DNA of 64,000 nt from Stegostoma tigrinum. Its lineage: Eukaryota. Positions within the stretch are counted from its first letter, which is position 1, and the number at the start of each line of letters is the position of its first letter. The translations under genes and the position numbers were made by a program. This document shows positions 1 through 64,000 of the stretch, in pieces. The notes below the pieces were generated by a model. The model was not told where the DNA came from, searched no databases, and worked only from the letters and a program-made list of their open reading frames with translations. The DNA lies in assembly GCF_030684315.1 (NCBI RefSeq), contig NC_081371.1, positions 26,221,440 through 26,285,439 on the forward strand. Reading direction: 5' to 3'.

Positions 1-887
1 GGGCCATCAGATGATGTTGGGGCAAACAGCTGAGTTAGGAATGAAGACTGCAAGGGAAATTCAGGAGGTTAATGTTTGAATAGATAAGGGGATATTTCAA
101 TGACATGGACTACAGGAATGACATCTTCTGTGAAGGATATCCAGGAGACAAAAGATGATTCAGTGAAAATGTAATGTGCAAATCTGATCCAAGGCCCACA
201 ACCCTGAGGCAGAAAATCCTCCATTCTTTCAAGTCCAAAGCTAGAGGATTCTGGGGTATTGTAAAAGTCCAGAGTGTCTGCATTTATGAAGTCAGATATG
301 GAGATAAAGTAGTGATAAAAATAATATTGCTTAATAAAGAATTGCATAATGGGATAACTATGAAGGAAAAAGGCTAAGGGTAAGATGACTTTATGTAAGG
401 TAATATTTCTGAAATAATTAATGTTGAAGTTGAATTAGCTTCATGTAAGTTAACGTCATAAACAGTTGTGTGGCAGAGACAAATTCTTTATTATATTTTG
501 TATGGGACAGATGTGCAAATGAGTTAGGACCAAGCCATTGAGACCATTCAATAAGATCATGATGATCTGATTATTCCTTATACCAGCCTACCTGCAATAA
601 CATTTTGGCCCCTTGCTCATCAACAATCTATTACATCTGCATTAAAAACATTTGAAGAGCCTGCTTCTATCATCTTTGGAGGAGAAGAAAGCTCATAACC
701 CTCTACGAGAAAAGAATTTTTCTCAACTCGGTCATAGATGGTTGATTTCTTATTTTTAAACAGTAAACCTCAAGTTCTAGATTCTCCCACAAGTAGTAAG
801 TTCCTTTCCATATCCACTTTGTCAAGACCCCTCAGGATTTTACATATTTCAATTAAGTTGCATCTTACTCTTTTAAATTCTGCTAGA

Positions 888-2552
888 CGAAAACAAAAAC
901 GACAATGTTGTCGAGAAGAATACTAAGATACAGGCTACTAGACTAGGTGGGATGGAGGTTCACAAGCAAGAGGTATTAGAAATCCTTCAGAGGGTGAAGA
1001 TAGATAAGTCTCCTGGGCCAGATGGGATTTATCCTAGGATCGTCTGGGAAGCCAGGGAGGAGATTGCTGAGCCTTTGGCATTGATCTTTAACTTGTCATT
1101 GTCTACTGGAATAGTGCCAGATGACTGGAGGATAGCAAATGTGGTTCCCCTGTTCAAGAAGGGGAGTGGAGACAACCCTGGTAATTATAGACCAGTGAGC
1201 CTTACTTCAGTTGTTGGTAAAGTGTTGGAAAAGGTTATAAGGGATAGGATTTATAATCATCTAGAAAAGAATAAATTGATTAGGGATAGTCAGCAAGGTT
1301 TTGTGAAGGGAAGGTCGTGCCTCACAAACCTTATTGAGTTCTTTGAGAAGGTGACCAAACAGGTAGATGAGAGTAAACCAGTTGATGTGGTGTATATGGA
1401 TTTCAGCAAGGCATTCGATAAGGTTCCCCACAATAGGCTATTGTACAAAATGCAGAGGAATGGAATTGTGGGAGATATAGCAGTTTGGATTGGAAATTGG
1501 CTTGCTGAAAGAAGACAGAGGGTGGTAGTTGATGGGAAATGTTCATCCTGGAGACCAGTTACTAGTGGTGTACCGCAAGGGTCGGTGTTGGGTCCACTGC
1601 TGTTCGTCATTTTTGTAAATGACCTGGATGAGGGCATAGAAGGATGGGTTAGTAAATTTGCAGATGACGCCAAGGTCGGTGGAGTTGTGGATAGTGACCA
1701 AGGATGCTGTAGGTTGCAGAGAGACATAGATAAGCTGCAGAGCTGGGCTGAGAGGTGGCAAATGGAGTTTAATGCAGACAAGTGTGAGGTGATGCACTTT
1801 GGTAGGAGTAACCAGAATGCAAAGTACTGGGCTAATGGTAAGATTCTTAGTAGTGTAGATGAACAGAGAGATCTCGGTGTCCATGTACACAGATCCTTGA
1901 AAGTTGCCACCCAGGTTGACAGGGCTGTTAAGAAGGCATACAGTGTTTTAGCTTTTATTAATAGAGGGATCGAGTTCCGGAACCAAGAGGTTATGGTGAA
2001 GCTGTACAAAACTCTGGTGTGGCCGCACTTGGAGTATTGTGTACAGTTCTGGTCACCGCATTATAAGAAGGATGTGGAAGCTTTGGAAAGGGTGCAGAGG
2101 AGATTTACTAGGATGTTGCCTGGTATGGAGGGAAGGTCTTACGAGGAAAGGCTGAGGGACTTGAGGCTGTTTTCATTCGAGAGAAGAAGGTTGAGAGGTG
2201 ACTTACTTGAGTCATATAAAATAATCAGAGGGTTAGATAGGGTGGATAGGGACAGCCTTTTTCCTAGGATGGTGACGGCGAGCATAAGAGGGCATAGCTT
2301 TAAATTGAGGGGTGAAAGATATAGGACAGATGTCAGAGGTAGTTTCTTTACTCAGAGAGTAGTAAGGGAATGGAACGCTTTGACAGCAACGGTAGTAGAT
2401 TCGCCAACTTTAAGTACATTTAAGTCGTCATTGGATAAGCATATGGACGTACATGGAATAGTGTAGGTTAGATGGGCTTGAGATTGGTATGACAGGTCAG
2501 CACAACATCGAGGGCCGAAGGGCCTGTACTGTGCTGTAATGTTCTATGTTCT
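888..2552 (+). mobile_element. Young 5'-truncated CR1 LINE with intact 3' UTR and (ATGTTCT)n tail
   Basis: Open RT frame across the element, 3' UTR ending TAATGTTCTATGTTCT, and a short flanking duplication CTAGA at 883-887 and 2551-2555. Confidence 0.93.
952..2466 (+). CDS. CR1 ORF2 reverse transcriptase, C-terminal 504 aa (endonuclease domain absent)
   Basis: Motifs KSPGPDG, NYRPVSLTS, YMDFSKAFDKV, GVPQGSVLGP, FADD and HLEYCVQFWSP, with no stops. Confidence 0.85.
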   Translation: MEVHKQEVLEILQRVKIDKSPGPDGIYPRIVWEAREEIAEPLALIFNLSLSTGIVPDDWRIANVVPLFKKGSGDNPGNYRPVSLTSVVGKVLEKVIRDRIYNHLEKNKLIRDSQQGFVKGRSCLTNLIEFFEKVTKQVDESKPVDVVYMDFSKAFDKVPHNRLLYKMQRNGIVGDIAVWIGNWLAERRQRVVVDGKCSSWRPVTSGVPQGSVLGPLLFVIFVNDLDEGIEGWVSKFADDAKVGGVVDSDQGCCRLQRDIDKLQSWAERWQMEFNADKCEVMHFGRSNQNAKYWANGKILSSVDEQRDLGVHVHRSLKVATQVDRAVKKAYSVLAFINRGIEFRNQEVMVKLYKTLVWPHLEYCVQFWSPHYKKDVEALERVQRRFTRMLPGMEGRSYEERLRDLRLFSFERRRLRGDLLESYKIIRGLDRVDRDSLFPRMVTASIRGHSFKLRGERYRTDVRGSFFTQRVVREWNALTATVVDSPTLSTFKSSLDKHMDVHGIV

Positions 2553-3691
2553 AGATACAAGCCTAATCTGTTTAACCTTTCTTCATAAGACAATCCACTC
2601 ATTCCAAGTATTAGTCTATTAAACATTTGCTGAATTATTTCTAATGCACTTATATGCTTCCATAAATAAAGAGTCCAATACTGTACATTATACTCCAGAT
2701 GTGTTCTCATTAATATTCTATATGTCTGAAGCACAATCTCCCTAAATTTGTATTCAATTCCTCTCGTGAGAAATTGTGTTCTATTAGCTTTTGTAATTAC
2801 TCCTTATACCTGCATATTGACCTCTGTAATTCACACACTAGGAAAACCATCCTCTGTATTTTAGACCTCTGAAATCTCTCACCATTAAGAGAATATGTTT
2901 CATTTTTGTTATTCCTGCTGAAATGGACAGTTTCACATTTTCCCACAGTATACTCCATTTGCTGGATCTCTGCAAACTCAATTAACCTATTTGTAATCTC
3001 CTTATGTCATCTTCACAACTTACTCAGCTATCAATTCTGGTGTCCTTAGCAAATGTAGCTGTCATGCTGTTGGCCCTCTTCTTCCAAGACATTTATACAA
3101 ATTGTAAATTTTGAAGTACCCATATTGATCCATATGTTGCACCAATTATTACATCTTACTAACCAGAGAATGATTTATTTTTGCCCACACTCAGTTTCCT
3201 TAGCCAGCCATTCTTCTATCAATGCTAATATGTTACTCTTTACCATGAGCTTTTTTTTGGAATAATCTAACAACCTGAGAACTATCTTCTGAAAGTCCAA
3301 GTACTGTACACCCTAATAGTGCTCCTGATTCTCAGCACATGTTTTCTTTCAAAGAAGTCCAATAAATTGTTTAAACATGATTTTTTCTTTCACAACAAAT
3401 GTTGTCTCTGCCAGATTACCTTGAATGCCAGAAGCCCTGCTATTAACATCTTGAATAATGCTTCTAACATCTTCACTATGAAAGATGCTGATTAAATTGG
3501 CCAGTAGCTTCCAGTTTTGCTTCTTTCTATTTTCCATTCTAGTGTATTCTATATAGCCCTCAAGAGTCCTATCAATGTAAACTCTAGTTATGCAATAAGT
3601 CATCTTGTGAACAAATGACGAGTGCTTTTTTCGCAGTGGCCTATCCTCTACTACTGTTTCAATTAATCCGAGACACAATATAGGGAAAGGA

Positions 3692-3977
3692 GAGATAATG
3701 GGAACTGCAGATGCTGGAGATTCCAAGATAATAAAATGTGAGGCTGGATGAACACAGCAGGCCAAGCAGCATCTCAGGAGCACTTCTGGTAGTGAACAAT
3801 ATCAACATCTGGTACCCTGAACTAAATACTGGCAGAAGTGGCAGATACCACGAGGTGCCAGCAGTTCACAATCAGAGCAAATTTGTGCTCCTGAGATGCT
3901 GCTTGGCCTGCTGTGTTCATCCAGCCTCACATTTTATTATCTTGGAATTCTCCAGCATCTGCAGTTCCCATTATCTC
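3692..3977. mobile_element. Inverted pair of PLE (Neptune-type) terminal sequences around a 101-bp unrelated spacer
   Basis: Arm 3692-3783 is a near-perfect reverse complement of 3885-3977. The arms match the terminus of the PLE at 51221-51314. Confidence 0.85.
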
Positions 3978-6900
3978 AAATTCACAGAAAAACAGGTAAG
4001 GTTCTTACATGATTCATGCCAACTAAAGTAGTGGAATGTGAGGAGCAAATGTAGTAAGTGTCAATAATAGCAATAAATGACCAAAGTTCATTTTTAATCA
4101 AATTCAGTGTGCTTAGATTCACACTGGATTTATTGGAAGAGTACTTTCTGTTCAACTTTCATTCAGTATGCTATAAGCTGTATTTTCAACATAGACCTGT
4201 TTGCTGCATGTGTGTCATTGTCAACCTACCAACGGGTTGAATCTTGAATTGAGCATCAAATGTGAAACTTGCATCATTTTAAAATGTTAATCTCTGGTGT
4301 TTGCAATTTTCATTAAATTTTCCAGGAAGTTTTGGGATTTGTTTGCAACTAACTCTGTCTTAAACTTAAGGAAAAAACTCAGTATTTAACAATATATTTC
4401 AAAATCTGTTCTTTCCTGTTTCTAGTTGTATTCTGGAGAAGGTATTATGAGTAAAAAAACATTCTTGTTAACTGTACACAGCAAAATGCTGCCCAATACC
4501 AATTTCTCCCAGTTTCAAACAGGAGGTCATTCATTAAAATCTGAAATCTACCGCCTGAGAATATAGTGGAGTCTGGTTGGATTGAGGCATTCAAAATAAA
4601 GTTGAATTATTCTCTGAAAAGGAAAATCCAGCAGGGTAAAAGTCAAACTGTAGCACTCTGTAATTTATTCATTTCAAGAACACTTCAGATTTAGCAGACC
4701 AAATGTGCTGCAGCAAATCTGTACTGCTATGATTTGTGATTTCAATTAGGATGTGAAATATATGCTAATCTGGGCAGCAACAGCCCATGAAATAATTTTT
4801 AAAAATCAGGAGACCTTTTTTGTTAATTAATTATGTCAGTATTTTGTACAGTTATGGAAGTCTTTTCAACAAAATGATTAAAACATTTCACCAAAAGTAG
4901 CCAGTAATGCCCTAGAATGCAACAATAGAGATAAACAAGGCACTTTAGCAGTGTTGAGATCAGAAATAATAGATATCCTCACTTTCAATTGAGAAAGTAG
5001 CCTGGGGTTTGAAAAAAAGTGAAGAAATGAAGCAGTTTGAACATTTTTGAAAAATATTTATGATGTTGGTTTATGAAGAAAGAAAGAAATGAAGAAATTG
5101 ATTGAAGAAATGAAATCAACAGCTTCAAGTATGTTGAAAGCCACCTGCAGTTTACAAAGAAAAAGTTTGGAGAAGGCAAGCAAAGTTTTCAAGGAGTTGA
5201 GAGATAGAGTTCATGGAGTATGCTAACTGGAAGACCTAATTTTGAAAAGACTAGGGCACATCTATGTTAATTGTGGTCTGATTTTCTTGACTTAAGCTTC
5301 TGTTTTAAAGGTCTAAGTCAGTTAGTAAAGAAAACATTCCAGAGTTGGAAGTTTCTCGCCTGAATATTTTTTTTCTCTCAGATGTTTCTGGGAACCTGAT
5401 AAAGTTTGTAAATGCCAGCATTTCTGACAAACTTGTAAATCCTGAATAGCTGGGCTACAACTATTTTCCAAAGGTTCATTTCCAGTTTGATTGAAATCAC
5501 AACTGAAGTTTGCTCATTAGTCTTTGGTTATCAACAATTCATTATAATTTTCCTTTGTTTCTAATGAGTTTACTTTACCCCATTTTGCCTTAATCTAAAC
5601 CATTATCTCGACAGAATATATTGTCTTCTTAAGTTGTGTCGGTGTTTGGGGTTAAGAGGATATAGTTTTAATTCTGGATTATCACTGAAGTGTTAAGCAG
5701 TGTTTGTCATTTGTTTTAAGAATACGTTTTGCTGATCAAATCAACACATTTATAGCGATAGTGCGACTGATGGAGTAGTGGGTCTTGATTATCAGCACGT
5801 TAAGATGCTTGATTTTGTTAATTCATTTTACAATCAGACCAATGTGAATTAGCCTGGGGCAAAACCTGGGGATTACTTTACCTCAGCGAACCTCAGCATT
5901 GTGTCTGACACATTCTGGACATTTTGTCCCAAATGAAACACAATAGAGATATTCCAGATATGATCAGTACACACAGAATGAACTATGTACTTTTTTTGAA
6001 CTCCAGCTTGCAATGTATTTAACATTTTAGTTTAATTATCAGTAAAGCAAATTTTCTTTTTCTCTGCAATTCATGTGGTTCATACTGTTCTTTGTAGATG
6101 ATGACAGGTTTTGACAGCTGTCTTCTTAATGAGGAATGGTGGGACATGGACAAGGGGCAGAGGTGGTGCTCTAAAGGAGACTTACAGGTGAACCGTGGTC
6201 CATATGAATTACCTTACACTTTGACCTCATGTAGCCAGTGATGTAGCTGAGAGTAGCTCATGAGCATAAGCCACAGAATCATTTATATTATTACACAAAG
6301 TGATAAAAGCTGGACTTAGATTTTGAAAAACATTGCATCTACTTAGACATTGATAAAATGAATATCTATCTTTCTTCACTATTGAAAAACACGAAAAATT
6401 GAAGGCATCTTCAAGAGAAGCATGAGTTACGTGTAGAAAAACGGTAATTCTTTTCATTGACGAAGTCTTTTCAGAATTCTCCACTGATGATTTGAAGGCA
6501 ATTTGCATGCAGGAACTTGCAGAAAAGAACTCATGACATTTTCAGCTTCACAACAATCACTATTCTAGATTGCTGCCTGTTATCAGGACCTATCCTTCAA
6601 AGCTGACATTTGCACTGGAATGGCCAAGTGACATCCTTTTTATGACAGCATGATAAATTCTAGCATTTCCAGATTGAATCCATGTCAATAATCACATTAC
6701 AGAAGGATGGGGCCACAGCTCAGAAAATTCAGCACTTCCTGTGATAGGGCACCTGCTATTAATAGATCAGTTATAGATTTACTTTTATACATACAGATAC
6801 ATACAGTTACAAGTTATAGATTTAGATCGGAACAAAAGGCCAGGATTTAAAGTGATGTGAAAAAGAAGCAAGGGTGAAGTGAGGAAAATCTTTTTTATTC

Positions 6901-7299
6901 AGCAAAACGTTAGGATTGAAATGCGCTGCCTAGAAGTAGTTCAATTGAGGCATTCAAGAGAGTAATGGATGATCATTTGCATAATTTTGATGTGAAATAA
7001 TATGGAGAAAAGCAGGAGATTGGAAGGGGTAATAACGCACATTTAATGAACCAGTGCTGATACAAGGGGCTGAATGATTTTTTATTTGCTTCATGGCATA
7101 CCACTCTTGTGATTCTGTAATGTTACTGATATAAGGATACCAGTCTCGAATCTAAATCTGACTGGCAAAGGAATGAAGCCGAGACTTTTTTGAGAAAGCC
7201 TGCTAAGTGCCAATTTTTCCACAGTAGAGTGGTATCATCTTTGAATGAGTGGGCATTTTATAGTAACGGAGAGGGTAAAGGAAGGAAATGTGATTGATA

Positions 7300-7422
7300 T
7301 GCCTCCAATTCTCTTTTTGATCTGGACATCCTCTGCTCGCTGTGATCTGCCTGTACCACTGGTAAACAAAGCTTTACACTGTATCTTGGTACATGTGACA
7401 GTAAATCAATCAATCAGTCAAT
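7300..7422 (+). mobile_element. Short LINE 3' tail (Rex1/L2-like) ending in (CAAT)n
   Basis: CACTGTATCTTGGTACATGTGACAGTAAATCAATCAATCAGTCAATCA; clade assignment from recognition only. Confidence 0.5.
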
Positions 7423-7439
7423 CAGGATTTGTACAGGAA

Positions 7440-8215
7440 TGTGTCAATAAGGGCAGATGAAATTTAGTGCAAAGAAATGTGAAGCATTTCATTTTGGTAG
7501 GAAAAATGAGTAGGGGCACATAGCACTAGAGTGCAAATCTAAATAAGACATAGAAGGACAGAGACTTTGGGATATTTGTACACAAATCATTGAAGATAGC
7601 AGAGCAGATTTATAACATAGTTGATATGAGATACTGGGCCTTATGAAATTTGCATAGTGTACAAAGACAAGAAGCTATGATAAGCCTAAAAAAGTCATTG
7701 GTTCAGGCTCAACGAGAGTATTGTGTCTGCACTTTAGGAAGAATATGATTAAAGATTATACAGAAAAGATTAACAAAAAGGCTTTCAGTGTTCAGAAATT
7801 TCATACATCTTTAATAGATGAAACTGGGGCTCTTTGTCTTGGAGAAGACTCTTATAGCAGATTTGAGAGTGTTGTTCAGAATAACTGAGGTGCCTGAACG
7901 ATGGATAAGGAGAAATTGTTTCTTTTGGTAGAAGGGTTAAGAACTAGAGGACACTGATTTAAGATTGTTGGCAGAAGAAGCAATATTGACATGAAGAGAA
8001 TTTTCTATGCAGTGGTTAGGATCCAGAATGCACTCCCTCAGAACTGAGGTGGAAGCAATTCAAAAGAGAATTGAATAATCATCTGAAAATGAAAGGTTTA
8101 CAGACTACAGAGAGAAAGTGGGCTATGGGACTAGTTTAATTGCTCTTGCAGAAAGCTGCTACAGATAAGGCAGACTGACTGCTGAGTTTCTATACTGTAT
8201 ACAGTCTATGATTCT
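7440..8215 (+). mobile_element. Old CR1 3' fragment
   Basis: Degenerate CAGATGAAATTTAGTGCAAAGAAATGTGAA (W-Q-M-x-F-N-x-x-K-C region) and a terminal TCTATGATTCTA tail. Confidence 0.65.
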
Positions 8216-9186
8216 ACAATGGAAAGCTGAAGATTACTATTTTACTTTCACTTACTAGTGCACTTCCAGCGAATTGCTCTAATTATTAATGGAATCAATC
8301 TTGCTGCCAATCTTTGGTTTCCGCTCTGTGACTCACTGTCTATCTTAAAACGTCCCACCTTCTATTTCCTCTCTATCCCTATCTTCTCATTCACTTCTTC
8401 CCAACTCTCTGAACCTGCTCTTTGTTACTGCCTGATTCCTCTTTCCTTACACACCATTTCCCCTCTTCCTCATCCTCCATTTTCCCTCTTCCTTATGCTT
8501 AATTCTCCTCATCATTCCCTACAATTTCTCTGATCCCTTGTTTCTGTTTGCTCTGTCTCCAACCCTCCAAGTCCCCTCCTTCCCACCCTCTGATCCCCAT
8601 CTTCCCCATCCTCTTATACCCCCTCTGTCTGTTTGCCTGTGGCCTCCTAGTTCTCAGCACAGGTAGAACAACAGCTGCTGACATGAAACTAGGGAGTGAA
8701 AGAGTAAACTACATTTATAGGGTAAATGCATAAGTATTTTTAGAAATCATGTCATCATGTGATTGGGTTTTCCATCATCAGATCAGTGGGTGGAAATTGA
8801 CAATTCAAGAGATGAGATGAAAAATTTCAAGGTAATCTTGGTTAATCTTTTCAAAAGTCATTTGGAGCAATTACAAATGATAAATTGTAAAATCAGTAAC
8901 AGATTTGTTGAATAATCAAAGGCAAAGGGGGACTTTGAACGTGGTAGTTTCCCACTATGAAACAGCGTCATTCAGTGGCTAGACTCTGCAATTCAAGAAG
9001 TTTTCAGTGTTTGCTGAGAATGAGCCCAGCACTTTACTGCACTGCTGAGATTATTATTGGAAATTTCATTTATGTACCACTCATATGGGAATAGTCACTG
9101 AAAAGTGTAATTGGTGGGTTCTTTTAACATGAGAATATTTATATGAAAATAATGTTACATAACATTTTCAATGCAAGATGCTTTAG

Positions 9187-9420
9187 GATCACTGAATCCC
9201 TACAGTGTGAAAGCAGGCCATTCAGCCTATTGAGACCACATCAACCCTCTCAAGATCATCCCACCCAGCCCATCACACTACTCCATCCTTGCATTTCCAA
9301 TGGTCAATCCACCTAACCTACATATCTTTGGACTGTGGGAGGAGACAGTTGCCTAAGGCTGGAATTGGACCTGGGTCACTTCTGCTGTGAGGCAGCAGTG
9401 CTAACCGCTGAGTCACTGTT
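9187..9420 (-). mobile_element. HE1-like tRNA-derived SINE, internally deleted
   Basis: The reverse complement has a tRNA-like head (TCAGCGGTTAGCACTGCTGCCTCACAGC), the core CTCCCACAGTCCAAAGAT and a CR1-like tail. Same family as 17362-17713. Confidence 0.75.
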
Positions 9421-10627
9421 AGGCATGCCAATTTTAACACCTTCAATATTTAGACGGAATTGGAGAGTAAGGAAATGTAGGTAGAAAAAATGACTGAAGA
9501 ACTGCAAACAAGAGATGTCTTTAAATGGGAGCAGGGACAGTAGGGAGAGAGAAGACATAGGAATGAGGATGGGGGTCAGAATGGTTGTGGTGAGAAGGGG
9601 ACACTGAGGACAAGGGGTGGGAAAGTGAGGAAGGGGAAGGGTGAGGATGAGGGGTCGGTGGGTGTGGAGCAGCGGGGGTTGGTGAAGGGACATGAGGGAA
9701 CAACCAATCTTTTCCTTCTCTCATTCACATCACTGCCAATGAAACCTTTTTTGAATTACAACTATTCAAGCAGTGTCTGCAGCTTCATTTTGCTGATCAA
9801 GTGATAAATGATTGCAAGAAGAGATCTTTGAAATTATTCCCTGCCATTATCAAGGAGGGGTTTCACAGAATTAATACATCTGGACTCTACATGCACAAAT
9901 AGAAAGATCCAGAAAAGATCTGACGGCACTCAAAGATAGGCTCAAGGTAAGAATGAACCTTTAAATTCATACCAACAGAAACTAATGTCTATTGATAAGT
10001 TTTTGACAGGACGCTGCAACAAAGGGTATGAATGTAATTTATCTAAAGAAGAACCCTCAAGGAGGCTCATCAAATTAGCTATCACCATTAAACTGATTAA
10101 GACGTGCAAGAATGGTCTACTGAGCAAGGAAAAGGGCCATATTATCAAAGCTTGATTGAAGATGGATGCAGACATGAAGTCATTGTGGCAAGATGACCAC
10201 TAAAATTTATTCAATTGTATTGATTCTTCAATACTCTCAAAAAGCTTCTGTCATTAAAATCTTGCAATATTGCAACCCCAGAAAAGATGAGATTCTGAAA
10301 TTGGATGCGTTTGAAACAAACTTATGTATATGTTTTTTTGCAAAGTGAAAAACCTGTAACTTTGTTCATCACCTTTGCTCTATTGATTAACGTACACAGA
10401 TCCCTGTCCATGAAGGAGAAAGTGAGCTTTCCTTTCCTCTAGCTCATTGTTTGGTAAAAACAGTTGAATACCATAGCATGAGAGGTCATTTCTGGCTTAC
10501 AACATAGAAATTATATTCAGCTGGCCTTAAAATATGGAACCCAAGTTTTGAAAGTGCATTATCCCAGCAGTGGTTAAATCTTCCACCTCTCTGGCTGTGT
10601 GATTCCCCAAGAAAAATAAGAGCCCTA

Positions 10628-11370
10628 GATGTAAGTTGGTTCGCTGAGCTGGAAGGTTCGTTTTCAGATGTTTCATCACCATTCTAGGTAACATCATCAG
10701 TGAGCCTCCAGTGAAGCGCTGATGTTATGCCTCACTTTCTATTTATGTGTTTAGGTTTCCTTGGGTTGGTGATGTCATTTCCTGCAGTGCTGATGTCATT
10801 TCCTGTTCTTTTTCTCAGAGGGTGGTAGATGGGCTCCAAATCAATGTATTTGTTGATGGAGCTCCAGTTGGAATGCCATGCTTCCAGGAATTCTCGTGCC
10901 TGTCTCTGTTTGGCTTGTCCTAAGATGGATGTGTTGTCCCAAACAAAGTGGTGTCCTTCCTCATCTGTATGTAAGGATACTAGTGATAGTGGGCCATGTC
11001 TTTTTGTGGCTAGTTGATGTTCATGTATCCTGGTGGCTAGCTTTCTGCCTGTTTTTCCAATGCAGTGTTTGTCACAGTTCTTGCAAGGTATTTTGTAAAT
11101 GACGTTCGTTTTGCTTGTTGTCTGTATAGGGTCTTTTAAGTTCATTAGCTCCTGTTTTAGTGTGTTGGTGGGTTTGTGGGCTACCATGATGCCTAGAGGT
11201 CTGAGTAGTCTGGCAGCCATTTTTGAGATGTCTTTGATGTGGGGGAGAGTGGTTATGGTTTCTGGGCACGTTTTGTCTGTTTGTTTGGGTTTGTTGCTGA
11301 GAAATCGGCGGACTGTGTTCATAGGGTACCCATTCTTTTTGAATATGCTGTATAGGTGATTTTTTTTCTG
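10628..11370 (-). mobile_element. Penelope/Poseidon-type PLE 3' fragment with GIY-YIG endonuclease
   Basis: ORF 10732..11322 contains NVIYKIPCKNCDKHCIGKTGRKLATRIHEH...REFLEAWHS. The terminus carries a hammerhead motif. Confidence 0.9.
10664..10703 (-). ncRNA. Minimal hammerhead ribozyme motif in PLE terminus
   Basis: Minus strand reads UCA-CUGAUGA-U-GUUACC-UAGAAU-GGUGAU-GAAAC-AUC-UGA: conserved core, 6-bp stem II and 3-bp stem I. Confidence 0.75.
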
Positions 11371-12294
11371 CTCTTTGAGCCCAATTGCCTAACTAATAGC
11401 ATGAAGCATGGAAGATTGCATGAGAAAGGTCACGCCATAACAGGCCGTACGTCATGGCTCTGGCATAACAAAATACTGCACTGCACATGGATAAATTGTG
11501 TTCAATAATTTTAGACTAGTATCCTTAAATTAATAGGCCCTGGAAAAAGTTGTGTGAATACGTGAGAAACAGAACAGATGTGATAAAGGCAAACCATGTT
11601 TGACAAATTTAGCTGAATACGTTGATTAAGTACCAAAGGGTTTACAAAGATAGTACTGTTTTATATAACAAGACATTAAAATGCATAAAAGATCAATGTA
11701 CCACACATAATACATATTACAACAAATAAACTCACCAGAAAACTACAATTATAGAATTAAAAAGGCAATGTCAATGTGGGTAGAACGTTATCTACCAGAC
11801 AGAAAGCAAAGAGTAGTCAATAGTTACCATTCAAACTAGATGGAAGTCAACTGCAGCATTTTGAGGGAGTCATTATTAGGGCCATTGCTGTATTTGATTT
11901 GTATTAATTGAGTATATTTTGGCACACAAATCATCATTTTAACATTTTCAGCTCATACAAAGCTTGGCTATGCAGTAAACAGTCAAGAATAGCAGACTGC
12001 TGGGGACGACAGATTGGTGAAATGGACAGATATGCAGAAGATGCAATTACATGCACAAAAATATGTAATAATGTATTTTGGTGGGAAGAATAGGGAGATG
12101 CAATATGAACTGAATACTACTGTTTTAAAGGAAATTTGGAAATGGATCTAAGAATGTACTGCGTCAATTTTAGAAGTGGAGTAGGAGGAGCAGCACGAGT
12201 TGAAAAAGTTGTCAATAACAACAACTACAGAATCTTGCACAGCAATAAAATTAAGATAAACGTCTGTAAGTCACTGGCCAGGCATCAGCATTCT

Positions 12295-13655
12295 TTTTAC
12301 TCATTCACAGAATATGGACTTCACTGGAAGGCTAGCATTTATTGTTCTTCTCTAACTGAGAAGGTAATGGTGAGCTAGGTTCTCAAAGGTGCTCCCACAG
12401 TGCTTTTAGAATGCAGTTCCAGGTTCTAATCAAATAAAAATAAAGGAAGGCTGATATGTTTCCTACCCAGAATTTTACATGTCTTGGAGCAAAAACTTAG
12501 CTATTTGCAAACATTGTTGCCTTGTTGCCCTAGAAGTAGAAATGATGGAATCAGAAGGCAGTTGTTAAATAAGCTGTGATAAATTGCTATGGAACATCTT
12601 ATAGATGGTGCATACTGATGCCGTGATGCACCAGTAATGGAAGAAGTAAATGTTTGCTGTTGTGAATGGTGTGCCTATTGGCCTGAATACTATCACATTT
12701 TTTTCAGGATTAATTGAGGTGCAATCATCCAGGTAAGTGGAGATTATTCCATGACATTTCCAACTTGTGGTGTGTAGATGGTGGAAAATCTTTGGAAGCG
12801 ATAATACATGAGTCATTTATGCTGAATACCTAGCCTCTGACCTGCTCTTGTAACCGCAAAGTCTATGCGTCATCCAGTTAAGCTTCTGATTAATGCTCAC
12901 TTTGAGGATGTTGATGGTGGAGGACATAATGATGGAATGTCATTGAGCTTTGAAGGAAGATAGTTACAGCCTCTCTGAGGAAGAGTCACTTGACCTGAAA
13001 TATTAACTCTGATTCCTCTCCACAGATGCTGCCAGACCCGCTGAGGTTTTGCAGCAATTTCTATTTTTTTCCCCATATTCACGCTTGTTGGGCTGAATAC
13101 TGCTCCCCATTGAACAGCCTAAATAGTTTTTGTTGTGTGCAAGCACAGGCTGCTGCAATACCAAAGAATTTGTGAACAATGTGCAATCACCAGTGAACAT
13201 CCCCATTTCTGACCTAATGTTGAAGGGAACGTCATTAATGAAACTGCTAATAATGGTTTTACATAGTTCACTGTCCTAAGGAAATCCTGCAGAGATGACC
13301 TGGGCTGAAATGATTAACCTTCAGCAACTACAACCACCTTCTTTTGTTCAGGGGCAACTCCAGCTAATGGCCCCAGTTACCTCATTTTCACCAGGGTTCC
13401 TTGATACCATATACAGTCAAATGCTGTATTGATGTCAAGGATACTTGGTTTCATCTCATCTTTTGAATTCAGCTTTATTGTCTGTGTTTGAACAATGATA
13501 CAATTAGATCTGGCAAAGAAGGAGATCATTCTGCCCATCATGACTGTGCCAGTCTAGCGAAATCAATATTGACCATTGATAAGTAAGTTATTGATAACTG
13601 AAGGCTGTTTGATAGTACTGCTAATGACACCTTTCATCACTTTGCTGAAAATGTA
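12295..13655 (-). mobile_element. Degenerate CR1-group LINE RT/3' fragment
   Basis: Reverse complement near 13610-13650 encodes a degenerate ISKVMEGVINSAIK-like RT motif. Same family as 38745-39225 and 40815-41518. Confidence 0.6.
12971..13070 (+). mobile_element. PLE terminal fragment with degenerate hammerhead motif
   Basis: CTGAGGA-AGAGTCACTTGACCT-GAAATATTAAC followed by CACAGATGCTGCCAGACC, inserted in the LINE remnant. Confidence 0.6.
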
Positions 13656-15200
13656 GTTGCTACCTATAGCCTATTGTTTTTCAGTACATGATAACTTAAA
13701 TGTTTTTAAAGTACCTGTACATACCAGTTATTTATTGCAGAACAAGATCTGTGTGGGATCTTATAGTTCTGCTGTGCAGCCATGCAGATAGGAAAGAACA
13801 TTACTTTGTACTTTACCAAAACCATTCACCTTCATTGCATACCTTCCAGCCTTGTATTTCTGCTGGCTTATGTTGTTTCCCTCAGCTGGATTCACCTGAA
13901 GCTGACCAAACAGAATTGACTGTGGAATTTTAAGCACAAATTGTGTTTGGCTCAACATGGGTCTCTTCAATCATTTGAATTATACTTTTTAAAAGAAAAT
14001 GTACTAAATTATTGATCTGACCAAAAAAAGGGCCAGACTATCAGTTTGAATTAATCAGCCTTGCAATATTCACCTAATTGCACCTTTTATGGGTTGTAAG
14101 ATTAAAAGGATTCTTTTAGGTACAATAAGGCTAGTGGGGAAATTTTAGAAATCTTTGGTATTTGTTTTAATAAGAAACTATAAACCAACATAAATAACAA
14201 ATGTTTGGGTGTAATTTTTTAAACGTCATTTGAAAGTGGGCTGATTTCAAATGATGGATTGATATTATGATTTAAAATGTTTGTTTTATGATAAACTCAT
14301 TGTTTTAATCAAACTGTGCCAACTCACTGATCTTTAATCACTTGTATAGCAACATGTTTCCTGGCAAACTTTACATTCATCAATATTCAAGTGGGTATGA
14401 GCAGAAACTGGCAGGAAAGAAAACACTGCTCAAAACTCGCATAATTTTGGATACAGTTTGAACTGGATTTCTTTTCCCTACATCAAAACCCCCATACTTC
14501 TGTGCTTATAATCGTATGGCAGTTGACCTGAAACTCTGGTCTGCTTCAAAAGAATTTTAAAGACAAAATATAAACAAAGGATGTTGAAAACACACAGTAA
14601 ATTTGGGAGCATCTCATTAAGGCCAAAGAGTTAAGATTTCAGACTAATTCTGGCAAAAAACACCTTTGTCTCTCTACCGTTAACTGCCAGATTTGCTGAG
14701 CAATTCTACAAAATCTGTTTTTAATTGCAGATTTACGACATCTGCAGGATTTTATTTTTGGTGCTGATGTTTAAGTACACTTTTACTTTATAAGTACTGG
14801 TACAATGACAGACATTATAAAATTAAGATGAAAAAATACATCAGTGTTAATTGTTTCACTGTGTACTTTCAATGGTTTTCATGCTGAACAAAACACTTTG
14901 TTCTGGAATTTTTCTGTAAATTGAGTTTAAATTTTTAGTTTACAAGCAATATCAGTTCATGAGTTACTTATCACAAGAGTGCACTGACATTCAGTATGGA
15001 CTTAAACAGATTTATTGATTTGTGTTTCCCTCTATTTGGGGATCTTAATCTAGTCTTAATGTTCACCAGAACATAAACTTTGGCTTTATCTCATGTATCC
15101 AAAATTACTTGACTGTCAGTTTTAGATGAAGAGATAACGTAATTTGCCTTGTATTATGCACTGAGGCTTTCAGTTGTAATACTTCCTAGGAGAATTTCGA

Positions 15201-15341
15201 CAACCCCACCTAGACTTTCTGCGCCAATCAGAACCTGTCAGTGATTTATTGGTTAGCAGTGATTTTGACCTCAGCATAATCTAACCAATTGTATCTTGTT
15301 CTTGTAGTTCCAAAGAATTACTGTGTTTGCCACATATATAA
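15201..15341 (+). promoter_or_regulatory. Putative promoter of the lectin gene: three CCAAT boxes and a TATA box
   Basis: CCAAT 15224-15228, ATTGG 15248-15252, CCAAT 15285-15289 and TATATAA 15335-15341, about 150 nt upstream of the ATG. A strong acceptor (TTTCTCTCTTTTTAG, ending 15458) implies a 5' UTR intron whose donor is unresolved. Confidence 0.5.
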
Positions 15342-15483
15342 TTGCCACAAACGAAATGCTCATACTGAAGAACTAGAATCATAGTGGGCACTTCTTGCTT
15401 TGCTTCAGGAAAGTAAATTTATTTTGGCATTAAAATTTAAATCTTTCTCTCTTTTTAGGCACAAGAAAAGGAAATTTACAGAC

Positions 15484-15538
15484 ATGAGACTGGGGACAGT
15501 TTTGCTGCTCATTGCACTGATCTACATTGATGCTGCAG
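15484..15538 (+). CDS. Secreted C-type lectin-domain protein, coding exon 1 (signal peptide)
   Basis: GACATGA start; MRLGTVLLLIALIYIDAA-G is a typical signal peptide; CAG|GTAGTT donor is phase 1 and matches the next exon. Confidence 0.82.
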
Positions 15539-15829
15539 GTAGTTTCAATCATAATCATATTTCATGCCATTTATTGCTGTGAAGTGAAGAACTGTTATAA
15601 GTTGGAAAATATCAATGAAATAAAACATTTAACCTTTTTGTATTTAAATTCATATAAGCTCCAAGTATTCTCTATTGATTTGGCCAAAATGATTCTGATT
15701 TGATAAATTTAGCCTGCAGTTCCATTTCATAACAAGTCAGTTTCCTTTAAAACAATCAGACACTATGTAGGTGTTTACTTGGACTATGGAATATTCTCAC
15801 ATGTTTAAAAATGTCTTGTAATTATGTAG

Positions 15830-16245
15830 CGCCATTCACAAGCACAGAATTTTCCAAAAAGAATTTTCCATGCAAAAAGCAGTGAAGTACTTTTGAATCA
15901 TAGTCACTGTTGTAAAATACAAACTGCGACCATTTGTGTAGTGACAGGTGTCATAAACAATATCATGGTAATTACCAACCATTTGTTTTAGTAACACTAA
16001 GTGATAAATATTAGCCAGGATACCAGAGACAGTTCCAGTACTCTTCTTAAGAGTTTACAGATATCTTAACTTTATCTGAGGTGACAGTCAGGACTTCAGC
16101 TTAAGATTTCGTTTGAAAGACAGTACTTCAGCACTTTCCCCAGCACTGCATTGAAGAATCTGCTTAAAATTTATGGTCAAGTCTCTGAAGTGGATTGAAG
16201 TCCACAATCTTCAAGCTCAGTGATCTTGGTTCTATTTGAGATCTG
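15830..16245 (-). mobile_element. Ancient Deu-domain SINE (SacSINE1/AmnSINE-like)
   Basis: Degenerate GAAGTACTTTTGAA-TAGTCACTGTTGTAA...GATAAATATTAGCCAGGA...CAGCACTGCATTGAAG...GTCAAGTCTCTGAAGTGG pattern; recognition only. Confidence 0.6.
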
Positions 16246-17361
16246 AGATTGTTTAAGTAGGTGATTACAAGGAGTTTGGAAGGATATTATAGAATAAGAA
16301 AGAATAATTGCAGAACTGAATAATGCATAGAGAACCTATCCCAAAAGCGCTGGTCTCAGTTACAGACTGCACTGTGGGGCTAGTTATGTTCAGTTGCAAC
16401 AAGGTTGCATAGAAATCTGAAGAGATGTCTGTCACACCTGCAATGGAGCTTTGCCAGCTGCACGCTGTCAGCTGTGCTGAAGATCATGCATTAATATGCA
16501 TAGGACCCACTGTCTATAGAACTACAAGTTCACACAACTTGTTTGAAGATTTTGATTTTTCCTCTATTGCAAGCATAATTACTGAAAGCATAATTTAGAG
16601 AATATGGTAAAAATAGAATGTAGGTATAAAGTTGCTAGTAGCCTAGCTGCCTCTTTGAATGAAAGGGGTAAAATAAGTTTAAAAGCAGATATTAAAATAT
16701 GAACATCTTATTTGTGTGCATTTTCATTTTCAACTCCTCATTCTGAATGTGTCATTACCTAATGTTCTTGTTTTCTGCTGTATTACCTTTTATTTTGAAA
16801 AAAGTCACTTTTTTCTTTTATATCTGTTACTCATTTACCGTAATAAACATTTCTTTACTCAAATATATTTATCGCTCTCTTCATCTTGGGTCATATCATT
16901 CTTTTGACACCAACTTTCCACATTCACCTCTTAATTAAAACAACCATGAAAGAAAGCATTGATACTTTCCCATTACACCGTAAAAGTTGTCAATTCTGAA
17001 TAATTATAGTAAGGGAGAATGCCAGAAATAATGAGGAAAGGCTAGCTTCTTGTATTGTTTTCAAGCTAATTAACTACTCTGGATTTGTTCAAATTAAATG
17101 TGAAGAGATATATAAAACTGCTGTTAGACAGTTATAGTATTGCATTCACCTGAGCACTGCACCTCACGAAAAGCATATTGTAAGAGGAGGGATTGCAGAA
17201 GAAATTCACCAGGATATTGTGGATGTTAAAAGTGTTAAATTATGAAGATATCCTATATAAACTAAACTTGTCTTCCATTCAGTAATATGTGATTAGTGGA
17301 TGATCTAACTGAGTTGCTTAAAATGATTAAAGGAGTTCTGTCTTGAAGTGCTGTTTGTTTA

Positions 17362-17713
17362 AGGGGCGGCATAGTGGCACAGCGGCACAGCAGTTAGCAC
17401 TGCTGCCTCACAACACCAGGGATCTGGGTTCAATTCCACCCTCAGGTGTGTGCGAAGTTTGCACATTGTCCCTGTGTCTGTGAGGGTTTCCTCCTGGTGT
17501 GCTGATTTCCTCCCACAGTCCAAAGATGTGCAGGCTAGGTGGATTAGTCATGCTAAATTGCCCGTAGAGCCTAGGGATTTGTACATTAGGAGTGTTATAG
17601 GGGATGGGTTTGGCTGGGTGCTTTGAGGGCCAGTGTGGACTCCTTGGGACAAAAAGCCTGTTTCCATGCTGTAGGGATTCTATGATCTATGATCTCTGAT
17701 CTATGATCTATGA
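17362..17713 (+). mobile_element. HE1-like tRNA-derived V-SINE, near full length
   Basis: A/B-box head (GTGGCACAGC...GGGTTCAATTCC), V-domain TTTGCACATT...CTCCCACAGTCCAAAGATGTGCAGG, CR1-like tail and (CTATGAT)n end. Confidence 0.88.
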
Positions 17714-20700
17714 ATTGATATAGGGGACTGTTGAAAGCTCATATCAGGAAATAGTTCTTCACACAGAAGCCGTGAACATTAAGAATTCTCTCCCAAATGC
17801 ATTGAGACCAGGGACTGGAATTTCTTTGCCAAAATGTGAGTCATGAAGTAGATTCATTTCCAGTCACAACCCTGCATTTGTCACCAATAAGTTGAAAATA
17901 GGAATTTCTGGAGAGAGATGCTTCAACACTCCTAGACATGAGTGTGTTGCTCAAATTGTGGCTGACGGAGAACAGGGATAGGAATAGAAGCAGGAATTCA
18001 GGGACGTGGGCTGGATCTGGCCTGATTTCGTAGCCATTTCTGTGACGGCCATTCACAAATCAATGCTTTTTGACAAAATTTGTGCATCGTGCATCGTGCA
18101 GATGGTAACAATTGAACTAGGGCAGAGTAGGCTAGTGATAAACTGACATAATGGCTTAACACCCCAGTGCCATGTTCAGCATCTTTGGTATCACTGTGAA
18201 ATGTATCTTCTCACCTAAGCTTGCAGCTGATCTTGTCCTTGCCTACATTGAGTTAGTCTAATGTCCAAAAGCTGATGAATCCAGTTGCCTTACTGAAGAT
18301 TGGAAAACCTACCAGGACCAGCCTGGTAATGAGCCCGCAAAGATCTAAGTTACCTTATTAATAGGACAGGGTGGATTTCAAGACTGGCTCCCTGCCCCAC
18401 TCGGAGAGAAATAGCAGGAAAGAAGCCAGGATCTCCAGCAAGCCACTCAATGTTCATTGTTTGCTCCCTGAAATTGATAGGCTTTATTATGACAGGTTAC
18501 TAAGGAGTGGAGATCTGAGGTGTATAAATGGAAATAAGATGCGGAAATACAAGTACATGGTTTAAGAATATGGATATGTAATTGACTAAAGAATGTTTGT
18601 ATTAAGATATTTACTCGAACTTTCAGGTACAGGAAATGTAATTTTGAAATTTGTGAATAATGCAAAACTTGGCAATATATCAAGTAGTGAAGAAGCTGTT
18701 AGTAGACTTCACAAGACGTAGCCTGATAAAATGGGCAGACCTATGTCAAAAACAATTTAACATGGATTACTGCGAGGTTTGGGAGAAGCGAAGTGAACCA
18801 GAGGGGATTTACTTGTCAATTATTGTCATTTTGTTCATTTTGCAAGTGAAGCATGTTTACAATTTTTTGAAGAAGGGAAAGCAAGTTGATACAATGGTAA
18901 ATAAAATGTATAGGAAACTTGGTTCAATGAAAGGGGCATTGGATAGAAAAATGAAGAATTCATGCTAAATCTTTACAAATCATTGTTAGGTCAAAGCTGG
19001 AGCATCTTGTATAATACCAGCATCCACACTTCGGGTGGTATGCTTGGCATCTGAGAAGGGATGGAAGGAATTTATAAGAGATGAAGGACATCTGGAGAGG
19101 GTGAAGAAACTGGGATGATTCCCCATAGCACTGAGAAAGGCTACTGAGTGAGATATGTTATATACCATGGCTAAAACGCTGGTTAGACAGATGTCAGTAA
19201 TTTACTTTGTTACTTGGAGTTTTGTTGTCAGTTCACACTCCACGAACTTCAACACACTGATTAATTCTTCATATTTATGAATACTTCCTAACCAACCTAC
19301 TATGAGATATTGACTAGGGCTTGAACCCAGGTCTTCTGGGTGAGAGTTAGGGACACCATTACTGTTCCACTAGAGTCCTCAAGTTGTAAGCATATATTTA
19401 AATCAATCTGTTCAAATACATGTCTGGGACAGGTGCAACTTGATCCCTATCCTACTGGCTCAGAGGCAGGGACACTACCAATATAGTGAGCCTCTTCCCT
19501 GTATTAATGTGCTGAGCTCTCACCCAATTATCCAATAAGATATATGTAGCCAGTGTCTGTTCACTAATTGCATTAGGTTTCAGACATGCTTGCTAGATCC
19601 TACTTGGTGATTACAGGGTGGGATGGGGTGCCAGCCGTAAGCAGCAGGTAGCAAATAACATCGGGGATGCCATCAAGTCACTTGAGTTGCTTAATCCCTA
19701 TAGAGGACCATTTTGATTATCTTGACATGACAATGGCTTGAGAAACTTGTTCAATAAAGAAATGAAAATCGGATTGTCAGGTCTATCAGAACTCCATAAT
19801 AATGTCTAATAAGAATATTAAAAGTTGAGAACACATTGGGAGAAGTCCATAATAGGGTAGAAGCAATTATTAACTAATAAATCTGTTGACCATGAGTGAC
19901 ATTTATTTAAGAAGATATTGATAAATTTAAAGAAAATCCTGCATATCAGTAATATAAGCATTATCTATGAATGTTTCATATCAGTATTGAATAAAAGGAG
20001 ATTTTATATAACAATAAGGGATATTCGCAAGAGTATTAATAGGGACGCTTATAGAAAGCAATAAAAGACTGAAAGGTAATGAGGCCAAAGAGAGAATGAA
20101 TAAAATTTCAGATATTAGTACAGATGGGGTTAGTACAATGGGATTCTTATATTTAGATGTACATCAGTAGAAAGAGTGGAGAAGGAGAGAGCATTATAAA
20201 CATAACTGATGCAACAACCGCACTGTGGTTTTTACAGTCATAATGCCCTTTTCCCTTTAAGAAGTGCTGACTACCTTGAGGTAATGTCAAAGATCCTTAA
20301 TATCTGGTCCCCCAAAAGTATGCTACCTGCACCTAATGAATAGTAAAGGTTATACTCTCCCCATGATACTGGAATTGACATGATAATGAGTAAGGTACAT
20401 AAATTTTCAATGTTAACTGGGTGACAGCATCTGATACTCACTGTGTGCCTTTTAATGGGCACAGTTGAATTTCTAGGAGAATGTTATCTTTCACTTTATC
20501 AGTGAAAGTATGATACATGCAGGCATCGACATTTTTACCTCTATGAAATGGGTTGTACTTTCATCATTCCCTTTTGATTCCCTCTGGCTAGTTGAGTTTT
20601 CACATTATAATTTCCTGAAGCATTTATTTGCCAGACTAGGTCTCTGCTAACCAGTTCACTTCGTGATGTTGTCCATTTGTCGCTTCCCATAGTAACTTGC

Positions 20701-21338
20701 TGCTCATAACAATAACTTCCTCCATATGTTTTGCAGCTTCTGATTTTGCTGAAAGTTATGTATCTGCTTTACTACAGACTATACTAAACATTAAGATATA
20801 GATTACCCTGTTAAAGGATCAGTTGTTAACTAATCAGCTATGATTTATAACAATTCTGCAATAGCTTAAATATTGGGTTTACCTCACACATTACACAGCT
20901 TGCAGCACAATTTTGGAGGCAAAGTGTCTCAAAATATGTTTTAAAACAGATTTGTGTGCATAGGGTGCTATACATGAACGCAGGGCACTTTATAGGCAAT
21001 TAAGCATTTTAAAAATAATCACTGATGCAACGAGGGAAATGCGACAATGATCAGATAAACTGTTCTCGAAAAACAAACATTGACAAGAATATGGTGGGTG
21101 GTAACTCCCTTGTATTTTCCCAACATTGTGCCTTAGGACCTCTGCATCCACATGAAAAGATGATGGGCCTCAGTTTAACATCTCATCTGAAAAACAAATG
21201 GAACAGTTACAGTAACATTGTAATTAGCTAGAATTTAGTTGAACTATAAAGGACTGATGACTTTAATTAGAAGTATATGAAAGCCCTTTAGTGCTCGCGG
21301 TACTTTTTGCCAACTTGTTTATTTTATTAATTTTACAG

Positions 21339-22174
21339 GAACTGCCAGTATTCGGAATTCAGCAAATCGAATGAATGAGAAAAAAATACAAACACTTCGT
21401 CACCATCTCTCTGACAGCAATAATCAAATGAAATTTTATCCACGTCCTATGCCTTTTCCTGAGAAAAATGCAGAGCTACGTTATGCCCTTTCTTTTCCTG
21501 AGAACAACCCAGAGGTACCTTTAACCCATCCCATTGCTTTGCCTGAGAACAACAATGCAAGAGCACCTTATCCCCATTCTAGTCCTTTGCCTGAGGGCAA
21601 CACTGTAGCAAATTATCCTTACCTTATCCCTTTGCCCAAGAGCAACTTAGAGTCTTCTTATTACCGTACTCATCCTTTTCATTCTCAGAATAAACCAACT
21701 TTAGCTCAAGATTTTCCTCGTACTTATCTTGTAGCCTCTGCCCATAAATTTCCTATGAAGGGCAATGTAATTATACCTGAGAACCGTCCTTATCCCCATC
21801 CTTATCCTCAACCTTACCCTTTTCTGAACAAGAACAAATTACTACCTTTTACCTATCCTGAAGTGCAAACTTATCCATCTTCAGAGCGTGAGTCAGAGGT
21901 AGAACCTTCTCATTCTCCAGAGAATGTGACAGAAATGGAAACTCAACCTTCTTTAGAAGATGAGCTGGAACAGGAAGTTGATTCTTCATCAGAGGATGAC
22001 GCAGAAAAGGACGTCCTAGTTCCTTCAGAGATTGAGATGCAAAAGAAACCATCACCTGCTACGATAAGTCCCCATGTCAATCAAGCATCTTGTTTACCTG
22101 GGTGGATTTTTAACAGCAAATTATCCATCTGTTACAGCATTTTTCAAGGTAAAATGACCTGGATACAAGCTGAG
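21339..22174 (+). CDS. Secreted C-type lectin-domain protein, coding exon 2 (Pro/Tyr-rich repeats, acidic repeats, start of CTLD)
   Basis: TTTTACAG acceptor, 836-nt open frame (phase 1 to 0) ending CLPGWIFNSKLSICYSIFQGKMTWIQAE, and GAG|GTAAGA donor. Confidence 0.9.
21437..21691 (+). repeat. About six degenerate ~45-nt (13-16 aa) coding repeats, consensus YPxxxP(F/L)PExN
   Basis: FPEKN, FPENN, LPENN, LPEGN, LPKSN and FHSQN are spaced 13, 15, 16, 15 and 15 aa apart; DNA cores resemble CCTTTKCCTGAGAACAAC. Confidence 0.8.
21872..22054 (+). repeat. Five 36-nt (12 aa) acidic coding repeats with S-x-E
   Basis: TCAGAG, CCAGAG, TTAGAA, TCAGAG and TCAGAG fall at 21881, 21917, 21953, 21989 and 22025, an exact 36-nt period, giving SSE, SPE, SLE, SSE and PSE. 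Confidence 0.85.
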
Positions 22175-22419
22175 GTAAGACGTTGGATGATCTTGTTTTT
22201 TGAGTTGATAAAATAGATCATTAGCTCAATTAAAGGACAAAATAACAATAATTCCTAACTGGTATAAGTTTTGGATGGTTCAGATTAACAAAGCATACTC
22301 AGTCATTGAGATGCAACTTTACACGTGCATTATATTGGATTTATATGCAGAATTGGACTGGTTTTTGAAACCTTACTAAAAGTAATTGGTGCTAGTAATA
22401 TAGGATTTCAAATCTCTAT

Positions 22420-22635
22420 AGATAACAAAGTGTGGAGCTGGATGAACACAGCAGGCCAAGCAGCATCTTAGGAGGACAAAAGCTGATGTTTCGGGCCTAG
22501 ACCCTTCATCAGTAAGGGTCTAGGCCTGAAACATCAGCTTTTGTGCTCCTAAGATGCTGCTTGGCCTGCTGTGTTCATCCAGCTCCACACTTTGGTATCT
22601 TGGATTCGCCAGCATCTGCAGTTCCCATTATCTCT
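22420..22635. mobile_element. Palindromic PLE-derived mini-element (Neptune-type end) with hammerhead motif and 16-bp TSD
   Basis: Arms ~22421-22506 and ~22514-22599 are inverted. TSD GATTTCAAATCTCTAT at 22404-22419 and 22636-22651. Minus strand reads CUGAUGA-AGGGUCUAGGCCC-GAAAC-AUC. Confidence 0.88.
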
Positions 22636-22973
22636 GATTTCAAATCTCTATGTTAGGGCTTCATGAAATGTTGAAAGGAATAATAAATATGTAGATGAAT
22701 GTACTATTAAGTATGGAATAAAGTAACATAAAATGCCGGGTTCAAGTTCCGTTTTGGACTGGGCTAGTGACTCTAGGACTTTATCTTATGTTGGAGAGGT
22801 CAATTGAATAAAAAATGAGAAGAACGGCTGATGCAATAAAAATCACACTTCTGCACAAGTTAGAACTTTCAGGAGACGAGGAGTAAAGATGAAACATGTA
22901 TTGCCAAAAGGCTCAATTGACAAAATTAGAGGTTGGATACAATTTTTCCATTGTCATAAATTCATCCGTTTAG

Positions 22974-25900
22974 ATTCATAGAGCCATGAAGATGTATAGC
23001 GTAGAAACAGACCTTTCAGTCCAACATGTCCATGCCAACCAGATATCCTAAATAAATTCAGTCCCATTTTCCAGAATGTGGCCCATATCCCTCTAAACTC
23101 TTCCTATTCATATACCCATCCAGATGCCTGTTAAATTTTGTAATTGTACCAGCCTCCACCACTTTCTCTGGCACCTCATTCCATACACACAACACTCTCT
23201 GCATGAAAAGTTGCCCCTTAGGTCACTTTTTGATCTTTTTCCTTTCACCTTAAACCAATGATGTCTAGTTTAGACTCCACACCCCAGTGGAAAGACTTTG
23301 GCTATTTACCCAATCCATGGCCCTCATGATTTTATAAACCTCCAACACTCCAGGGAATATAGTCCCAGCCTATTCAGCCTCTCCCTATAGCTCAAACCTC
23401 CACCTCTGGCAACATCCTTGTAAATCTTTTCTGAAGCCTTTCAAGTTTCACAATATCCTTCCTGTAGCAGGGAGACCAGAATTGCACGCAGCATTCAAGA
23501 AGTGGTTGAACCAATGTGCTGCATAGCTACAACATGACCTCCCAACTCCTATATTCAATGCATTGACGAATAAAGGCAAGCATACCCAAGCACCTTCTTC
23601 ACTATCCTATCTACCTTTGACTCCACTTTCAAGGAACTATGAACCTGCACTCCAAGGTTTCTTTGTTCAGCAACATCCCTCAGGACAGTTACCATTAAGT
23701 GTATAAGTCCTGCCCTAATTTGCCTTTCCAAAATGCAGCACCTCACATTTATCAAAATTAAAATCCATCTGCCACTCCCTGGTCCATTGGCCCATACGAG
23801 CAAGATCTTGTTATACTCGGAGGTAACCTTCTTCAATGTCCATTACACCTCCAATTTTGATGTCATTCGAGAAACTTAATAATCATATTTCCTATGTTCA
23901 CATCCAAATCATTTATATAAATGAAGAAAATCAGTGGACCCAGCTCTGATCCTTGTGGCACACTGCTGGTCACAGGCCTCCAGTCTGAAAAGCAGCCCTG
24001 CACCATCACAGTTTGTCTCCTACCTTTGAGCCAGTTTTGTTTCCAAATGGTTAGTTCTCCCTGTATTCCATGTGATCTAACCTTGTTGAATGCCTTTCTG
24101 AAGTCCATATAGATCATGTCAACCACTCTGCCCTCGTCAATCCTCTTTGTTACTTCTTCATAAAACTCAGTCAAGTTAGTGAGACATGATTTCCCAAGCA
24201 CAAAGCCATGTTAACTGTCCCTAATCAATCCTTACCTTTCCAAACACGTGTAAATCCTACCCCTCAGGATTACCTCCAACAACTTGCCCAGCATTGATGT
24301 CAGGCTTACCAGTCTGTCATTCCCTGGGTTTTTCTTACCACATTTCTTAAATTGTGGCACCACATTAGCTAACTTCCAGATTTCCAGCGTCTCACCTGTG
24401 GCTATTGATGATACGCATATCTCAGCAAGGGGCCCAGCAATCACCCACCTAGTTTCCCACGGAGTTCTAGGGTAAACCTGATCAGATCCCGGAGATTTAT
24501 CCACCTTTATGCATTTTAAGCTATCCAGCACCTCCCCCTCTGTAAATGGACATTTTCCTAGAGGTCGCTATTTATTTCCCTACATTCACTGTCTTCCATA
24601 TCCTCATCCACAGTAAAACTGATGCAAAATACTCTTCTAGTTTCTCCACCATCTCCTGTGGTTTAACACATAGGTGGCTTTGCTGATCTTTAGGGGACCC
24701 TATTCTCCCCCTAATTATCCTTTTGTCTGTTAAGTACTTGTAGAATCCCCTAGATTCTCCTTAACCATTTTGGCAAAGGTATCTCATGCCCACTTTCTGT
24801 CCTCCTGATGTCCCTTAGGTATACCCTTACTGCCTTTATACTGTTTTAGGTATTCACTCAATCTCTACTGTCTATCCCTGATATACGCTTCCTTTTTTTT
24901 CTTGACCAAATCCTCAATTTCTCTCGCCATCCAGCATTCCTTACACCTGCCAGCTTTGCCCTTCACTCTAATAATAACATATCGTTTTTGGACTTTTGGT
25001 GTCAGATTTTTGAAGCTTCCCATTTTCCAGCCATCCCTTTGCCTGTAAATATCTGCCATCAATTAACTTTTGCAAGTTCTTGCCAAATACCATCAAAATT
25101 GTGCTTCTTCCAATTTAGAGCTATAACTTTGAGATTTGGTCTATCCTTTCCAATCATTGCTTTAAATGATTAACTATGGTCACTGGCCCCAAAGTGCTCC
25201 AGCACTGACACCTCAATCACCTGCTCTGACTTGTTTCCCAAGAGCAGGTCACGTTTTGCACCTTCACTGAAGGTACATCCACATACCGAATCAGAAAATG
25301 TCCTTGTACACACTTAACAAATTCCTCTCCATCGAAGCCCTTAACACATTGGCAGTCCCAGTCTCCATTTGGAAAATTAAAATCCCCTACTGTAGTTACC
25401 CTATTATTCTTACAGATATCTGAGATTGCCTTTCAAATTTGCTCCTCAATTTCCCATTGACTATTGGAGAGGGCCTGTAGTACAATCCTAATAAGGTGAT
25501 TATCCCTCCCTTTTTCCTCAGTTTCATGCAAATAACTTCTCTGGTTGTATTCCAGGAATAGCCTCCCTAAGTACAGCTGAAATGTTATCCCTAATCAAAA
25601 ATGCGATTCCCCCTCCCGTCTTGCTTCCCTGTCTATCCTTCCTATTAGCACTTGTGCCCTGGAACATTAAGCTGCCAGTCCTGCCCATCCCTGAGCCACA
25701 TCTCTGTAATTACTATGATGTCCTAATCCCATGTTCCCAACCATGCCCTGAGTTCATCTGCCTTACCTGTTAGGGCTCTTGCTTTGAAGTAAATGTAATT
25801 TAATTTATCAGTCCTACCTCATTCTCTGCTTTGTTCCTGTCTGTCCTGACTGTTTGACTTGCTCCTTTTCCCAACTGTACCAGGCTCAAACTGATCTCTT

Positions 25901-26036
25901 TCCTCACTATCTCCCTAGGTTCCCATCACCTACCCCCTTAACTAGTTGAAATCCTCCTAAACAGCTCTAGCAAATCTCCCCACCAGTATATTAGTCCCCT
26001 TCCAGTCCAGGAGCAATCCATCTTTCTTATATAGGT
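22974..26036 (-). mobile_element. Long degenerate CR1 LINE (endonuclease to RT to 3' UTR) in lectin intron 2
   Basis: Fragmented minus-strand ORFs 23555..23836, 23863..24201, 24232..24531 and 24865..25062 contain KSPG, SCLTNL, MDFRKAF and VPQGSELGP. Confidence 0.88.
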
Positions 26037-27194
26037 CTTGGTTTGAAGCCATTTGAAACCTGAATGAGATTGCTGTCCAGTGAGAAATCCCAAGATTTAT
26101 TCTATCCATAAATACAAGGTGATTTCTTAAATCAGTCTCCCATGATTTAGTATATCGGGCTTAAAATCCATACCCTCCCAGTTTTAGGTGCGGGGAGCTG
26201 CAATTACTTTGTGCCTGGTCATGCTGAGGAAGGCATCACACAAACTTTGTACAGCCTCCTCATGAGACTAATTATAATCTCAGTTGGGCATTGTTGAACA
26301 TTCAACAGGCACCCAGCAGTATGCATGGTTAACATGGAACTTAGTACATCCACGTGGAACTATTCTGAGGCCAGCAAGAGGCCTGACAGGTAAGGCAGAT
26401 GAACTCAGGGCATGGGTAGGTACATGGGACTGGGATATCTCTTAATGATGACTTGCTCCTCTTAAATGGAACTGTACTCCAGTTCTGCTAACTGCCAGTA
26501 TAACAGTTGTATACATGGAGGAGTTAAATCAATGAAGTACTATGGAAGGAAGAGAATTCTTAAGTTCAGATGTAGTGCTTGAGGGCTTGGTAATGAAATT
26601 TGAACAGGTGGAGGGGAGCCAAGGGATAGAATTTGGTTTATCCATTTTGAGGGATGGTGGTCATAATTACCTGCTCACCCAGTTCCATATAAATTTTATT
26701 TCGCTAAAATAAAACAAATTGCTGGAGAAGCTCATTAGAACCAAACGTTTAAAACATTAACTCCGTTTTCTCCCTGTAGATATAGCCAGATCTGCTAAAT
26801 TCCTCCAGAAATTTCTGTTTTTGTTTTAAATTTTAATTTCACTTCATTTTCATGGTTGTAACATGGCCCTAAATGGATCCTGTGTTGCATTCCTTTCTCT
26901 TTAACACATTAGTGTAACTGACCTCTAAAGTAATATTCAGAAAAATACAAATTGTCTGGATTGTCACAGAAAGTACTTGTGCAGTGTTCTTGAAGGGAAA
27001 TATAAGGTTAGTAGACAATCATCACAGCAATCATCCAGACGTTGGTCCTTGATAGCAATTCTGCTGAGGTTTTCTTTATTATAAGATTTTAATTAGAATT
27101 ACTGACTGGAGAACTGTAATCACATTGAAACTAGATGGAACTGAACATGACTGGAGGGGAAAAAAATCACAAACCATTTTATTTTAATTTCAAG

Positions 27195-27335
27195 GTGTCT
27201 TGTCAAATGTACGCAAGAGGTGCTCATCTTGTCTCCATACATGGGGATGAACAAAATCAGTTCATTCAGGGGTTGATAAAGCAGAAGAATCCAGTACAAC
27301 CCAGCATGTGGATTGGACTAAGTGATTGTCACAAG
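27195..27335 (+). CDS. Secreted C-type lectin-domain protein, coding exon 3
   Basis: TTTCAAG acceptor; 141 nt, phase 0-0; VSCQMYARGAHLVSIH...MWIGLSDCHK; AAG|GTAAAA donor. Confidence 0.92.
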
Positions 27336-28431
27336 GTAAAACTGTTTTGAGAGATTGTAACCTGGACATTTACTGTTAGAACAATTCGTTTATTTACTAA
27401 TTTCTCAATTTTTTTCTGTGAATGTAACAATTTTCTTCAGCTGTGGTAAAATCTCTATTTCAATGAATATCCATTGACTATCAATGACGCAGCTGAATTA
27501 GTAGTCTGAATTTTTAATGTTATTAGGTCCATCCCTCCCCCCAAGTCCTCCTCAATTAACCCACCCAACATTAATCAGTTCATTGAAATGTCCACATATT
27601 GATTCCATTCTTGCATATCTGAATAATGTTGTAGATTTTTTAGCATCTGGGCCAATGACTTCTGGAGTCTTCCAGAAATCAATACTTCTTCACCCATCAT
27701 CATTTACACGTTGCCTCTTAGTGAATCACGTCAATGTAGGTTGACAAACATCCAGTTTTATTTCTTTATTATCTGTCTGACTGCTCCACTGATTTGGTGC
27801 TAAACAGCTTGCCTGACGCCCATTCCTGACTGAGTCTTTTATGCTATCAGCAAAATATTGAAAAGGCTAAAGCTGTCACATTTGGTCCCCAGCAAAAATT
27901 CTGTAACCTTGCAATTGATTCCATCTCTCTCCCTAGCCTATTCTTAGTTTCAAAATGAATTTCTGGATTAATTTTCTCTTTATCACAAAGATTCTGATTC
28001 TATTACATTTGCATCCCTGTCAACATCTTCATTCTTAAAGTTTATATTCCTCTAGTTAGATGCTTAGTGCTCTCTTCCACATCCTTTGCCTCAAAATCAG
28101 CAACAGCACCTTCAGAAGTCTAAAGTGCACACTCTGGGATTCCTTTTTCAAACTTCCCCACTCCTTTTATCCTTTAGGATTACTTCCATATCTTCTTTAT
28201 GAAGTCTAATCATCAAACTTGAGACTCACCATTTCTTTGAATCAACATTTCTTTATGCTAAAGGCACCATTTAGATGATGCCTTTGTTGTATTTGTAGTG
28301 TTAGTTATAATGGACGGGCTGATCTATAAACTTCTAGGAGTGCAGGTTTGACAGTTGATGCGGACTGTAATTTCCAACTTTATATTATGTGAATTGATAT
28401 TTTGTCATTAATGATATTATTTCTCATGAAG

Positions 28432-28543
28432 GAGGGCATTTACCTCTGGACTGATGGATCTGTGCTGGATTTCACAAAGTGGAGTATTGACCAGCCTAAT
28501 GATGAATCAGACTCAGAAAACTGCGTGAGCGTTAATTCTGAAG
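28432..28543 (+). CDS. Secreted C-type lectin-domain protein, coding exon 4
   Basis: 112 nt, phase 0-1; EGIYLWTDGSVLDFTKWSIDQPNDESDSENCVSVNSE; AAG|GTACAT donor. Not in the supplied ORF track. Confidence 0.92.
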
Positions 28544-29332
28544 GTACATTGAGATTGTAAACTATGTTATGATGCTTAATAATTTTAGAACCATGAAAAA
28601 TTTGATGTTATGAACAATGGGGAAAATTATCACCCAATAATAGCCATCACTGAGATTTGCATTCCAACTAAACATGAGCATTTAATCACTATTAAACTAA
28701 GAAGTGACCAGGCTGAACTCTGCATTGACAGTGTTGGCATTTAGATTCAGATATATTTTTGTCTAAAAGGGCTTTCTAAGATTGTCCTGATATCCATCAG
28801 TTAAAAAAAACTTTTTTTGATGAAAGCTCCACAAGTTAAAATAATGAAATCATTGGTACAGTATCATAAATCAATTTCATTTGATACTTTGATAAGATCT
28901 ATAATGTATATCTTCCTCATTTTTCTGGAATACCCCTGTTGCTTGAAATGTTGTAAAAGTTCTTTGTTAAGCCAACAACTTTCTAATGAACCAAATACTT
29001 ATTGCTCCCTTTCAAGAGACAGTGTTGAATTTTATTCAATATCGGAGATGCAGACATTGCCAGCAAAGGAATTAAAATGAACAATCTGTTTTCACTGGAG
29101 AGCTTCATTATTCAATTGAAGGATTTTTCAAACAATGCCTGGTTCTGGCAACAACTCCCACCCAGCCCTCATAATTAATTTGCCTTCACATCCAGCTGCA
29201 GCACTGATCACTTCTGAGGACTGGATGCTGTCCCAGCTCTGGCCATTGTTCACAATTGCACTTCTGGGAACAGACAGCTGCTGGTAATTTAATTGGATTT
29301 TCTCCCAGAATGGGGTGGTAGGTCTGGGTCAA

Positions 29333-29985
29333 AAACATAAGAACATAAGGACTAGGAGCAGGAGAAGGACATCTGGCCTCTCGAGCTTGCCCTGCCATTT
29401 AATAAGATCATGGCTGATATTTTTGAGACTCAGCTCCACTTACCCACCCACTCACCTTTAACCCTTAATTCCTTTACTGTTCAAAAATTTATCCTAGCCC
29501 TGCCTTAAAAACATTCAATGAGGGAGCTTCAACCACTTCATTGGGCAGGGAATTCTACAGATTCATGACCCTTTGTGAAGAAGTTCCTCCTGACCTCAGT
29601 CCTGCATCTGCTTCCCTTCATTTTGAGGCAATGCCCTCTAATTCTAGTTTCACCTGCTGGCGGAAACAACCTTCCTGCCTCCTCTTTATCTATTCCCTTT
29701 GTAATCTTTTAGGTTTCTATAAGATCTCCCCTCATTCTTCTGAATTCCAATGAGTATAATCCCAGTCTACTCAGTCTCTCCTCAGAATCCAACCCTCTCA
29801 ACTCTGGAATCAATCGAGTGAATCGTCTCTGCACCCCCTTCTGTGCTAGTATATCTCTTCTCAAGTAAGGAGACCAAAACTCCATGTGTCACCTCACCAG
29901 GACCCTATACAGCTGCAGCATAGCCTCCCTGCTTTTATCCCTTGAGCAATGGCAGACAAAATTCCATTTGCCGTTTAATCACCTG
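29333..29985 (-). mobile_element. CR1 3' fragment
   Basis: AACATAAGAACATAAG is the reverse complement of a CR1 tail, followed by degenerate C-terminal ORF2 sequence. Confidence 0.8.
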
Positions 29986-29989
29986 TAAG

Positions 29990-31420
29990 AAGTTACAACT
30001 AGTAGAGTTGACAAGGGAGAACCAATCAATATAGTATTTTGAACTTACAGAAAGCATTTAACAAAGTTCTACATAAGAGATTAATGTGCAAAATTGAAAC
30101 ACATGGGATTGGGAAAAGTGTTTTAAATGGATTGGAAACTGGGTGGCAGAGGGGAAATGGGTGCTTTTCAAATTGGCAGGCAGCAACTAGTGAGATGTCA
30201 CATGAATTGTTGCTGGGACTGCAGCTATTCACAATATATAGTAATGATTTGGATGAGGGAACAGAATGTAACATCTCCAAGTTTGCAGATGATACCAAGT
30301 TGGGTGGGAGGCAAACTGTGATGAGGATGCAAAGATCCCTCAGCATGATCTCGACAGGTTGGGTGAGTGAGAGAATCAATGGCAGATGCAGTATAATTTG
30401 GATAAATATGTGGGTATTCACTTTGGAAACAAAGACAAGAAGGCAGATCACTGCCTGAATGGCTGTAAATTGGGAGAGGGGAGTGTGCAGTGGGACCTGG
30501 GTGTCCTTGTGCACCAGTTACTGAAGGTAAGCATGCAGGTGCAGCAGGGTGTAAAGAAGGCAATTGGTATGTTGGCCTTCATTGCGAGAGGTTTGAGTAC
30601 AGGAGCAGGGGTGTATTATTGCAGTTATACAGGGCCTTGGCGAGGCCACACCTAGAATATTGTGTGCAATTTCGTCTCATTTTCTGTGTAAGGATGTCGT
30701 TGCTCTCGAGAAAGTTTACTGAAGGTAGTGAGTTTTGAGAAGATTTGTAGCTCAGGTTGAGGTTCTGGATGTAATTTTGCTCGCTGAGCTGGAAGGTTTG
30801 TTTTCAGACGTTTCGTCACCATTCTAGGTAACATCATCAGCTTCACCGGAGGCTCACTGATGATGCTACCTAGAATGGTGATGAAACGTCTGAAAATGAA
30901 CCTTCCAGCTCAGCGAGCAAACTTACATTTACTGAAGGTTTACCAGCCTGATTCTGGGGTTGGCATGTCTCATTTATGAGGAGAGATTGACTGGGTCAGG
31001 ACTGTTTTCGCTAGAGTTTAAACAAATGAGGGGGACATAGAGACTCATTAAATTCTAATAGGACTGGACAGAGTAGATGCGGAGAGGATGTTCCCAATGG
31101 TAGGTGTGCCGAGAGCCAGGGGTCACAGTCTGAGGATTCAGGGAAGACAATTTAGGATGGAGATGAAGAGACATTTCTTCTCTCAAGAGTGGTGAGCCTG
31201 TGGAATACATTACCACAGGAAATAGTTGATGCCAAAATGTTCAGTGTATTCAACAGGTGGCTGGATATAGCACTTGGAGCGAGTAGGATCAAAGGTTATG
31301 GGGACAAAGCAGCATTAGGCTATTGAGTTGAATGATCAGCCATGATCGTGAAGAATGGGTAGAGCAGACTCAAAGGACTGAATCACCTCTTCCTGCTCCT
31401 TACCTTCTCAGTTTCTACAT
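29990..31420 (+). mobile_element. CR1 RT/3' fragment, interrupted by the PLE mini-element at 30727-30927
   Basis: ORFs 30039..30458 (LQKAFNKV, ISKFADDTKLGG) and 30490..30738 (LYRALARPHLEYCVQF). Confidence 0.85.
30727..30927. mobile_element. Palindromic PLE-derived mini-element (Poseidon-type end) with two divergent hammerhead motifs and 12-bp TSD
   Basis: TSD TTTACTGAAGGT at 30715-30726 and 30928-30939. Hammerhead cores at 30804-30840 (-) and 30854-30893 (+), both ending GAAAC-GUC-UGA. Same family as 10628-11370. Confidence 0.9.
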
Positions 31421-32351
31421 TTTGAAGCCCAATTAATGGCTTGATGTTTCTTAAATGGCTGCTGGAAGAGACTGGAAAACTGGGGCAAGACCTTTTACAC
31501 TAGTACGCAACTCACTATTTGGTCACTTATTGTGATTTTTCTCTAGATCGGCCAATCATAACACATACTTGCAATTATTTAGTGTCTGTAATAACCAGCA
31601 AATAGATGTCTCAGTGCTTTACAGCCAAATGAAATATTTTTGAAGTGTAAGCCTTATGTAATATAAGAAGTAGCCAAAAGTTGACTTTGGTGTCAATTAA
31701 GGCTCTTGAATCTGGACAGTGTGTCAGAAGCCTTACTTCTTGGAAGGTACAAGGCTGTGATGGTGAGTAAAGGCATTTTAAAATGACTGGTTAATTAAAA
31801 ACAACTTTACATCCTTTTACCTCATTTGAATCCATGAGTTAGTTCTTTTGAAGGACAATTCCTAAAATGATAAGAATCTAGTTATGAAGATGAAATTGGT
31901 TCTAATCTTAAAAAGATTTCAAACATATCCAATAAAAACACTTGGAAAGAAAATGTGCTATGTTCTAAAATTAACAATAACTTGGAAAGTAGTGGTGGCA
32001 TTTCTTCAAAATCAGCACCCCCACATTCTCTAGATTATCTATTCATGTCCGTGTGTTTGTCCATATCAAGAGATTCCAATGACGCGTGGGAAATTTTGAA
32101 TAACAAAAAGAATTAATTGAGTTATTGAAATATGATTGGTGAAGGTAGTTCTTAACACTGTTCATAAATGCTTTTTCACCTCCAAAAGTCAGAAAGGAAT
32201 ATGTCTAGTTTTTTTTTCAGTACTGAACTGTCTAATCTAGCATTCATACATTAAATCCAAATAGAAGAAATACATGTGTATAAAACAGTCATTCATTGAC
32301 AACCATATCTGTGACAGAAACTATTCATCATAACAATTACTTTTTTTTCAG

Positions 32352-32425
32352 GTATTGAAGGCAAATGGCATGAGAGAGTGTGTTCAGATGAACTTCCATT
32401 TATTTGTTCCTACAAGCTCTTCTGA
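32352..32425 (+). CDS. Secreted C-type lectin-domain protein, last coding exon
   Basis: T-rich CAG acceptor, phase 1; (G)IEGKWHERVCSDELPFICSYKLF then TGA. Total CDS 55+836+141+112+74 = 1218 nt, 405 aa. Confidence 0.92.
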
Positions 32426-32525
32426 ATTTAACATACTCGCCAAATCTTTGTGGATCCTATTGCTTTGCTTCATAGTCTGGTACTACAGTTTAAAGTCATT
32501 CTAATGGCTTACATCAGCATAAAAA

Positions 32526-32548
32526 AATAAACACATCTGCATAATAAA
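32526..32548 (+). terminator. Tandem polyadenylation signals of the lectin gene
   Basis: AATAAA at 32526-32531 and 32543-32548, about 100-120 nt after the stop, followed by T-rich sequence. Confidence 0.7.
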
Positions 32549-34435
32549 CTATTTTGTTTTAATTTATTTGCTCAGACAGGCACATGATCACTCATTCTTT
32601 AAATATTGAATTAGTAACAATATGCTTGAGAGTTGGAATAAAACAAAATCTCATATAACTCATTTGGATAAAGTTTATTCTCGTGTGCCATTCATAAACC
32701 ACAGTGAACTTATGTGAATTTAAATTAAGGTGCAATATATGATTGAAGTACTAATAAAGTAACTTTACCATTGTTTTCCCATACACTGTAAATAACAGTT
32801 CAGTAACCTGTTCCAGAAAACAATATCTTATTGTGTTGGAAAATCTCTGTTTCTCCTTGCTGGGAACAGGAGATGAAACATAAAATCAGAGGCATAGACA
32901 GTCAATTGGGATATTTCAGAAAAAATGCTATGAAGCTTGGGAATTAGCTATATGCTTCAAAGGAGAAAAATAACTTGCACAGCTTTAGAAAAGAGAAGTG
33001 AAAATTGCTGGTAGCACTTTCAAACATTAGCAAAAGTAACTGAATTGCACCCTTCTGTACTGTATGATTCTATGACTGAGCAGTCAAGCTCAGTAAAGAC
33101 TGTGAAAAGGAGTTGTCAGAATTTTTTAAGTCAGAAAAGAAGTGTGGGGAAGCTTAATGTGTTCATTCTTTTGTACTACAATGCTAAGATGAATTATATC
33201 AATTGAAACAAATGGATCTGATCATAACTGTTGCCCTGTATGTTCATTCAAAAGAAATAAAACAACTTAAAATAACTGGTGACTTTGACTGAACAAATTT
33301 GCTGGTTCTGTCTTCTGAGAGATTGAAGGAGTACATGCACAGATGACAATTAAATGAATATTAAGTTGGTGCCAATACGAAGTTACATATTGAGCAGTAT
33401 GAACTTTACAGTAACTTAAAGGAAACTGAGACAAGGCTTTAACTGTTTAAAATGATGCAAAAGGTCATGCTGTGGTATCAAATACTCAAAAGTTTGCTTT
33501 CAGTTTATCTCCCTTTTGTTTTGTTTTTATTCACTAAATTCAATTTTATTCATGTTTGATGCTTGTGAAATGGTGAACTTGCAAAATGATGCTACTGATA
33601 TTCAGTCAAGTTTGCTAAACAAAATTGGATAATCCAAAAAATTTATTTGAACAAACATTCAGTATCAAACCAGATTCCTGAAAGCACAGGAGCTGAGATG
33701 AATGCACAGTAGGAGTTACACAGTTACATTGTATAGATCTCAATACAGTTAATGAATATTGCAATCATATATTACATCTGTCTTTTTTAACATTCCATCT
33801 CCATATAACAGGTGAGGAATATTTTCTGTTGCCATCACCATTCAAAAAATAAGATGGTCAAATATTTCCACTTTTACGACAAAAGATCATGCCAACTTTT
33901 AGGAAAAAGTAGAAGGAGCAAGTCCCTCAAATGAGATTAGCAAAATATCCTCAACTTGGTTTAATAAGAGTAGAACTTTCTAAGAGGAAATGGAACTGTT
34001 ATCATACTTAAATCAGAGCTACAGTAAAAGCAGACAAGAAGGAAATGTGCATATTTAAAGACATGGGTAGTAACAGTGATAACTCTCATTTCCCAAATTG
34101 AAAACCTAATAGGCACAGTCACCAATGATATGTGTTCCACATAAATACCACATCTGTTAGACTTGGCTCTTCTGCAGTGCATTCTATCCAATTAGTAAGA
34201 CAATATTTCTTTACATTAGCTAAACCTGCTTGCTTTAAAAAAGAGTAATAACCTTTATAAACCTGCAATCAAGGAGAAACACAAACCATAAAACGATGCA
34301 GCTAACGCAATTGAGTAAATTCCCTCAAGTGAGCAATATGTTTATATGATTCAATACGATCATTTGCAAAGTGATTCTATTAGCTTTTTGGGGACAATGG
34401 TGGAGGAAAAACAAAGTGTTGTAAAGCCTTGGTTA

Positions 34436-34520
34436 CACCTGAAGAAGGACTGAGGCTCTGAAAACTCGTGTTTTCAAATAAACTTATCAGATTATAACTT
34501 GGTGTCATGTGATTTCTGAC
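34436..34520 (+). mobile_element. Degenerate PLE terminal fragment of another family, with hammerhead motif
   Basis: CAC-CTGAAGA-AGGACTGAGGCTCT-GAAAACTC-GTG (stem I CAC/GTG) followed by AAATAAAC...TATAACTTGGTGT. Confidence 0.6.
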
Positions 34521-35520
34521 CTACGTTAAATTGAGCAGAGTCAAACTGTAAACAGATCTATTAAACAAAGGCCATTAAATCCTCTTGAAAGTACAACTTG
34601 TAGGCAAGGAAATTTAATCTAATTTGATCAAGCTAATTTTGTTGTCATATAGTGAGGAAATAAAGACTTTCCCAGTATCTCAGTTTGTAAAGGAAAGACT
34701 TTTTTTAAGATGTACTTGTGAATAAACACTGAACAATTTTCAACATAAATTGAACAAAGGTAGATGGATTGTTCCAATTGATGTGGTTTCTAATACAATT
34801 GGTATGACGTCAAATAAACCTATTGTTTATTGGCTATCTAAAACCTTGTTTTCTCAAAATCCTGTGTGAGAAAGAGTTGAAGGCTGAACTGATGACAAAG
34901 AAGTTATAAGGATAACATTGGGAACTAAAAAGGTCTTTAGAATAGTTTTTAAAAATCTTGTCCAAGAAAGTGATAAGTATATTTCAAACATTTTTGTAAT
35001 TTAACCTATAATACACATTAATCTGATACAATTAAATATGTGTCCAAAACTAGGTAAGCGGTGGGCATTTACAACCTACCAATTGAAGACATATCACTTG
35101 TATCCAAGCACAAGCTCTCACTAAACCACTGCTCTCATTCAGACAGGTCATTAGAACCAGAGGGAAAAAGACTCTGCACTCTGTTTGAGGTTGGAGAGAG
35201 ACTATTTCTGGAGGGACAGAACACCCTGTAGACACCAGTCTTTGGAGCAAATTAGACTGATACTAAGGTCCCACTTGAGGCCACAACACCAACCAGCACA
35301 TACCAGAAAAAAAGCATGCGACATAACGCAGTTTTCTGATGTGCAATGGCTGCGTGCAATAATTGTCTGGTCATGCACAGACTTACAAAATCAATCCATA
35401 ATTAGTAGAAATCAAAAGTGTTAAATTCCCAGGTAGTACTTATCCTTTAAGCAAAAAAAAATGTCACATCTCCCCATAATATCATTATCAGCCACAGATT
35501 GTCCAGAAACAAACAATTTC

Positions 35521-35792
35521 CTACATTTTATTACTAAACTGGATCACATATTCTGGGTAAATGTGATATTTCTCGAATATGACAAACAAAGATGGATTAT
35601 CCACACAGTCAACGCAGCTATCATAGGGTTTGAAGCTTGTGACATCTTGGGATGGTGGCCGATCATAGCTTGGATGTCCTTTAGTAAACTTTCCTACCAA
35701 AACCCGTGCCAAAAACATGATTTTGAAATTTGCTGTAGAATCTGAGTGCAAGTCAAAGTTGGCATTGGAAGCTTTTACGGCAAAATACGTCC
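35521..35792 (-). CDS. PARP12/ZC3HAV1-like protein, last coding exon (PARP domain C-terminal half)
   Basis: CTTTTCTTTTCTTCAG acceptor, phase 1; (G)TYFAVKASNANFDLHSDSTANFKIMFLARVLVGKFTKGHPSYDRPPSQDVTSFKPYDSCVDCVDNPSLFVIFEKYHIYPEYVIQFSNKM then TAG. Confidence 0.93.
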
Positions 35793-35933
35793 CTGAAGAA
35801 AAGAAAAGTATGCAAAGCTGTTAAATTCTACAGATGGGGAAAAGAAACAACTTCTTCTCAAAGATTCTCTAATTAAAAACAAGATTATAAGAAGAAAATG
35901 GAATAATCAAGCTATTTCCCATCTCAAAGAGAG

Positions 35934-36400
35934 CCATAGAGTTAAATGGTGTAAAAACAGACTCTTCAGTCCAACTCGTCTGCGCCGATCAGCTATCCTA
36001 AACTGATCTGTCCCATTTGCCAACATTTGGCCCACATCTCTCAAAACCCTTCCGTTTCATATAACAATCCAGATGCCTCCTAAATGTTGTAAATGTGCAC
36101 ACTTCCACCACCTCCTCTGGCAGTGCATTCCATACACGCACCACCTTCTGGTTTTGGACTACCCTACCATGGGAAAAAGACATTGGCTATTCACTTTATC
36201 CATGCCCCTTATGATTTCATAAACATCTGTTAGGTCACTTTTCAGCCTCCAATGCTCAGGGAAAATAGCTGCAGCCCAATCAGCGTCTCCCTGTAGCTCA
36301 AATGTGCAATCCCAGCAACATCCTTCTAAATCATCTCCGAACCTTTCCAAAGTTAACAACAACTTTCCTTTGGCAGGGAGACCAGAATGTATAATGTACA
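35934..36400 (-). mobile_element. CR1 3' fragment
   Basis: ORF 35998..36183 contains VVRVWNALPEEVVEV...FRRHLD. Confidence 0.8.
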
Positions 36401-36769
36401 TTGCGAATTTATGGATAGCTTTGATTTATGAAATATGGCCTATTGATCTTTTGAGTTCCATAAGCCAATTTAATTCCTGGGACTTCCACAGATTGAAAAT
36501 AATTTTTAAAAAAAGGGTCTGTTAACAATGTCTTAAAATAGCAACCAGAGTCACCTGACCCATTAGGTTGACCAAGTTTTATAAAACATACATAAATGAG
36601 TTGCTGGCTTAGGATTTGCTCTCTGTGTTTTCTCGCTGTCTCTGATATGCATTTTAAAAAGAGAGTGCATCATTTATTCAGCTGCATTTGGTGCAACAAG
36701 CCTAGCTGAGCTTCTCCCATGATTCAAAGTCAATATCAGAACTCCCAGTGAAGCCTTTAGTGTGGTCTT

Positions 36770-37920
36770 GTAGTGCTTTCTATTACTGTCATGACAGCGT
36801 ATCTCAGACACAAGCTCACCTTAGAAGATTTGCTTTGACAAGTGTGTTATCATGCAGTCTGGCTACGTGACCAGAAAACTCAATTAGGATCACTTGAAAA
36901 TGGCATGGATGCTTGGCATGCCAGCTCAGTTGAGTAGCTCAGAGTTTCCATCTCATTTCCCGCAGCTTTTGTAAACATCTCAATTAATGTGGTTGAGCTT
37001 CTTGGCATGATGCTGGCACACAGTTCATGTTTTGTATGCTTGGAGCAGAGTAGAAAGGACTAGACCTCCAAGTACCTTCAGTTTTGTTGTGGGGGTGGTG
37101 TGTGGATTTACTCCTTTTCAATTCTAGGCTGATGTTTGAAGTTTGCAGAAGGCTAAAATTGATTTGACAAATATTCTATTTGTTTTCTTGTCAGCATTCT
37201 CAGCTTGAAAGACTAAGTTGCTCAGTTAGATGAACTTATTCACTGCTGACAGGTTCTGGTAATAGACTGAAACCTTAAGGTCAAGACAGGAGTTTCCTGA
37301 AGCAGATTGATAGATTATTAGTTTTCTTTGTGTTGAAATTCATGCTGAAGTTGTTGCCTACATAGGGGAATAAATTTATCCTATATTGCATGTCCAAAGC
37401 TGAATTGGCAGCCAGAGCACAGACACTGGCAAACAGGAAAGTGCAAAGTATCCACCTGGAGTTTCTCAGACCCGGAAGCTTCCAGTACTTGTATCATTGA
37501 TATTGAAGTTAATATCATCATCATGGAAAACTTTGCTGAAGAGGGTTGGTATTCTATTAGTAGCTAGGAATGAGTCAGAAAATTCACCATCATCAAAGGC
37601 ATGTCCCAGCTGTTGTAGAACTGCCCAATCATTTGATGAATTTTTTGGGTCAGGTGCACTTTTGCAGTATCTTTAAAAGACACTCATGGTTGATTGCATT
37701 GAAGGCCTTGGTCAGGTCGACAAATGAGGTCTTTGGAATTTCATCTGGAGCTATCTAACTGTAAGCAATGCATCAATAGTTCCTCAATGTTTTCTGATAC
37801 TACATTGACTCTCTGCTGGTAGATTCTGGTGATGACATTGTACTAAGTGATTCAGAAAGATTCTGGTGAAGGTTTTGCCAGTGATGGAGGAAAATACCTC
37901 TCTGATTATCATGACTGTTT
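36770..37920 (-). mobile_element. Degenerate RTE-clade LINE RT fragment
   Basis: Reverse complement of ~37697-37730 encodes FVDLTKAFN, and a degenerate N-x-R-G-I-S-x-x-S-I-T-G-K lies near 37872-37908. Confidence 0.65.
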
Positions 37921-38744
37921 GCAGAGATTATCACAGTCCCCGGGAACCATTAATCAAATTTATCAAATTTGCCAAATAACCCCCAGATTAAGAATTTGAC
38001 AGCAGGTTTTGGCATTCTGTCCTTTTATTTTCACACAAGTTCAAACCAACATAAATTAAAATCAATTTTAATAAGTAAATGATACTTCAAAGAGAAAAGT
38101 TCAATTTGACATTAAGCGATACAAAAGCAAATACTTCTTGCAAATAACTGCACAATTTCACAAAATGCAGTTGCTTATTCACGCATGGCAGGCCAGAAGT
38201 CCCATCCAATACCTTTTATTTTGAGTTTCATAGGTTGAATTATCATTAATAAGGCACACTTTCATGAACCCTGTCTCCGTCAGGTCACAACAGAGTGGAT
38301 TGTGAAGCTCTCTAGACTTCCAATTCAACTGACCACACTAAAATACAGGTTCACATTTTGGCCACTTCCAAGCCAACAGTACGTAATATATCTAAGCTAT
38401 TCACAAACCTTCCCAGGTTTCAGACCTTCTTAGCTAGCTCTTCCAGTAATCTAAACCTTCTGGCTGCTCTTCTGCCAAAGAGAAAACTGATCGCCTGCTG
38501 AAAGAGGTTTGCTTCTTCTCACAAGAATTCTCTCTGTTTTGTTTCTAATTCCTCTTTGTGTCTGCAATTGTTTGTCGATTACCTTCATCCTCCAAGATCC
38601 TCTACTTTTCACTCTCTTTTTCCCTTTGTGCCTATCAGTAACACAGCTTCTTTTTTTATAAATACTTCCTGCTGATACTGTTTCCAGGTCAAGAATTGTC
38701 AGATCATGTGAGCCAATAATTCTGAAAATTTAAGAATTTTTAAG

Positions 38745-39225
38745 TTATTCGTTCAGATGTTGTGAGTTTCTCTGGCTGGGCCAATATTTATTGTTCATAT
38801 GTAATTGCCCTTGGGAAGGTGGTGTTAAGCTCTCTTCTTAAGCTGCTGAAGTTCATTTGGTAAAGGTACACCAACAATACCATTAGGGAGGTAGTTCCAC
38901 GATTCGACCCAATGACAGTGAAGGAATATCAATTATATTTCAAGGTTAGCATGCTGAGTGGCTTGAAGATGAACTTGCAGGTTGTGATGTTCCCATGTAT
39001 ATGCCTTTGTCCTTCCAGATGGTGGTGGTCGTGGATTTGGAAGACACTGTTTAAAAAACCTTGGTGAATTTCTGCAGTGCATCTTGTAGATGGTACACAC
39101 TACTGCCACTGTGCATCAGTAATGGAGTGAATGCATGTTTGTGGACATGATAAAACAAGTTACTTTGCCCTGCATAGTGCCGAGCCTTTTAAACATTTAA
39201 GGAGCTGCACTCATTCAGACAAGTG
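38745..39225 (-). mobile_element. CR1-group LINE 3' end, same family as 12295-13655
   Basis: Shared blocks such as CATCTTGTAGATGGTACACACTACTGCC and GCCCTTGGGAAGGTGGTG. Confidence 0.55.
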
Positions 39226-39235
39226 CTCTGGTGCA

Positions 39236-39888
39236 GAGATAGTAGGAACTGCAGATGCTGAAGAATCTGGGATAACAAGGTGTAGAGCTGGATGAACACA
39301 GCAGGCCAAGCAGCATTAGAGGAGCAGGAAAGCTGACCTTTCCGGTCTAGTCCCTTCTTCAGAAATGGGGGAGGGGAAGGGAATTCTGAAATAAATAGGG
39401 AGAGATGGATAAAAGAGAAGATAGGTGAGGAGAAGATAGACAGGTCAAAGAGGCGGGAATGGAACTAGTAAAGGTAAGTGTAGATGGGGAGTTGGGGGGG
39501 ACAGGTCAGCCCAGGAGGACGGACAGGTCAAGGGGGCAGGATGAGGCTGGGAGGTAAGAGTTGGGTGTCGGGCTTAAGGCGGGAGGAGGGAATAGGTGGG
39601 AGGAAGGACAAGTTAGGGAGACATCGAGCAGCTGGGCTGGACATGCACAGGATGGACATGTCGTTTGAGGAACGGGAGGGGGATTTGAAATGGCTCGTGA
39701 CTGGGAGGTACCAAAGATAGTTTTCCCTCCCCACCCTTATCTACTTTCCAGAGGGACCGCTCTCTCCATAACGCTCTCATCTGCTCCACACTCCCAAACA
39801 ACCCCACCACCCCAATAACATCAAAATTTCCTGCTCCTCTGATGCTGTTTGGCCTGCTGTATTCATCCTGCTTCACACCGTATTATCC
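39236..39888 (-). mobile_element. Neptune-type PLE terminal fragment with inverted end
   Basis: 39236-39600 is the reverse complement of the terminus at ~50930-51314. 39720-39888 is plus-oriented PLE sequence ending in the same terminal repeat. Confidence 0.8.
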
Positions 39889-40161
39889 TAGTTTGAAGTA
39901 ATTTGGTTTTCTCATGTTCTGCAGTTAGTTTCCAAGTCGGGTTCAAAGACTGGCTGAACTAAGGTACCTTCTATTACTTCAGATACCCTTATATAATTTC
40001 TTCTTAATTTTCAACCTCATTTGGAGCCATGTTTTCTCAGAAAGCACCCAACATTATAAATGTAAGACTCTGACTTTTCTCTATTTGGTACATTTTTGTG
40101 TGCTGAAAATTAATAATTTAAAATTAATTTTCATGCAGATTAATAAAACAAATTTCCCTAC

Positions 40162-40313
40162 CTTTTCCAAACAAAGTTCCACTCTGTGTGAAACTTCCCC
40201 AATCAAAGTTCTGGTAGCAAATGGCATCAATAATTGAGTGATCTGTGACTTCGTGAAAAAGAAGTCGTTCATCTGCATCTGCGTGATTCTTTTTCTTTAT
40301 CTGTTCTTTCTGC
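40162..40313 (-). CDS. PARP12/ZC3HAV1-like protein, penultimate coding exon
   Basis: ACACAG acceptor; 152 nt, phase 2-1; (W)QKEQIKKKNHADADERLLFHEVTDHSIIDAICYQNFDWGSFTQSGTLFGK(G); AAG|GTAGGG donor. Confidence 0.93.
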
Positions 40314-40814
40314 CTGTGTATCAGTACACAAAAAGACAAGTAAAAACTTTGGAAGAGCAACTAGGAAGAATTAAACTATAGATTTAGAGGTCTAATTTCT
40401 CCAAATTTGACTCTCTAATAGGCAGCATTGGGCAATAGGATGAGTATTTATTTTGCTATGTGCTGTGAGACCTTTGAGTGGAATCTTATCAGGCTGTAAG
40501 CAAAATGGACCAGGGCAAGACGAATGATAAAATCAGGCAAGCGTTTAGGCAAGCCCAACTCAGTATGCTTTTCTCTAGCAGCACGGTGAGAGTTCTTGCT
40601 AGGCAGTAGTAAGTTCCCAATTGGCACATATCATTGTTTGTTAAATGTCTTACTAACACCTCAACTTGCCATGGGTTGCAATCTTACAAATCTCACCAAG
40701 AAACTAGCCACTAGGAAAAACTCAACTTGGAAATCAGAGAAAGTTTCAACTTTGACGTCACCAATCGAATTCAGCATTTTACCGATGTTTGAACTAAGGC
40801 TGCACTGAGATCAG

Positions 40815-41518
40815 AAAATGAGTGGCAGTAAGCAGGTTGTTACTGCTGCCTGATAGCACTGTTGATGACACCTTCCATCACTTTACTGATGATCCAGAGT
40901 AAAATGATGAGGCAGTAAATGACTGGGTTGGATTTTGCACACAGGTCACATTGTTGAGTAGATATCAATGCACTGTTGCAACTGCACTGAAACAGCTTGG
41001 CTAGTGATGTGGCACATTCTGGAAAATAAGTCTTCAGTTCTCTTGCTGGAATATTGTCAGGGCCCTTGGTTTTGCAGAATTCAGGGTTTCAAGTCAATTC
41101 TTGATATCATGCAGAGTGAATCAAATTGGCTAAAGACTGCCATCTATGATGTTGGGGACATCTGGAGGAGGCCGAGATGGCTCATCAACTTGGCATGTTT
41201 GGCTGAAGATTGTGAATGCTTCAGCCTTATTTTTTGCACTGATGTGCTGGGCTCCTCCATCACTGAGGATGGGGATATCTATGAAGCCTCCTCCTCCAGT
41301 GAGTTTAATTTTTCACCTCCATTCACAACTGGATGTGGCAGGACTGCAGTGCTTAGATTGCATTCATTTTGGTTGTGGGATCACTTAGCTCTGGCTATCG
41401 TTTGCTGCTTATGCTGTTTGGCACACAATCAATCAGTTTTATAACTTCACCAGGTTGACATGTCATTTTTAGGCATTCCTGGGACTGCACCTAACATGCT
41501 ATCTTATATCTCTATTGA
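40815..41518 (-). mobile_element. CR1-group LINE RT fragment
   Basis: Reverse complement of ~40845-40932 encodes SNPVIYCLIILLWIISKVMEGVINSAIRQ, the degenerate YRPISLL region. Confidence 0.7.
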
Positions 41519-41767
41519 AAAACTTTAACCAAACTTTAAAAAAATACAGATAATCCATCAGCCCAGATTTCATTCTGGAATCTGACTTGCCAGGTGCTGT
41601 CTATTGCTCATTACAGAAGGAGTTTCTGAATTACAATTCAAAATGTGAAGGCTGCATGATTTGTTTTTCTTTCCATAATCCACATGCACTTATGCACGTC
41701 TGATGCAGCTCTGCATAACACAGAAGAGGTTGAAAACTGAACCTGGTAACTCATTGATCTCAAAGTT

Positions 41768-43143
41768 CATAAACAATGAGATATAGGAGCAGAAGCCTGC
41801 AGTTCAGTTTATTTAGCCTTGCTGCAATTCAATGATACTGTTGCTAATCTGATAATCCTCAACTCTACCTTCCTGTCTTTTCTCCGTAACCTTTGATTAC
41901 CTTGCCAATTAAAAATCTGTCCATTGCAGCCTTGAATATATTCAACTGCTCTCTATGGTAAAGAACTCCAGAGATTGACTATTCTCCAAGACAAAAAAAG
42001 ACCCTCCTCATCTCTGTTTGAAATGAGCAATCCCTTATTTTGAGATTATACCCTCTGGTCTGAGAATCTCTCAGCGGGGTAAAAACCTTTTCGTACCTAC
42101 TCTGTCAAGACTTCTAAGAGTCTTGTAGTTTCTATAAGGTAGTCTCTCATTCTTTTAAATTCCAAATGAGCATAAGTTCAACCTACTCAACCTCTCCTAT
42201 CAGAAAATACCTCCATATCCAGAATCAACCTAGTGAAATAAAGGCCAACATTCCAATTGCCTTGCCTATTACCTACTGAACCTGGATGTTAGCATTTTGT
42301 GTTTTGTGCATGAGTGCTCCCTATTCCCTCTGTGCTGTAGCTTTCTGCAGTCTTTTCCCATTTAAATGATATTTAGCTACCCTATTCTTCCTACCAAATT
42401 ACATAACTTCACATTTTCCCATATTATATTCCATTTGCCAATTTTCCCATTTATGCAATCTGCTTATACCCCTTTGTAGATTCTTTGTATCATCCTCACT
42501 GCTGGCCTTCCCACTATTTTTATGTCATCCACAGACTTGATAATTGTACATTGGCATCCCAGTTTCCATTCCTTAATTTATAGGTAAATCATTGTGGGAC
42601 CAGTGATCCCAGTGGCATTATTTATAAGTTGTCATCCAGCAAATGCTCCTTTTATCCCTACTCTCCATCTTCTATTAGTTAGCCAATCTCTATTCATGCT
42701 AATATCGTTTCTGCAATGATATAGGTCTTTTTTAAAAATTTACCTGTTCAGAAGTAGGGACACTACCATGGTGCCAGAAGAGCCAAACAACACAAGTCTT
42801 ATTGTAGTGATTGTAACAAGATCAACCAACTGGGCTTCATAAAATATGAGTTCCCTGATTGGGGCTATTTATCTGGTCTAATCAGAGGGCCCTGGCTGAT
42901 ATGTAAAGATTGAGCATCAGGGATACTAACACTGTGGTGTCTGACATGGTATGAGACAGTAATATTGTCATGTGTAAATAAAGGATGACTGAGTGATAGA
43001 ATGCTGCCCCTTATAGAGTAATTTCATTTATCTTATCAAGTGGCCTAATGCATGGTACCTTATCAACTGCCTTTACAATATCCAAATATATTACATTGAC
43101 TGCTCCGTTTGTCTGCTCTACTTGTCATCTCCTTGAAGAACTC
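41768..43143 (-). mobile_element. Old CR1 fragment containing a solo LTR
   Basis: CR1 tail at the left end and degenerate RT sequence up to GTCATCTCCTTGAAGAACTC. Confidence 0.7.
42803..43026 (+). mobile_element. Putative solo LTR (224 bp)
   Basis: TGTAGTG...ATTTCA termini, internal CTGATTGG/CTAATCAG inverted motif, AATAAA near the 3' end, and flanks CTTAT/TTTAT (imperfect 5-bp TSD). Confidence 0.6.
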
Positions 43144-44820
43144 AAAACAGAAAAAGATTATTGAAGACAAATGCAAATCTCTTACATTCAGAAACAGAGC
43201 AATGGGGGAACAAAGAGATGTCAGACTTATTTTGTACATACATTTGATTCTGTCTTCACAAGGGAAGATACAAAAAACATTCCAAAATGTTGTGAGTCAC
43301 AGGGTCTACTGACAGGGAGGAACTGATAGAAATCAATATTAGTAGTGAAATAATGTTGAGGAAATTGCTGGAAATAAAGAATGATAAATATCCAGGGCCT
43401 GATAATCTACATCTCAGAATACTTAAGCAATTTCTGGAGAAACAGTTGATACATTGATGGTAATATTTCAAGACTCTATAGCCTCTGGAACAGTTCCTAT
43501 GGATTGGAAGGTACTTGTTGTAACCGTCCCTACCCCCATTTAAAAAAGGAGGTAAGAGAGAAACTAAGGAAATATAAGCTGGTTAATTAGCCTGACATTG
43601 ACAGTGGGGGAAATACTAGACTCTACTTTAAAAGATTTAGCAGCAGAACATTTGGAAAACAGTGACTGGATAAGAGCATGGAATCATAAAGGGAAAATCA
43701 TGCTTGACAAAAGGACTGGAATTTCTCAAGAATGTGTCACAGGATTGATGCGGGGGCTCAGCAGATGGGCTTTACTTGGACTTTCAGCAGACTTTTGAGA
43801 AGCTCGAATTTAAGAGATTAGCATGTAAAAGTAAAGCACATAGAATTAGAAGTAGTGTATTGACATGAATAGAGAACTCATTACCAAATTAGAAAGAAAC
43901 AGTAGGAATAAATTTTTTTTTGAGTGGCAGGCAGCAACTAGTGGGATACCTCAGGGATCAGTGTTTGGATGCCAGCTGTTCACAACTCTATACCAATGAT
44001 TTAGATGGGCACCATATCTCCAAATGCGCAGATGACACAAAGCTGGGTGGGTGGGTGATCAGTGAGGAATGTTCAGAGGTGCTTCAGTGTGACTTGAACA
44101 AGTTGAGTGAGTGGGTAACTGAATGGCTGATGAAGAGTAATGTTTTGGAATGTGTGGTTATTACCTTGGTTGCAAAATCAAGTAGCAGATTATTATCTGA
44201 AAGGCAATAGATTGCGAAAAGCAGAGGTGCAACGAGACCTGGATGTCCTCGTAGATCAGTCACTAAAAGTAAGCACGCAGACACACAGGTGAGGAAGAAG
44301 GAAAATGGTGTGTTGTTTTCATAGAATGAGGATTTGAGTACACAAGCAGGGATGTCTTGCTGCATTTGTAGAAGGCCTTGGTGAGACCACACCTGGAAAA
44401 TTGTGTATGGTTTTACCAAAGTATATTTTGGCTGTGTAAGGGGCGCATTGGAGGTTTACCAGACTGATTCCTGGAACGGCAAGACTGATGTATGAAGGGT
44501 ATCTGGATCCATTAGGACTATTTTCACTGGAGTTCAGAAGATCAAGGGGGATGCCATAGAAACCTGCAAGATTTTAACAGCACTAGACAGGGTAAACACA
44601 AGAAGGATGTTTCCTTTGGTGACAGTTTAAGGATATGGATTAGGAAACCAGAGAATGGTGAACTTGTTGTATTCACTACCACAGAAAGAAGTTGAAGCTA
44701 AAACATTAAATATTTTAAGAAGGAATTATAGTTCTTAGTTCAACCATGATCATATTGAATGGTGGAGCAGGCTCAAAGTGCTGCATTGTCTGCTCCAGCT
44801 CCTTATTATTATGTTTCTAA
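43144..44820 (+). mobile_element. Degenerate CR1 RT to 3' end
   Basis: ISKCADDTKLGG in ORF 43920..44210; TATGTTTCT tail. Confidence 0.8.
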
Positions 44821-45340
44821 TAAATTTGCCAGGTAACTTCTCCTTCATTAACCTACATTGACTGCTTGATTATCTTTTACATTTCTAAATTCTCTACTAT
44901 TATATCTTTCACAACATACTCTAATATTTTCCCCATGACAGACATTAAACTATGTGGCCAATAGTTACCTGTTCTTTGTCTCCCTCTCTTTTTGAATAAT
45001 GGTGTTAAGTTAGTAGTTTTCCTATTTTCTGGGATTTCTCCTGAATTTAAGAATTCTTGGAAGATTACTGCCAGTATAACCACTTTCTCTGTAGCTAGTT
45101 CTTTTAATATCCTAGGATGCAATCCATCAGGTCCAGTGGACATATCAGTCTTTACCCTATTAGTTTCCTAGATACTTTTTCTCTCGTGATAGTTATCATG
45201 TTTATTTCAGCTTCCCTCTCCACTTTATTCCTTGATTTTCTCATAGTTTTGGAATATTATTAGTGTCTTCTACGGTGAAGACTGACATAAAGTATTTATT
45301 CAGTACTTTTGTTTCTTTCCTGTGTTCCCATTACTATTTC
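44821..45340 (-). mobile_element. CR1 ORF2 fragment
   Basis: ORF 44877..45143 contains STGPDGLHPRILKEL...PLFKKRGRQRTGNYWP. Confidence 0.8.
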
Positions 45341-46039
45341 TTTTTTAAACCTGTCCAGTGCCATCTATTTGTCCACCAAATTATCAGAATATCTTACTGA
45401 AGCAAACAAAACTATACTTCAAGCCTGAGGCCCCACTTTAATTTCCAATAAAACTCAAAATCACTTCTGATAAATGAATGCTATTTTGCTAACATATAAG
45501 AATAGCCTGTATCAAAAATAGTCATGAATATAAATTGATCTGTAAATGATCAACACAAAATAACTGCTTGAATTGTAAGGTGTAATTTTTTTTCTCTCAG
45601 TGCACGATAACACCCAAAACTTCAAATGAATTTCTTCCAAATGAATTGGAAATTACTTTTAAAAAGGAGTTTTTTAAAAAATCTTTCAGATTAATGATGT
45701 TGGCTGTCTAACATGGGGTTTTTGTTGTATAAGTATGACTTATGAGACAAAAATATCCAACATCACATGTAAATCACAAAAGTCTAAAAGTGGCACTTTT
45801 AATGAAATGAGGCATGATATAACACAGTGAGTGTATGGGAGGTTCATATTTTTTGACAACATTGATAAGTGAGTGCCTTTCAAAGTGAAGGACTTACAAA
45901 ATGATTTTTCACATTGCTCAGCAGAAGTATATTCCAGTAATTTGAAAGAACTGTAGGAAACGAGATATTCAGCCATTGATGTCCAAGGAAATAAAGGAAA
46001 GTATCATATTGAAAATAAAACACATACATAAAAGCAAAG

Positions 46040-47945
46040 AGTAGTGGGAAACTAGTAGACTAGGAAATTTATTAAAGGCCAACAGAAAGCCACAAAAAAA
46101 TTATAAAGAGAAGTAAGATAGATTATGAGAGTAAACTCGCTTATAATATAAAAACAGGCAGCAAAAGTTTCTATAAATATGTAAATTGTAAAAGCATGGC
46201 GAAGGTAAACATTGGTCCTTTAGAGGATGAGTAGGCCAATTTAATAACTGGGAATGAGGAAACAGCTGAGACATTAAACAGTTATTTTGTGTTGGTCTTC
46301 ACAGTGGAAGACACAAATAACATGATCACTAAGGAGCCAGTGCTGGGCAAGCTAATGGGTAAAGGTAGACAAGTCTCCTGGCTCTGATGAAATGTATCCC
46401 AGGATAATAAAAGAGGTGATGGGGGAAAATAGCAAATGCACTAGTAATTATTTACCAAAATTCACTAGGCTCTGGGGTGGTTCCCGCAGATTGTAAAACA
46501 GCCAATGTGACACCACTGTTTAAAAAAGGAAGTGGACAAAAAGCAGGCAACTATAGGCCAGTTAGCTTAGCTTCGGTAGAGGCGATAATGCTTGAATCTA
46601 TCACTAAGGAAGAAATAGTAAGACATCTGGATATAAATTGTCCCATTGGGAACATCCAGCATGGGTTCAAGAAGGGTAAGTCATGTTTAACTAATTTGGT
46701 GGAATTCTTTGAGGACATTACTTACATGGTGGACAATGGGGAACCTGTGGATGTGGTGTATCTGGATTTCCAGAAGGCATTTGACAAGGCGCCACACCAA
46801 AGACTGATACATAAGATAAAGTTGCATCGTATTACAGGTAATGTACTGGCATGGATAGAGGATTGGTTGACCAGTAGAAAGCATACAGTAGGGGTAAACT
46901 GGTATTTTTCTGGTTGGTGGTCAGTGGCTAGTGGTGTGCCTCAGGGATCAATGTTAGGACTGCAATTGTTTACAATTTACATAGATGATTTGGAGTTGAG
47001 GACTAAGTGTGGCGTTTCAAAATTTACAATGGCACTAAGATGAGTGGTAGAGCAAAGTGGGCAGAAGACACTGAAAGTCTGCAGAGGGATATAGATAGTC
47101 TAAGTGAGTGGGTAAAGGTCTGACAGATGGAGTACAATGTTGTTACGTGTGAGGTCATCCATTGTGGTAGGAATAACAGCAAAATGGACTATGTTTTAAA
47201 TGGTAAAAATTTGCAACACACTCCTGTGCAGAGGTACTTGGGCATCCTTGTGCATGAATCGCTAAGAGTAGGATTGCAGGTGCAGCAGGTAATTAAAAAG
47301 GCAAATGAAATTTTGTCTGTCATTGCTAGAGAGATGAAGTTTAAAAACAGGGAGGCTATACTGCAGCTGTATAGGGTCCTGGTGATGCCACACCTGGAGT
47401 ACTGTGTGTGCAGTTTTGGTCTCCTTACGTGGGAAGGGATATACTAGCACTGGAAGGGGGTGCAGAGAAGATTCGCTCAGTTGATTCCAGAGTTGAGAGG
47501 GTTAGATTATGAGAACAGACTCAGTAGGCTGGAATTATACTCATTGGAATTCAAAAAAATGAGGGGAGATCTTATAGAAACTTATAAGATTATGAAGGGA
47601 ACAGATAAGGTGGAGGGAGGGAGCAGCACCAGCAGGTGAAATGAGGGCTAGGGGGCATAGCCTCAAAATAAAGGGAAGCAGATGTAGGACTGAGATCAGG
47701 AGGAACTTCTTCACCCAAAGGATCGTGAATCTGTGGAATTCCCTGCCCAGTGAAGTGGTTGAAGCTACCTTGCTGAATGTTTTTAAGGCAAGGCTAGATA
47801 AATTTTTGAACAGTAATTAAGGGTTATGGTGAGTGGGTGGGTAAGTGGAGCTGTGTCTCGAAAAGATCAGCCATGATCTTCTTAAATGGTGGAGCAGGCT
47901 TGAGGGGCCAGATGGCCCACTCCTGCTTCTAGTTCTTATATTCTT
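46040..47945 (+). mobile_element. CR1 ORF2 RT region and 3' UTR, frameshifted
   Basis: ORFs 46477..47043 (NYRPVSL, YLDFQKAFDK, GVPQGS) and 47127..47447; TTCTTATATTCT tail. Confidence 0.88.
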
Positions 47946-49277
47946 TAAAGGCATAATGCTCAGCATGCAGATAAGTTCATTCTCAAAGCTTATAAACTCA
48001 GAGCAAGCAAACATGATATTAAATGAATTACTAAGCAACTGAAAGTGAGATGAAACAGAAACATGACATGGAAAAAGGTATTGGGACACACAAAAAGTTA
48101 TAAGAGAAAATGTAAAAACACTTTACAGCATTGAACAATGGATCAAAGGGAGGTCTCAGCAATTGAGACCGAGCATCACAGTAAAATAAATTATTTCACT
48201 AACACAATAACAAGAGAGTAAAGGAGTAGGTGATACCCATGGGAGATACAGTGAAATGGGAAATGAGTGCAAAATAGTAAATAATATTTCCAAGAGTTCA
48301 TGTGATAAGATATGAGCATTGTGTCTACAGAAGACATAAGGTATAAATTCATGAAATCTGTGCAGAAAAAAAAGTTTTCAACCTAGATAAGACAATTTGG
48401 TCTATAATTTCCTGAATTATCCCTTTTCCTCTTGAGTCAGACTGCAATATTAGCAGCTCTCCAATCTTTTATCAGTAATAATCTGTCCAAAGATTTTAAG
48501 AAAATTCTGGGTATACTTCCTTCCTCTTGTCTGGCATTCTGAAATGCATTGTCTCGAAGCATGACTACTTTTCTATTTTTAGCTCAATTAACTCTTAAAG
48601 ACAGTTCTGTTCTAAATATCTGAGTGATGTATTTCTTCTTATTTGGATGAGGGCATTATTGGCTGCGCCAGAATCTGTTGCTCATTCCCAGCTGTCTTTC
48701 AGAAGGTGGTGGTGAGCAGAACCGTTAATATGGGAATTCCAGAATTTTGACCTCGTGACAGTGAAGGAATAGCGAATGTAGTTCCAAGTCAAAATGTCAA
48801 ATAGGCATCCACTTTCATTGTGTTCATACCACTATTAATTAACAGAACAATCCTCAACCTTTTCTTTGTGTTCTGTCATTCTTAAACGTCATGGAACCTG
48901 TAACATCCACGCTGTTGTCCTGCAGCGATGTGTCTTCAATAGCTGCCAGATCATACCTATTCAATTCTATTTGTGCTGTCAGTTCATCTGTTTTGCTTTG
49001 ACATCTACTTGCATTTAGATACAGAGCCTTTAGTTCTGTCTTTTTATTATTTTTGTAACCTCCAATCTTATCTGCTGATTTACGTTTAAATTTGTACTCT
49101 ACTTCCTTTCCTGTCACAGTCTGTTTATCATTTCCGATATTGGTGCCTTTCTCTCCTCCCTTTTGATTTTATGACATCCTCACAAATTTGATCCCTTGCA
49201 GTCACTATTTAGTTTTAAAACCTCTCCATTTCCCTAGTTATGTTCCACTTTATGGCAGTGGCCCAACACAATTTCAA

Positions 49278-51317
49278 CCAACCCTGCGCCGCCTGCTTCT
49301 AGCTCCTTCCCAAAATCCACAAATCTGCCTGATTTGGTCAACCTATTGTCTCCACCTGCTCCTGTCCCACTGAACTCATCTCTACCTATCTGGACTCCAT
49401 GTTATCCCCCTTGGTCCAGGAACTCCCTACCTGCATCCATGACACAACCCACACCCTCCACCTCCCCCAGAACTTCCAATTCCCCGGTCACCAACACCGC
49501 ATTTTCACCATGGATGTCCAGTCCCTATACACCTGCATTCCCCATACAGATGGCTTAAAGGCCCTCCACTTCTTCCAGTCCGGCAGGGCCGACCAGTCAC
49601 CCGCCACTGACACCCTCACCCGTCTAGCCGAACTCGCCCTCACCCTCAACAACTTCTCTTTTGATTCCTCCCACTTCCTACAGACAAAGGGGGTGGCCAT
49701 GGGTACCCACATGGGCCCAAGCTTTGCCTGCCTTTTTGTAGGTTACGTGTAACAATCCCTCTTCTGTACCTACACTGGCCCCAAACCTCTTCCTCCGTTA
49801 CACTGACGACTGTATCAGTACCGCCTCGTGCTCCCATGAGGAGCTCGAACAGTTTATCCACTTCACCAACACCTTCCACCCCAACCTCAAGTTCACCTGG
49901 ACTGTCTTGAACACCTCGCTCACCTTCCTGGACCTCTCTGTCTCCACGTCATGCAGCCACCTAGAAACCGATATCCATTTCAAGCCCACCGACTCCCACA
50001 GCTACCTAGAATACACCTCCTACCACCCACCTTCCTGCAAAAATTCCATCCCCATTCCTAATTCCTTCACTGCCACTGCAGTTGCTCACATGATGAATCA
50101 TTCCACTCCCGTACATCTCAGATGTCCTTGTTTGTCAAGGATCGCAACTTCCCCCCCACAGTGGTCAAGAACGCCCTTGACTGTGTCTCCCACATTTCCC
50201 GCAACTCATCCCTCACACCCCGTCCCCACAATAATCACCAAAGCAGAATACTCCTTCATACTCACGTACCACCCCACCAACCTCCGGATCCAACGCATCA
50301 TCCTCCAACACTTCCGCCATCTGTAATCTGGCCCCATCACCAAAGTCATTTTTCCCTCCCCACCCTTGAATGCTTTCCGGAGGGACCACTGTCTTCGTGA
50401 CTCCGTTGTCCGCTCCACACTCCCCTCCAACCCCACCACACCCGGCCCTTTCCCCTGCAACCACAGGAAGTGCTACACCTGCCCCCACACCTCCTCCCTC
50501 ACCCCCATCCCAGGCCCCAAGAAGACTTTCCACATCAAGCAGATGTTCACCTGCCCATCTGCCAATGTGGTATACTGCATCCGCTGCTCCTGTTGTGGCC
50601 TCCTCTATATCAGGGAAACCAAGCAGAGGCTTCGGGACCACTTTGCAGAACACCTCCGCTCGGTTCGCAACAAACAACTGCACCTCCCAGTTGCAAACCA
50701 TTTCAACTCCCCCTCCCATTCCTTAGATGACATGTCCACCCTGGGCCTCCTGCAGTGCCACAACGATGCAACCCGAAGGTTACAGGAACAGCAACTCATA
50801 TTCCGCTTGGGAACCCTGCAGCCCAATGGTATCAATGTGGATTTCGCAAGCTTCAAAATCTCCCCTCCCCGCTACTGCATCCCAAAACCAGCCCAGCTCG
50901 GCCCGCCTCCCTAACCTGTTCTTCCTCTCACCTATCCCCTCCTCCCATCTCAAGCCGCATCCTCATTTCCTTCCTGCTAACCTAATCCCGCCCCTTTGAT
51001 CTATCTGCCCATCCCGGACTGACCTATCCGCTCCCTACCTCCCCACCTACACTCACCTTTACTGGCTCCATCCCCGCCTCTTTAACTTGTCTGTCTCCTC
51101 TCCACTTATCTTCTCCTCTATCCATCTTCGATCCGCCTGCCCCTCTCTCCCTATTTATTTCAGATCCTTCTCCCCCTCCCCCATTTCTGATGAAGGGTCT
51201 AGGCCCGAAACGGCAGCTTTTGTGCTCCTAAGATGCTGCTTGGCCTGCTGTGTTCATCCAGTTCCACACCTTGTCATCTTGCATTCTCCAGCATCTGCAG
51301 TTTCTATTATCTCTGAT
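49278..51317 (+). mobile_element. Neptune-type PLE, 5'-truncated: RT, Cys-rich linker, GIY-YIG and terminal repeat; 10-bp TSD
   Basis: FTMDVQSLYTCIP, QTKGVAMGT and LTFLDL RT motifs; PCNHRKCYTC linker; VVYCIRCSCCGLLYIRETK. TSD ACAATTTCAA at 49268-49277 and 51318-51327. The hammerhead core at 51187-51214 has a mutated GGC triplet. Confidence 0.92.
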
Positions 51318-53029
51318 ACAATTTCAAGTGTAGAGTGTCCCAATGATAAAGCTGCCACTTTCTGCAGTACTGGTGCCAGTGCATCATGAATTCAAACCCA
51401 CTGCTACCGCATCAGTCTTTGAACTACATATTCATCTCTCTAATCTTTATTAATCTATACCAATTTATGTGTAGATCAGAGATTAATCAAAGAGTGTTAC
51501 CTTTGAGTAGTGCTTCATAATTTAGTGTCAAGATCCTAATACTGACTACAGAAATTTTTCTGCGTCCTGTATATGTCATTAGTACCTCTATGGATGATGG
51601 TGACCAGATCCCCACCTTCCGGCTCTAAGTTTCTCTCAGGGTATGAGCAGATGTCCCAAATGTAGGTACTTGGCAGGTAATAAAGACCTTGGGAGTCTTG
51701 CACTTTTCTGCAGAGAATAATGTCAATCCCATTTACTATAATGTTACAATTATCATTGCTACCCTTCTGCCGCCCCCACTTGAATGGCTTTCTGACAATG
51801 CTGTCATCGTCATCTTGCTCATCCAACTGCTCCCGCTAAACACCTGTAAAGCCTGCATGCCCTCTGAGCAGCCTATTCACTCACTTAGGGCATCTCTGCA
51901 CCTGTGCACAGCAATATCTGTGCCACCAATTTTCATCTTCCATATTACCTTTCTCCCTCTTTCCAAGAAGAAACATCCCACAATAGGACAGAAATAATTA
52001 TGACAATGGTGTGCTGCCTACCATTTGGTTCCTCACCTTTTATGAGGACAGTAGCTTGACTCTTAATGTTTCAAACAGGATTGATGTTGAAGACTTGTAC
52101 TGTGCCAGGAACCCTTGAGAGAAGGCTATCCTCCTTGACTTTACTGAGACATGCTGACAACCAAGAAAATCTTCTTGGCTTTTTTTGTGCACTAAATGGC
52201 AAAGCAAGGCAATAGTTATATGAATCTGGTATCTCTGGCTAAGGGTACAAAGACCAAAAAGACAAGGTAAGGCAATGCAAGGCTTGGATGCTGTGAGCAT
52301 CTAGGTAGGCTCAGAGTGAGTGAGCATTCTGAGAGTGAGCGAAGAGCCTGAAGATACAGCCTGGTCCAGTCAATGAACTGGGCGTGTGTCCCTGAGTGAA
52401 CAGCGTTCTTACAATGTTAGTTTCCAGTGTACCTGAGGGGCAGCAATGACATTCAGAAGTGTCATATGAGTGGATTGTTGATTTGAGAAGAAGGTTCATA
52501 GAGGCTGGCAAAATGGGACATCAATGTCTGTGGATGTGGGGTACGTGCAACTGGTGCCCATAGAGTGTGCACTGAAATATTAGTACCTGTTTCCAACAGA
52601 AGTGTTGTTTGGAGCTGAATTCACCAGGTACTTACTCTGATTTGCACATGAAACTTTCCTGAAGTCTAATTTGTTGGTTAGTTTGCTAATTTCAGAATCT
52701 GAACAATAATGAGGTGAATTGGGCTATCAAAAAGAAGGTTAACATGTATTAATCTTCAACAACTGGCAACTCATTGCTGACTAGCAAGAAACTTGCCATC
52801 TTGCTTGTGGGAAGTGGAAAAATGGAGCAAGATGATCGCTTTATTGAGATCCGCTTTATTGCACTTCTCATCTCATCCTGCCACACATGTCAGCAAAGCC
52901 TATGTCCCTCAAATCTTTATAAGATTTAATCTTTACACTGAATCTTTACACTGCTTCAGGTTGTGAAAAAGACTTAAGACGTTTTCAGGCAGGTATAGAT
53001 ATGTATATTATATAATACATATATATAGA

Positions 53030-53860
53030 TGAATCAATGAGCAGCAATCTGGAAGATGGCGTGTAATATGTGAAGTTGTTGACATTGGTAGGAAGAATTA
53101 AAAAAGCAGTGTATTCGTCAAATGGACAGCAACTGTGGAATTCTGAGGTACAGAGTAGTCTAGGTGTTGTAATACATGAGTAACAGAGAGTTTGTATGAA
53201 GGTACAGCATGTAATGACAGAGCCTTTTTGCCGGTGGGGGGGGGATTTGGACATAAATGGATGTTATGCTTCAGAACACTAAGCTTCACTGTGTCCAATT
53301 TTGGTTTCCTTACTTAAGGAAAAATGTCACTGCATTACAGGTTGCTCAGAGGTAGTTTACTTGATTAATACCTGGACTAGGTTGTTCTATGAAGAAAAGT
53401 TGTCCTATTTTGGTCAGGCTGGGCTTATGTCCACTGGAGTTTAGAACAGTGAGGAATGAAATGATTGAAATGTCTAAGATCCTGAACAATCTCAACAAGG
53501 TGGATATGGAAAGGATATTTGTGCACATGGATGAGTCCACATCTAGGGGTCACTATTTTAAAATTAGGGACACCCTCTTAGGATGGAAAGAGGAGTTACT
53601 TTTCTCCCAGATGGTGTTGAGACTTTTGAACGCTTTGCTTTAGAAGGCAGTAGGAGCAGGGCTACTAAATAAGGGAGAGGTATAATGACATCTTTAAGAG
53701 AGAGGTAAAAATATTCTTCTTAGACAAGGAACCAAAGTTATTGGGAGTAGATGGGAAAGGGGAATTCAAATACAAACTGATCAGCTAGAACTTTATTCAA
53801 TGGTGAAGCAGGCTTGAGGGGTCAAATGACTTACGTCTGCTCATATTATACATATCTTTC
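53030..53860 (+). mobile_element. Old CR1 3' fragment
   Basis: ORF 53389..53643 contains RLGLCPLEFRTVRNEMIE...SRGHYFKIR...FSQMVLRLLNAL. Confidence 0.75.
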
Positions 53861-54041
53861 CCATCTCCAGTGCTCTCCTTCGTGCTGTTTATGTAGCCTC
53901 TGTGGCTCTTTATGTTGTTTCTCTTTCCAAATCTCCCTATCTTGCTCTTGACTGCCTTGTTACATTTGTCTAGTAACAGAATGTTGTAAGTAGGTAGATA
54001 TTAATTGTATTGATAGTTGCATATGATAGTGCTTTACAAAC

Positions 54042-54172
54042 CACTGAAATATTTCCCAAAGTCCAAGGTTTTGAATTCTGTCAATTTTCTGGATATTGCC
54101 AGTCTTCATGCTGTTCTCGAAGAGAGACTGGATTTTCTTATATTCATTGGAGAGTGGAGAGAGCTGGGTACG
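54042..54172 (-). CDS. PARP12/ZC3HAV1-like protein, coding exon (PARP domain N-terminal part)
   Basis: TTCTTCTTGCAG acceptor; 131 nt, phase 0-2; RTQLSPLSNEYKKIQSLFENSMKTGNIQKIDRIQNLGLWEIFQ(W); TG|GTTTGT donor. Confidence 0.92.
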
Positions 54173-55006
54173 CTGCAAGAAGAATCCAGACCGTGAGCAT
54201 ACAACCGAGAATATTAAAATAAAACTTTATTTTATCGAGTTTATTTTATGATCAAATGTTCCCGTCAGGGAAATCATCTTGGGGTGTGGTTGGGGAGTGA
54301 TGGTAGGCTTATAGCCAATTACTGTTTTCTCATTAATGAATAGGCCATGCTTCCTAGCTGGTTGGTACTACAGTATAAGCTCATGTACTGTCCACATATG
54401 GATCCAATAGGAGACAGCTGCATTGATAACGTGGCCAGCATTTTGATTACCTTCAACAAGGAACAACATGTCAGAACATCCAGTGTGTTTCCAAAGTGCA
54501 GCAGGTGGCACACTGATATTTACATAGTCCGTCTGTCAGTAAGGGCCTGTAATGTGTGAAATACACTGAAGAACCATGAAACACTTTGACAAATTTATAA
54601 GCTTGAATGAGGACTTCGTGTTGGCAAATAGTAACTCGGTAACAGACTAATAGATAAGGCCTTAGAGCATGGAATTATCTTCTCAAGAGCTGCTGAATGG
54701 TACCTGGTAAATTGCACCATCTTACTCTACCAGGTTCCTTAAAGCATTTTATCACCTATCTTTCCATTTCAAAGATGGCGGTGCTTGCGTAGTTGGTAGT
54801 GTTTGGTCTCCTGAGCACGTCTGCTCCACGGAGGCTACAGCCTTCTCTCTCTCTCCTTTCTCATCTTTATCTTCATCCTATTTCTTTTCTTCATCTTCTG
54901 ACATCATGGGGAAACCGAAGTGGTGTGGTGGGCATCAGCTGCAATGGTGGCAGTGCCTGGAGCGAAGACTCCTGGCTGCCAGAAGCCCACAGTATGGACT
55001 TGGGGA

Positions 55007-55744
55007 TGTATACTGCATCCACTGTACCTGGTGTGGCTTCCTCTACATTGGGGAAACCAAGCGGAGGCTTGGGGACCGCTTTGCAGAACACCTCCGCTCG
55101 GTTCGCAATAAACAACTGCACCTCCCAGTCGCAAACCATTTCCACTCCCCCTCCCATTCTTTAGATGACATGTCCATCATGGGCCTCCTGCAGTGCCACA
55201 ATGATGCCACCCGAAGGTTGCAGGAACAGCAACTCATATTCCACTTGGGAACCCTGCAGCCTAATGGTATCAATGTGGACTTCACCAGCTTCAAAATCTC
55301 CCCTTCCCCCACTGCATCCCAAAACCAGCCCAGTTCATCCCCTCCCCCCACTGCACCACACAATGAGCCCAGCTCTTCCCCTCCACCCACTGCATCCCAA
55401 AACCAGTCCAGCCTGTCTCTGCCTCCCTAACCTGTTCTTCCTCTCACCCATCCCTTCCTCCCACCCCAAGCCGCAGCTCCATCTCCTACCTACTAACCTC
55501 ATCCCACCTCCTTGACCTGTCTGTCTTCCCTGGACTGACCTATCCCCTCCCTACCTCCCCACCTATACTCTCATCTCCACCTATCTTCTTTTCTCTCCAT
55601 CTTCGGTCCGCCTCTCCCTATTTATTCCAGAACCCTCACCCCATCACCCTCTCTGATGAAGAGTCTAGGCCCGAAACGTCAGCTTTTGTGCTCCTGAGAT
55701 GCTGCTTGGCCTGCTGTGTTCATCCAGCCTCACATTTCATTATC
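55007..55744 (+). mobile_element. Neptune-type PLE 3' fragment (GIY-YIG plus terminal repeat) with 13-bp TSD
   Basis: VYCIHCTWCGFLYIGETKRRLGDRFAEH; TSD ATGGACTTGGGGA at 54994-55006 and 55745-55757. Confidence 0.92.
55651..55682 (+). ncRNA. Minimal hammerhead ribozyme motif
   Basis: CU-CUGAUGA-AGAGUCUAGGCCC-GAAAC-GUC-AG, with a palindromic ACGU stem III and one mismatch in stem II. Confidence 0.7.
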
Positions 55745-56562
55745 ATGGACTTGGGGACTCGGGCTTTTGGCTGCAGCTGAGGCATTGCCTGGAGTGTGGG
55801 GACACCTGGCTATGGTATGCTTGGAGCATGATTGTCATTGCTGTACCTTGAGGCCCAGGACGCTTTGTAGAGATCTTACAGAAGCCCTGGAGCCATGTTT
55901 GAAAGACCCGTTGTACAGAAGATGAACTCTTTTTATGTAATTTCTTTTTAGTCTTTTTGTAACCTAAAACGGCATTGGATCGTGGTGGCAAATCACTTTT
56001 CACTGTATCTTTCTATATATATATGACAATGAATAATTCATATGCTATATTTATGCTCTGCACAGCACTGAGCCTTACCACTTCCGGTTAAGCAGTTCCA
56101 GCACAGCAAACGATCTTGTAAATAACTGATGTAGCAACTGTGCCACATTGTCATCCATCAAGAAAGAATATCAGGGCAGCTTTAGTTTGCCAATTGTCAG
56201 GCAATTCTGTTTGATTTTATTTCAATATTTGTTCTTGGTTGTTAATTTTTTCCATGACCCTCTAAAAGGGTTGAACGCTTTAAAAATAATTTTAAATGCA
56301 TTAATAAGTCTTAATATCACATTCCACACCCCGATCCCAAAAAAGGCCGCTGAATAATCCAGTTCAGCAATGATAACATGTAGACTCAATTCTAGATGCC
56401 TGCCAATCTCATTTCATTATGCAAGACCTAAGCCACGGGGAGTGGATGATGGACCAGTGTCTTTTAGCAGGAATTGTAAATTTGTGCTCAAATACTTTAA
56501 ATGTGAATTGGCTGCTGCAGAATCTCAGTATCACTAATGTGTAATAGAGGAAATGTTTTTAC

Positions 56563-56656
56563 CGTGTATCCTATGCTTGTCAAAGCTGACTTGTCCCAAT
56601 AATCTGGTACACTTTTTGATTCGCAGGAACTGGCTTTCCTTAGTTGCGACCGAACA
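56563..56656 (-). CDS. PARP12/ZC3HAV1-like protein, linker exon preceding the PARP domain
   Basis: TTTTACAACAG acceptor; 94 nt, phase 2-0; VRSQLRKASSCESKSVPDYWDKSALTSIGYT (cf. the PDYWD motif of PARP12); ACG|GTAAAA donor. Not in the supplied ORF track. Confidence 0.88.
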
Positions 56657-56878
56657 CTGTTGTAAAATTAAAGAATATTAAATATTACCCAATATTATAC
56701 AATGCAGAGTTATCTAAGACACTTGCAACATTTGTGCATTTTGCCATCAGTGAAATAGATGTCAGAGGTTAAGAAGTAAACATTCTTTACATTTTGGTAT
56801 CAGTTTCACCAAACATTCCCAAACTCAGTACAACACAGGAGAGAGGTTAAAATAAAACAAAGAAATCCAGATGCATCT

Positions 56879-58950
56879 AGCTGGGATGAGAGGTGGCAAA
56901 TGGAGTTTAATGTGGACAAGTGTGAGGTGATGCACTTTGGTAGGAGTAACTGGAAGGCAAAGTACTGGGCTAATGGTAAGATTCTTGGTAGTGTAGATGA
57001 GCAGAGAGATCTCGGTGTCCATGTACACAGATCCTTAAAAGTTGCCACCCAGGTTGACAGGGTTGTTAAGAAGACATACAGTGTTTTAGCTTTTATTAAT
57101 AGAGGGATCGAGTTCCGGAACCGTGAGGTTTTGCTGCAGCTGTACAAAACTCTGGTGCGGCCGCACTTGGAGTATTGTATACAGTTCTGGTCACTGCATT
57201 ATAAGAAGGATGTGGAAGCTTTGGAAAGGGTGCAGAGGGGATTTACTAGGATGTTGCCTGGTATGGAGGGAAGGTCTTACGAGGAAAGGCTGAGGGACTT
57301 GAGGGTGTTTTCGTTAGAGAGAAGAAGGTTGAGAGGTGACTTAATTGAGACATTGAAAATAATCAGAGGGTTAGATAGGATGAATAGGGAGAGCCTTTTT
57401 CCCAGGATGGTGACGGCAAGCACGACGGGGCATAGCTTTAAATTGAGGGGTGAAAGATATAGGACAGATGTCAAAGGTAGTTTCTTTACTCAAACAGTAG
57501 TAAGGGAATGGAATGCTTTGCCTGCAATGGTAGTAGAATCGCCAGCATTAAGTACATTTAAGTCGTCATTGGACAAGCATATGGACGTACATAGAACATA
57601 GAACATTATAGCACAGAACAGGCCCTTCGGCCTTCGGTGTTGTGCCAACCTGTCATACCAATCTGAAGCCCATCTAACCTACACTATTCCATATACGTCC
57701 ATATGCTTGTCCAATGACGACTTAAATGTACTTTAAGTTGGTGAATCTACTACCATTGCAGGCAAAGCGTTTCATTCCCTTACTACTGTCTGAGTAAAGA
57801 AACTACCTCTGACATCTGTCCTATATCTTTTATCCCTCAATTTAAAGCTATGCCCCCTCGTGCTCGCCGTCACCATCCTAGGAAAAAGGCTCTCCCTATC
57901 CACCCTATCTAACCCTCTGACTATTTTATATGACTCAATTAAGTCACCTCTCAACCTTCTTCTCTCTAACGAAAACACCCTCAAGTTCCTCAGCCTTTCC
58001 TCGTAATACTTTCCTTCCATACCAGGCAACATCCTAGTAAATCTCCTCTGCACCCTTTCCAAAGCTTCCACATCCTTCTTATAATGCAGAGACCAGAACT
58101 GTACACAATACTCCAAGTGCGGCCGCACCAGAGTTTTGTACAGCTGCAGCATAACCTCTTGGTTCCGGAACTTGATCCCTCTATTAATAAAAGCTAAAAC
58201 ACTGTATGCCTTCTTAACAACCCTGTCAACCTGGGTGGCAAATTTCAAGGATCTGTGTACATGGACACTGAGGTCTCTCTGCTCATCTACACTACTAAGA
58301 ATCTTACCATTAGCCCGGTACTTTGCATTCTGGTTACTCCTACCAAAGTGTATCACCTCACACTTGTCTGCATTAAACTCCATTTGCCACCTCTCAGCCC
58401 AGCTCTGCAGCTTATCTATGTCTCTCTGCAACCTACAGCATCCTTCCTCACTATCCACAACTCCACCGACCTTAGTGTCGTCTGAAAATTTACTAGCCCA
58501 TCCTTCTACGCCCTCATCCAGGTCATTTATAAAAATGACAAACAGCAGTGGACCCAACACCGACCCTTGCGGTACACCACTAGTAACTGGTCTCCAGGAT
58601 GAACATTTCCCATCAACCACAACCCTCCGTCTTCTTTCAGCAAGCCAATTTCTGATCCAAACTGCTCTTTCTCCACAATCCCATTCCTCCACATTTTGTA
58701 CAATAGCCTATCGTGGGGAACCTTATCGAACGCCTTGCTGAAATCCATATACACCACATCAACCGGTTTACTCTCATCTACCTGTTTGGTCACCTTCTCA
58801 AAGAACTCAATAAGGTTTGTGAGGCACGACCTAGCCTTCACAAAGGGTATATACATGGAATAGTGTAGGTTAGATGGGCTTCAGATTGGTATGACAGGTC
58901 GGCACAACATCGAGGACCGAAGGGCCTGTACTGTGCTGAAATGTTCTATG
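56879..58950 (+). mobile_element. Young CR1 3' fragment (56879-57592 plus 58857-58950) split by an antisense copy of the same family
   Basis: ORF 56900..57601. The 3' UTR resumes at 58857 (GGAATAGTGTAGGTTAG...ATGTTCTATG). TACAT is duplicated at 57588-57592 and 58852-58856. Confidence 0.9.
57593..58845 (-). mobile_element. Young CR1 RT/3' fragment nested in opposite orientation
   Basis: ORFs 57772..58692 and 58527..58856; tail AGAACATAGAACAT at 57593; highly similar to 888-2552. Confidence 0.92.
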
Positions 58951-61199
58951 CTGGAATTCGAAAACAGAAGCAGAAACTGTCGGAGAAACTCAGAGCCAAC
59001 ATTCAGAGTCCAGTGACCCTTTTACAGATTCATGAAGAAAATTCACTTGAAACGTCTACTTTCTTTCTCTCCATAGATACTGCCAGACTAGTCAAATCTT
59101 TCCAGCAATTTTTGTTTTGGTACAGGAGGGAGGTTTCTTGTACTGCTTTACGTCACACTCTCAGATCAACTATTAAACTGGTAAGTGTAAAATTACTTTT
59201 GCACAATCTCAGCCTCGAACACTCTTTATTACACCGATTTTCCACAAGTCATGCTTCTGACCTTTCAGGATGAGATCTAATAATATTAGATCTTTCTCTC
59301 ACATACACATCATCCACTTGGCAGCCATGTTGGAATAATGCAGATACTCCACCCATGATTTTCCAACCATTAGTTTAAAGTAATAGATGTCAAGGTAGTT
59401 AAGTATTCCTATGGCTTGGACCTGAGACTATAAACAAATCCTGAAGTGATACATCAGAGAATCTGACAACAGTCTTATATTCCCTCCAAAAATATGCAAA
59501 ACACCAAGGGACTGAAAGGTAGTCAGTAGAACTCTAAGTTAGCTTCACCATATTATTCAGTTACAATAAGCATTATGATAGAATAAATAAATATAGGAGA
59601 CTTACTTCCTATGGATATTGAATCATTAATAACAATGTTTCAATCTAAAACTACTCTTACACTTGGCTGAAATCTGCATCTTATAAAAAAGGTGGATAAT
59701 TAATTTAAAGGAGAAATAAAGACACCTACATAGTGAAAATGACACATTGGGATTAATTTGAATCGGTTGAACCAAGTGGTTCCTCTGTGCTGTAAAGTTT
59801 TATGATTCTACATACCAGGCCATTTTGGAGAGATATGTTACTAATAACACAATGAAAAAAACACCTTTCAGTCCAAAATTAAGTTCAACCTTAAGTTCTT
59901 TAGTAAATCAATTGAGCGTGCATTAAACTGATTTTATCTTATGGATCTGCAGAATACAGCATTGCCTATGGCTGACTTCAATTTTAACTCAAGTCTTAAA
60001 GTTTGGTGCAATGAGTGATTTCTCTTTAGCCTCAGAGCACAACAATTTTGAATGTTCTGTTGGTATGTTTTGAAGGTGGCCCATATTCAAAGAGGAGCCC
60101 TATGACATATTGTATTTGGGGTTGGGAGCATATCAAAAAATGAAGGAGTAGGTGTGAGGATGGTGAGAGACAGAAAATACCTAAATTGGGGAGCATACAT
60201 TAATGCAGTTTTAAAAGCACTGTCACTGTGACTGGCAGTATTGGCCCTGCATTAGAGATTGGCTCCAGATATCCTTGTAACTCATGTCAAAATAGGATAA
60301 TTATTCTAAGATGATCAATAACCTAATGAGATTGATGAAAGTATGGTAGCTATGCAAGGACCTGAAGCTAGAAGGCTGAATCACAGATAGCATAGGCCTG
60401 AATTTACAATATCCAATTCCCATGGATAAAAGTCCTCTCCCAATGCAATATTCATGTAAAATTACCCTTGATGAGACTGGAGCTTGACCAACAATGAACT
60501 TCTTATAGATGGTCGAGATAAAACATTTAAATGTGTAGAAATGCCAACAAAATAAAACAATCAAAAAAGTGGGAATTATAGGAAAATACCATCAAAAATT
60601 GAGAATGAAGCATAAAAATCTACTAAGAAATAATACAGAAAAAAATCTCCCTGTACTTATTGGAAACTCTTTTACATCTGGTATCCTCTTTATATACCGC
60701 TGTAAAGGCAAGGCTGGATTTTGAGCACAGCGCAATCACATCACAACTTATGGGAAGTTCTTTGCATTTCAATTTTTATTCACTAAGGTTTTATTTAAAT
60801 ACTCCTTGAAGCTGTTAAACAAAATAGGCAAAGCAGTGTTGTTTCCAACATACCAGCATGACTGAAAAATTATATGCATGAGAATTCCATGTGGAAAGTT
60901 GTTAGGGATGCGCACCTTTAAAATATATAATACGGTCTAGTGGACAGCTCACGGCCTTATTTAGTCCTTAAATATCACACATTGTGATCATTATTTGGAG
61001 CTTTTGTCGATACTATGAAGTACTGAAAGGGAAATGTTCTCATCTGGGCATACTATTGGCAGAACTTTCCAAGGGCGTGTGGCACTGGCATAACTTTCCA
61101 AACCACAAGAGGTTTGTCAGAACATTGCAATTTCATGGCCTGTGATTTTACATCCATTATACATCCAGGAGCAACATAGCTGACAAAAAAGGGAGCAAA

Positions 61200-61330
61200 T
61201 TAGCGCAGATGCTGGAATCTATATTGAAAACAAAAAAAAATGCTGGGAATCACCACTGGACAGATAGCATCCATGGAGAGGGGCCAAGCTAACATTTTGA
61301 ATCGAGGTGACGCTTCATCAGAGCTGATGT
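61200..61330 (-). mobile_element. PLE terminal fragment with decayed hammerhead motif
   Basis: Minus strand reads AGCT-CTGATGA-AGCGTCACCTCGATTC-AAAATGTT-AGCT followed by ...TCCAGCATCTGC. Confidence 0.6.
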
Positions 61331-61419
61331 GAAGTGTGGAGGGAGCAGCATTTTTGCAAAAATAGGATGGTAGCTGAATGGGAGTGCAGCTATTCATTTT
61401 ATCTGAGTGGGAGTGCAGC

Positions 61420-62029
61420 CATCAAGATAAAATGCCCACATTAATTAAAGAAGGAGACAAGGATAGATCCTTTGAATATCCCACAAGTGATAGTTTGGGA
61501 GGAGTTGAAATATATAGAGGATTAAGAATGGAAGGCTGAATGGAGAGCACTGAAATAGTTAGATAAAATTTTCATCCTAGACAGAGGCAGGTTTAGAGTT
61601 TGGTGGTCTCCCATTTTCTCACAACCAACTGGTATGCCCTGACAACCTCGGACCTTTTACCAACAAAGGTGGCTTCTGATGGTTAATGGTTATCCAGTGA
61701 TGACCAGTGATGGCATCAATTAGGCAAATTAAAATCCAATTGACAGCACTCTTTGTACACCAACAGAATTTTCTAGAAGGCCCCATAGCCCTGATGAAGC
61801 TTGTACATGGAAAGGTGACAGCATCTTAACATCAAACTAGAGAGGCCAGAGAAGAACCCTGCAAAGCGATTCATTGTGATTACCCAGGGTATCAGCACCT
61901 CAGCTACAGCCAAAGGCCATTCTGTAGAAGCTGATTCCATGCCGCCTGATAATGTCATCAAGATAAAATGCCCACATTAATTAGAGAAGGAGACAAGGAT
62001 AGATCCATTGAATATCCCACAAGTGATAG
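61420..62029. repeat. 74-bp direct repeat (61420-61493 and 61956-62029) with 2 mismatches
   Basis: CATCAAGATAAAATGCCCACATTAATTA[A/G]AGAAGGAGACAAGGATAGATCC[T/A]TTGAATATCCCACAAGTGATAG. Confidence 0.9.
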
Positions 62030-62059
62030 CCAGGGACAGTAAAATATTTAATGTTTTAA

Positions 62060-63410
62060 CAAAGATTTGTAGCTTGGGTTGCAGTTGGAGTTGTTGGTTG
62101 ATTTGCTGAGCTGATTGGTTTTCATGCAAACGGTTCATCTCCCCCCAGTGCTCTGTAGCCTTTGTTGAAGCACTGTCATTTCTGTCCCACTCTGTATTTA
62201 TATGGTCCGGTCTGTCATGGTGGGCAGTCCTTTTTCCAGTTTTGTACCCTAGTTGTATGTAGATGGGGTCTATTATAACATACTTTTTTTTAAAATGGCA
62301 TTGTTGGTTGTAAAGCGGGCCTCCAGGAATTCTTGTGTTTGTCTTAGTTTTGCTTGTCCTCATACTGTAACTTTGTCCCAGTTAAACTGATGTCCTTCTA
62401 TGATGGAGTGTATTAAAATGAGGGAGAGTTGGTCGTGCCGTTTTGCTCACATATCCTGGTGACGGGTTTCCTGTCCATCTGTCCTGTGTAGTTTTTCATG
62501 TAGTTGCTGCATATCACATTTGTCCTGCACATTTTTTCTTTGAATTCCTTACCAGAGAAAGAGTATACAAACAGACCAAATCCTAAACAATTACAGTAAC
62601 TACCCTCGCGTCCTCAAACAGAGCTGTGTCAAGATTCTGTTTAAACAAGTGATAACTCACTGCAACACCCCAGAGCTGCGCAAAAACAATGAGGAGCACC
62701 TAAACAGAGCCTTTGCAAACAATGGGTATCCTAACAGCTTTGTCCACTGATGCCTGACAAACAAACAATACTAAGAAGACACTGTACATCCCAACACACT
62801 GGGCACCCTAACCTATATTAGAAACATATCAGAACTGACTACCAAACTCTTATGACCTCTTGCAATAAGAGCAGCACACAAACCAACAGCTACACTTCGC
62901 CAGTTTCTCTCAAAGACCCCATACCCACAATGAGCAGGACAAATGTGATATGTAAAATACAATGCAGGAACTGTGAGAAACATGACATAGGACAGATGGG
63001 CAGCAAGCTCACCACCAGGACACATGAACACGCACTTGCAGCTAAATGGCATGACCAAATCTCCTTCGTTTCAATACACTCTGTCATAGAAGGACATCAG
63101 TTTAACTGGGACAAAGTTACAATACGGGGACAAGCAAGACAAAACCAAGCATGAGAATTCCTGGAGGGCTGGTTTTCAACCACCAATTCAATTAACAAAC
63201 ATGTTGAAATAGACCCCATCATCATACCACTTTGGTACAAAACCAGAAACAAGACTGCCCACCACGACAGACCGGACCATATAAATTCAGAACTGGACAG
63301 AACAACAGTGCTTCGACAGACGCTACACAATGATGTCACCTAGAAGGGAGATGACATGTTTGCAGGAAAACCAGTCAGCTCGGTGAGCCAACCAACAACT
63401 CCAACAGTAA
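62060..63410. mobile_element. Poseidon-type PLE remnant in inverted arrangement: minus copy ~62060-62530, plus copy ~62535-63410
   Basis: Plus ORF 62852..63154 contains NVICKIQCRNCEKHDIGQMGSKLTTRTHEH (GIY-YIG). The minus segment contains the reverse complement of the same region (TTTGTCCCAGTTAAACTGATGTCCTTCTATGA vs TCATAGAAGGACATCAGTTTAACTGGGACAAA). Confidence 0.82.
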
Positions 63411-64000
63411 AATGTGTCATTTCTAGAGATACTGCGGCATGATTGAAAAATCCAAGATTGGAACAAGGCAAGGGAAGGACCATTTTGTGAAATAATGGAG
63501 GGAAGAGACATTGGAGGATGACGATACAGTCAAGAAATGCAGAGGTGGTAACGTGGCAGGTGAATGTTGTGGAACCAACAATGGCAACACGTGGTTTTGG
63601 TAGAGTACTGCCACCACTCCTTGTTTCAAGCTGAATCAAATGGTCCACTTAACTGGTTGAGGAGAAACCCCTATTAAATTTTAATGAGAAGAGACACTTG
63701 TCTTATGCAACAAGATTAGTTTACTACAAGTTATTTTGACTAGTAAGATATAATTTCAAAGACTATTAAGAGCCAAAGGAGACATGTCTATCTCCAACAG
63801 GGGCTTGTGTTACATTGTTTCTTCACACAAAGACTCTGTGCATTATCAAACTGTATGGACTTAATCCAACTTCAAGATTAACTCTTTCAGAACCTTTACT
63901 TTACATAACAGAGATCAAGGGAAAATACTGTTTTGCAGACATGGTTACACAGTCTGTAATTTGTGGCTTTTGATTAATGCCATTGTGTGCTATGGCAAGG

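Follow-up and report, generated by a model that had tools for sequence, protein, structure and literature searches.

A single-copy elasmobranch gene that joins a C-type lectin domain to two tandem repeats, with a possible role in calcium mineral

Background

What is the product of a shark gene that couples a C-type lectin domain to proline-rich and acidic modules, and what might it do? Such a gene lies in a 64,000-nucleotide stretch of the Stegostoma tigrinum genome, which we call the window. The original prediction, made from the letters of the DNA, took the product for a candidate biomineral or matrix protein. Here, we describe the gene and its relatives and weigh the possible roles of the protein.

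Gene structure and transcript ends

The gene is real. Five exons encode a secreted protein of 405 aa; as predicted, they join in frame without an internal stop, and all introns are GT-AG with phases 1-0-0-1. The last 385 aa are 100% identical to the uncharacterized Stegostoma tigrinum protein of LOC125460939 (P0002), and the first 18 aa align to that model from its position 58. The frame of exon 2 is free of stops over 278 codons (chance p ~2e-9 at local intron composition); the two alternative frames contain 16 and 19 stops. The features of the gene are as follows.

15224..15341, + strand: candidate proximal promoter (CCAAT 15224, reverse CCAAT 15248, CCAAT 15285, TATA 15335)
15440..15458, + strand: polypyrimidine tract and AG acceptor (15457-15458), 25 nt upstream of the ATG
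15484..15538, + strand: coding exon 1, signal peptide (about residues 1-18), then a phase-1 intron; conserved in orthologues
21339..22174, + strand: coding exon 2 (836 nt), entire extension and first 28 aa of the lectin domain, then a phase-0 intron
27195..27335, + strand: coding exon 3, lectin domain with WIGL motif and unpaired Cys342; phase 0 on both sides
28432..28543, + strand: coding exon 4, lectin domain with QPN loop (QPD in three other sharks)
32352..32425, + strand: coding exon 5, end of the lectin domain, WHE replacing WND; TGA stop
32526..32548, + strand: two AATAAA polyadenylation signals (32526, 32543), by pattern match

The signal peptide is called from hydropathy (9-residue mean of 3.28 in the N-terminal hydrophobic segment; 19-residue maximum of 0.89 elsewhere). 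The TATA and CCAAT elements expected upstream were located at 15224-15341, and AATAAA downstream at 32526 and 32543. Given 31 matches to the TATA pattern and 164 to CCAAT/ATTGG in the window, a TATA with three boxes inside 111 nt is unusual (~0.004 by a hand Poisson estimate). However, models from three species (P0002, P0004, P0006/7) have extra N-terminal sequence joined at the acceptor 15457-15458, and a TATA-proximal start is thus plausible rather than established. The 48 N-terminal residues of the LOC125460939 model (P0002) do not map within the window, which also contains no Rfam families.

A PARP12-like gene downstream was the sole neighbour found, with none upstream, when 300 of the 322 unmasked ORFs of at least 48 aa were scanned. 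With one flank visible, this neighbour does not appear to fit the ovocleidin-17 locus: the OC-17/XCA locus is flanked by genes such as LMF2, NCAPH2, TYMP and CPT1B, and PARP12 is not in the synteny figure legend (PMC8144736). As to linkage with sparc-L, the same scan yielded the PARP12-like gene alone on the flank that is visible.

Two tandem repeats in the extension

Residues 20-47 are basic and without repeats. Residues 51-195 contain 20% Pro, 10% Asn, 8% Tyr and 4% Thr, and residues 196-256 contain 25% Glu and 16% Ser and carry a net charge of -16. Across eight orthologues, the extension has 4-8% Tyr (a modest enrichment), 5-7% His and 2-6% Gln. The two tandem repeats within the extension are new here; with the segment between them, they are arranged as follows.

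21425..21646, + strand: Pro-rich tandem repeat, five 13-16-aa units (residues 48-121) with a P-E-x-N type motif at their ends
21647..21877, + strand: Pro/Tyr/His-rich non-periodic segment (residues 122-198)
21878..22057, + strand: acidic tandem repeat, five 12-aa (36-nt) units with the consensus S-x-E-[D/N]-E-x-E-x-E-x-x-x

The Pro-rich repeat is spaced at 45-48 nt in the DNA, and in batoids it has about two units fewer. The Pro/Tyr/Asn-rich repeats originally described are Pro-rich and periodic in residues 48-121, but the Tyr content is modest and the basic residues 20-47 are not repetitive.

The acidic repeat is 58% identical at lag 36 in the DNA and contains four S-x-E motifs, at residues 199, 211, 223 and 235, together with an N-glycosylation sequon (N-x-T) at residue 214 that is kept in 8/8 full-length orthologues. 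Its 12-residue register is significant: the lag-12 score exceeds the best lag of the shuffles with p<=0.003 in 7/8 proteins, for block edges that were picked after the pattern was seen. Simple enrichment in S-x-E is not supported: the count alone shows no excess over shuffles of the acidic block in 7/8 proteins (p 0.04-0.66 across proteins). In four units from each of seven species, column 1 is Ser in 27/28 cases and Thr in 1/28, and columns 3, 7 and 9 are each Glu/Asp in 27/28. The acids stand on alternate positions (14-16, versus 2 on the remaining ones) in 7/8 proteins. In Leucoraja, a one-residue deletion disrupts the register (lag-12 p 0.08, alternation 10 versus 9). By its motif, the Ser opening each acidic unit sits at a FAM20C-type position.

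Over eight species, 24 of the 60 columns of the acidic block are invariant. Between sharks and rays, it is 67% identical, about as much as the lectin domain (68%), whereas the Pro-rich part reaches 39%. On a charge-hydropathy plot, both segments of the extension lie on the disordered side of the boundary. Predicted structures were of low confidence (pLDDT 31.6 alignment-based, 37.7 single-sequence), and nothing was inferred from them.

The lectin domain

The predicted single C-type lectin domain is present, as one Lectin_C domain (PF00059, E 1.3e-19, 71.3 bits against a Pfam cut-off of 22.6) that is found in 5/5 shark proteins scanned. It has the six canonical Cys, whose disulfide pairing is deduced from position, and a spare one, Cys342. 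The best single-domain PDB matches are the rattlesnake galactose lectin (1jzn, 75.5 bits) and lithostathine (1qdd, 66.9 bits); struthiocalcin-1 matches more weakly (45.7 bits).

The sugar-binding site is non-canonical as judged by its motifs. Calcium-dependent sugar binding goes with EPN or QPD together with WND, and WND is absent in 11/11 models, its Asn being His, Tyr or Asp. QPD occurs in 3/11 models (3/5 sharks), and rays have QPE, HLE, LPE or RPK. In contrast to this decay, D341 and E345, which by mannose-binding protein numbering we take to be auxiliary-Ca ligands, and the unpaired Cys342 are invariant in 11/11 models. The net charge of the domain is -7 to -11 in 8/8 orthologues.

Orthologues and distribution

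Models with the whole extension are present in five shark and three batoid species, which bears out that the extension is real and conserved; shorter models occur in two stingrays. Within the limits of our search, chimaeras and bony vertebrates gave no match. There is one gene per species, and the tree agrees with shark-vs-ray relationships. The ray proteins align end to end with the shark ones and list PF00059 only, without the Ig, link, EGF and CCP domains or the multiple lectin domains and transmembrane helix of lecticans and mannose receptors. We conclude that this is an undescribed elasmobranch gene family whose ray members are mislabelled aggrecan-like or mannose-receptor-like.

A characterised orthologue with the same extension, which would have spoken against the original prediction, was not found. 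A phmmer search of exon 2 against 1.84 billion representatives returned five matches: two orthologues and three weak ones, at 38-50 bits, to proteins that are unrelated and either repetitive or multi-lectin. In the ESM Atlas, the whole protein matched generic lectin clusters only (0.89-0.91), and the extension alone had no usable match. As a possible orthologue, LOC119957192 of the catshark (‘uncharacterised’ in PMC13188829) was rejected on its primers: the reverse one fits with 5 mismatches, and no site for the forward one lies 764 nt away.

Comparison with known systems

The coding introns of group VII free C-type lectin genes have phases 1-0-0-1, as here. Members such as REG1/lithostathine, REG4 and the snake galactose lectins likewise consist of a signal peptide and one long-form domain with three disulfides, and the shark protein has one Pfam domain and no transmembrane or collagen part. 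The group VII/REG-type architecture that had been proposed is supported by these features and by the PDB search scores, on which the affinity rests. However, simple lectins are ~150 aa long (PMC8144736), compared with 405 aa here including a ~250-aa disordered extension with two repeats, and the shark protein also differs in its sugar site.

Ovocleidin-17, which bears two phosphoserines (PMC8144736), and XCA-1/XCA-2 (struthiocalcin) place a simple secreted lectin fold on calcium mineral. Unlike the shark protein, these eggshell lectins have no long extension. In sea-urchin SM50, the lectin domain is N-terminal, the repeat is Gly/Pro/Gln-rich and there is no acidic S-x-E block; phmmer with exon 2 detected no homology between SM50 and the shark extension. 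Like the shark protein, SM50, which belongs to a mineral matrix, combines a lectin domain with a Pro-rich region (PMC8144736).

SCPPs, elasmobranch Scpp, the Sparc-L N-terminus and chondrichthyan Spp2 are, like the shark protein, secreted and acidic with SxE sites and Tyr- or Pro-rich segments (PMC9122587; PMC13188829). However, they derive from sparc-L or cystatin-type genes, whereas the shark modules precede a lectin domain. A signal peptide, an acidic region and SxE sites are shared with SCPPs; phase-0 coding introns and the lack of a globular C-terminal domain (PMC9122587) are not. In elasmobranch scpp, coding introns one to three are phase 0 (PMC9122587), while the modules described here share a single exon that follows a phase-1 intron. 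Elasmobranch Scpp is without a P/Q-rich domain (Table 1 of PMC9122587), and the lectin protein has a Pro-rich, Gln-poor (2-6%) one. The premise that ties SCPPs to bony vertebrates is out of date, as elasmobranchs have their own scpp gene (PMC9122587). The verdict that the shark gene is not an SCPP nevertheless holds, because of its phases 1-0-0-1 and its C-terminal lectin domain.

PRG2/PRG3 (group XII; eosinophil major basic protein precursors) have the same layout of signal peptide, acidic segment and single lectin domain. Their lectin domain is strongly basic and is neutralised by the acidic piece, whereas the shark domain is acidic in 8/8 orthologues.

Possible functions

We give even chances to the reading that the gene, a single-copy elasmobranch gene with a group VII (REG-like) fold, encodes a secreted, mostly disordered phosphoprotein that binds and regulates calcium mineral. 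One exon of a group VII lectin gene would have been expanded by two internal tandem repeats. After removal of the signal peptide, the Golgi kinase FAM20C would phosphorylate the Ser heading each 12-aa unit, yielding four or five blocks of phosphoSer-x-Glu-x-Glu-x-Glu-x-Glu. The acids of such an extended strand would face one side and could bind Ca2+ on amorphous or crystalline mineral, and the Ca2+-bound strand might stabilise precursors or steer crystal growth. The weakly basic Pro-rich repeats could act as a self-assembling spacer or scaffold. The acidic lectin fold, without the usual sugar binding, could be the head that docks onto mineral or matrix, perhaps as a dimer joined via the spare Cys342. 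Candidate sites of action are the teeth and denticles, tessellated cartilage and inner ear.

Two features add weight to this reading: a conserved S-x-E repeat of 12 aa whose acids alternate, and the decayed sugar site. SCPP acidic tracts evolve fast; unlike them, the acidic block is strongly conserved, which could be due to a protein partner rather than to mineral. There is published precedent: chondrichthyan Spp2, a mineral protein, accumulates SxE sites (PMC13188829), as does elasmobranch Scpp, and elephant shark Sparc-L carries a 24-aa acidic repeat (both PMC9122587); among simple lectins, OC-17, REG1 and SM50 exert effects on CaCO3 (PMC8144736). In the accessible part of the catshark skeletal gene lists, clec3a and CLEC11A are the sole lectins named and 256/654 transcripts are unannotated. 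A preprint on RNA-seq of catshark teeth contains neither ‘lectin’ nor ‘clec’ in its main text.

An unlikely alternative is a structural polyanion of an extracellular gel or matrix that holds no mineral, for instance the jelly in lateral-line canals or in the ampullae of Lorenzini, the endolymph, the cupula or a secretion of the reproductive tract; the repeats would serve in hydration and cation buffering, and the lectin head would cross-link the matrix. All sharks and rays possess ampullae, and the gene is found across both groups; the protein is secreted and disordered, its acidic segment has a net charge of -16, its sequon is universal among the full-length orthologues, and the spare invariant Cys could cross-link. 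However, a gel would need neither the strict 12-aa register nor acids on alternate residues, and, with 4% Thr in residues 51-195, the extension does not resemble a Thr/Ser mucin. Within the part of the literature covered, a search for lectins with ampullae, oviducal gland, otoconia or Leucoraja gave nothing evidently on such a protein.

Less probable again is an innate-immune or surface-defence lectin of skin, gut, plasma or granulocytes, with the acidic segment as a pro-piece or stalk as in REG3 and the PRG2/PRG3 precursors. The closest single-domain structures are indeed group VII lectins, QPD is retained in 3/5 sharks, a C-type lectin has been reported from the skin of Heterodontus japonicus, OC-17 is antimicrobial (PMC8144736) and the neighbour is PARP12-like. 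Against this, the lectin domain is acidic (-7 to -11), the opposite of PRG2's basic one, and the canonical sugar site is missing in 11/11 models. One gene per species with a shark-vs-ray tree would also be unlike expanding immune lectins, and no ‘C-type lectin’ or chiPu_0016108 entry appears in one supplement to a proteome of shark skin mucus.

A Tyr-crosslinked egg-case or oviducal-gland protein, another option of the original prediction, is highly improbable despite secretion and Pro/Tyr/His repeats. Tyr makes up only 4-8% of the extension, and it is the acidic repeat, rather than the part that bears Tyr, that forms the conserved block. Narcine, Pristis and Carcharodon, which are live-bearers without a hard egg case, retain the full-length gene. 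Because Narcine is naked-skinned as well as live-bearing, a role restricted to denticles is likewise weakened.

Transcripts skipping most of 21339-22070, which were to count against the prediction, are partly in evidence: the isoform models Hypanus X3 (218 aa) and Narcine X3 (300 aa) omit much of the extension, but full-length models exist in eight species. The Hemitrygon model has 183 aa, and one Carcharodon isoform model omits exon 3. That a short free lectin is the working product, and long exon 2 a minor or tolerated splice form, could draw on these short models and on in-phase AG sites late in exon 2 (e.g. 22029, 22086), but is the least probable reading given an open 278-codon frame conserved in eight species and the invariant acidic-block columns.

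As the top PDB matches include snake lectins, a venom role was considered and rejected: the gene is present in sharks that are not known to be venomous, and the stingray-venom literature, as far as covered, gave nothing specific.

Implications

Enamel-matrix-like proteins are strongly suspected in chondrichthyans, with their presence and identity unconfirmed according to a 2024 review (PMC12120383). The gene is a concrete single-copy candidate for such a protein, conserved across sharks and rays. It is an unlikely proposition that it encodes one of these proteins of shark and ray enameloid: it would be secreted by ameloblasts, derived from a lectin independently of both SCPP families, and combine a Pro-rich scaffold with a FAM20C-phosphorylated acidic mineral-binding repeat, supplying the Pro-rich module that elasmobranch Scpp lacks. 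RNA-seq of 31 catshark tissues already exists (PMC11979771). As a short natural peptide, the 12-aa repeat with its alternating acids would also suit assays of crystal growth.

If the protein is a gel or immune protein instead, it still belongs to an undescribed elasmobranch family. If it does act on mineral, it would add another independent way in which vertebrates arrived at a mineral phosphoprotein, and would link the lectin-based carbonate systems of eggshell, urchin spicule and pancreas to the S-x-E systems of the vertebrate skeleton.

Structure of the lectin gene

The lectin gene (LOC125460939) has five coding exons:

15484-15538, forward strand, coding exon 1
21339-22174, forward strand, coding exon 2
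27195-27335, forward strand, coding exon 3
28432-28543, forward strand, coding exon 4
32352-32425, forward strand, coding exon 5

All four introns are bounded by GT-AG, and in-silico splicing joins the exons in phases 1-0-0-1 into a frame of 405 aa with a single stop at its end, which confirms the exons of the original prediction. Exon 2 comprises 836 nt; its alternative frames carry 16 and 19 stops, and the computed chance of its 278 open codons is about 2e-9. It is 100% identical to the database protein P0002 ('uncharacterized protein LOC125460939 [Stegostoma tigrinum]'), with which the spliced product shares its C-terminal 385 residues. The predicted promoter and 3' motifs were likewise found by motif scan:

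15335, forward strand, TATA upstream of the lectin gene, with three CCAAT boxes within the preceding 111 nt
32526 and 32543, forward strand, AATAAA on the 3' side of the lectin gene

The models of three species carry additional N-terminal sequence, joined at the acceptor 15457-15458 of the lectin gene; the 48 additional residues of P0002 have no matching place within the 64-kb window. Because the alignment of the orthologues begins at or near the window ATG, the comparison supports this ATG as the probable true start. The region 13666-13755 aligns at 73% with the additional N-terminal sequence of the Chiloscyllium protein P0004; it could represent conserved non-coding sequence or else a non-coding exon upstream. 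If a donor-like site at 15413 were used together with the acceptor at 15458, a 46-nt intron would follow a short non-coding first exon; such an exon would resemble the REG-type layout, although an intron of 46 nt would be unusually small in a vertebrate. The 64-kb window showed no lectin exon of a paralogous gene.

Repeats in the extension

Directly after the signal peptide there are about 29 basic residues. The extension that separates them from the lectin domain contains a Pro-rich tandem repeat (residues 48-121; five units of 13-16 aa each, DNA spacing 45-48 nt), a Pro/Tyr/His segment and an acidic block, in this order. For the Pro-rich repeat, self-alignment at an offset of 15-16 exceeds the 99th percentile of 100 shuffles in four of the eight full-length orthologues. 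In the orthologue alignment, this region is about 30 aa shorter in batoids. Identity between sharks and rays amounts to 67% in the acidic block and 68% in the lectin domain, versus 39% for the Pro-rich part and 30% for the linker. Charge and hydropathy place both extension segments among disordered sequences, and an N-x-T sequon in the extension is conserved in all eight proteins.

The acidic block (residues 199-258) consists of five 12-aa units with the consensus S-x-E-[D/N]-E-x-E-x-E-x-x-x. Its DNA identity is 58% at a lag of 36, and no other lag from 20 to 60 exceeds 36%. The lag-12 score is higher than the best lag of 3000 shuffles in 7/8 proteins (p <= 0.003), p-values that are somewhat generous since the block limits were chosen after the pattern was seen. 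Leucoraja fails this test because of a one-residue deletion in its block. When the first four units of the other seven species were counted, column 1 was Ser in 27/28 units and columns 3, 7 and 9 were acidic in 27/28 each; 14-16 acids occupy alternate positions, versus 2 at the remaining positions. The fifth unit of Stegostoma tigrinum starts with Pro instead of Ser. The predicted acidic S-x-E repeats hold as a 12-aa register but not as a plain S-x-E count, which shows no excess over shuffles in seven of the eight proteins. The Hemitrygon protein (P0020) has a Cys inside the acidic repeat. A gel or matrix polyanion would agree with the secretion and the charge of the product, but it would not require the 12-aa register, and we consider it rather unlikely.

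Lectin domain

Pfam Lectin_C matches with 66-73 bits in all five proteins scanned, in line with the single C-type lectin domain expected. Among the best 60 of 207 PDB matches, the best single-domain structures are rattlesnake galactose lectin (75.5 bits), BJcuL (74.7) and lithostathine (66.9); tetranectin scores 51 and struthiocalcin-1 45.7 bits. The ligand positions were numbered after those of mannose-binding protein. With this numbering, the sugar site is non-canonical in 11/11 models, with the Asn of WND replaced by His, Tyr or Asp, and the auxiliary Ca-site residues D341 and E345 as well as the unpaired Cys342 are invariant in all of them. The sugar-site loop reads QPD in three models and QPN in two; rays have QPE, HLE, LPE or RPK. 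D368 is conserved in 9/11 models. The domain has an acidic net charge (-7 to -11).

The Hypanus (P0019) and Hemitrygon (P0020) proteins are both devoid of D368, and the extension is largely or partly absent from their retrieved models; these species may also have longer isoforms. Among the predicted models, isoforms from rays omit much of the extension and one Carcharodon isoform omits exon 3. Scyliorhinus torazame (P0008) has an eighth Cys within the lectin domain.

Distribution across species

The search with exon 2 yielded 7 proteins out of 187 candidates, from five sharks (Stegostoma, Chiloscyllium, Heterodontus, Carcharodon and Scyliorhinus torazame; identity 63-100%). A profile built from five of these proteins recovered 17 out of 5310 candidates: the same 7 shark proteins, 4 batoid proteins (Pristis, 376 aa; Leucoraja, 378 aa; Narcine, 370 and 300 aa) and 6 unrelated domain-only lectins. 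All three candidates of a short-protein search carried the lectin domain (Hypanus, 218 aa, isoform X3; Hemitrygon, 183 aa; one generic lectin). Exon 2 compared with all 1.84 billion representatives gave five matches, two orthologues and three weak unrelated ones. No chimaera or bony-vertebrate protein was found in the exon 2, profile and short-protein searches; because their candidates were restricted by shared words and length limits, these searches suggest, at most, that the gene is confined to elasmobranchs. The orthologues are named 'uncharacterized', 'hypothetical' or, misleadingly, mannose receptor-like, aggrecan-like or BPL-like.

In a tree of ten domains and one outgroup, from which P0004, P0006 and P0012 were excluded as isoform or partial models, the five batoids form a group apart from the five sharks (92/99), and the two carpet sharks pair with each other, as do the two stingrays. 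Single-copy orthologues are expected to give this topology. Such single-copy conservation, the acidic domain and the lost sugar site all speak against an immune lectin with an acidic pro-piece, which we regard as unlikely. The egg-case protein that had also been envisaged is weakened by its low Tyr content and by retention of the gene in live-bearing species, and is very improbable. A denticle-only role is weakened as well, since the gene is kept in Narcine, which is naked-skinned.

The three gene ids are not named in the literature searched. In this literature, mostly non-subscription, searches that combined shark lectins with hydroxyapatite, enameloid, ameloblasts, denticles, otoconia, ampullae or the oviducal gland brought up no description of a protein of this kind. 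In the accessible part of PMC13188829 (eight supplements, Table S1 aside), clec3a and CLEC11A are the only lectins named. The main text of the catshark tooth RNA-seq preprint contains neither 'lectin' nor 'clec', and one supplement of the skin mucus proteome PMC10707392 holds no matching entry.

Neighbouring gene and retroelements

An ORF scan of the window (300 longest of 322 non-repeat ORFs of at least 48 aa) matched exon 3 of the lectin gene and two PARP ORFs, nearest to human PARP12 (E 8e-23 and 4e-8):

35521-35792 and ~40160-40313, reverse strand, final two exons of a PARP12-like gene

This gene, of which these two exons were located, and the lectin gene lie tail to tail at a stop-to-stop distance of about 3 kb. 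The LFHG motif of human PARP12 reads LFHE here, with a one-residue insertion, which makes catalytic activity of the product uncertain. PARP12 is not included among the flanking genes given for the eggshell lectin and REG4 loci in the accessible part of PMC8144736. Several near-identical copies of reverse-transcriptase-like ORFs suggest recent LINE activity; the longest has 529 aa without a stop. The elements are:

877-2466, 46420-47043 and 56780-57601, forward strand, and 57772-58707, reverse strand, reverse-transcriptase-like ORFs, LINE family by appearance
49333-50914 (+), 55008-55752, 10732-11388 (-), fragments similar to Penelope-type retroelements
17360-17713, SINE-like insertion in intron 1 of the lectin gene, ending in a 7-nt tandem tail (five copies, 17679-17713)

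A terminal sequence common to the Penelope-like fragments recurs at 22420-22641, inside intron 2 of the lectin gene.

Possible function

The lectin gene is real and represents an elasmobranch gene family that has apparently not been described, and the original reading as a group VII-like lectin that is not an SCPP is supported. The product resembles group VII lectins in fold but not in length, as its 250-aa extension sets it apart from short proteins.

We see about an even chance that the product is a secreted phosphoprotein regulating calcium mineral, with a Pro-rich scaffold and a lectin-fold docking head. This reading draws on the S-x-E/FAM20C sites, recurrent chondrichthyan gains of such sites, alternating acids and simple lectins that act on CaCO3. 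Alternating acids that show one strand face to a crystal are an established design in dentine and shell proteins. The accessible part of PMC9122587 gives S-x-E as the FAM20C consensus and describes fam20C expression in catshark ameloblasts, gains of S-x-E sites in elasmobranch Scpp, and an elephant shark Sparc-L with a 24-aa acidic repeat. Spp2 duplicates are chondrichthyan mineral proteins that gained S-x-E sites (PMC13188829, accessible part), and for simple lectins, activity on CaCO3 is described from eggshell, pancreas and urchin spicules (PMC8144736, accessible part).

The conserved feature is the negative-charge lattice of the acidic block with a kinase site heading each unit; the block would be phosphorylated at the S-x-E sites and bind mineral, the Pro-rich repeats would provide the scaffold and the lectin fold the docking head, and the product may dimerise. 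The high conservation of the block could instead reflect a protein partner. Of the predicted mineral or matrix function, an acidic mineral phosphoprotein that is yet not an SCPP stands as plausible, as judged from sequence, and a role in teeth, tesserae or otoconia is possible. According to the accessible part of PMC12120383, chondrichthyan enamel-matrix-like proteins are still unidentified; given this, the lectin gene would gain greater weight if it were shown in ameloblasts.

Follow-up and report, generated by a model that had tools for sequence, protein, structure and literature searches.

The 64,000-nt window analysed here, from the zebra shark Stegostoma tigrinum, holds the last four exons of a PARP12-family gene on its minus strand; eight more exons lie upstream, beyond the window (Table 1). 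The 12 exons, with GT-AG introns (and AG/GT ends for the four in the window), give a single 1974-nt frame encoding a protein of 657 amino acids (P0001). WH_PARP12, zf-CCCH_PARP12, WWE_4, WWE and PARP all scored above the Pfam cut-off on P0001, and the CCCH fingers and WWE domains that a preliminary description of this DNA had expected upstream were found in exons 1–8. The motifs which that description had picked out, FHEVT and YFAVKASNANFD, are real, and the intact frame that it had assigned to the PARP12 family does belong to the PARP12 clade. Elsewhere in the window, a 281-aa ORF (21371-22213) had no Pfam domain, no second copy and no Atlas match above 0.75.

Table 1. Features of the zebra-shark gene, numbered from the first letter of the window unless given on C22.
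Feature	Position	Strand	Content
ISRE	C22:26323301-26323312		78 nt upstream of ATG
Exons 1-8	G000:C22:26286342-26323223	-	winged helix, CCCH fingers, WWE1, WWE2; eroded WWE2 pocket in exons 6-8
Intron 8	56657..64000	-	continues out of the window
Exon 9 of 12	56563..56656	-	aa 442-473; linker and start of PARP region
Exon 10	54042..54172	-	aa 474-517
Exon 11	40162..40313	-	aa 517-568; His-Glu motif carrying one inserted residue; altered donor loop
FHEVT	40244..40258	-	His537 of triad retained, Glu538 for Gly, one residue inserted
Donor loop	40163..40207	-	aa 553-567
Exon 12	35521..35792	-	aa 568-657 and stop; Tyr570, Asn577, Ala578, two-residue insertion, His583, Leu636, no CaaX
YFAVKASNANFD	35752-35787	-	in exon 12
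Y570-H583 segment	35746..35787	-	nicotinamide-site Tyr, Ser and stacking-Tyr positions
C-terminus QFSNKM-stop	ends at 35521	-	

Integrity of the gene

A recent pseudogene or an assembly error would account for the odd motifs, and exon 10 has an in-frame donor (TG/gtttgt) that looks weak beside a stronger-looking gtaaag, 4 nt on, that would shift the frame. The in-frame donor is nevertheless the one used in spliced contigs of public runs X5 and X11, evidence that consists of contigs only, none of the runs listed being on record as RNA; together with the open 12-exon frame, these contigs rule out a recent pseudogene. No alternative letter was seen at the FHEVT codons in any of four public runs, and FHEVT also occurs in four further carpet-shark species, which rules out an assembly error. 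As orthologues were found in 18 chondrichthyan species, chimaera included, we give either origin next to no credence. Changed codons in exon 11 were silent in three of four cases in X11 and three of five in X7, a classing limited to this exon, with just 4 and 6 differing bases.

Substitutions in the NAD+ site

Human PARP12 (2pqf) was the best sequence match to P0001 (E 1e-53). Compared with it, the zebra-shark protein carries one extra residue after the His-x pair, an insertion present in elasmobranchs and absent in chimaera. The family alignment bears out the damaged site described earlier: Gly is replaced by Glu538, Ser by Ala578 and Tyr+7 by Asn577, and the triad reads H537-Y570-L636. Of the PARP1 equivalences first proposed, G863 to Glu and S904 to Ala stand, but Y907 to Asp probably does not; because two extra residues follow the Ser position, the stacking Tyr column probably maps to H583, not D581, in the alignment. 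That column is Tyr in 7/11 orthologues, and its spacing (+13) is the PARP10/PARP14 register. According to the accessible text of the respective reports, the Gly and Ser form hydrogen bonds to nicotinamide (PMC9189837), and a bulky residue at this Gly (G888W) inactivates PARP10 (PMC8485830).

Tyr+7 is lost in all 11 clade rows and invariant in the 46 other rows. Family-conserved Arg, Cys, Gly and His of the donor loop (556, 558, 559 and 561) are substituted in most of the clade; Narcine retains the Arg, which counts against the reading we prefer below. Core residues differ by lineage, with Glu for Gly confined to carpet sharks, Arg for Gly in Narcine, Cys-Ser for His-Gly in chimaera and His for Tyr in rays. 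Counting against a loss of activity, all five core residues (His, Gly, Tyr, Ser and +13 Tyr) are intact in Heterodontus and Heptranchias (2/11 orthologues), and H-Y-L is also the triad of active PARP14/15. Changed columns were concentrated in the NAD site (13/23, versus 12/51 elsewhere in the PARP domain; Fisher p 0.008, for a segment chosen after the conservation comparison had already been seen), and a control with the HG paralogue (introduced below) gave 3/23 versus 5/51 (p 0.70).

The predicted fold also matched 2pqf best, with a TM of 0.90, in keeping with the earlier suggestion that the fold is retained. The model was built on an alignment rich mainly in intact PARP12s and is therefore uninformative on pocket shape; its pLDDT falls below 50 at 556-562 of the donor loop. 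With Glu538, Ala578, Asn577, His583 and an altered loop, the zebra shark lacks the NAD+ site that an active PARP12-type transferase requires, and on these residues we predict with high confidence that the protein is catalytically dead.

An eroded WWE2 pocket beside conserved zinc fingers

Residues W611, Y659, Q668, N670 and T675 of the ZAP WWE2 pocket correspond to M362, E404, Q, D415 and S420 in zebra shark. Across the clade the Trp and Tyr are lost in 11/11 rows and the Asn in 10/11; the buried Q668 is retained in 11/11, which counts against pocket loss. The accessible text of PMC8853533 reports that W611A abolishes PAR binding by ZAP, and this WWE2 is, judged by its substitutions, quite probably unable to bind ADP-ribose.

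We scored columns conserved in at least 90% of 29 bony-vertebrate PARP12s for loss in the 11-row clade. None was lost in the winged helix and fingers 1–4 (0/42) or in finger 5/WWE1 (0/25), that is 0/67 in all, compared with 5/25 in WWE2 and 13/74 in the PARP domain; the HG paralogue lost 0, 0, 0 and 1 in the same four regions. Among five sharks, the winged helix and fingers 1–4 were 75% conserved here versus 70% in the intact paralogue, and the PARP domain 75% versus 86%, the latter also fitting a partly vestigial domain. Three of the five ZAP CpG-pocket residues are matched, in finger 2 (Y98, K107 and Y108 by Y108, K116 and Y117), but K89 is Arg99 and F144 is Ser153; the Lys-Tyr pair is not ZAP-specific, being present also in some ordinary PARP12s.

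An ISRE lies just upstream of the gene. The motif has six matches in 664 kb, three of them located no more than ~120 nt ahead of the ATG start codons of the chondrichthyan paralogues, of which there are three, which supports the immune context first suggested. parp12 is described as an ancestral ISG in the part of 10.1101/693333 available to us, and the ISRE makes it likely that the zebra-shark gene is interferon-induced. The WWE2 erosion, the retention of fingers and WWE1, the ISRE and a paralogue with a ZAP-like His-to-Tyr change are new beyond the preliminary description.

Three PARP12 copies in chondrichthyans

Sharks, rays and chimaeras have three PARP12 copies in common: the gene studied here and two on C9, HG, which has an intact NAD+ site and is a predicted active PARP12, and YG (P0059). 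In the YG paralogue His is replaced by Tyr in 7/8 rows (chimaera keeps His), Thr by Trp and Ser by Ala; 11/23 of its NAD-site columns are altered (p 0.011) and its WWE2 pocket is fully intact. Orthology of YG with ZAP was rejected (AU p 0.005).

All trees were quick trees. In one of 43 selected rows, confined to aa 262-654 and leaving out PARP11, TIPARP and lamprey and lungfish ZAP, the zebra-shark gene fell within a 27-row PARP12 branch (SH-aLRT 95), as the preliminary description had anticipated. It did not group with ZAP, and ZAP orthology gave AU p values of 0.049 (8 ZAP rows) and 0.032 (3 therian rows), both borderline. The three chondrichthyan copies may form one lineage-specific clade (SH-aLRT 90-92), but placing the zebra-shark gene as the orthologue of bony-vertebrate PARP12 was not rejected (AU p 0.32). 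The PARP12 duplicate proposed for sharks belongs to a lineage older than the shark–chimaera split, and Gly to Glu is only a carpet-shark step. Its neighbours are of the human-7q34 type, and it may be the ancestral-locus copy instead of a moved duplicate. No skate orthologue was found among the matches listed in the sequence searches. Narcine has a PARP-less isoform model (P0061), and in Pristis the annotation splits the gene into two pieces (P0315, P0010).

Comparison with PARP12, ZAP and pseudo-PARP domains

Like human PARP12 (ARTD12), the zebra-shark protein has the order winged helix–CCCH–two WWE–PARP, a similar length and no CaaX, and its gene shares an ISRE with the intact shark paralogue. 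PARP12 is an active mono-ADP-ribosyltransferase, whereas the zebra-shark copy is substituted at the Gly, Ser, Tyr+7 and donor loop, has two insertions and has a substituted WWE2 ADP-ribose pocket.

The long form of mammalian ZAP (PARP13, ZC3HAV1) is also a PARP12 relative with a retained PARP fold and predicted to be dead. The zebra-shark protein lies outside the ZAP clade, lacks the long central linker and ends without a CaaX, as first reported, none being found in any orthologue shown either. Its lesions had been thought different from those of ZAP, which holds for the triad (H-Y-L versus Y-Y-V); since the Gly is Ala in all three therian ZAPs seen, the lesions are not wholly different. A ZAP-like pseudoenzyme had been proposed, yet its central domain is not ZAP-like, because the WWE2 pocket with which ZAP binds PAR is eroded here. 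The pocket is intact in the ZAPs of amphibians and turtles, so that catalytic loss in sharks, if real, is independent of mammalian ZAP, and the separate origin first argued for stands. The best mimic of the ZAP lesion is another shark gene, YG, which resembles the zebra-shark gene in architecture, ISRE and damaged NAD+ site but, with its His-to-Tyr change and intact WWE2 pocket, is nearer to ZAP's state. PARP9 (triad Q-Y-T) and, in the accessible literature, TASOR also have a PARP fold without catalysis; they differ in subfamily and architecture and lack the CCCH-WWE module.

Discussion

As NAD+- and ADP-ribose-binding residues are lost while zinc fingers and ISRE are kept, the zebra-shark gene likely encodes an immune protein without enzyme activity, with an origin separate from that of mammalian ZAP. 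We lean, with some reserve, towards a full-length PARP12-type protein that would neither write nor bind ADP-ribose and would serve the interferon response through its zinc fingers, its WWE and PARP folds likely being kept as structural or protein-binding scaffolds. An ancestral chondrichthyan copy would have lost constraint on both ligand pockets, as the shared donor-loop, Tyr+7 and WWE2 changes suggest. Core NAD+ residues would then have decayed independently in carpet sharks, Narcine, chimaera and rays, with the active PARP12 on C9 covering catalysis. The least certain step is that, during infection, the fingers would bind either RNA or a partner from RNA decay; direct RNA binding by the zebra-shark protein is a tentative proposal that may well prove wrong.

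We consider it improbable that the clade is instead a weak or re-specified transferase, with another acceptor or activated by a partner, and dead only in some lineages, perhaps including carpet sharks. Such an enzyme would suit the intact core of Heterodontus and Heptranchias, the possible stacking Tyr at +13 (its position in PARP10 and PARP14) and the zebra shark's His537, Tyr570 and hydrophobic third triad residue, but different core residues are lost in four separate lineages, at varying positions with no new fixed state, and the clade-wide absence of Tyr+7 is at odds with its invariance elsewhere. An equally low probability attaches to a role as decoy or regulator: induced together with active PARP12, the protein would pair with it via its PARP fold or WWE1, or absorb viral antagonists directed at it. 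The unbroken finger 5/WWE1 columns, the common ISRE and the self-association of human PARP12 through WWE1, reported in the accessible text of PMC5656619, would agree with it; the winged helix and fingers 1–4 are better conserved than their counterparts in the intact paralogue, suggesting that they have their own function.

Slightly less probable again is that the N-terminal fingers carry all of the function, as is the case for short ZAP or ZC3HAV1L; WWE2 and the PARP domain would then be eroding slowly and be retained only because the protein needs them to fold. PARP-domain identity ~10 points below the intact paralogue, the Narcine and Pristis gene models and the want of a skate orthologue among the matches listed would accord with this; against it, the PARP domain has kept an open frame in lineages as far apart as chimaera and carpet sharks, retains 39/51 conserved columns outside the NAD site and is as conserved as the fingers.

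The enzyme-dead, finger-dependent protein that we prefer could belong to a larger pattern, which we put forward as speculative and rather unlikely: that one PARP12 gave rise, before the chimaera–shark split, to three interferon-induced states (writer and reader; reader only, convergent with ZAP; and neither), the last being an ADP-ribose-independent, RNA-sensing restriction factor at the ancestral PARP12/ZAP neighbourhood, a ZAP-like role reinvented where ZAP is thought absent. The reason why ZAP-L retains an inactive PARP domain has yet to be explained, as has the contribution of ADP-ribose binding to its antiviral effect. A single parent gene appears to have left sharks with a natural series, namely an intact PARP12, a His-to-Tyr copy with intact WWE2 and a doubly eroded copy, all with an ISRE. 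Comparison of the three could test whether proteins of this kind repeatedly reach antiviral or scaffold functions by losing catalysis, and whether such a copy is a functional stand-in for ZAP in vertebrates without it. The database name is 'mono-ADP-ribosyltransferase PARP12-like', though two of the three copies are probably non-enzymes.

Structure of the gene

Across the window and 200 kb of upstream DNA, a single set of GT–AG boundaries, with 12 exons (1974 nt), yields P0001, a 657-residue Stegostoma tigrinum protein named PARP12-like at NCBI and matched at 100% by the last exon. The four exons of the preliminary description are exons 9–12; its family assignment and unbroken frame held, and its FHEVT, YFAVKASNANFD and QFSNKM C-terminus were all located on the minus strand, so that the observation is confirmed with one residue mapping corrected. 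Pfam detected the PARP12 winged helix, the CCCH fingers and WWE domains (two) expected of the upstream exons, plus a PARP domain at 76 bits versus 126 for the intact paralogue HG (P0042).

Contigs from two public sequencing runs, aligned to exon 11, match it up to its two edges; beyond these they continue into the first bases of exon 12 on one side and, on the other, the last bases of exon 10 up to the in-frame donor. One 1772-nt X11 contig spans exon 12 then exon 11; the runs (X5, same species label, another study; X11, another organism, its nature guessed) carry no RNA record, and the contigs give the spliced form rather than an expression level. The FHEVT codons had no alternative letter in four of four runs. 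Altered exon 11 codons were silent in 3/4 cases in X11 and 3/5 in run X7, and the 30 letters of the X11 overhang depart from exon 12, by manual reading, at four third positions within the derived motif, which is unchanged. Spliced in-frame contigs and the constant FHEVT rule out a pseudogene or an assembly error.

The exon 10 donor used in the X5 and X11 contigs, gtttgt, is weak; a stronger-looking gtaaag lies 4 nt beyond and would shift the frame to a stop in exon 11, and might in that way produce an isoform that is PARP-less or decayed.

Coordinates of features (C, contigs of zebra-shark assembly G000; L, genomic DNA pieces)
Feature	Location	Strand	Remark
Window	G000:C22:26221440-26285439		source coordinates
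FHEVT motif	window 40244-40258	minus	PARP12-like gene
YFAVKASNANFD motif	window 35752-35787	minus	PARP12-like gene
Frame end QFSNKM-stop	window 35521	minus	PARP12-like gene
Exon 10 donor	window 54038-54041		gtttgt
ISRE AGTTTCACTTTC	78-89 nt upstream of ATG		PARP12-like gene
DENND11; SLC6 neurotransmitter-transporter gene	C22:26.36-26.49 Mb (L022-L023, L028-L033)	minus; plus	upstream of PARP12-like gene
NDUFB2	C22:24.3 Mb
MKRN gene, presumably MKRN1	C22:23.3 Mb
MRPS33	C22:2.8 Mb
JmjC-helix gene, presumably KDM7A	C22:0.47 Mb
PARP11 (presumed)	C22:47.2 Mb
HG	C9:19.14-19.17 Mb		P0042, intact PARP12 copy
YG	C9:19.09-19.13 Mb (19086631-19126064; L049-L053)		P0059, tandem neighbour of HG
XPO1 copy	L017:9687 to L018:1550	plus	frame-split
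311-codon open frame	window 21281-22216	plus
Retroelement fragments	window 877-2466, 46420-47447, 49238-50999, 56780-58741, elsewhere		529-codon reverse-transcriptase frame at 877-2466
TIPARP-like last exons (presumed)	C17:32.80 Mb (L005); C58:14.47 Mb (L008)

Erosion of two ligand pockets

Gly and Ser hydrogen-bond nicotinamide and two Tyr stack on it (PMC9189837); PARP10 G888/Y919/S927/Y932 and PARP14 Y1633/S1641/Y1646 place Ser at +8 and the second Tyr at +13 (PMC9189837). As the preliminary description held, Gly is replaced by Glu538 and Ser by Ala578 in P0001. Its third assignment, stacking Tyr to Asp, came from an ungapped reading and is probably wrong: this Tyr is at +11 in PARP12, and two extra residues in the chondrichthyan orthologues (11 aligned rows) move the column to +13, which is His583 in zebra shark and Tyr in 7/11 orthologues. 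By analogy with G888W, the standard dead PARP10 mutant (PMC8485830), Glu at the Gly position would kill catalysis.

Tyr+7, invariant in the other 46 rows, is lost in all 11 orthologues, which share donor-loop changes at positions 556, 558, 559 and 561. Other lesions vary: Gly is Glu in five carpet sharks and Arg in Narcine, His-Gly is Cys-Ser in chimaera, the triad Tyr is His in rays, and the Ser is retained in 4/11. Conserved columns had changed at 13/23 NAD-site positions versus 12/51 in the rest of the PARP domain (p 0.008, for a segment drawn after the clade's identities had been inspected); the HG clade gave 3/23 and 5/51. PARP-domain identity among five sharks was 75% versus 86% for HG, the lamniform species differing between clades. 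The predicted structure (mean pLDDT 80.5, low at 556–562 and 582–585) superposes on PARP12 2pqf with TM 0.90, a model built on mostly intact homologues that carries no information on pocket access.

WWE2, the ADP-ribose reader, is also altered. In alignment with the ZAP central domain (7kzh, numbered from the chain start in agreement with published residues), W611, Y659, Q668, N670 and T675 become M362, E404, Q413, D415 and S420. In ZAP, W611 stacks on adenine, N670 and T675 bind phosphates, and W611A abolishes PAR binding (PMC8853533). Trp, Tyr and the Arg following Asn are lost in 11/11 orthologues and Asn in 10/11, with Gln retained; all five are kept in HG (9 rows) and YG (8 rows). Every conserved column is kept in the winged helix with fingers 1–4 (0/42 lost) and in finger 5/WWE1 (0/25), and N-terminal identity among the five sharks was 75% versus 70% for HG.

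Phylogeny and relation to ZAP

The orthologues identified come from 18 species: five carpet sharks, two lamniforms, Heterodontus, two catsharks, Mustelus, Pristiophorus, Heptranchias, four batoids and Callorhinchus. None from skates was among the matches listed (33; best 120 of 734; best 120 of 205), weak evidence of loss there. In a 54-row tree the chondrichthyan PARP12s formed three clades (this gene, HG and YG), and chimaera is represented in every one. With eight ZAP and four invertebrate-type outgroup rows, the orthologues fell inside the PARP12 branch (SH-aLRT 95); forcing them with all ZAPs (AU p 0.049) or therian ZAPs (0.032) was rejected only borderline.

The stronger argument for independence comes from ZAP sequences themselves. 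His-Gly, Tyr, Ser and Tyr are all intact in newt, frog and turtle ZAPs, and likewise in chicken and alligator according to PMC8102003; Gly is lost in the three therian ZAPs examined. The inactivation of ZAP therefore came late, in the mammalian line, and any loss in sharks is a separate event, whatever the orthology. The interpretation in the preliminary description is thus partly supported: the independence it proposed survives, but the likeness to ZAP does not extend to WWE2, whose pocket is eroded here whereas ZAP retains PAR binding.

YG, the tandem neighbour of HG, is likely a second pseudoenzyme converging on ZAP's lesion: across sharks His is Tyr, Thr is Trp and Ser is Ala (chimaera keeps His), with the WWE2 pocket intact and an ISRE present. 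No ray member was among the matches listed.

Several long PARP12-like proteins of ray-finned fishes (P0149 from reedfish, P0152 from a mormyrid, and P0159, P0171 and P0174) branch outside PARP12 and ZAP and carry CaaX-like C-termini; C-terminal prenylation may predate or parallel that of tetrapod ZAP.

Predicted function and alternatives

The upstream motif matches the ISRE consensus. Similar motifs lie ~105 and 120 nt upstream of the two C9 paralogues, and the motifs of the three genes are 3 of just 6 matches across 664 kb. In both fish and human, parp12 is an ancestral ISG (10.1101/693333). Equivalents of ZAP Y98, K107 and Y108 are present in finger 2, where K89 is Arg and F144 is Ser. CpG reading is not predicted, because Amia and Dromiciops PARP12 share the Lys-Tyr pair and several orthologues have His or Asn there. 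RNA cross-linking of human PARP12 was undetectable.

The anatomy, splicing, conservation and ISRE motif are observed. We consider most likely a protein induced together with its two paralogues that would neither use NAD+ nor read ADP-ribose; its fingers and WWE1 would do the work, and the PARP fold would be kept as a scaffold, much as the dead PARP domain of ZAP-L aids cofactor binding (PMC8568172). Inactivity, lost PAR binding and induction are predictions, and the least secure steps are RNA binding and an antiviral action. The protein might instead keep residual transferase activity: Heterodontus and Heptranchias retain all five core pocket residues, Narcine keeps the donor-loop Arg, and other PARPs are active with an H-Y-L triad, all of which count against clade-wide loss. 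It might also regulate, or act as a decoy for, the active paralogue, as human PARP12 self-associates through WWE1 (PMC5656619), or its C-terminus might be vestigial.

Simon et al. 2025 (PMC12204182) described three PARP12 paralogues specific to the cartilaginous-fish lineage, and their alignment holds the chimaera and white-shark orthologues of the present gene, labelled PARP12; the main text consulted does not discuss pocket residues, and 'catalytic' is absent from the portion of supplement text searched. Dead PARP domains are already known in ZAP, PARP9 and TASOR; literature searches, covering sources other than subscription journals, had no report of inactive chondrichthyan PARP12s among the papers listed. 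The case for convergent pseudoenzyme formation is solid and apparently unreported, with function predicted; reader-pocket loss and the more ZAP-like YG sharpen it.

Genomic neighbourhood

Single-copy DENND11 lies ~45 kb upstream. In human, DENND11, NDUFB2, MKRN1, MRPS33 and KDM7A lie near PARP12 and ZC3HAV1 at 7q34. UBN and LUC7 matches fall on C26, C27 and C50, none on C22, so the block has been rearranged. A tree uniting the orthologues with bony-vertebrate PARP12 was not rejected (AU p 0.32). With these neighbours and this tree, the damaged copy may occupy the ancestral PARP12 site.

An intronless, truncated exportin-1 (XPO1) copy, apparently a processed pseudogene, stands head to head ~1.9 kb upstream of the ATG. 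A single-copy open frame of 311 codons (281 if counted from its first ATG), rich in Pro at the start and acidic thereafter, matched no Pfam family, no second copy and nothing convincing in the Atlas; it may be one large exon of a gene yet to be recognised. The introns are packed with retroelement fragments, presumably of CR1/L2 and Penelope type. Two TIPARP-like last exons suggest two TIPARP-type genes in the zebra-shark genome.
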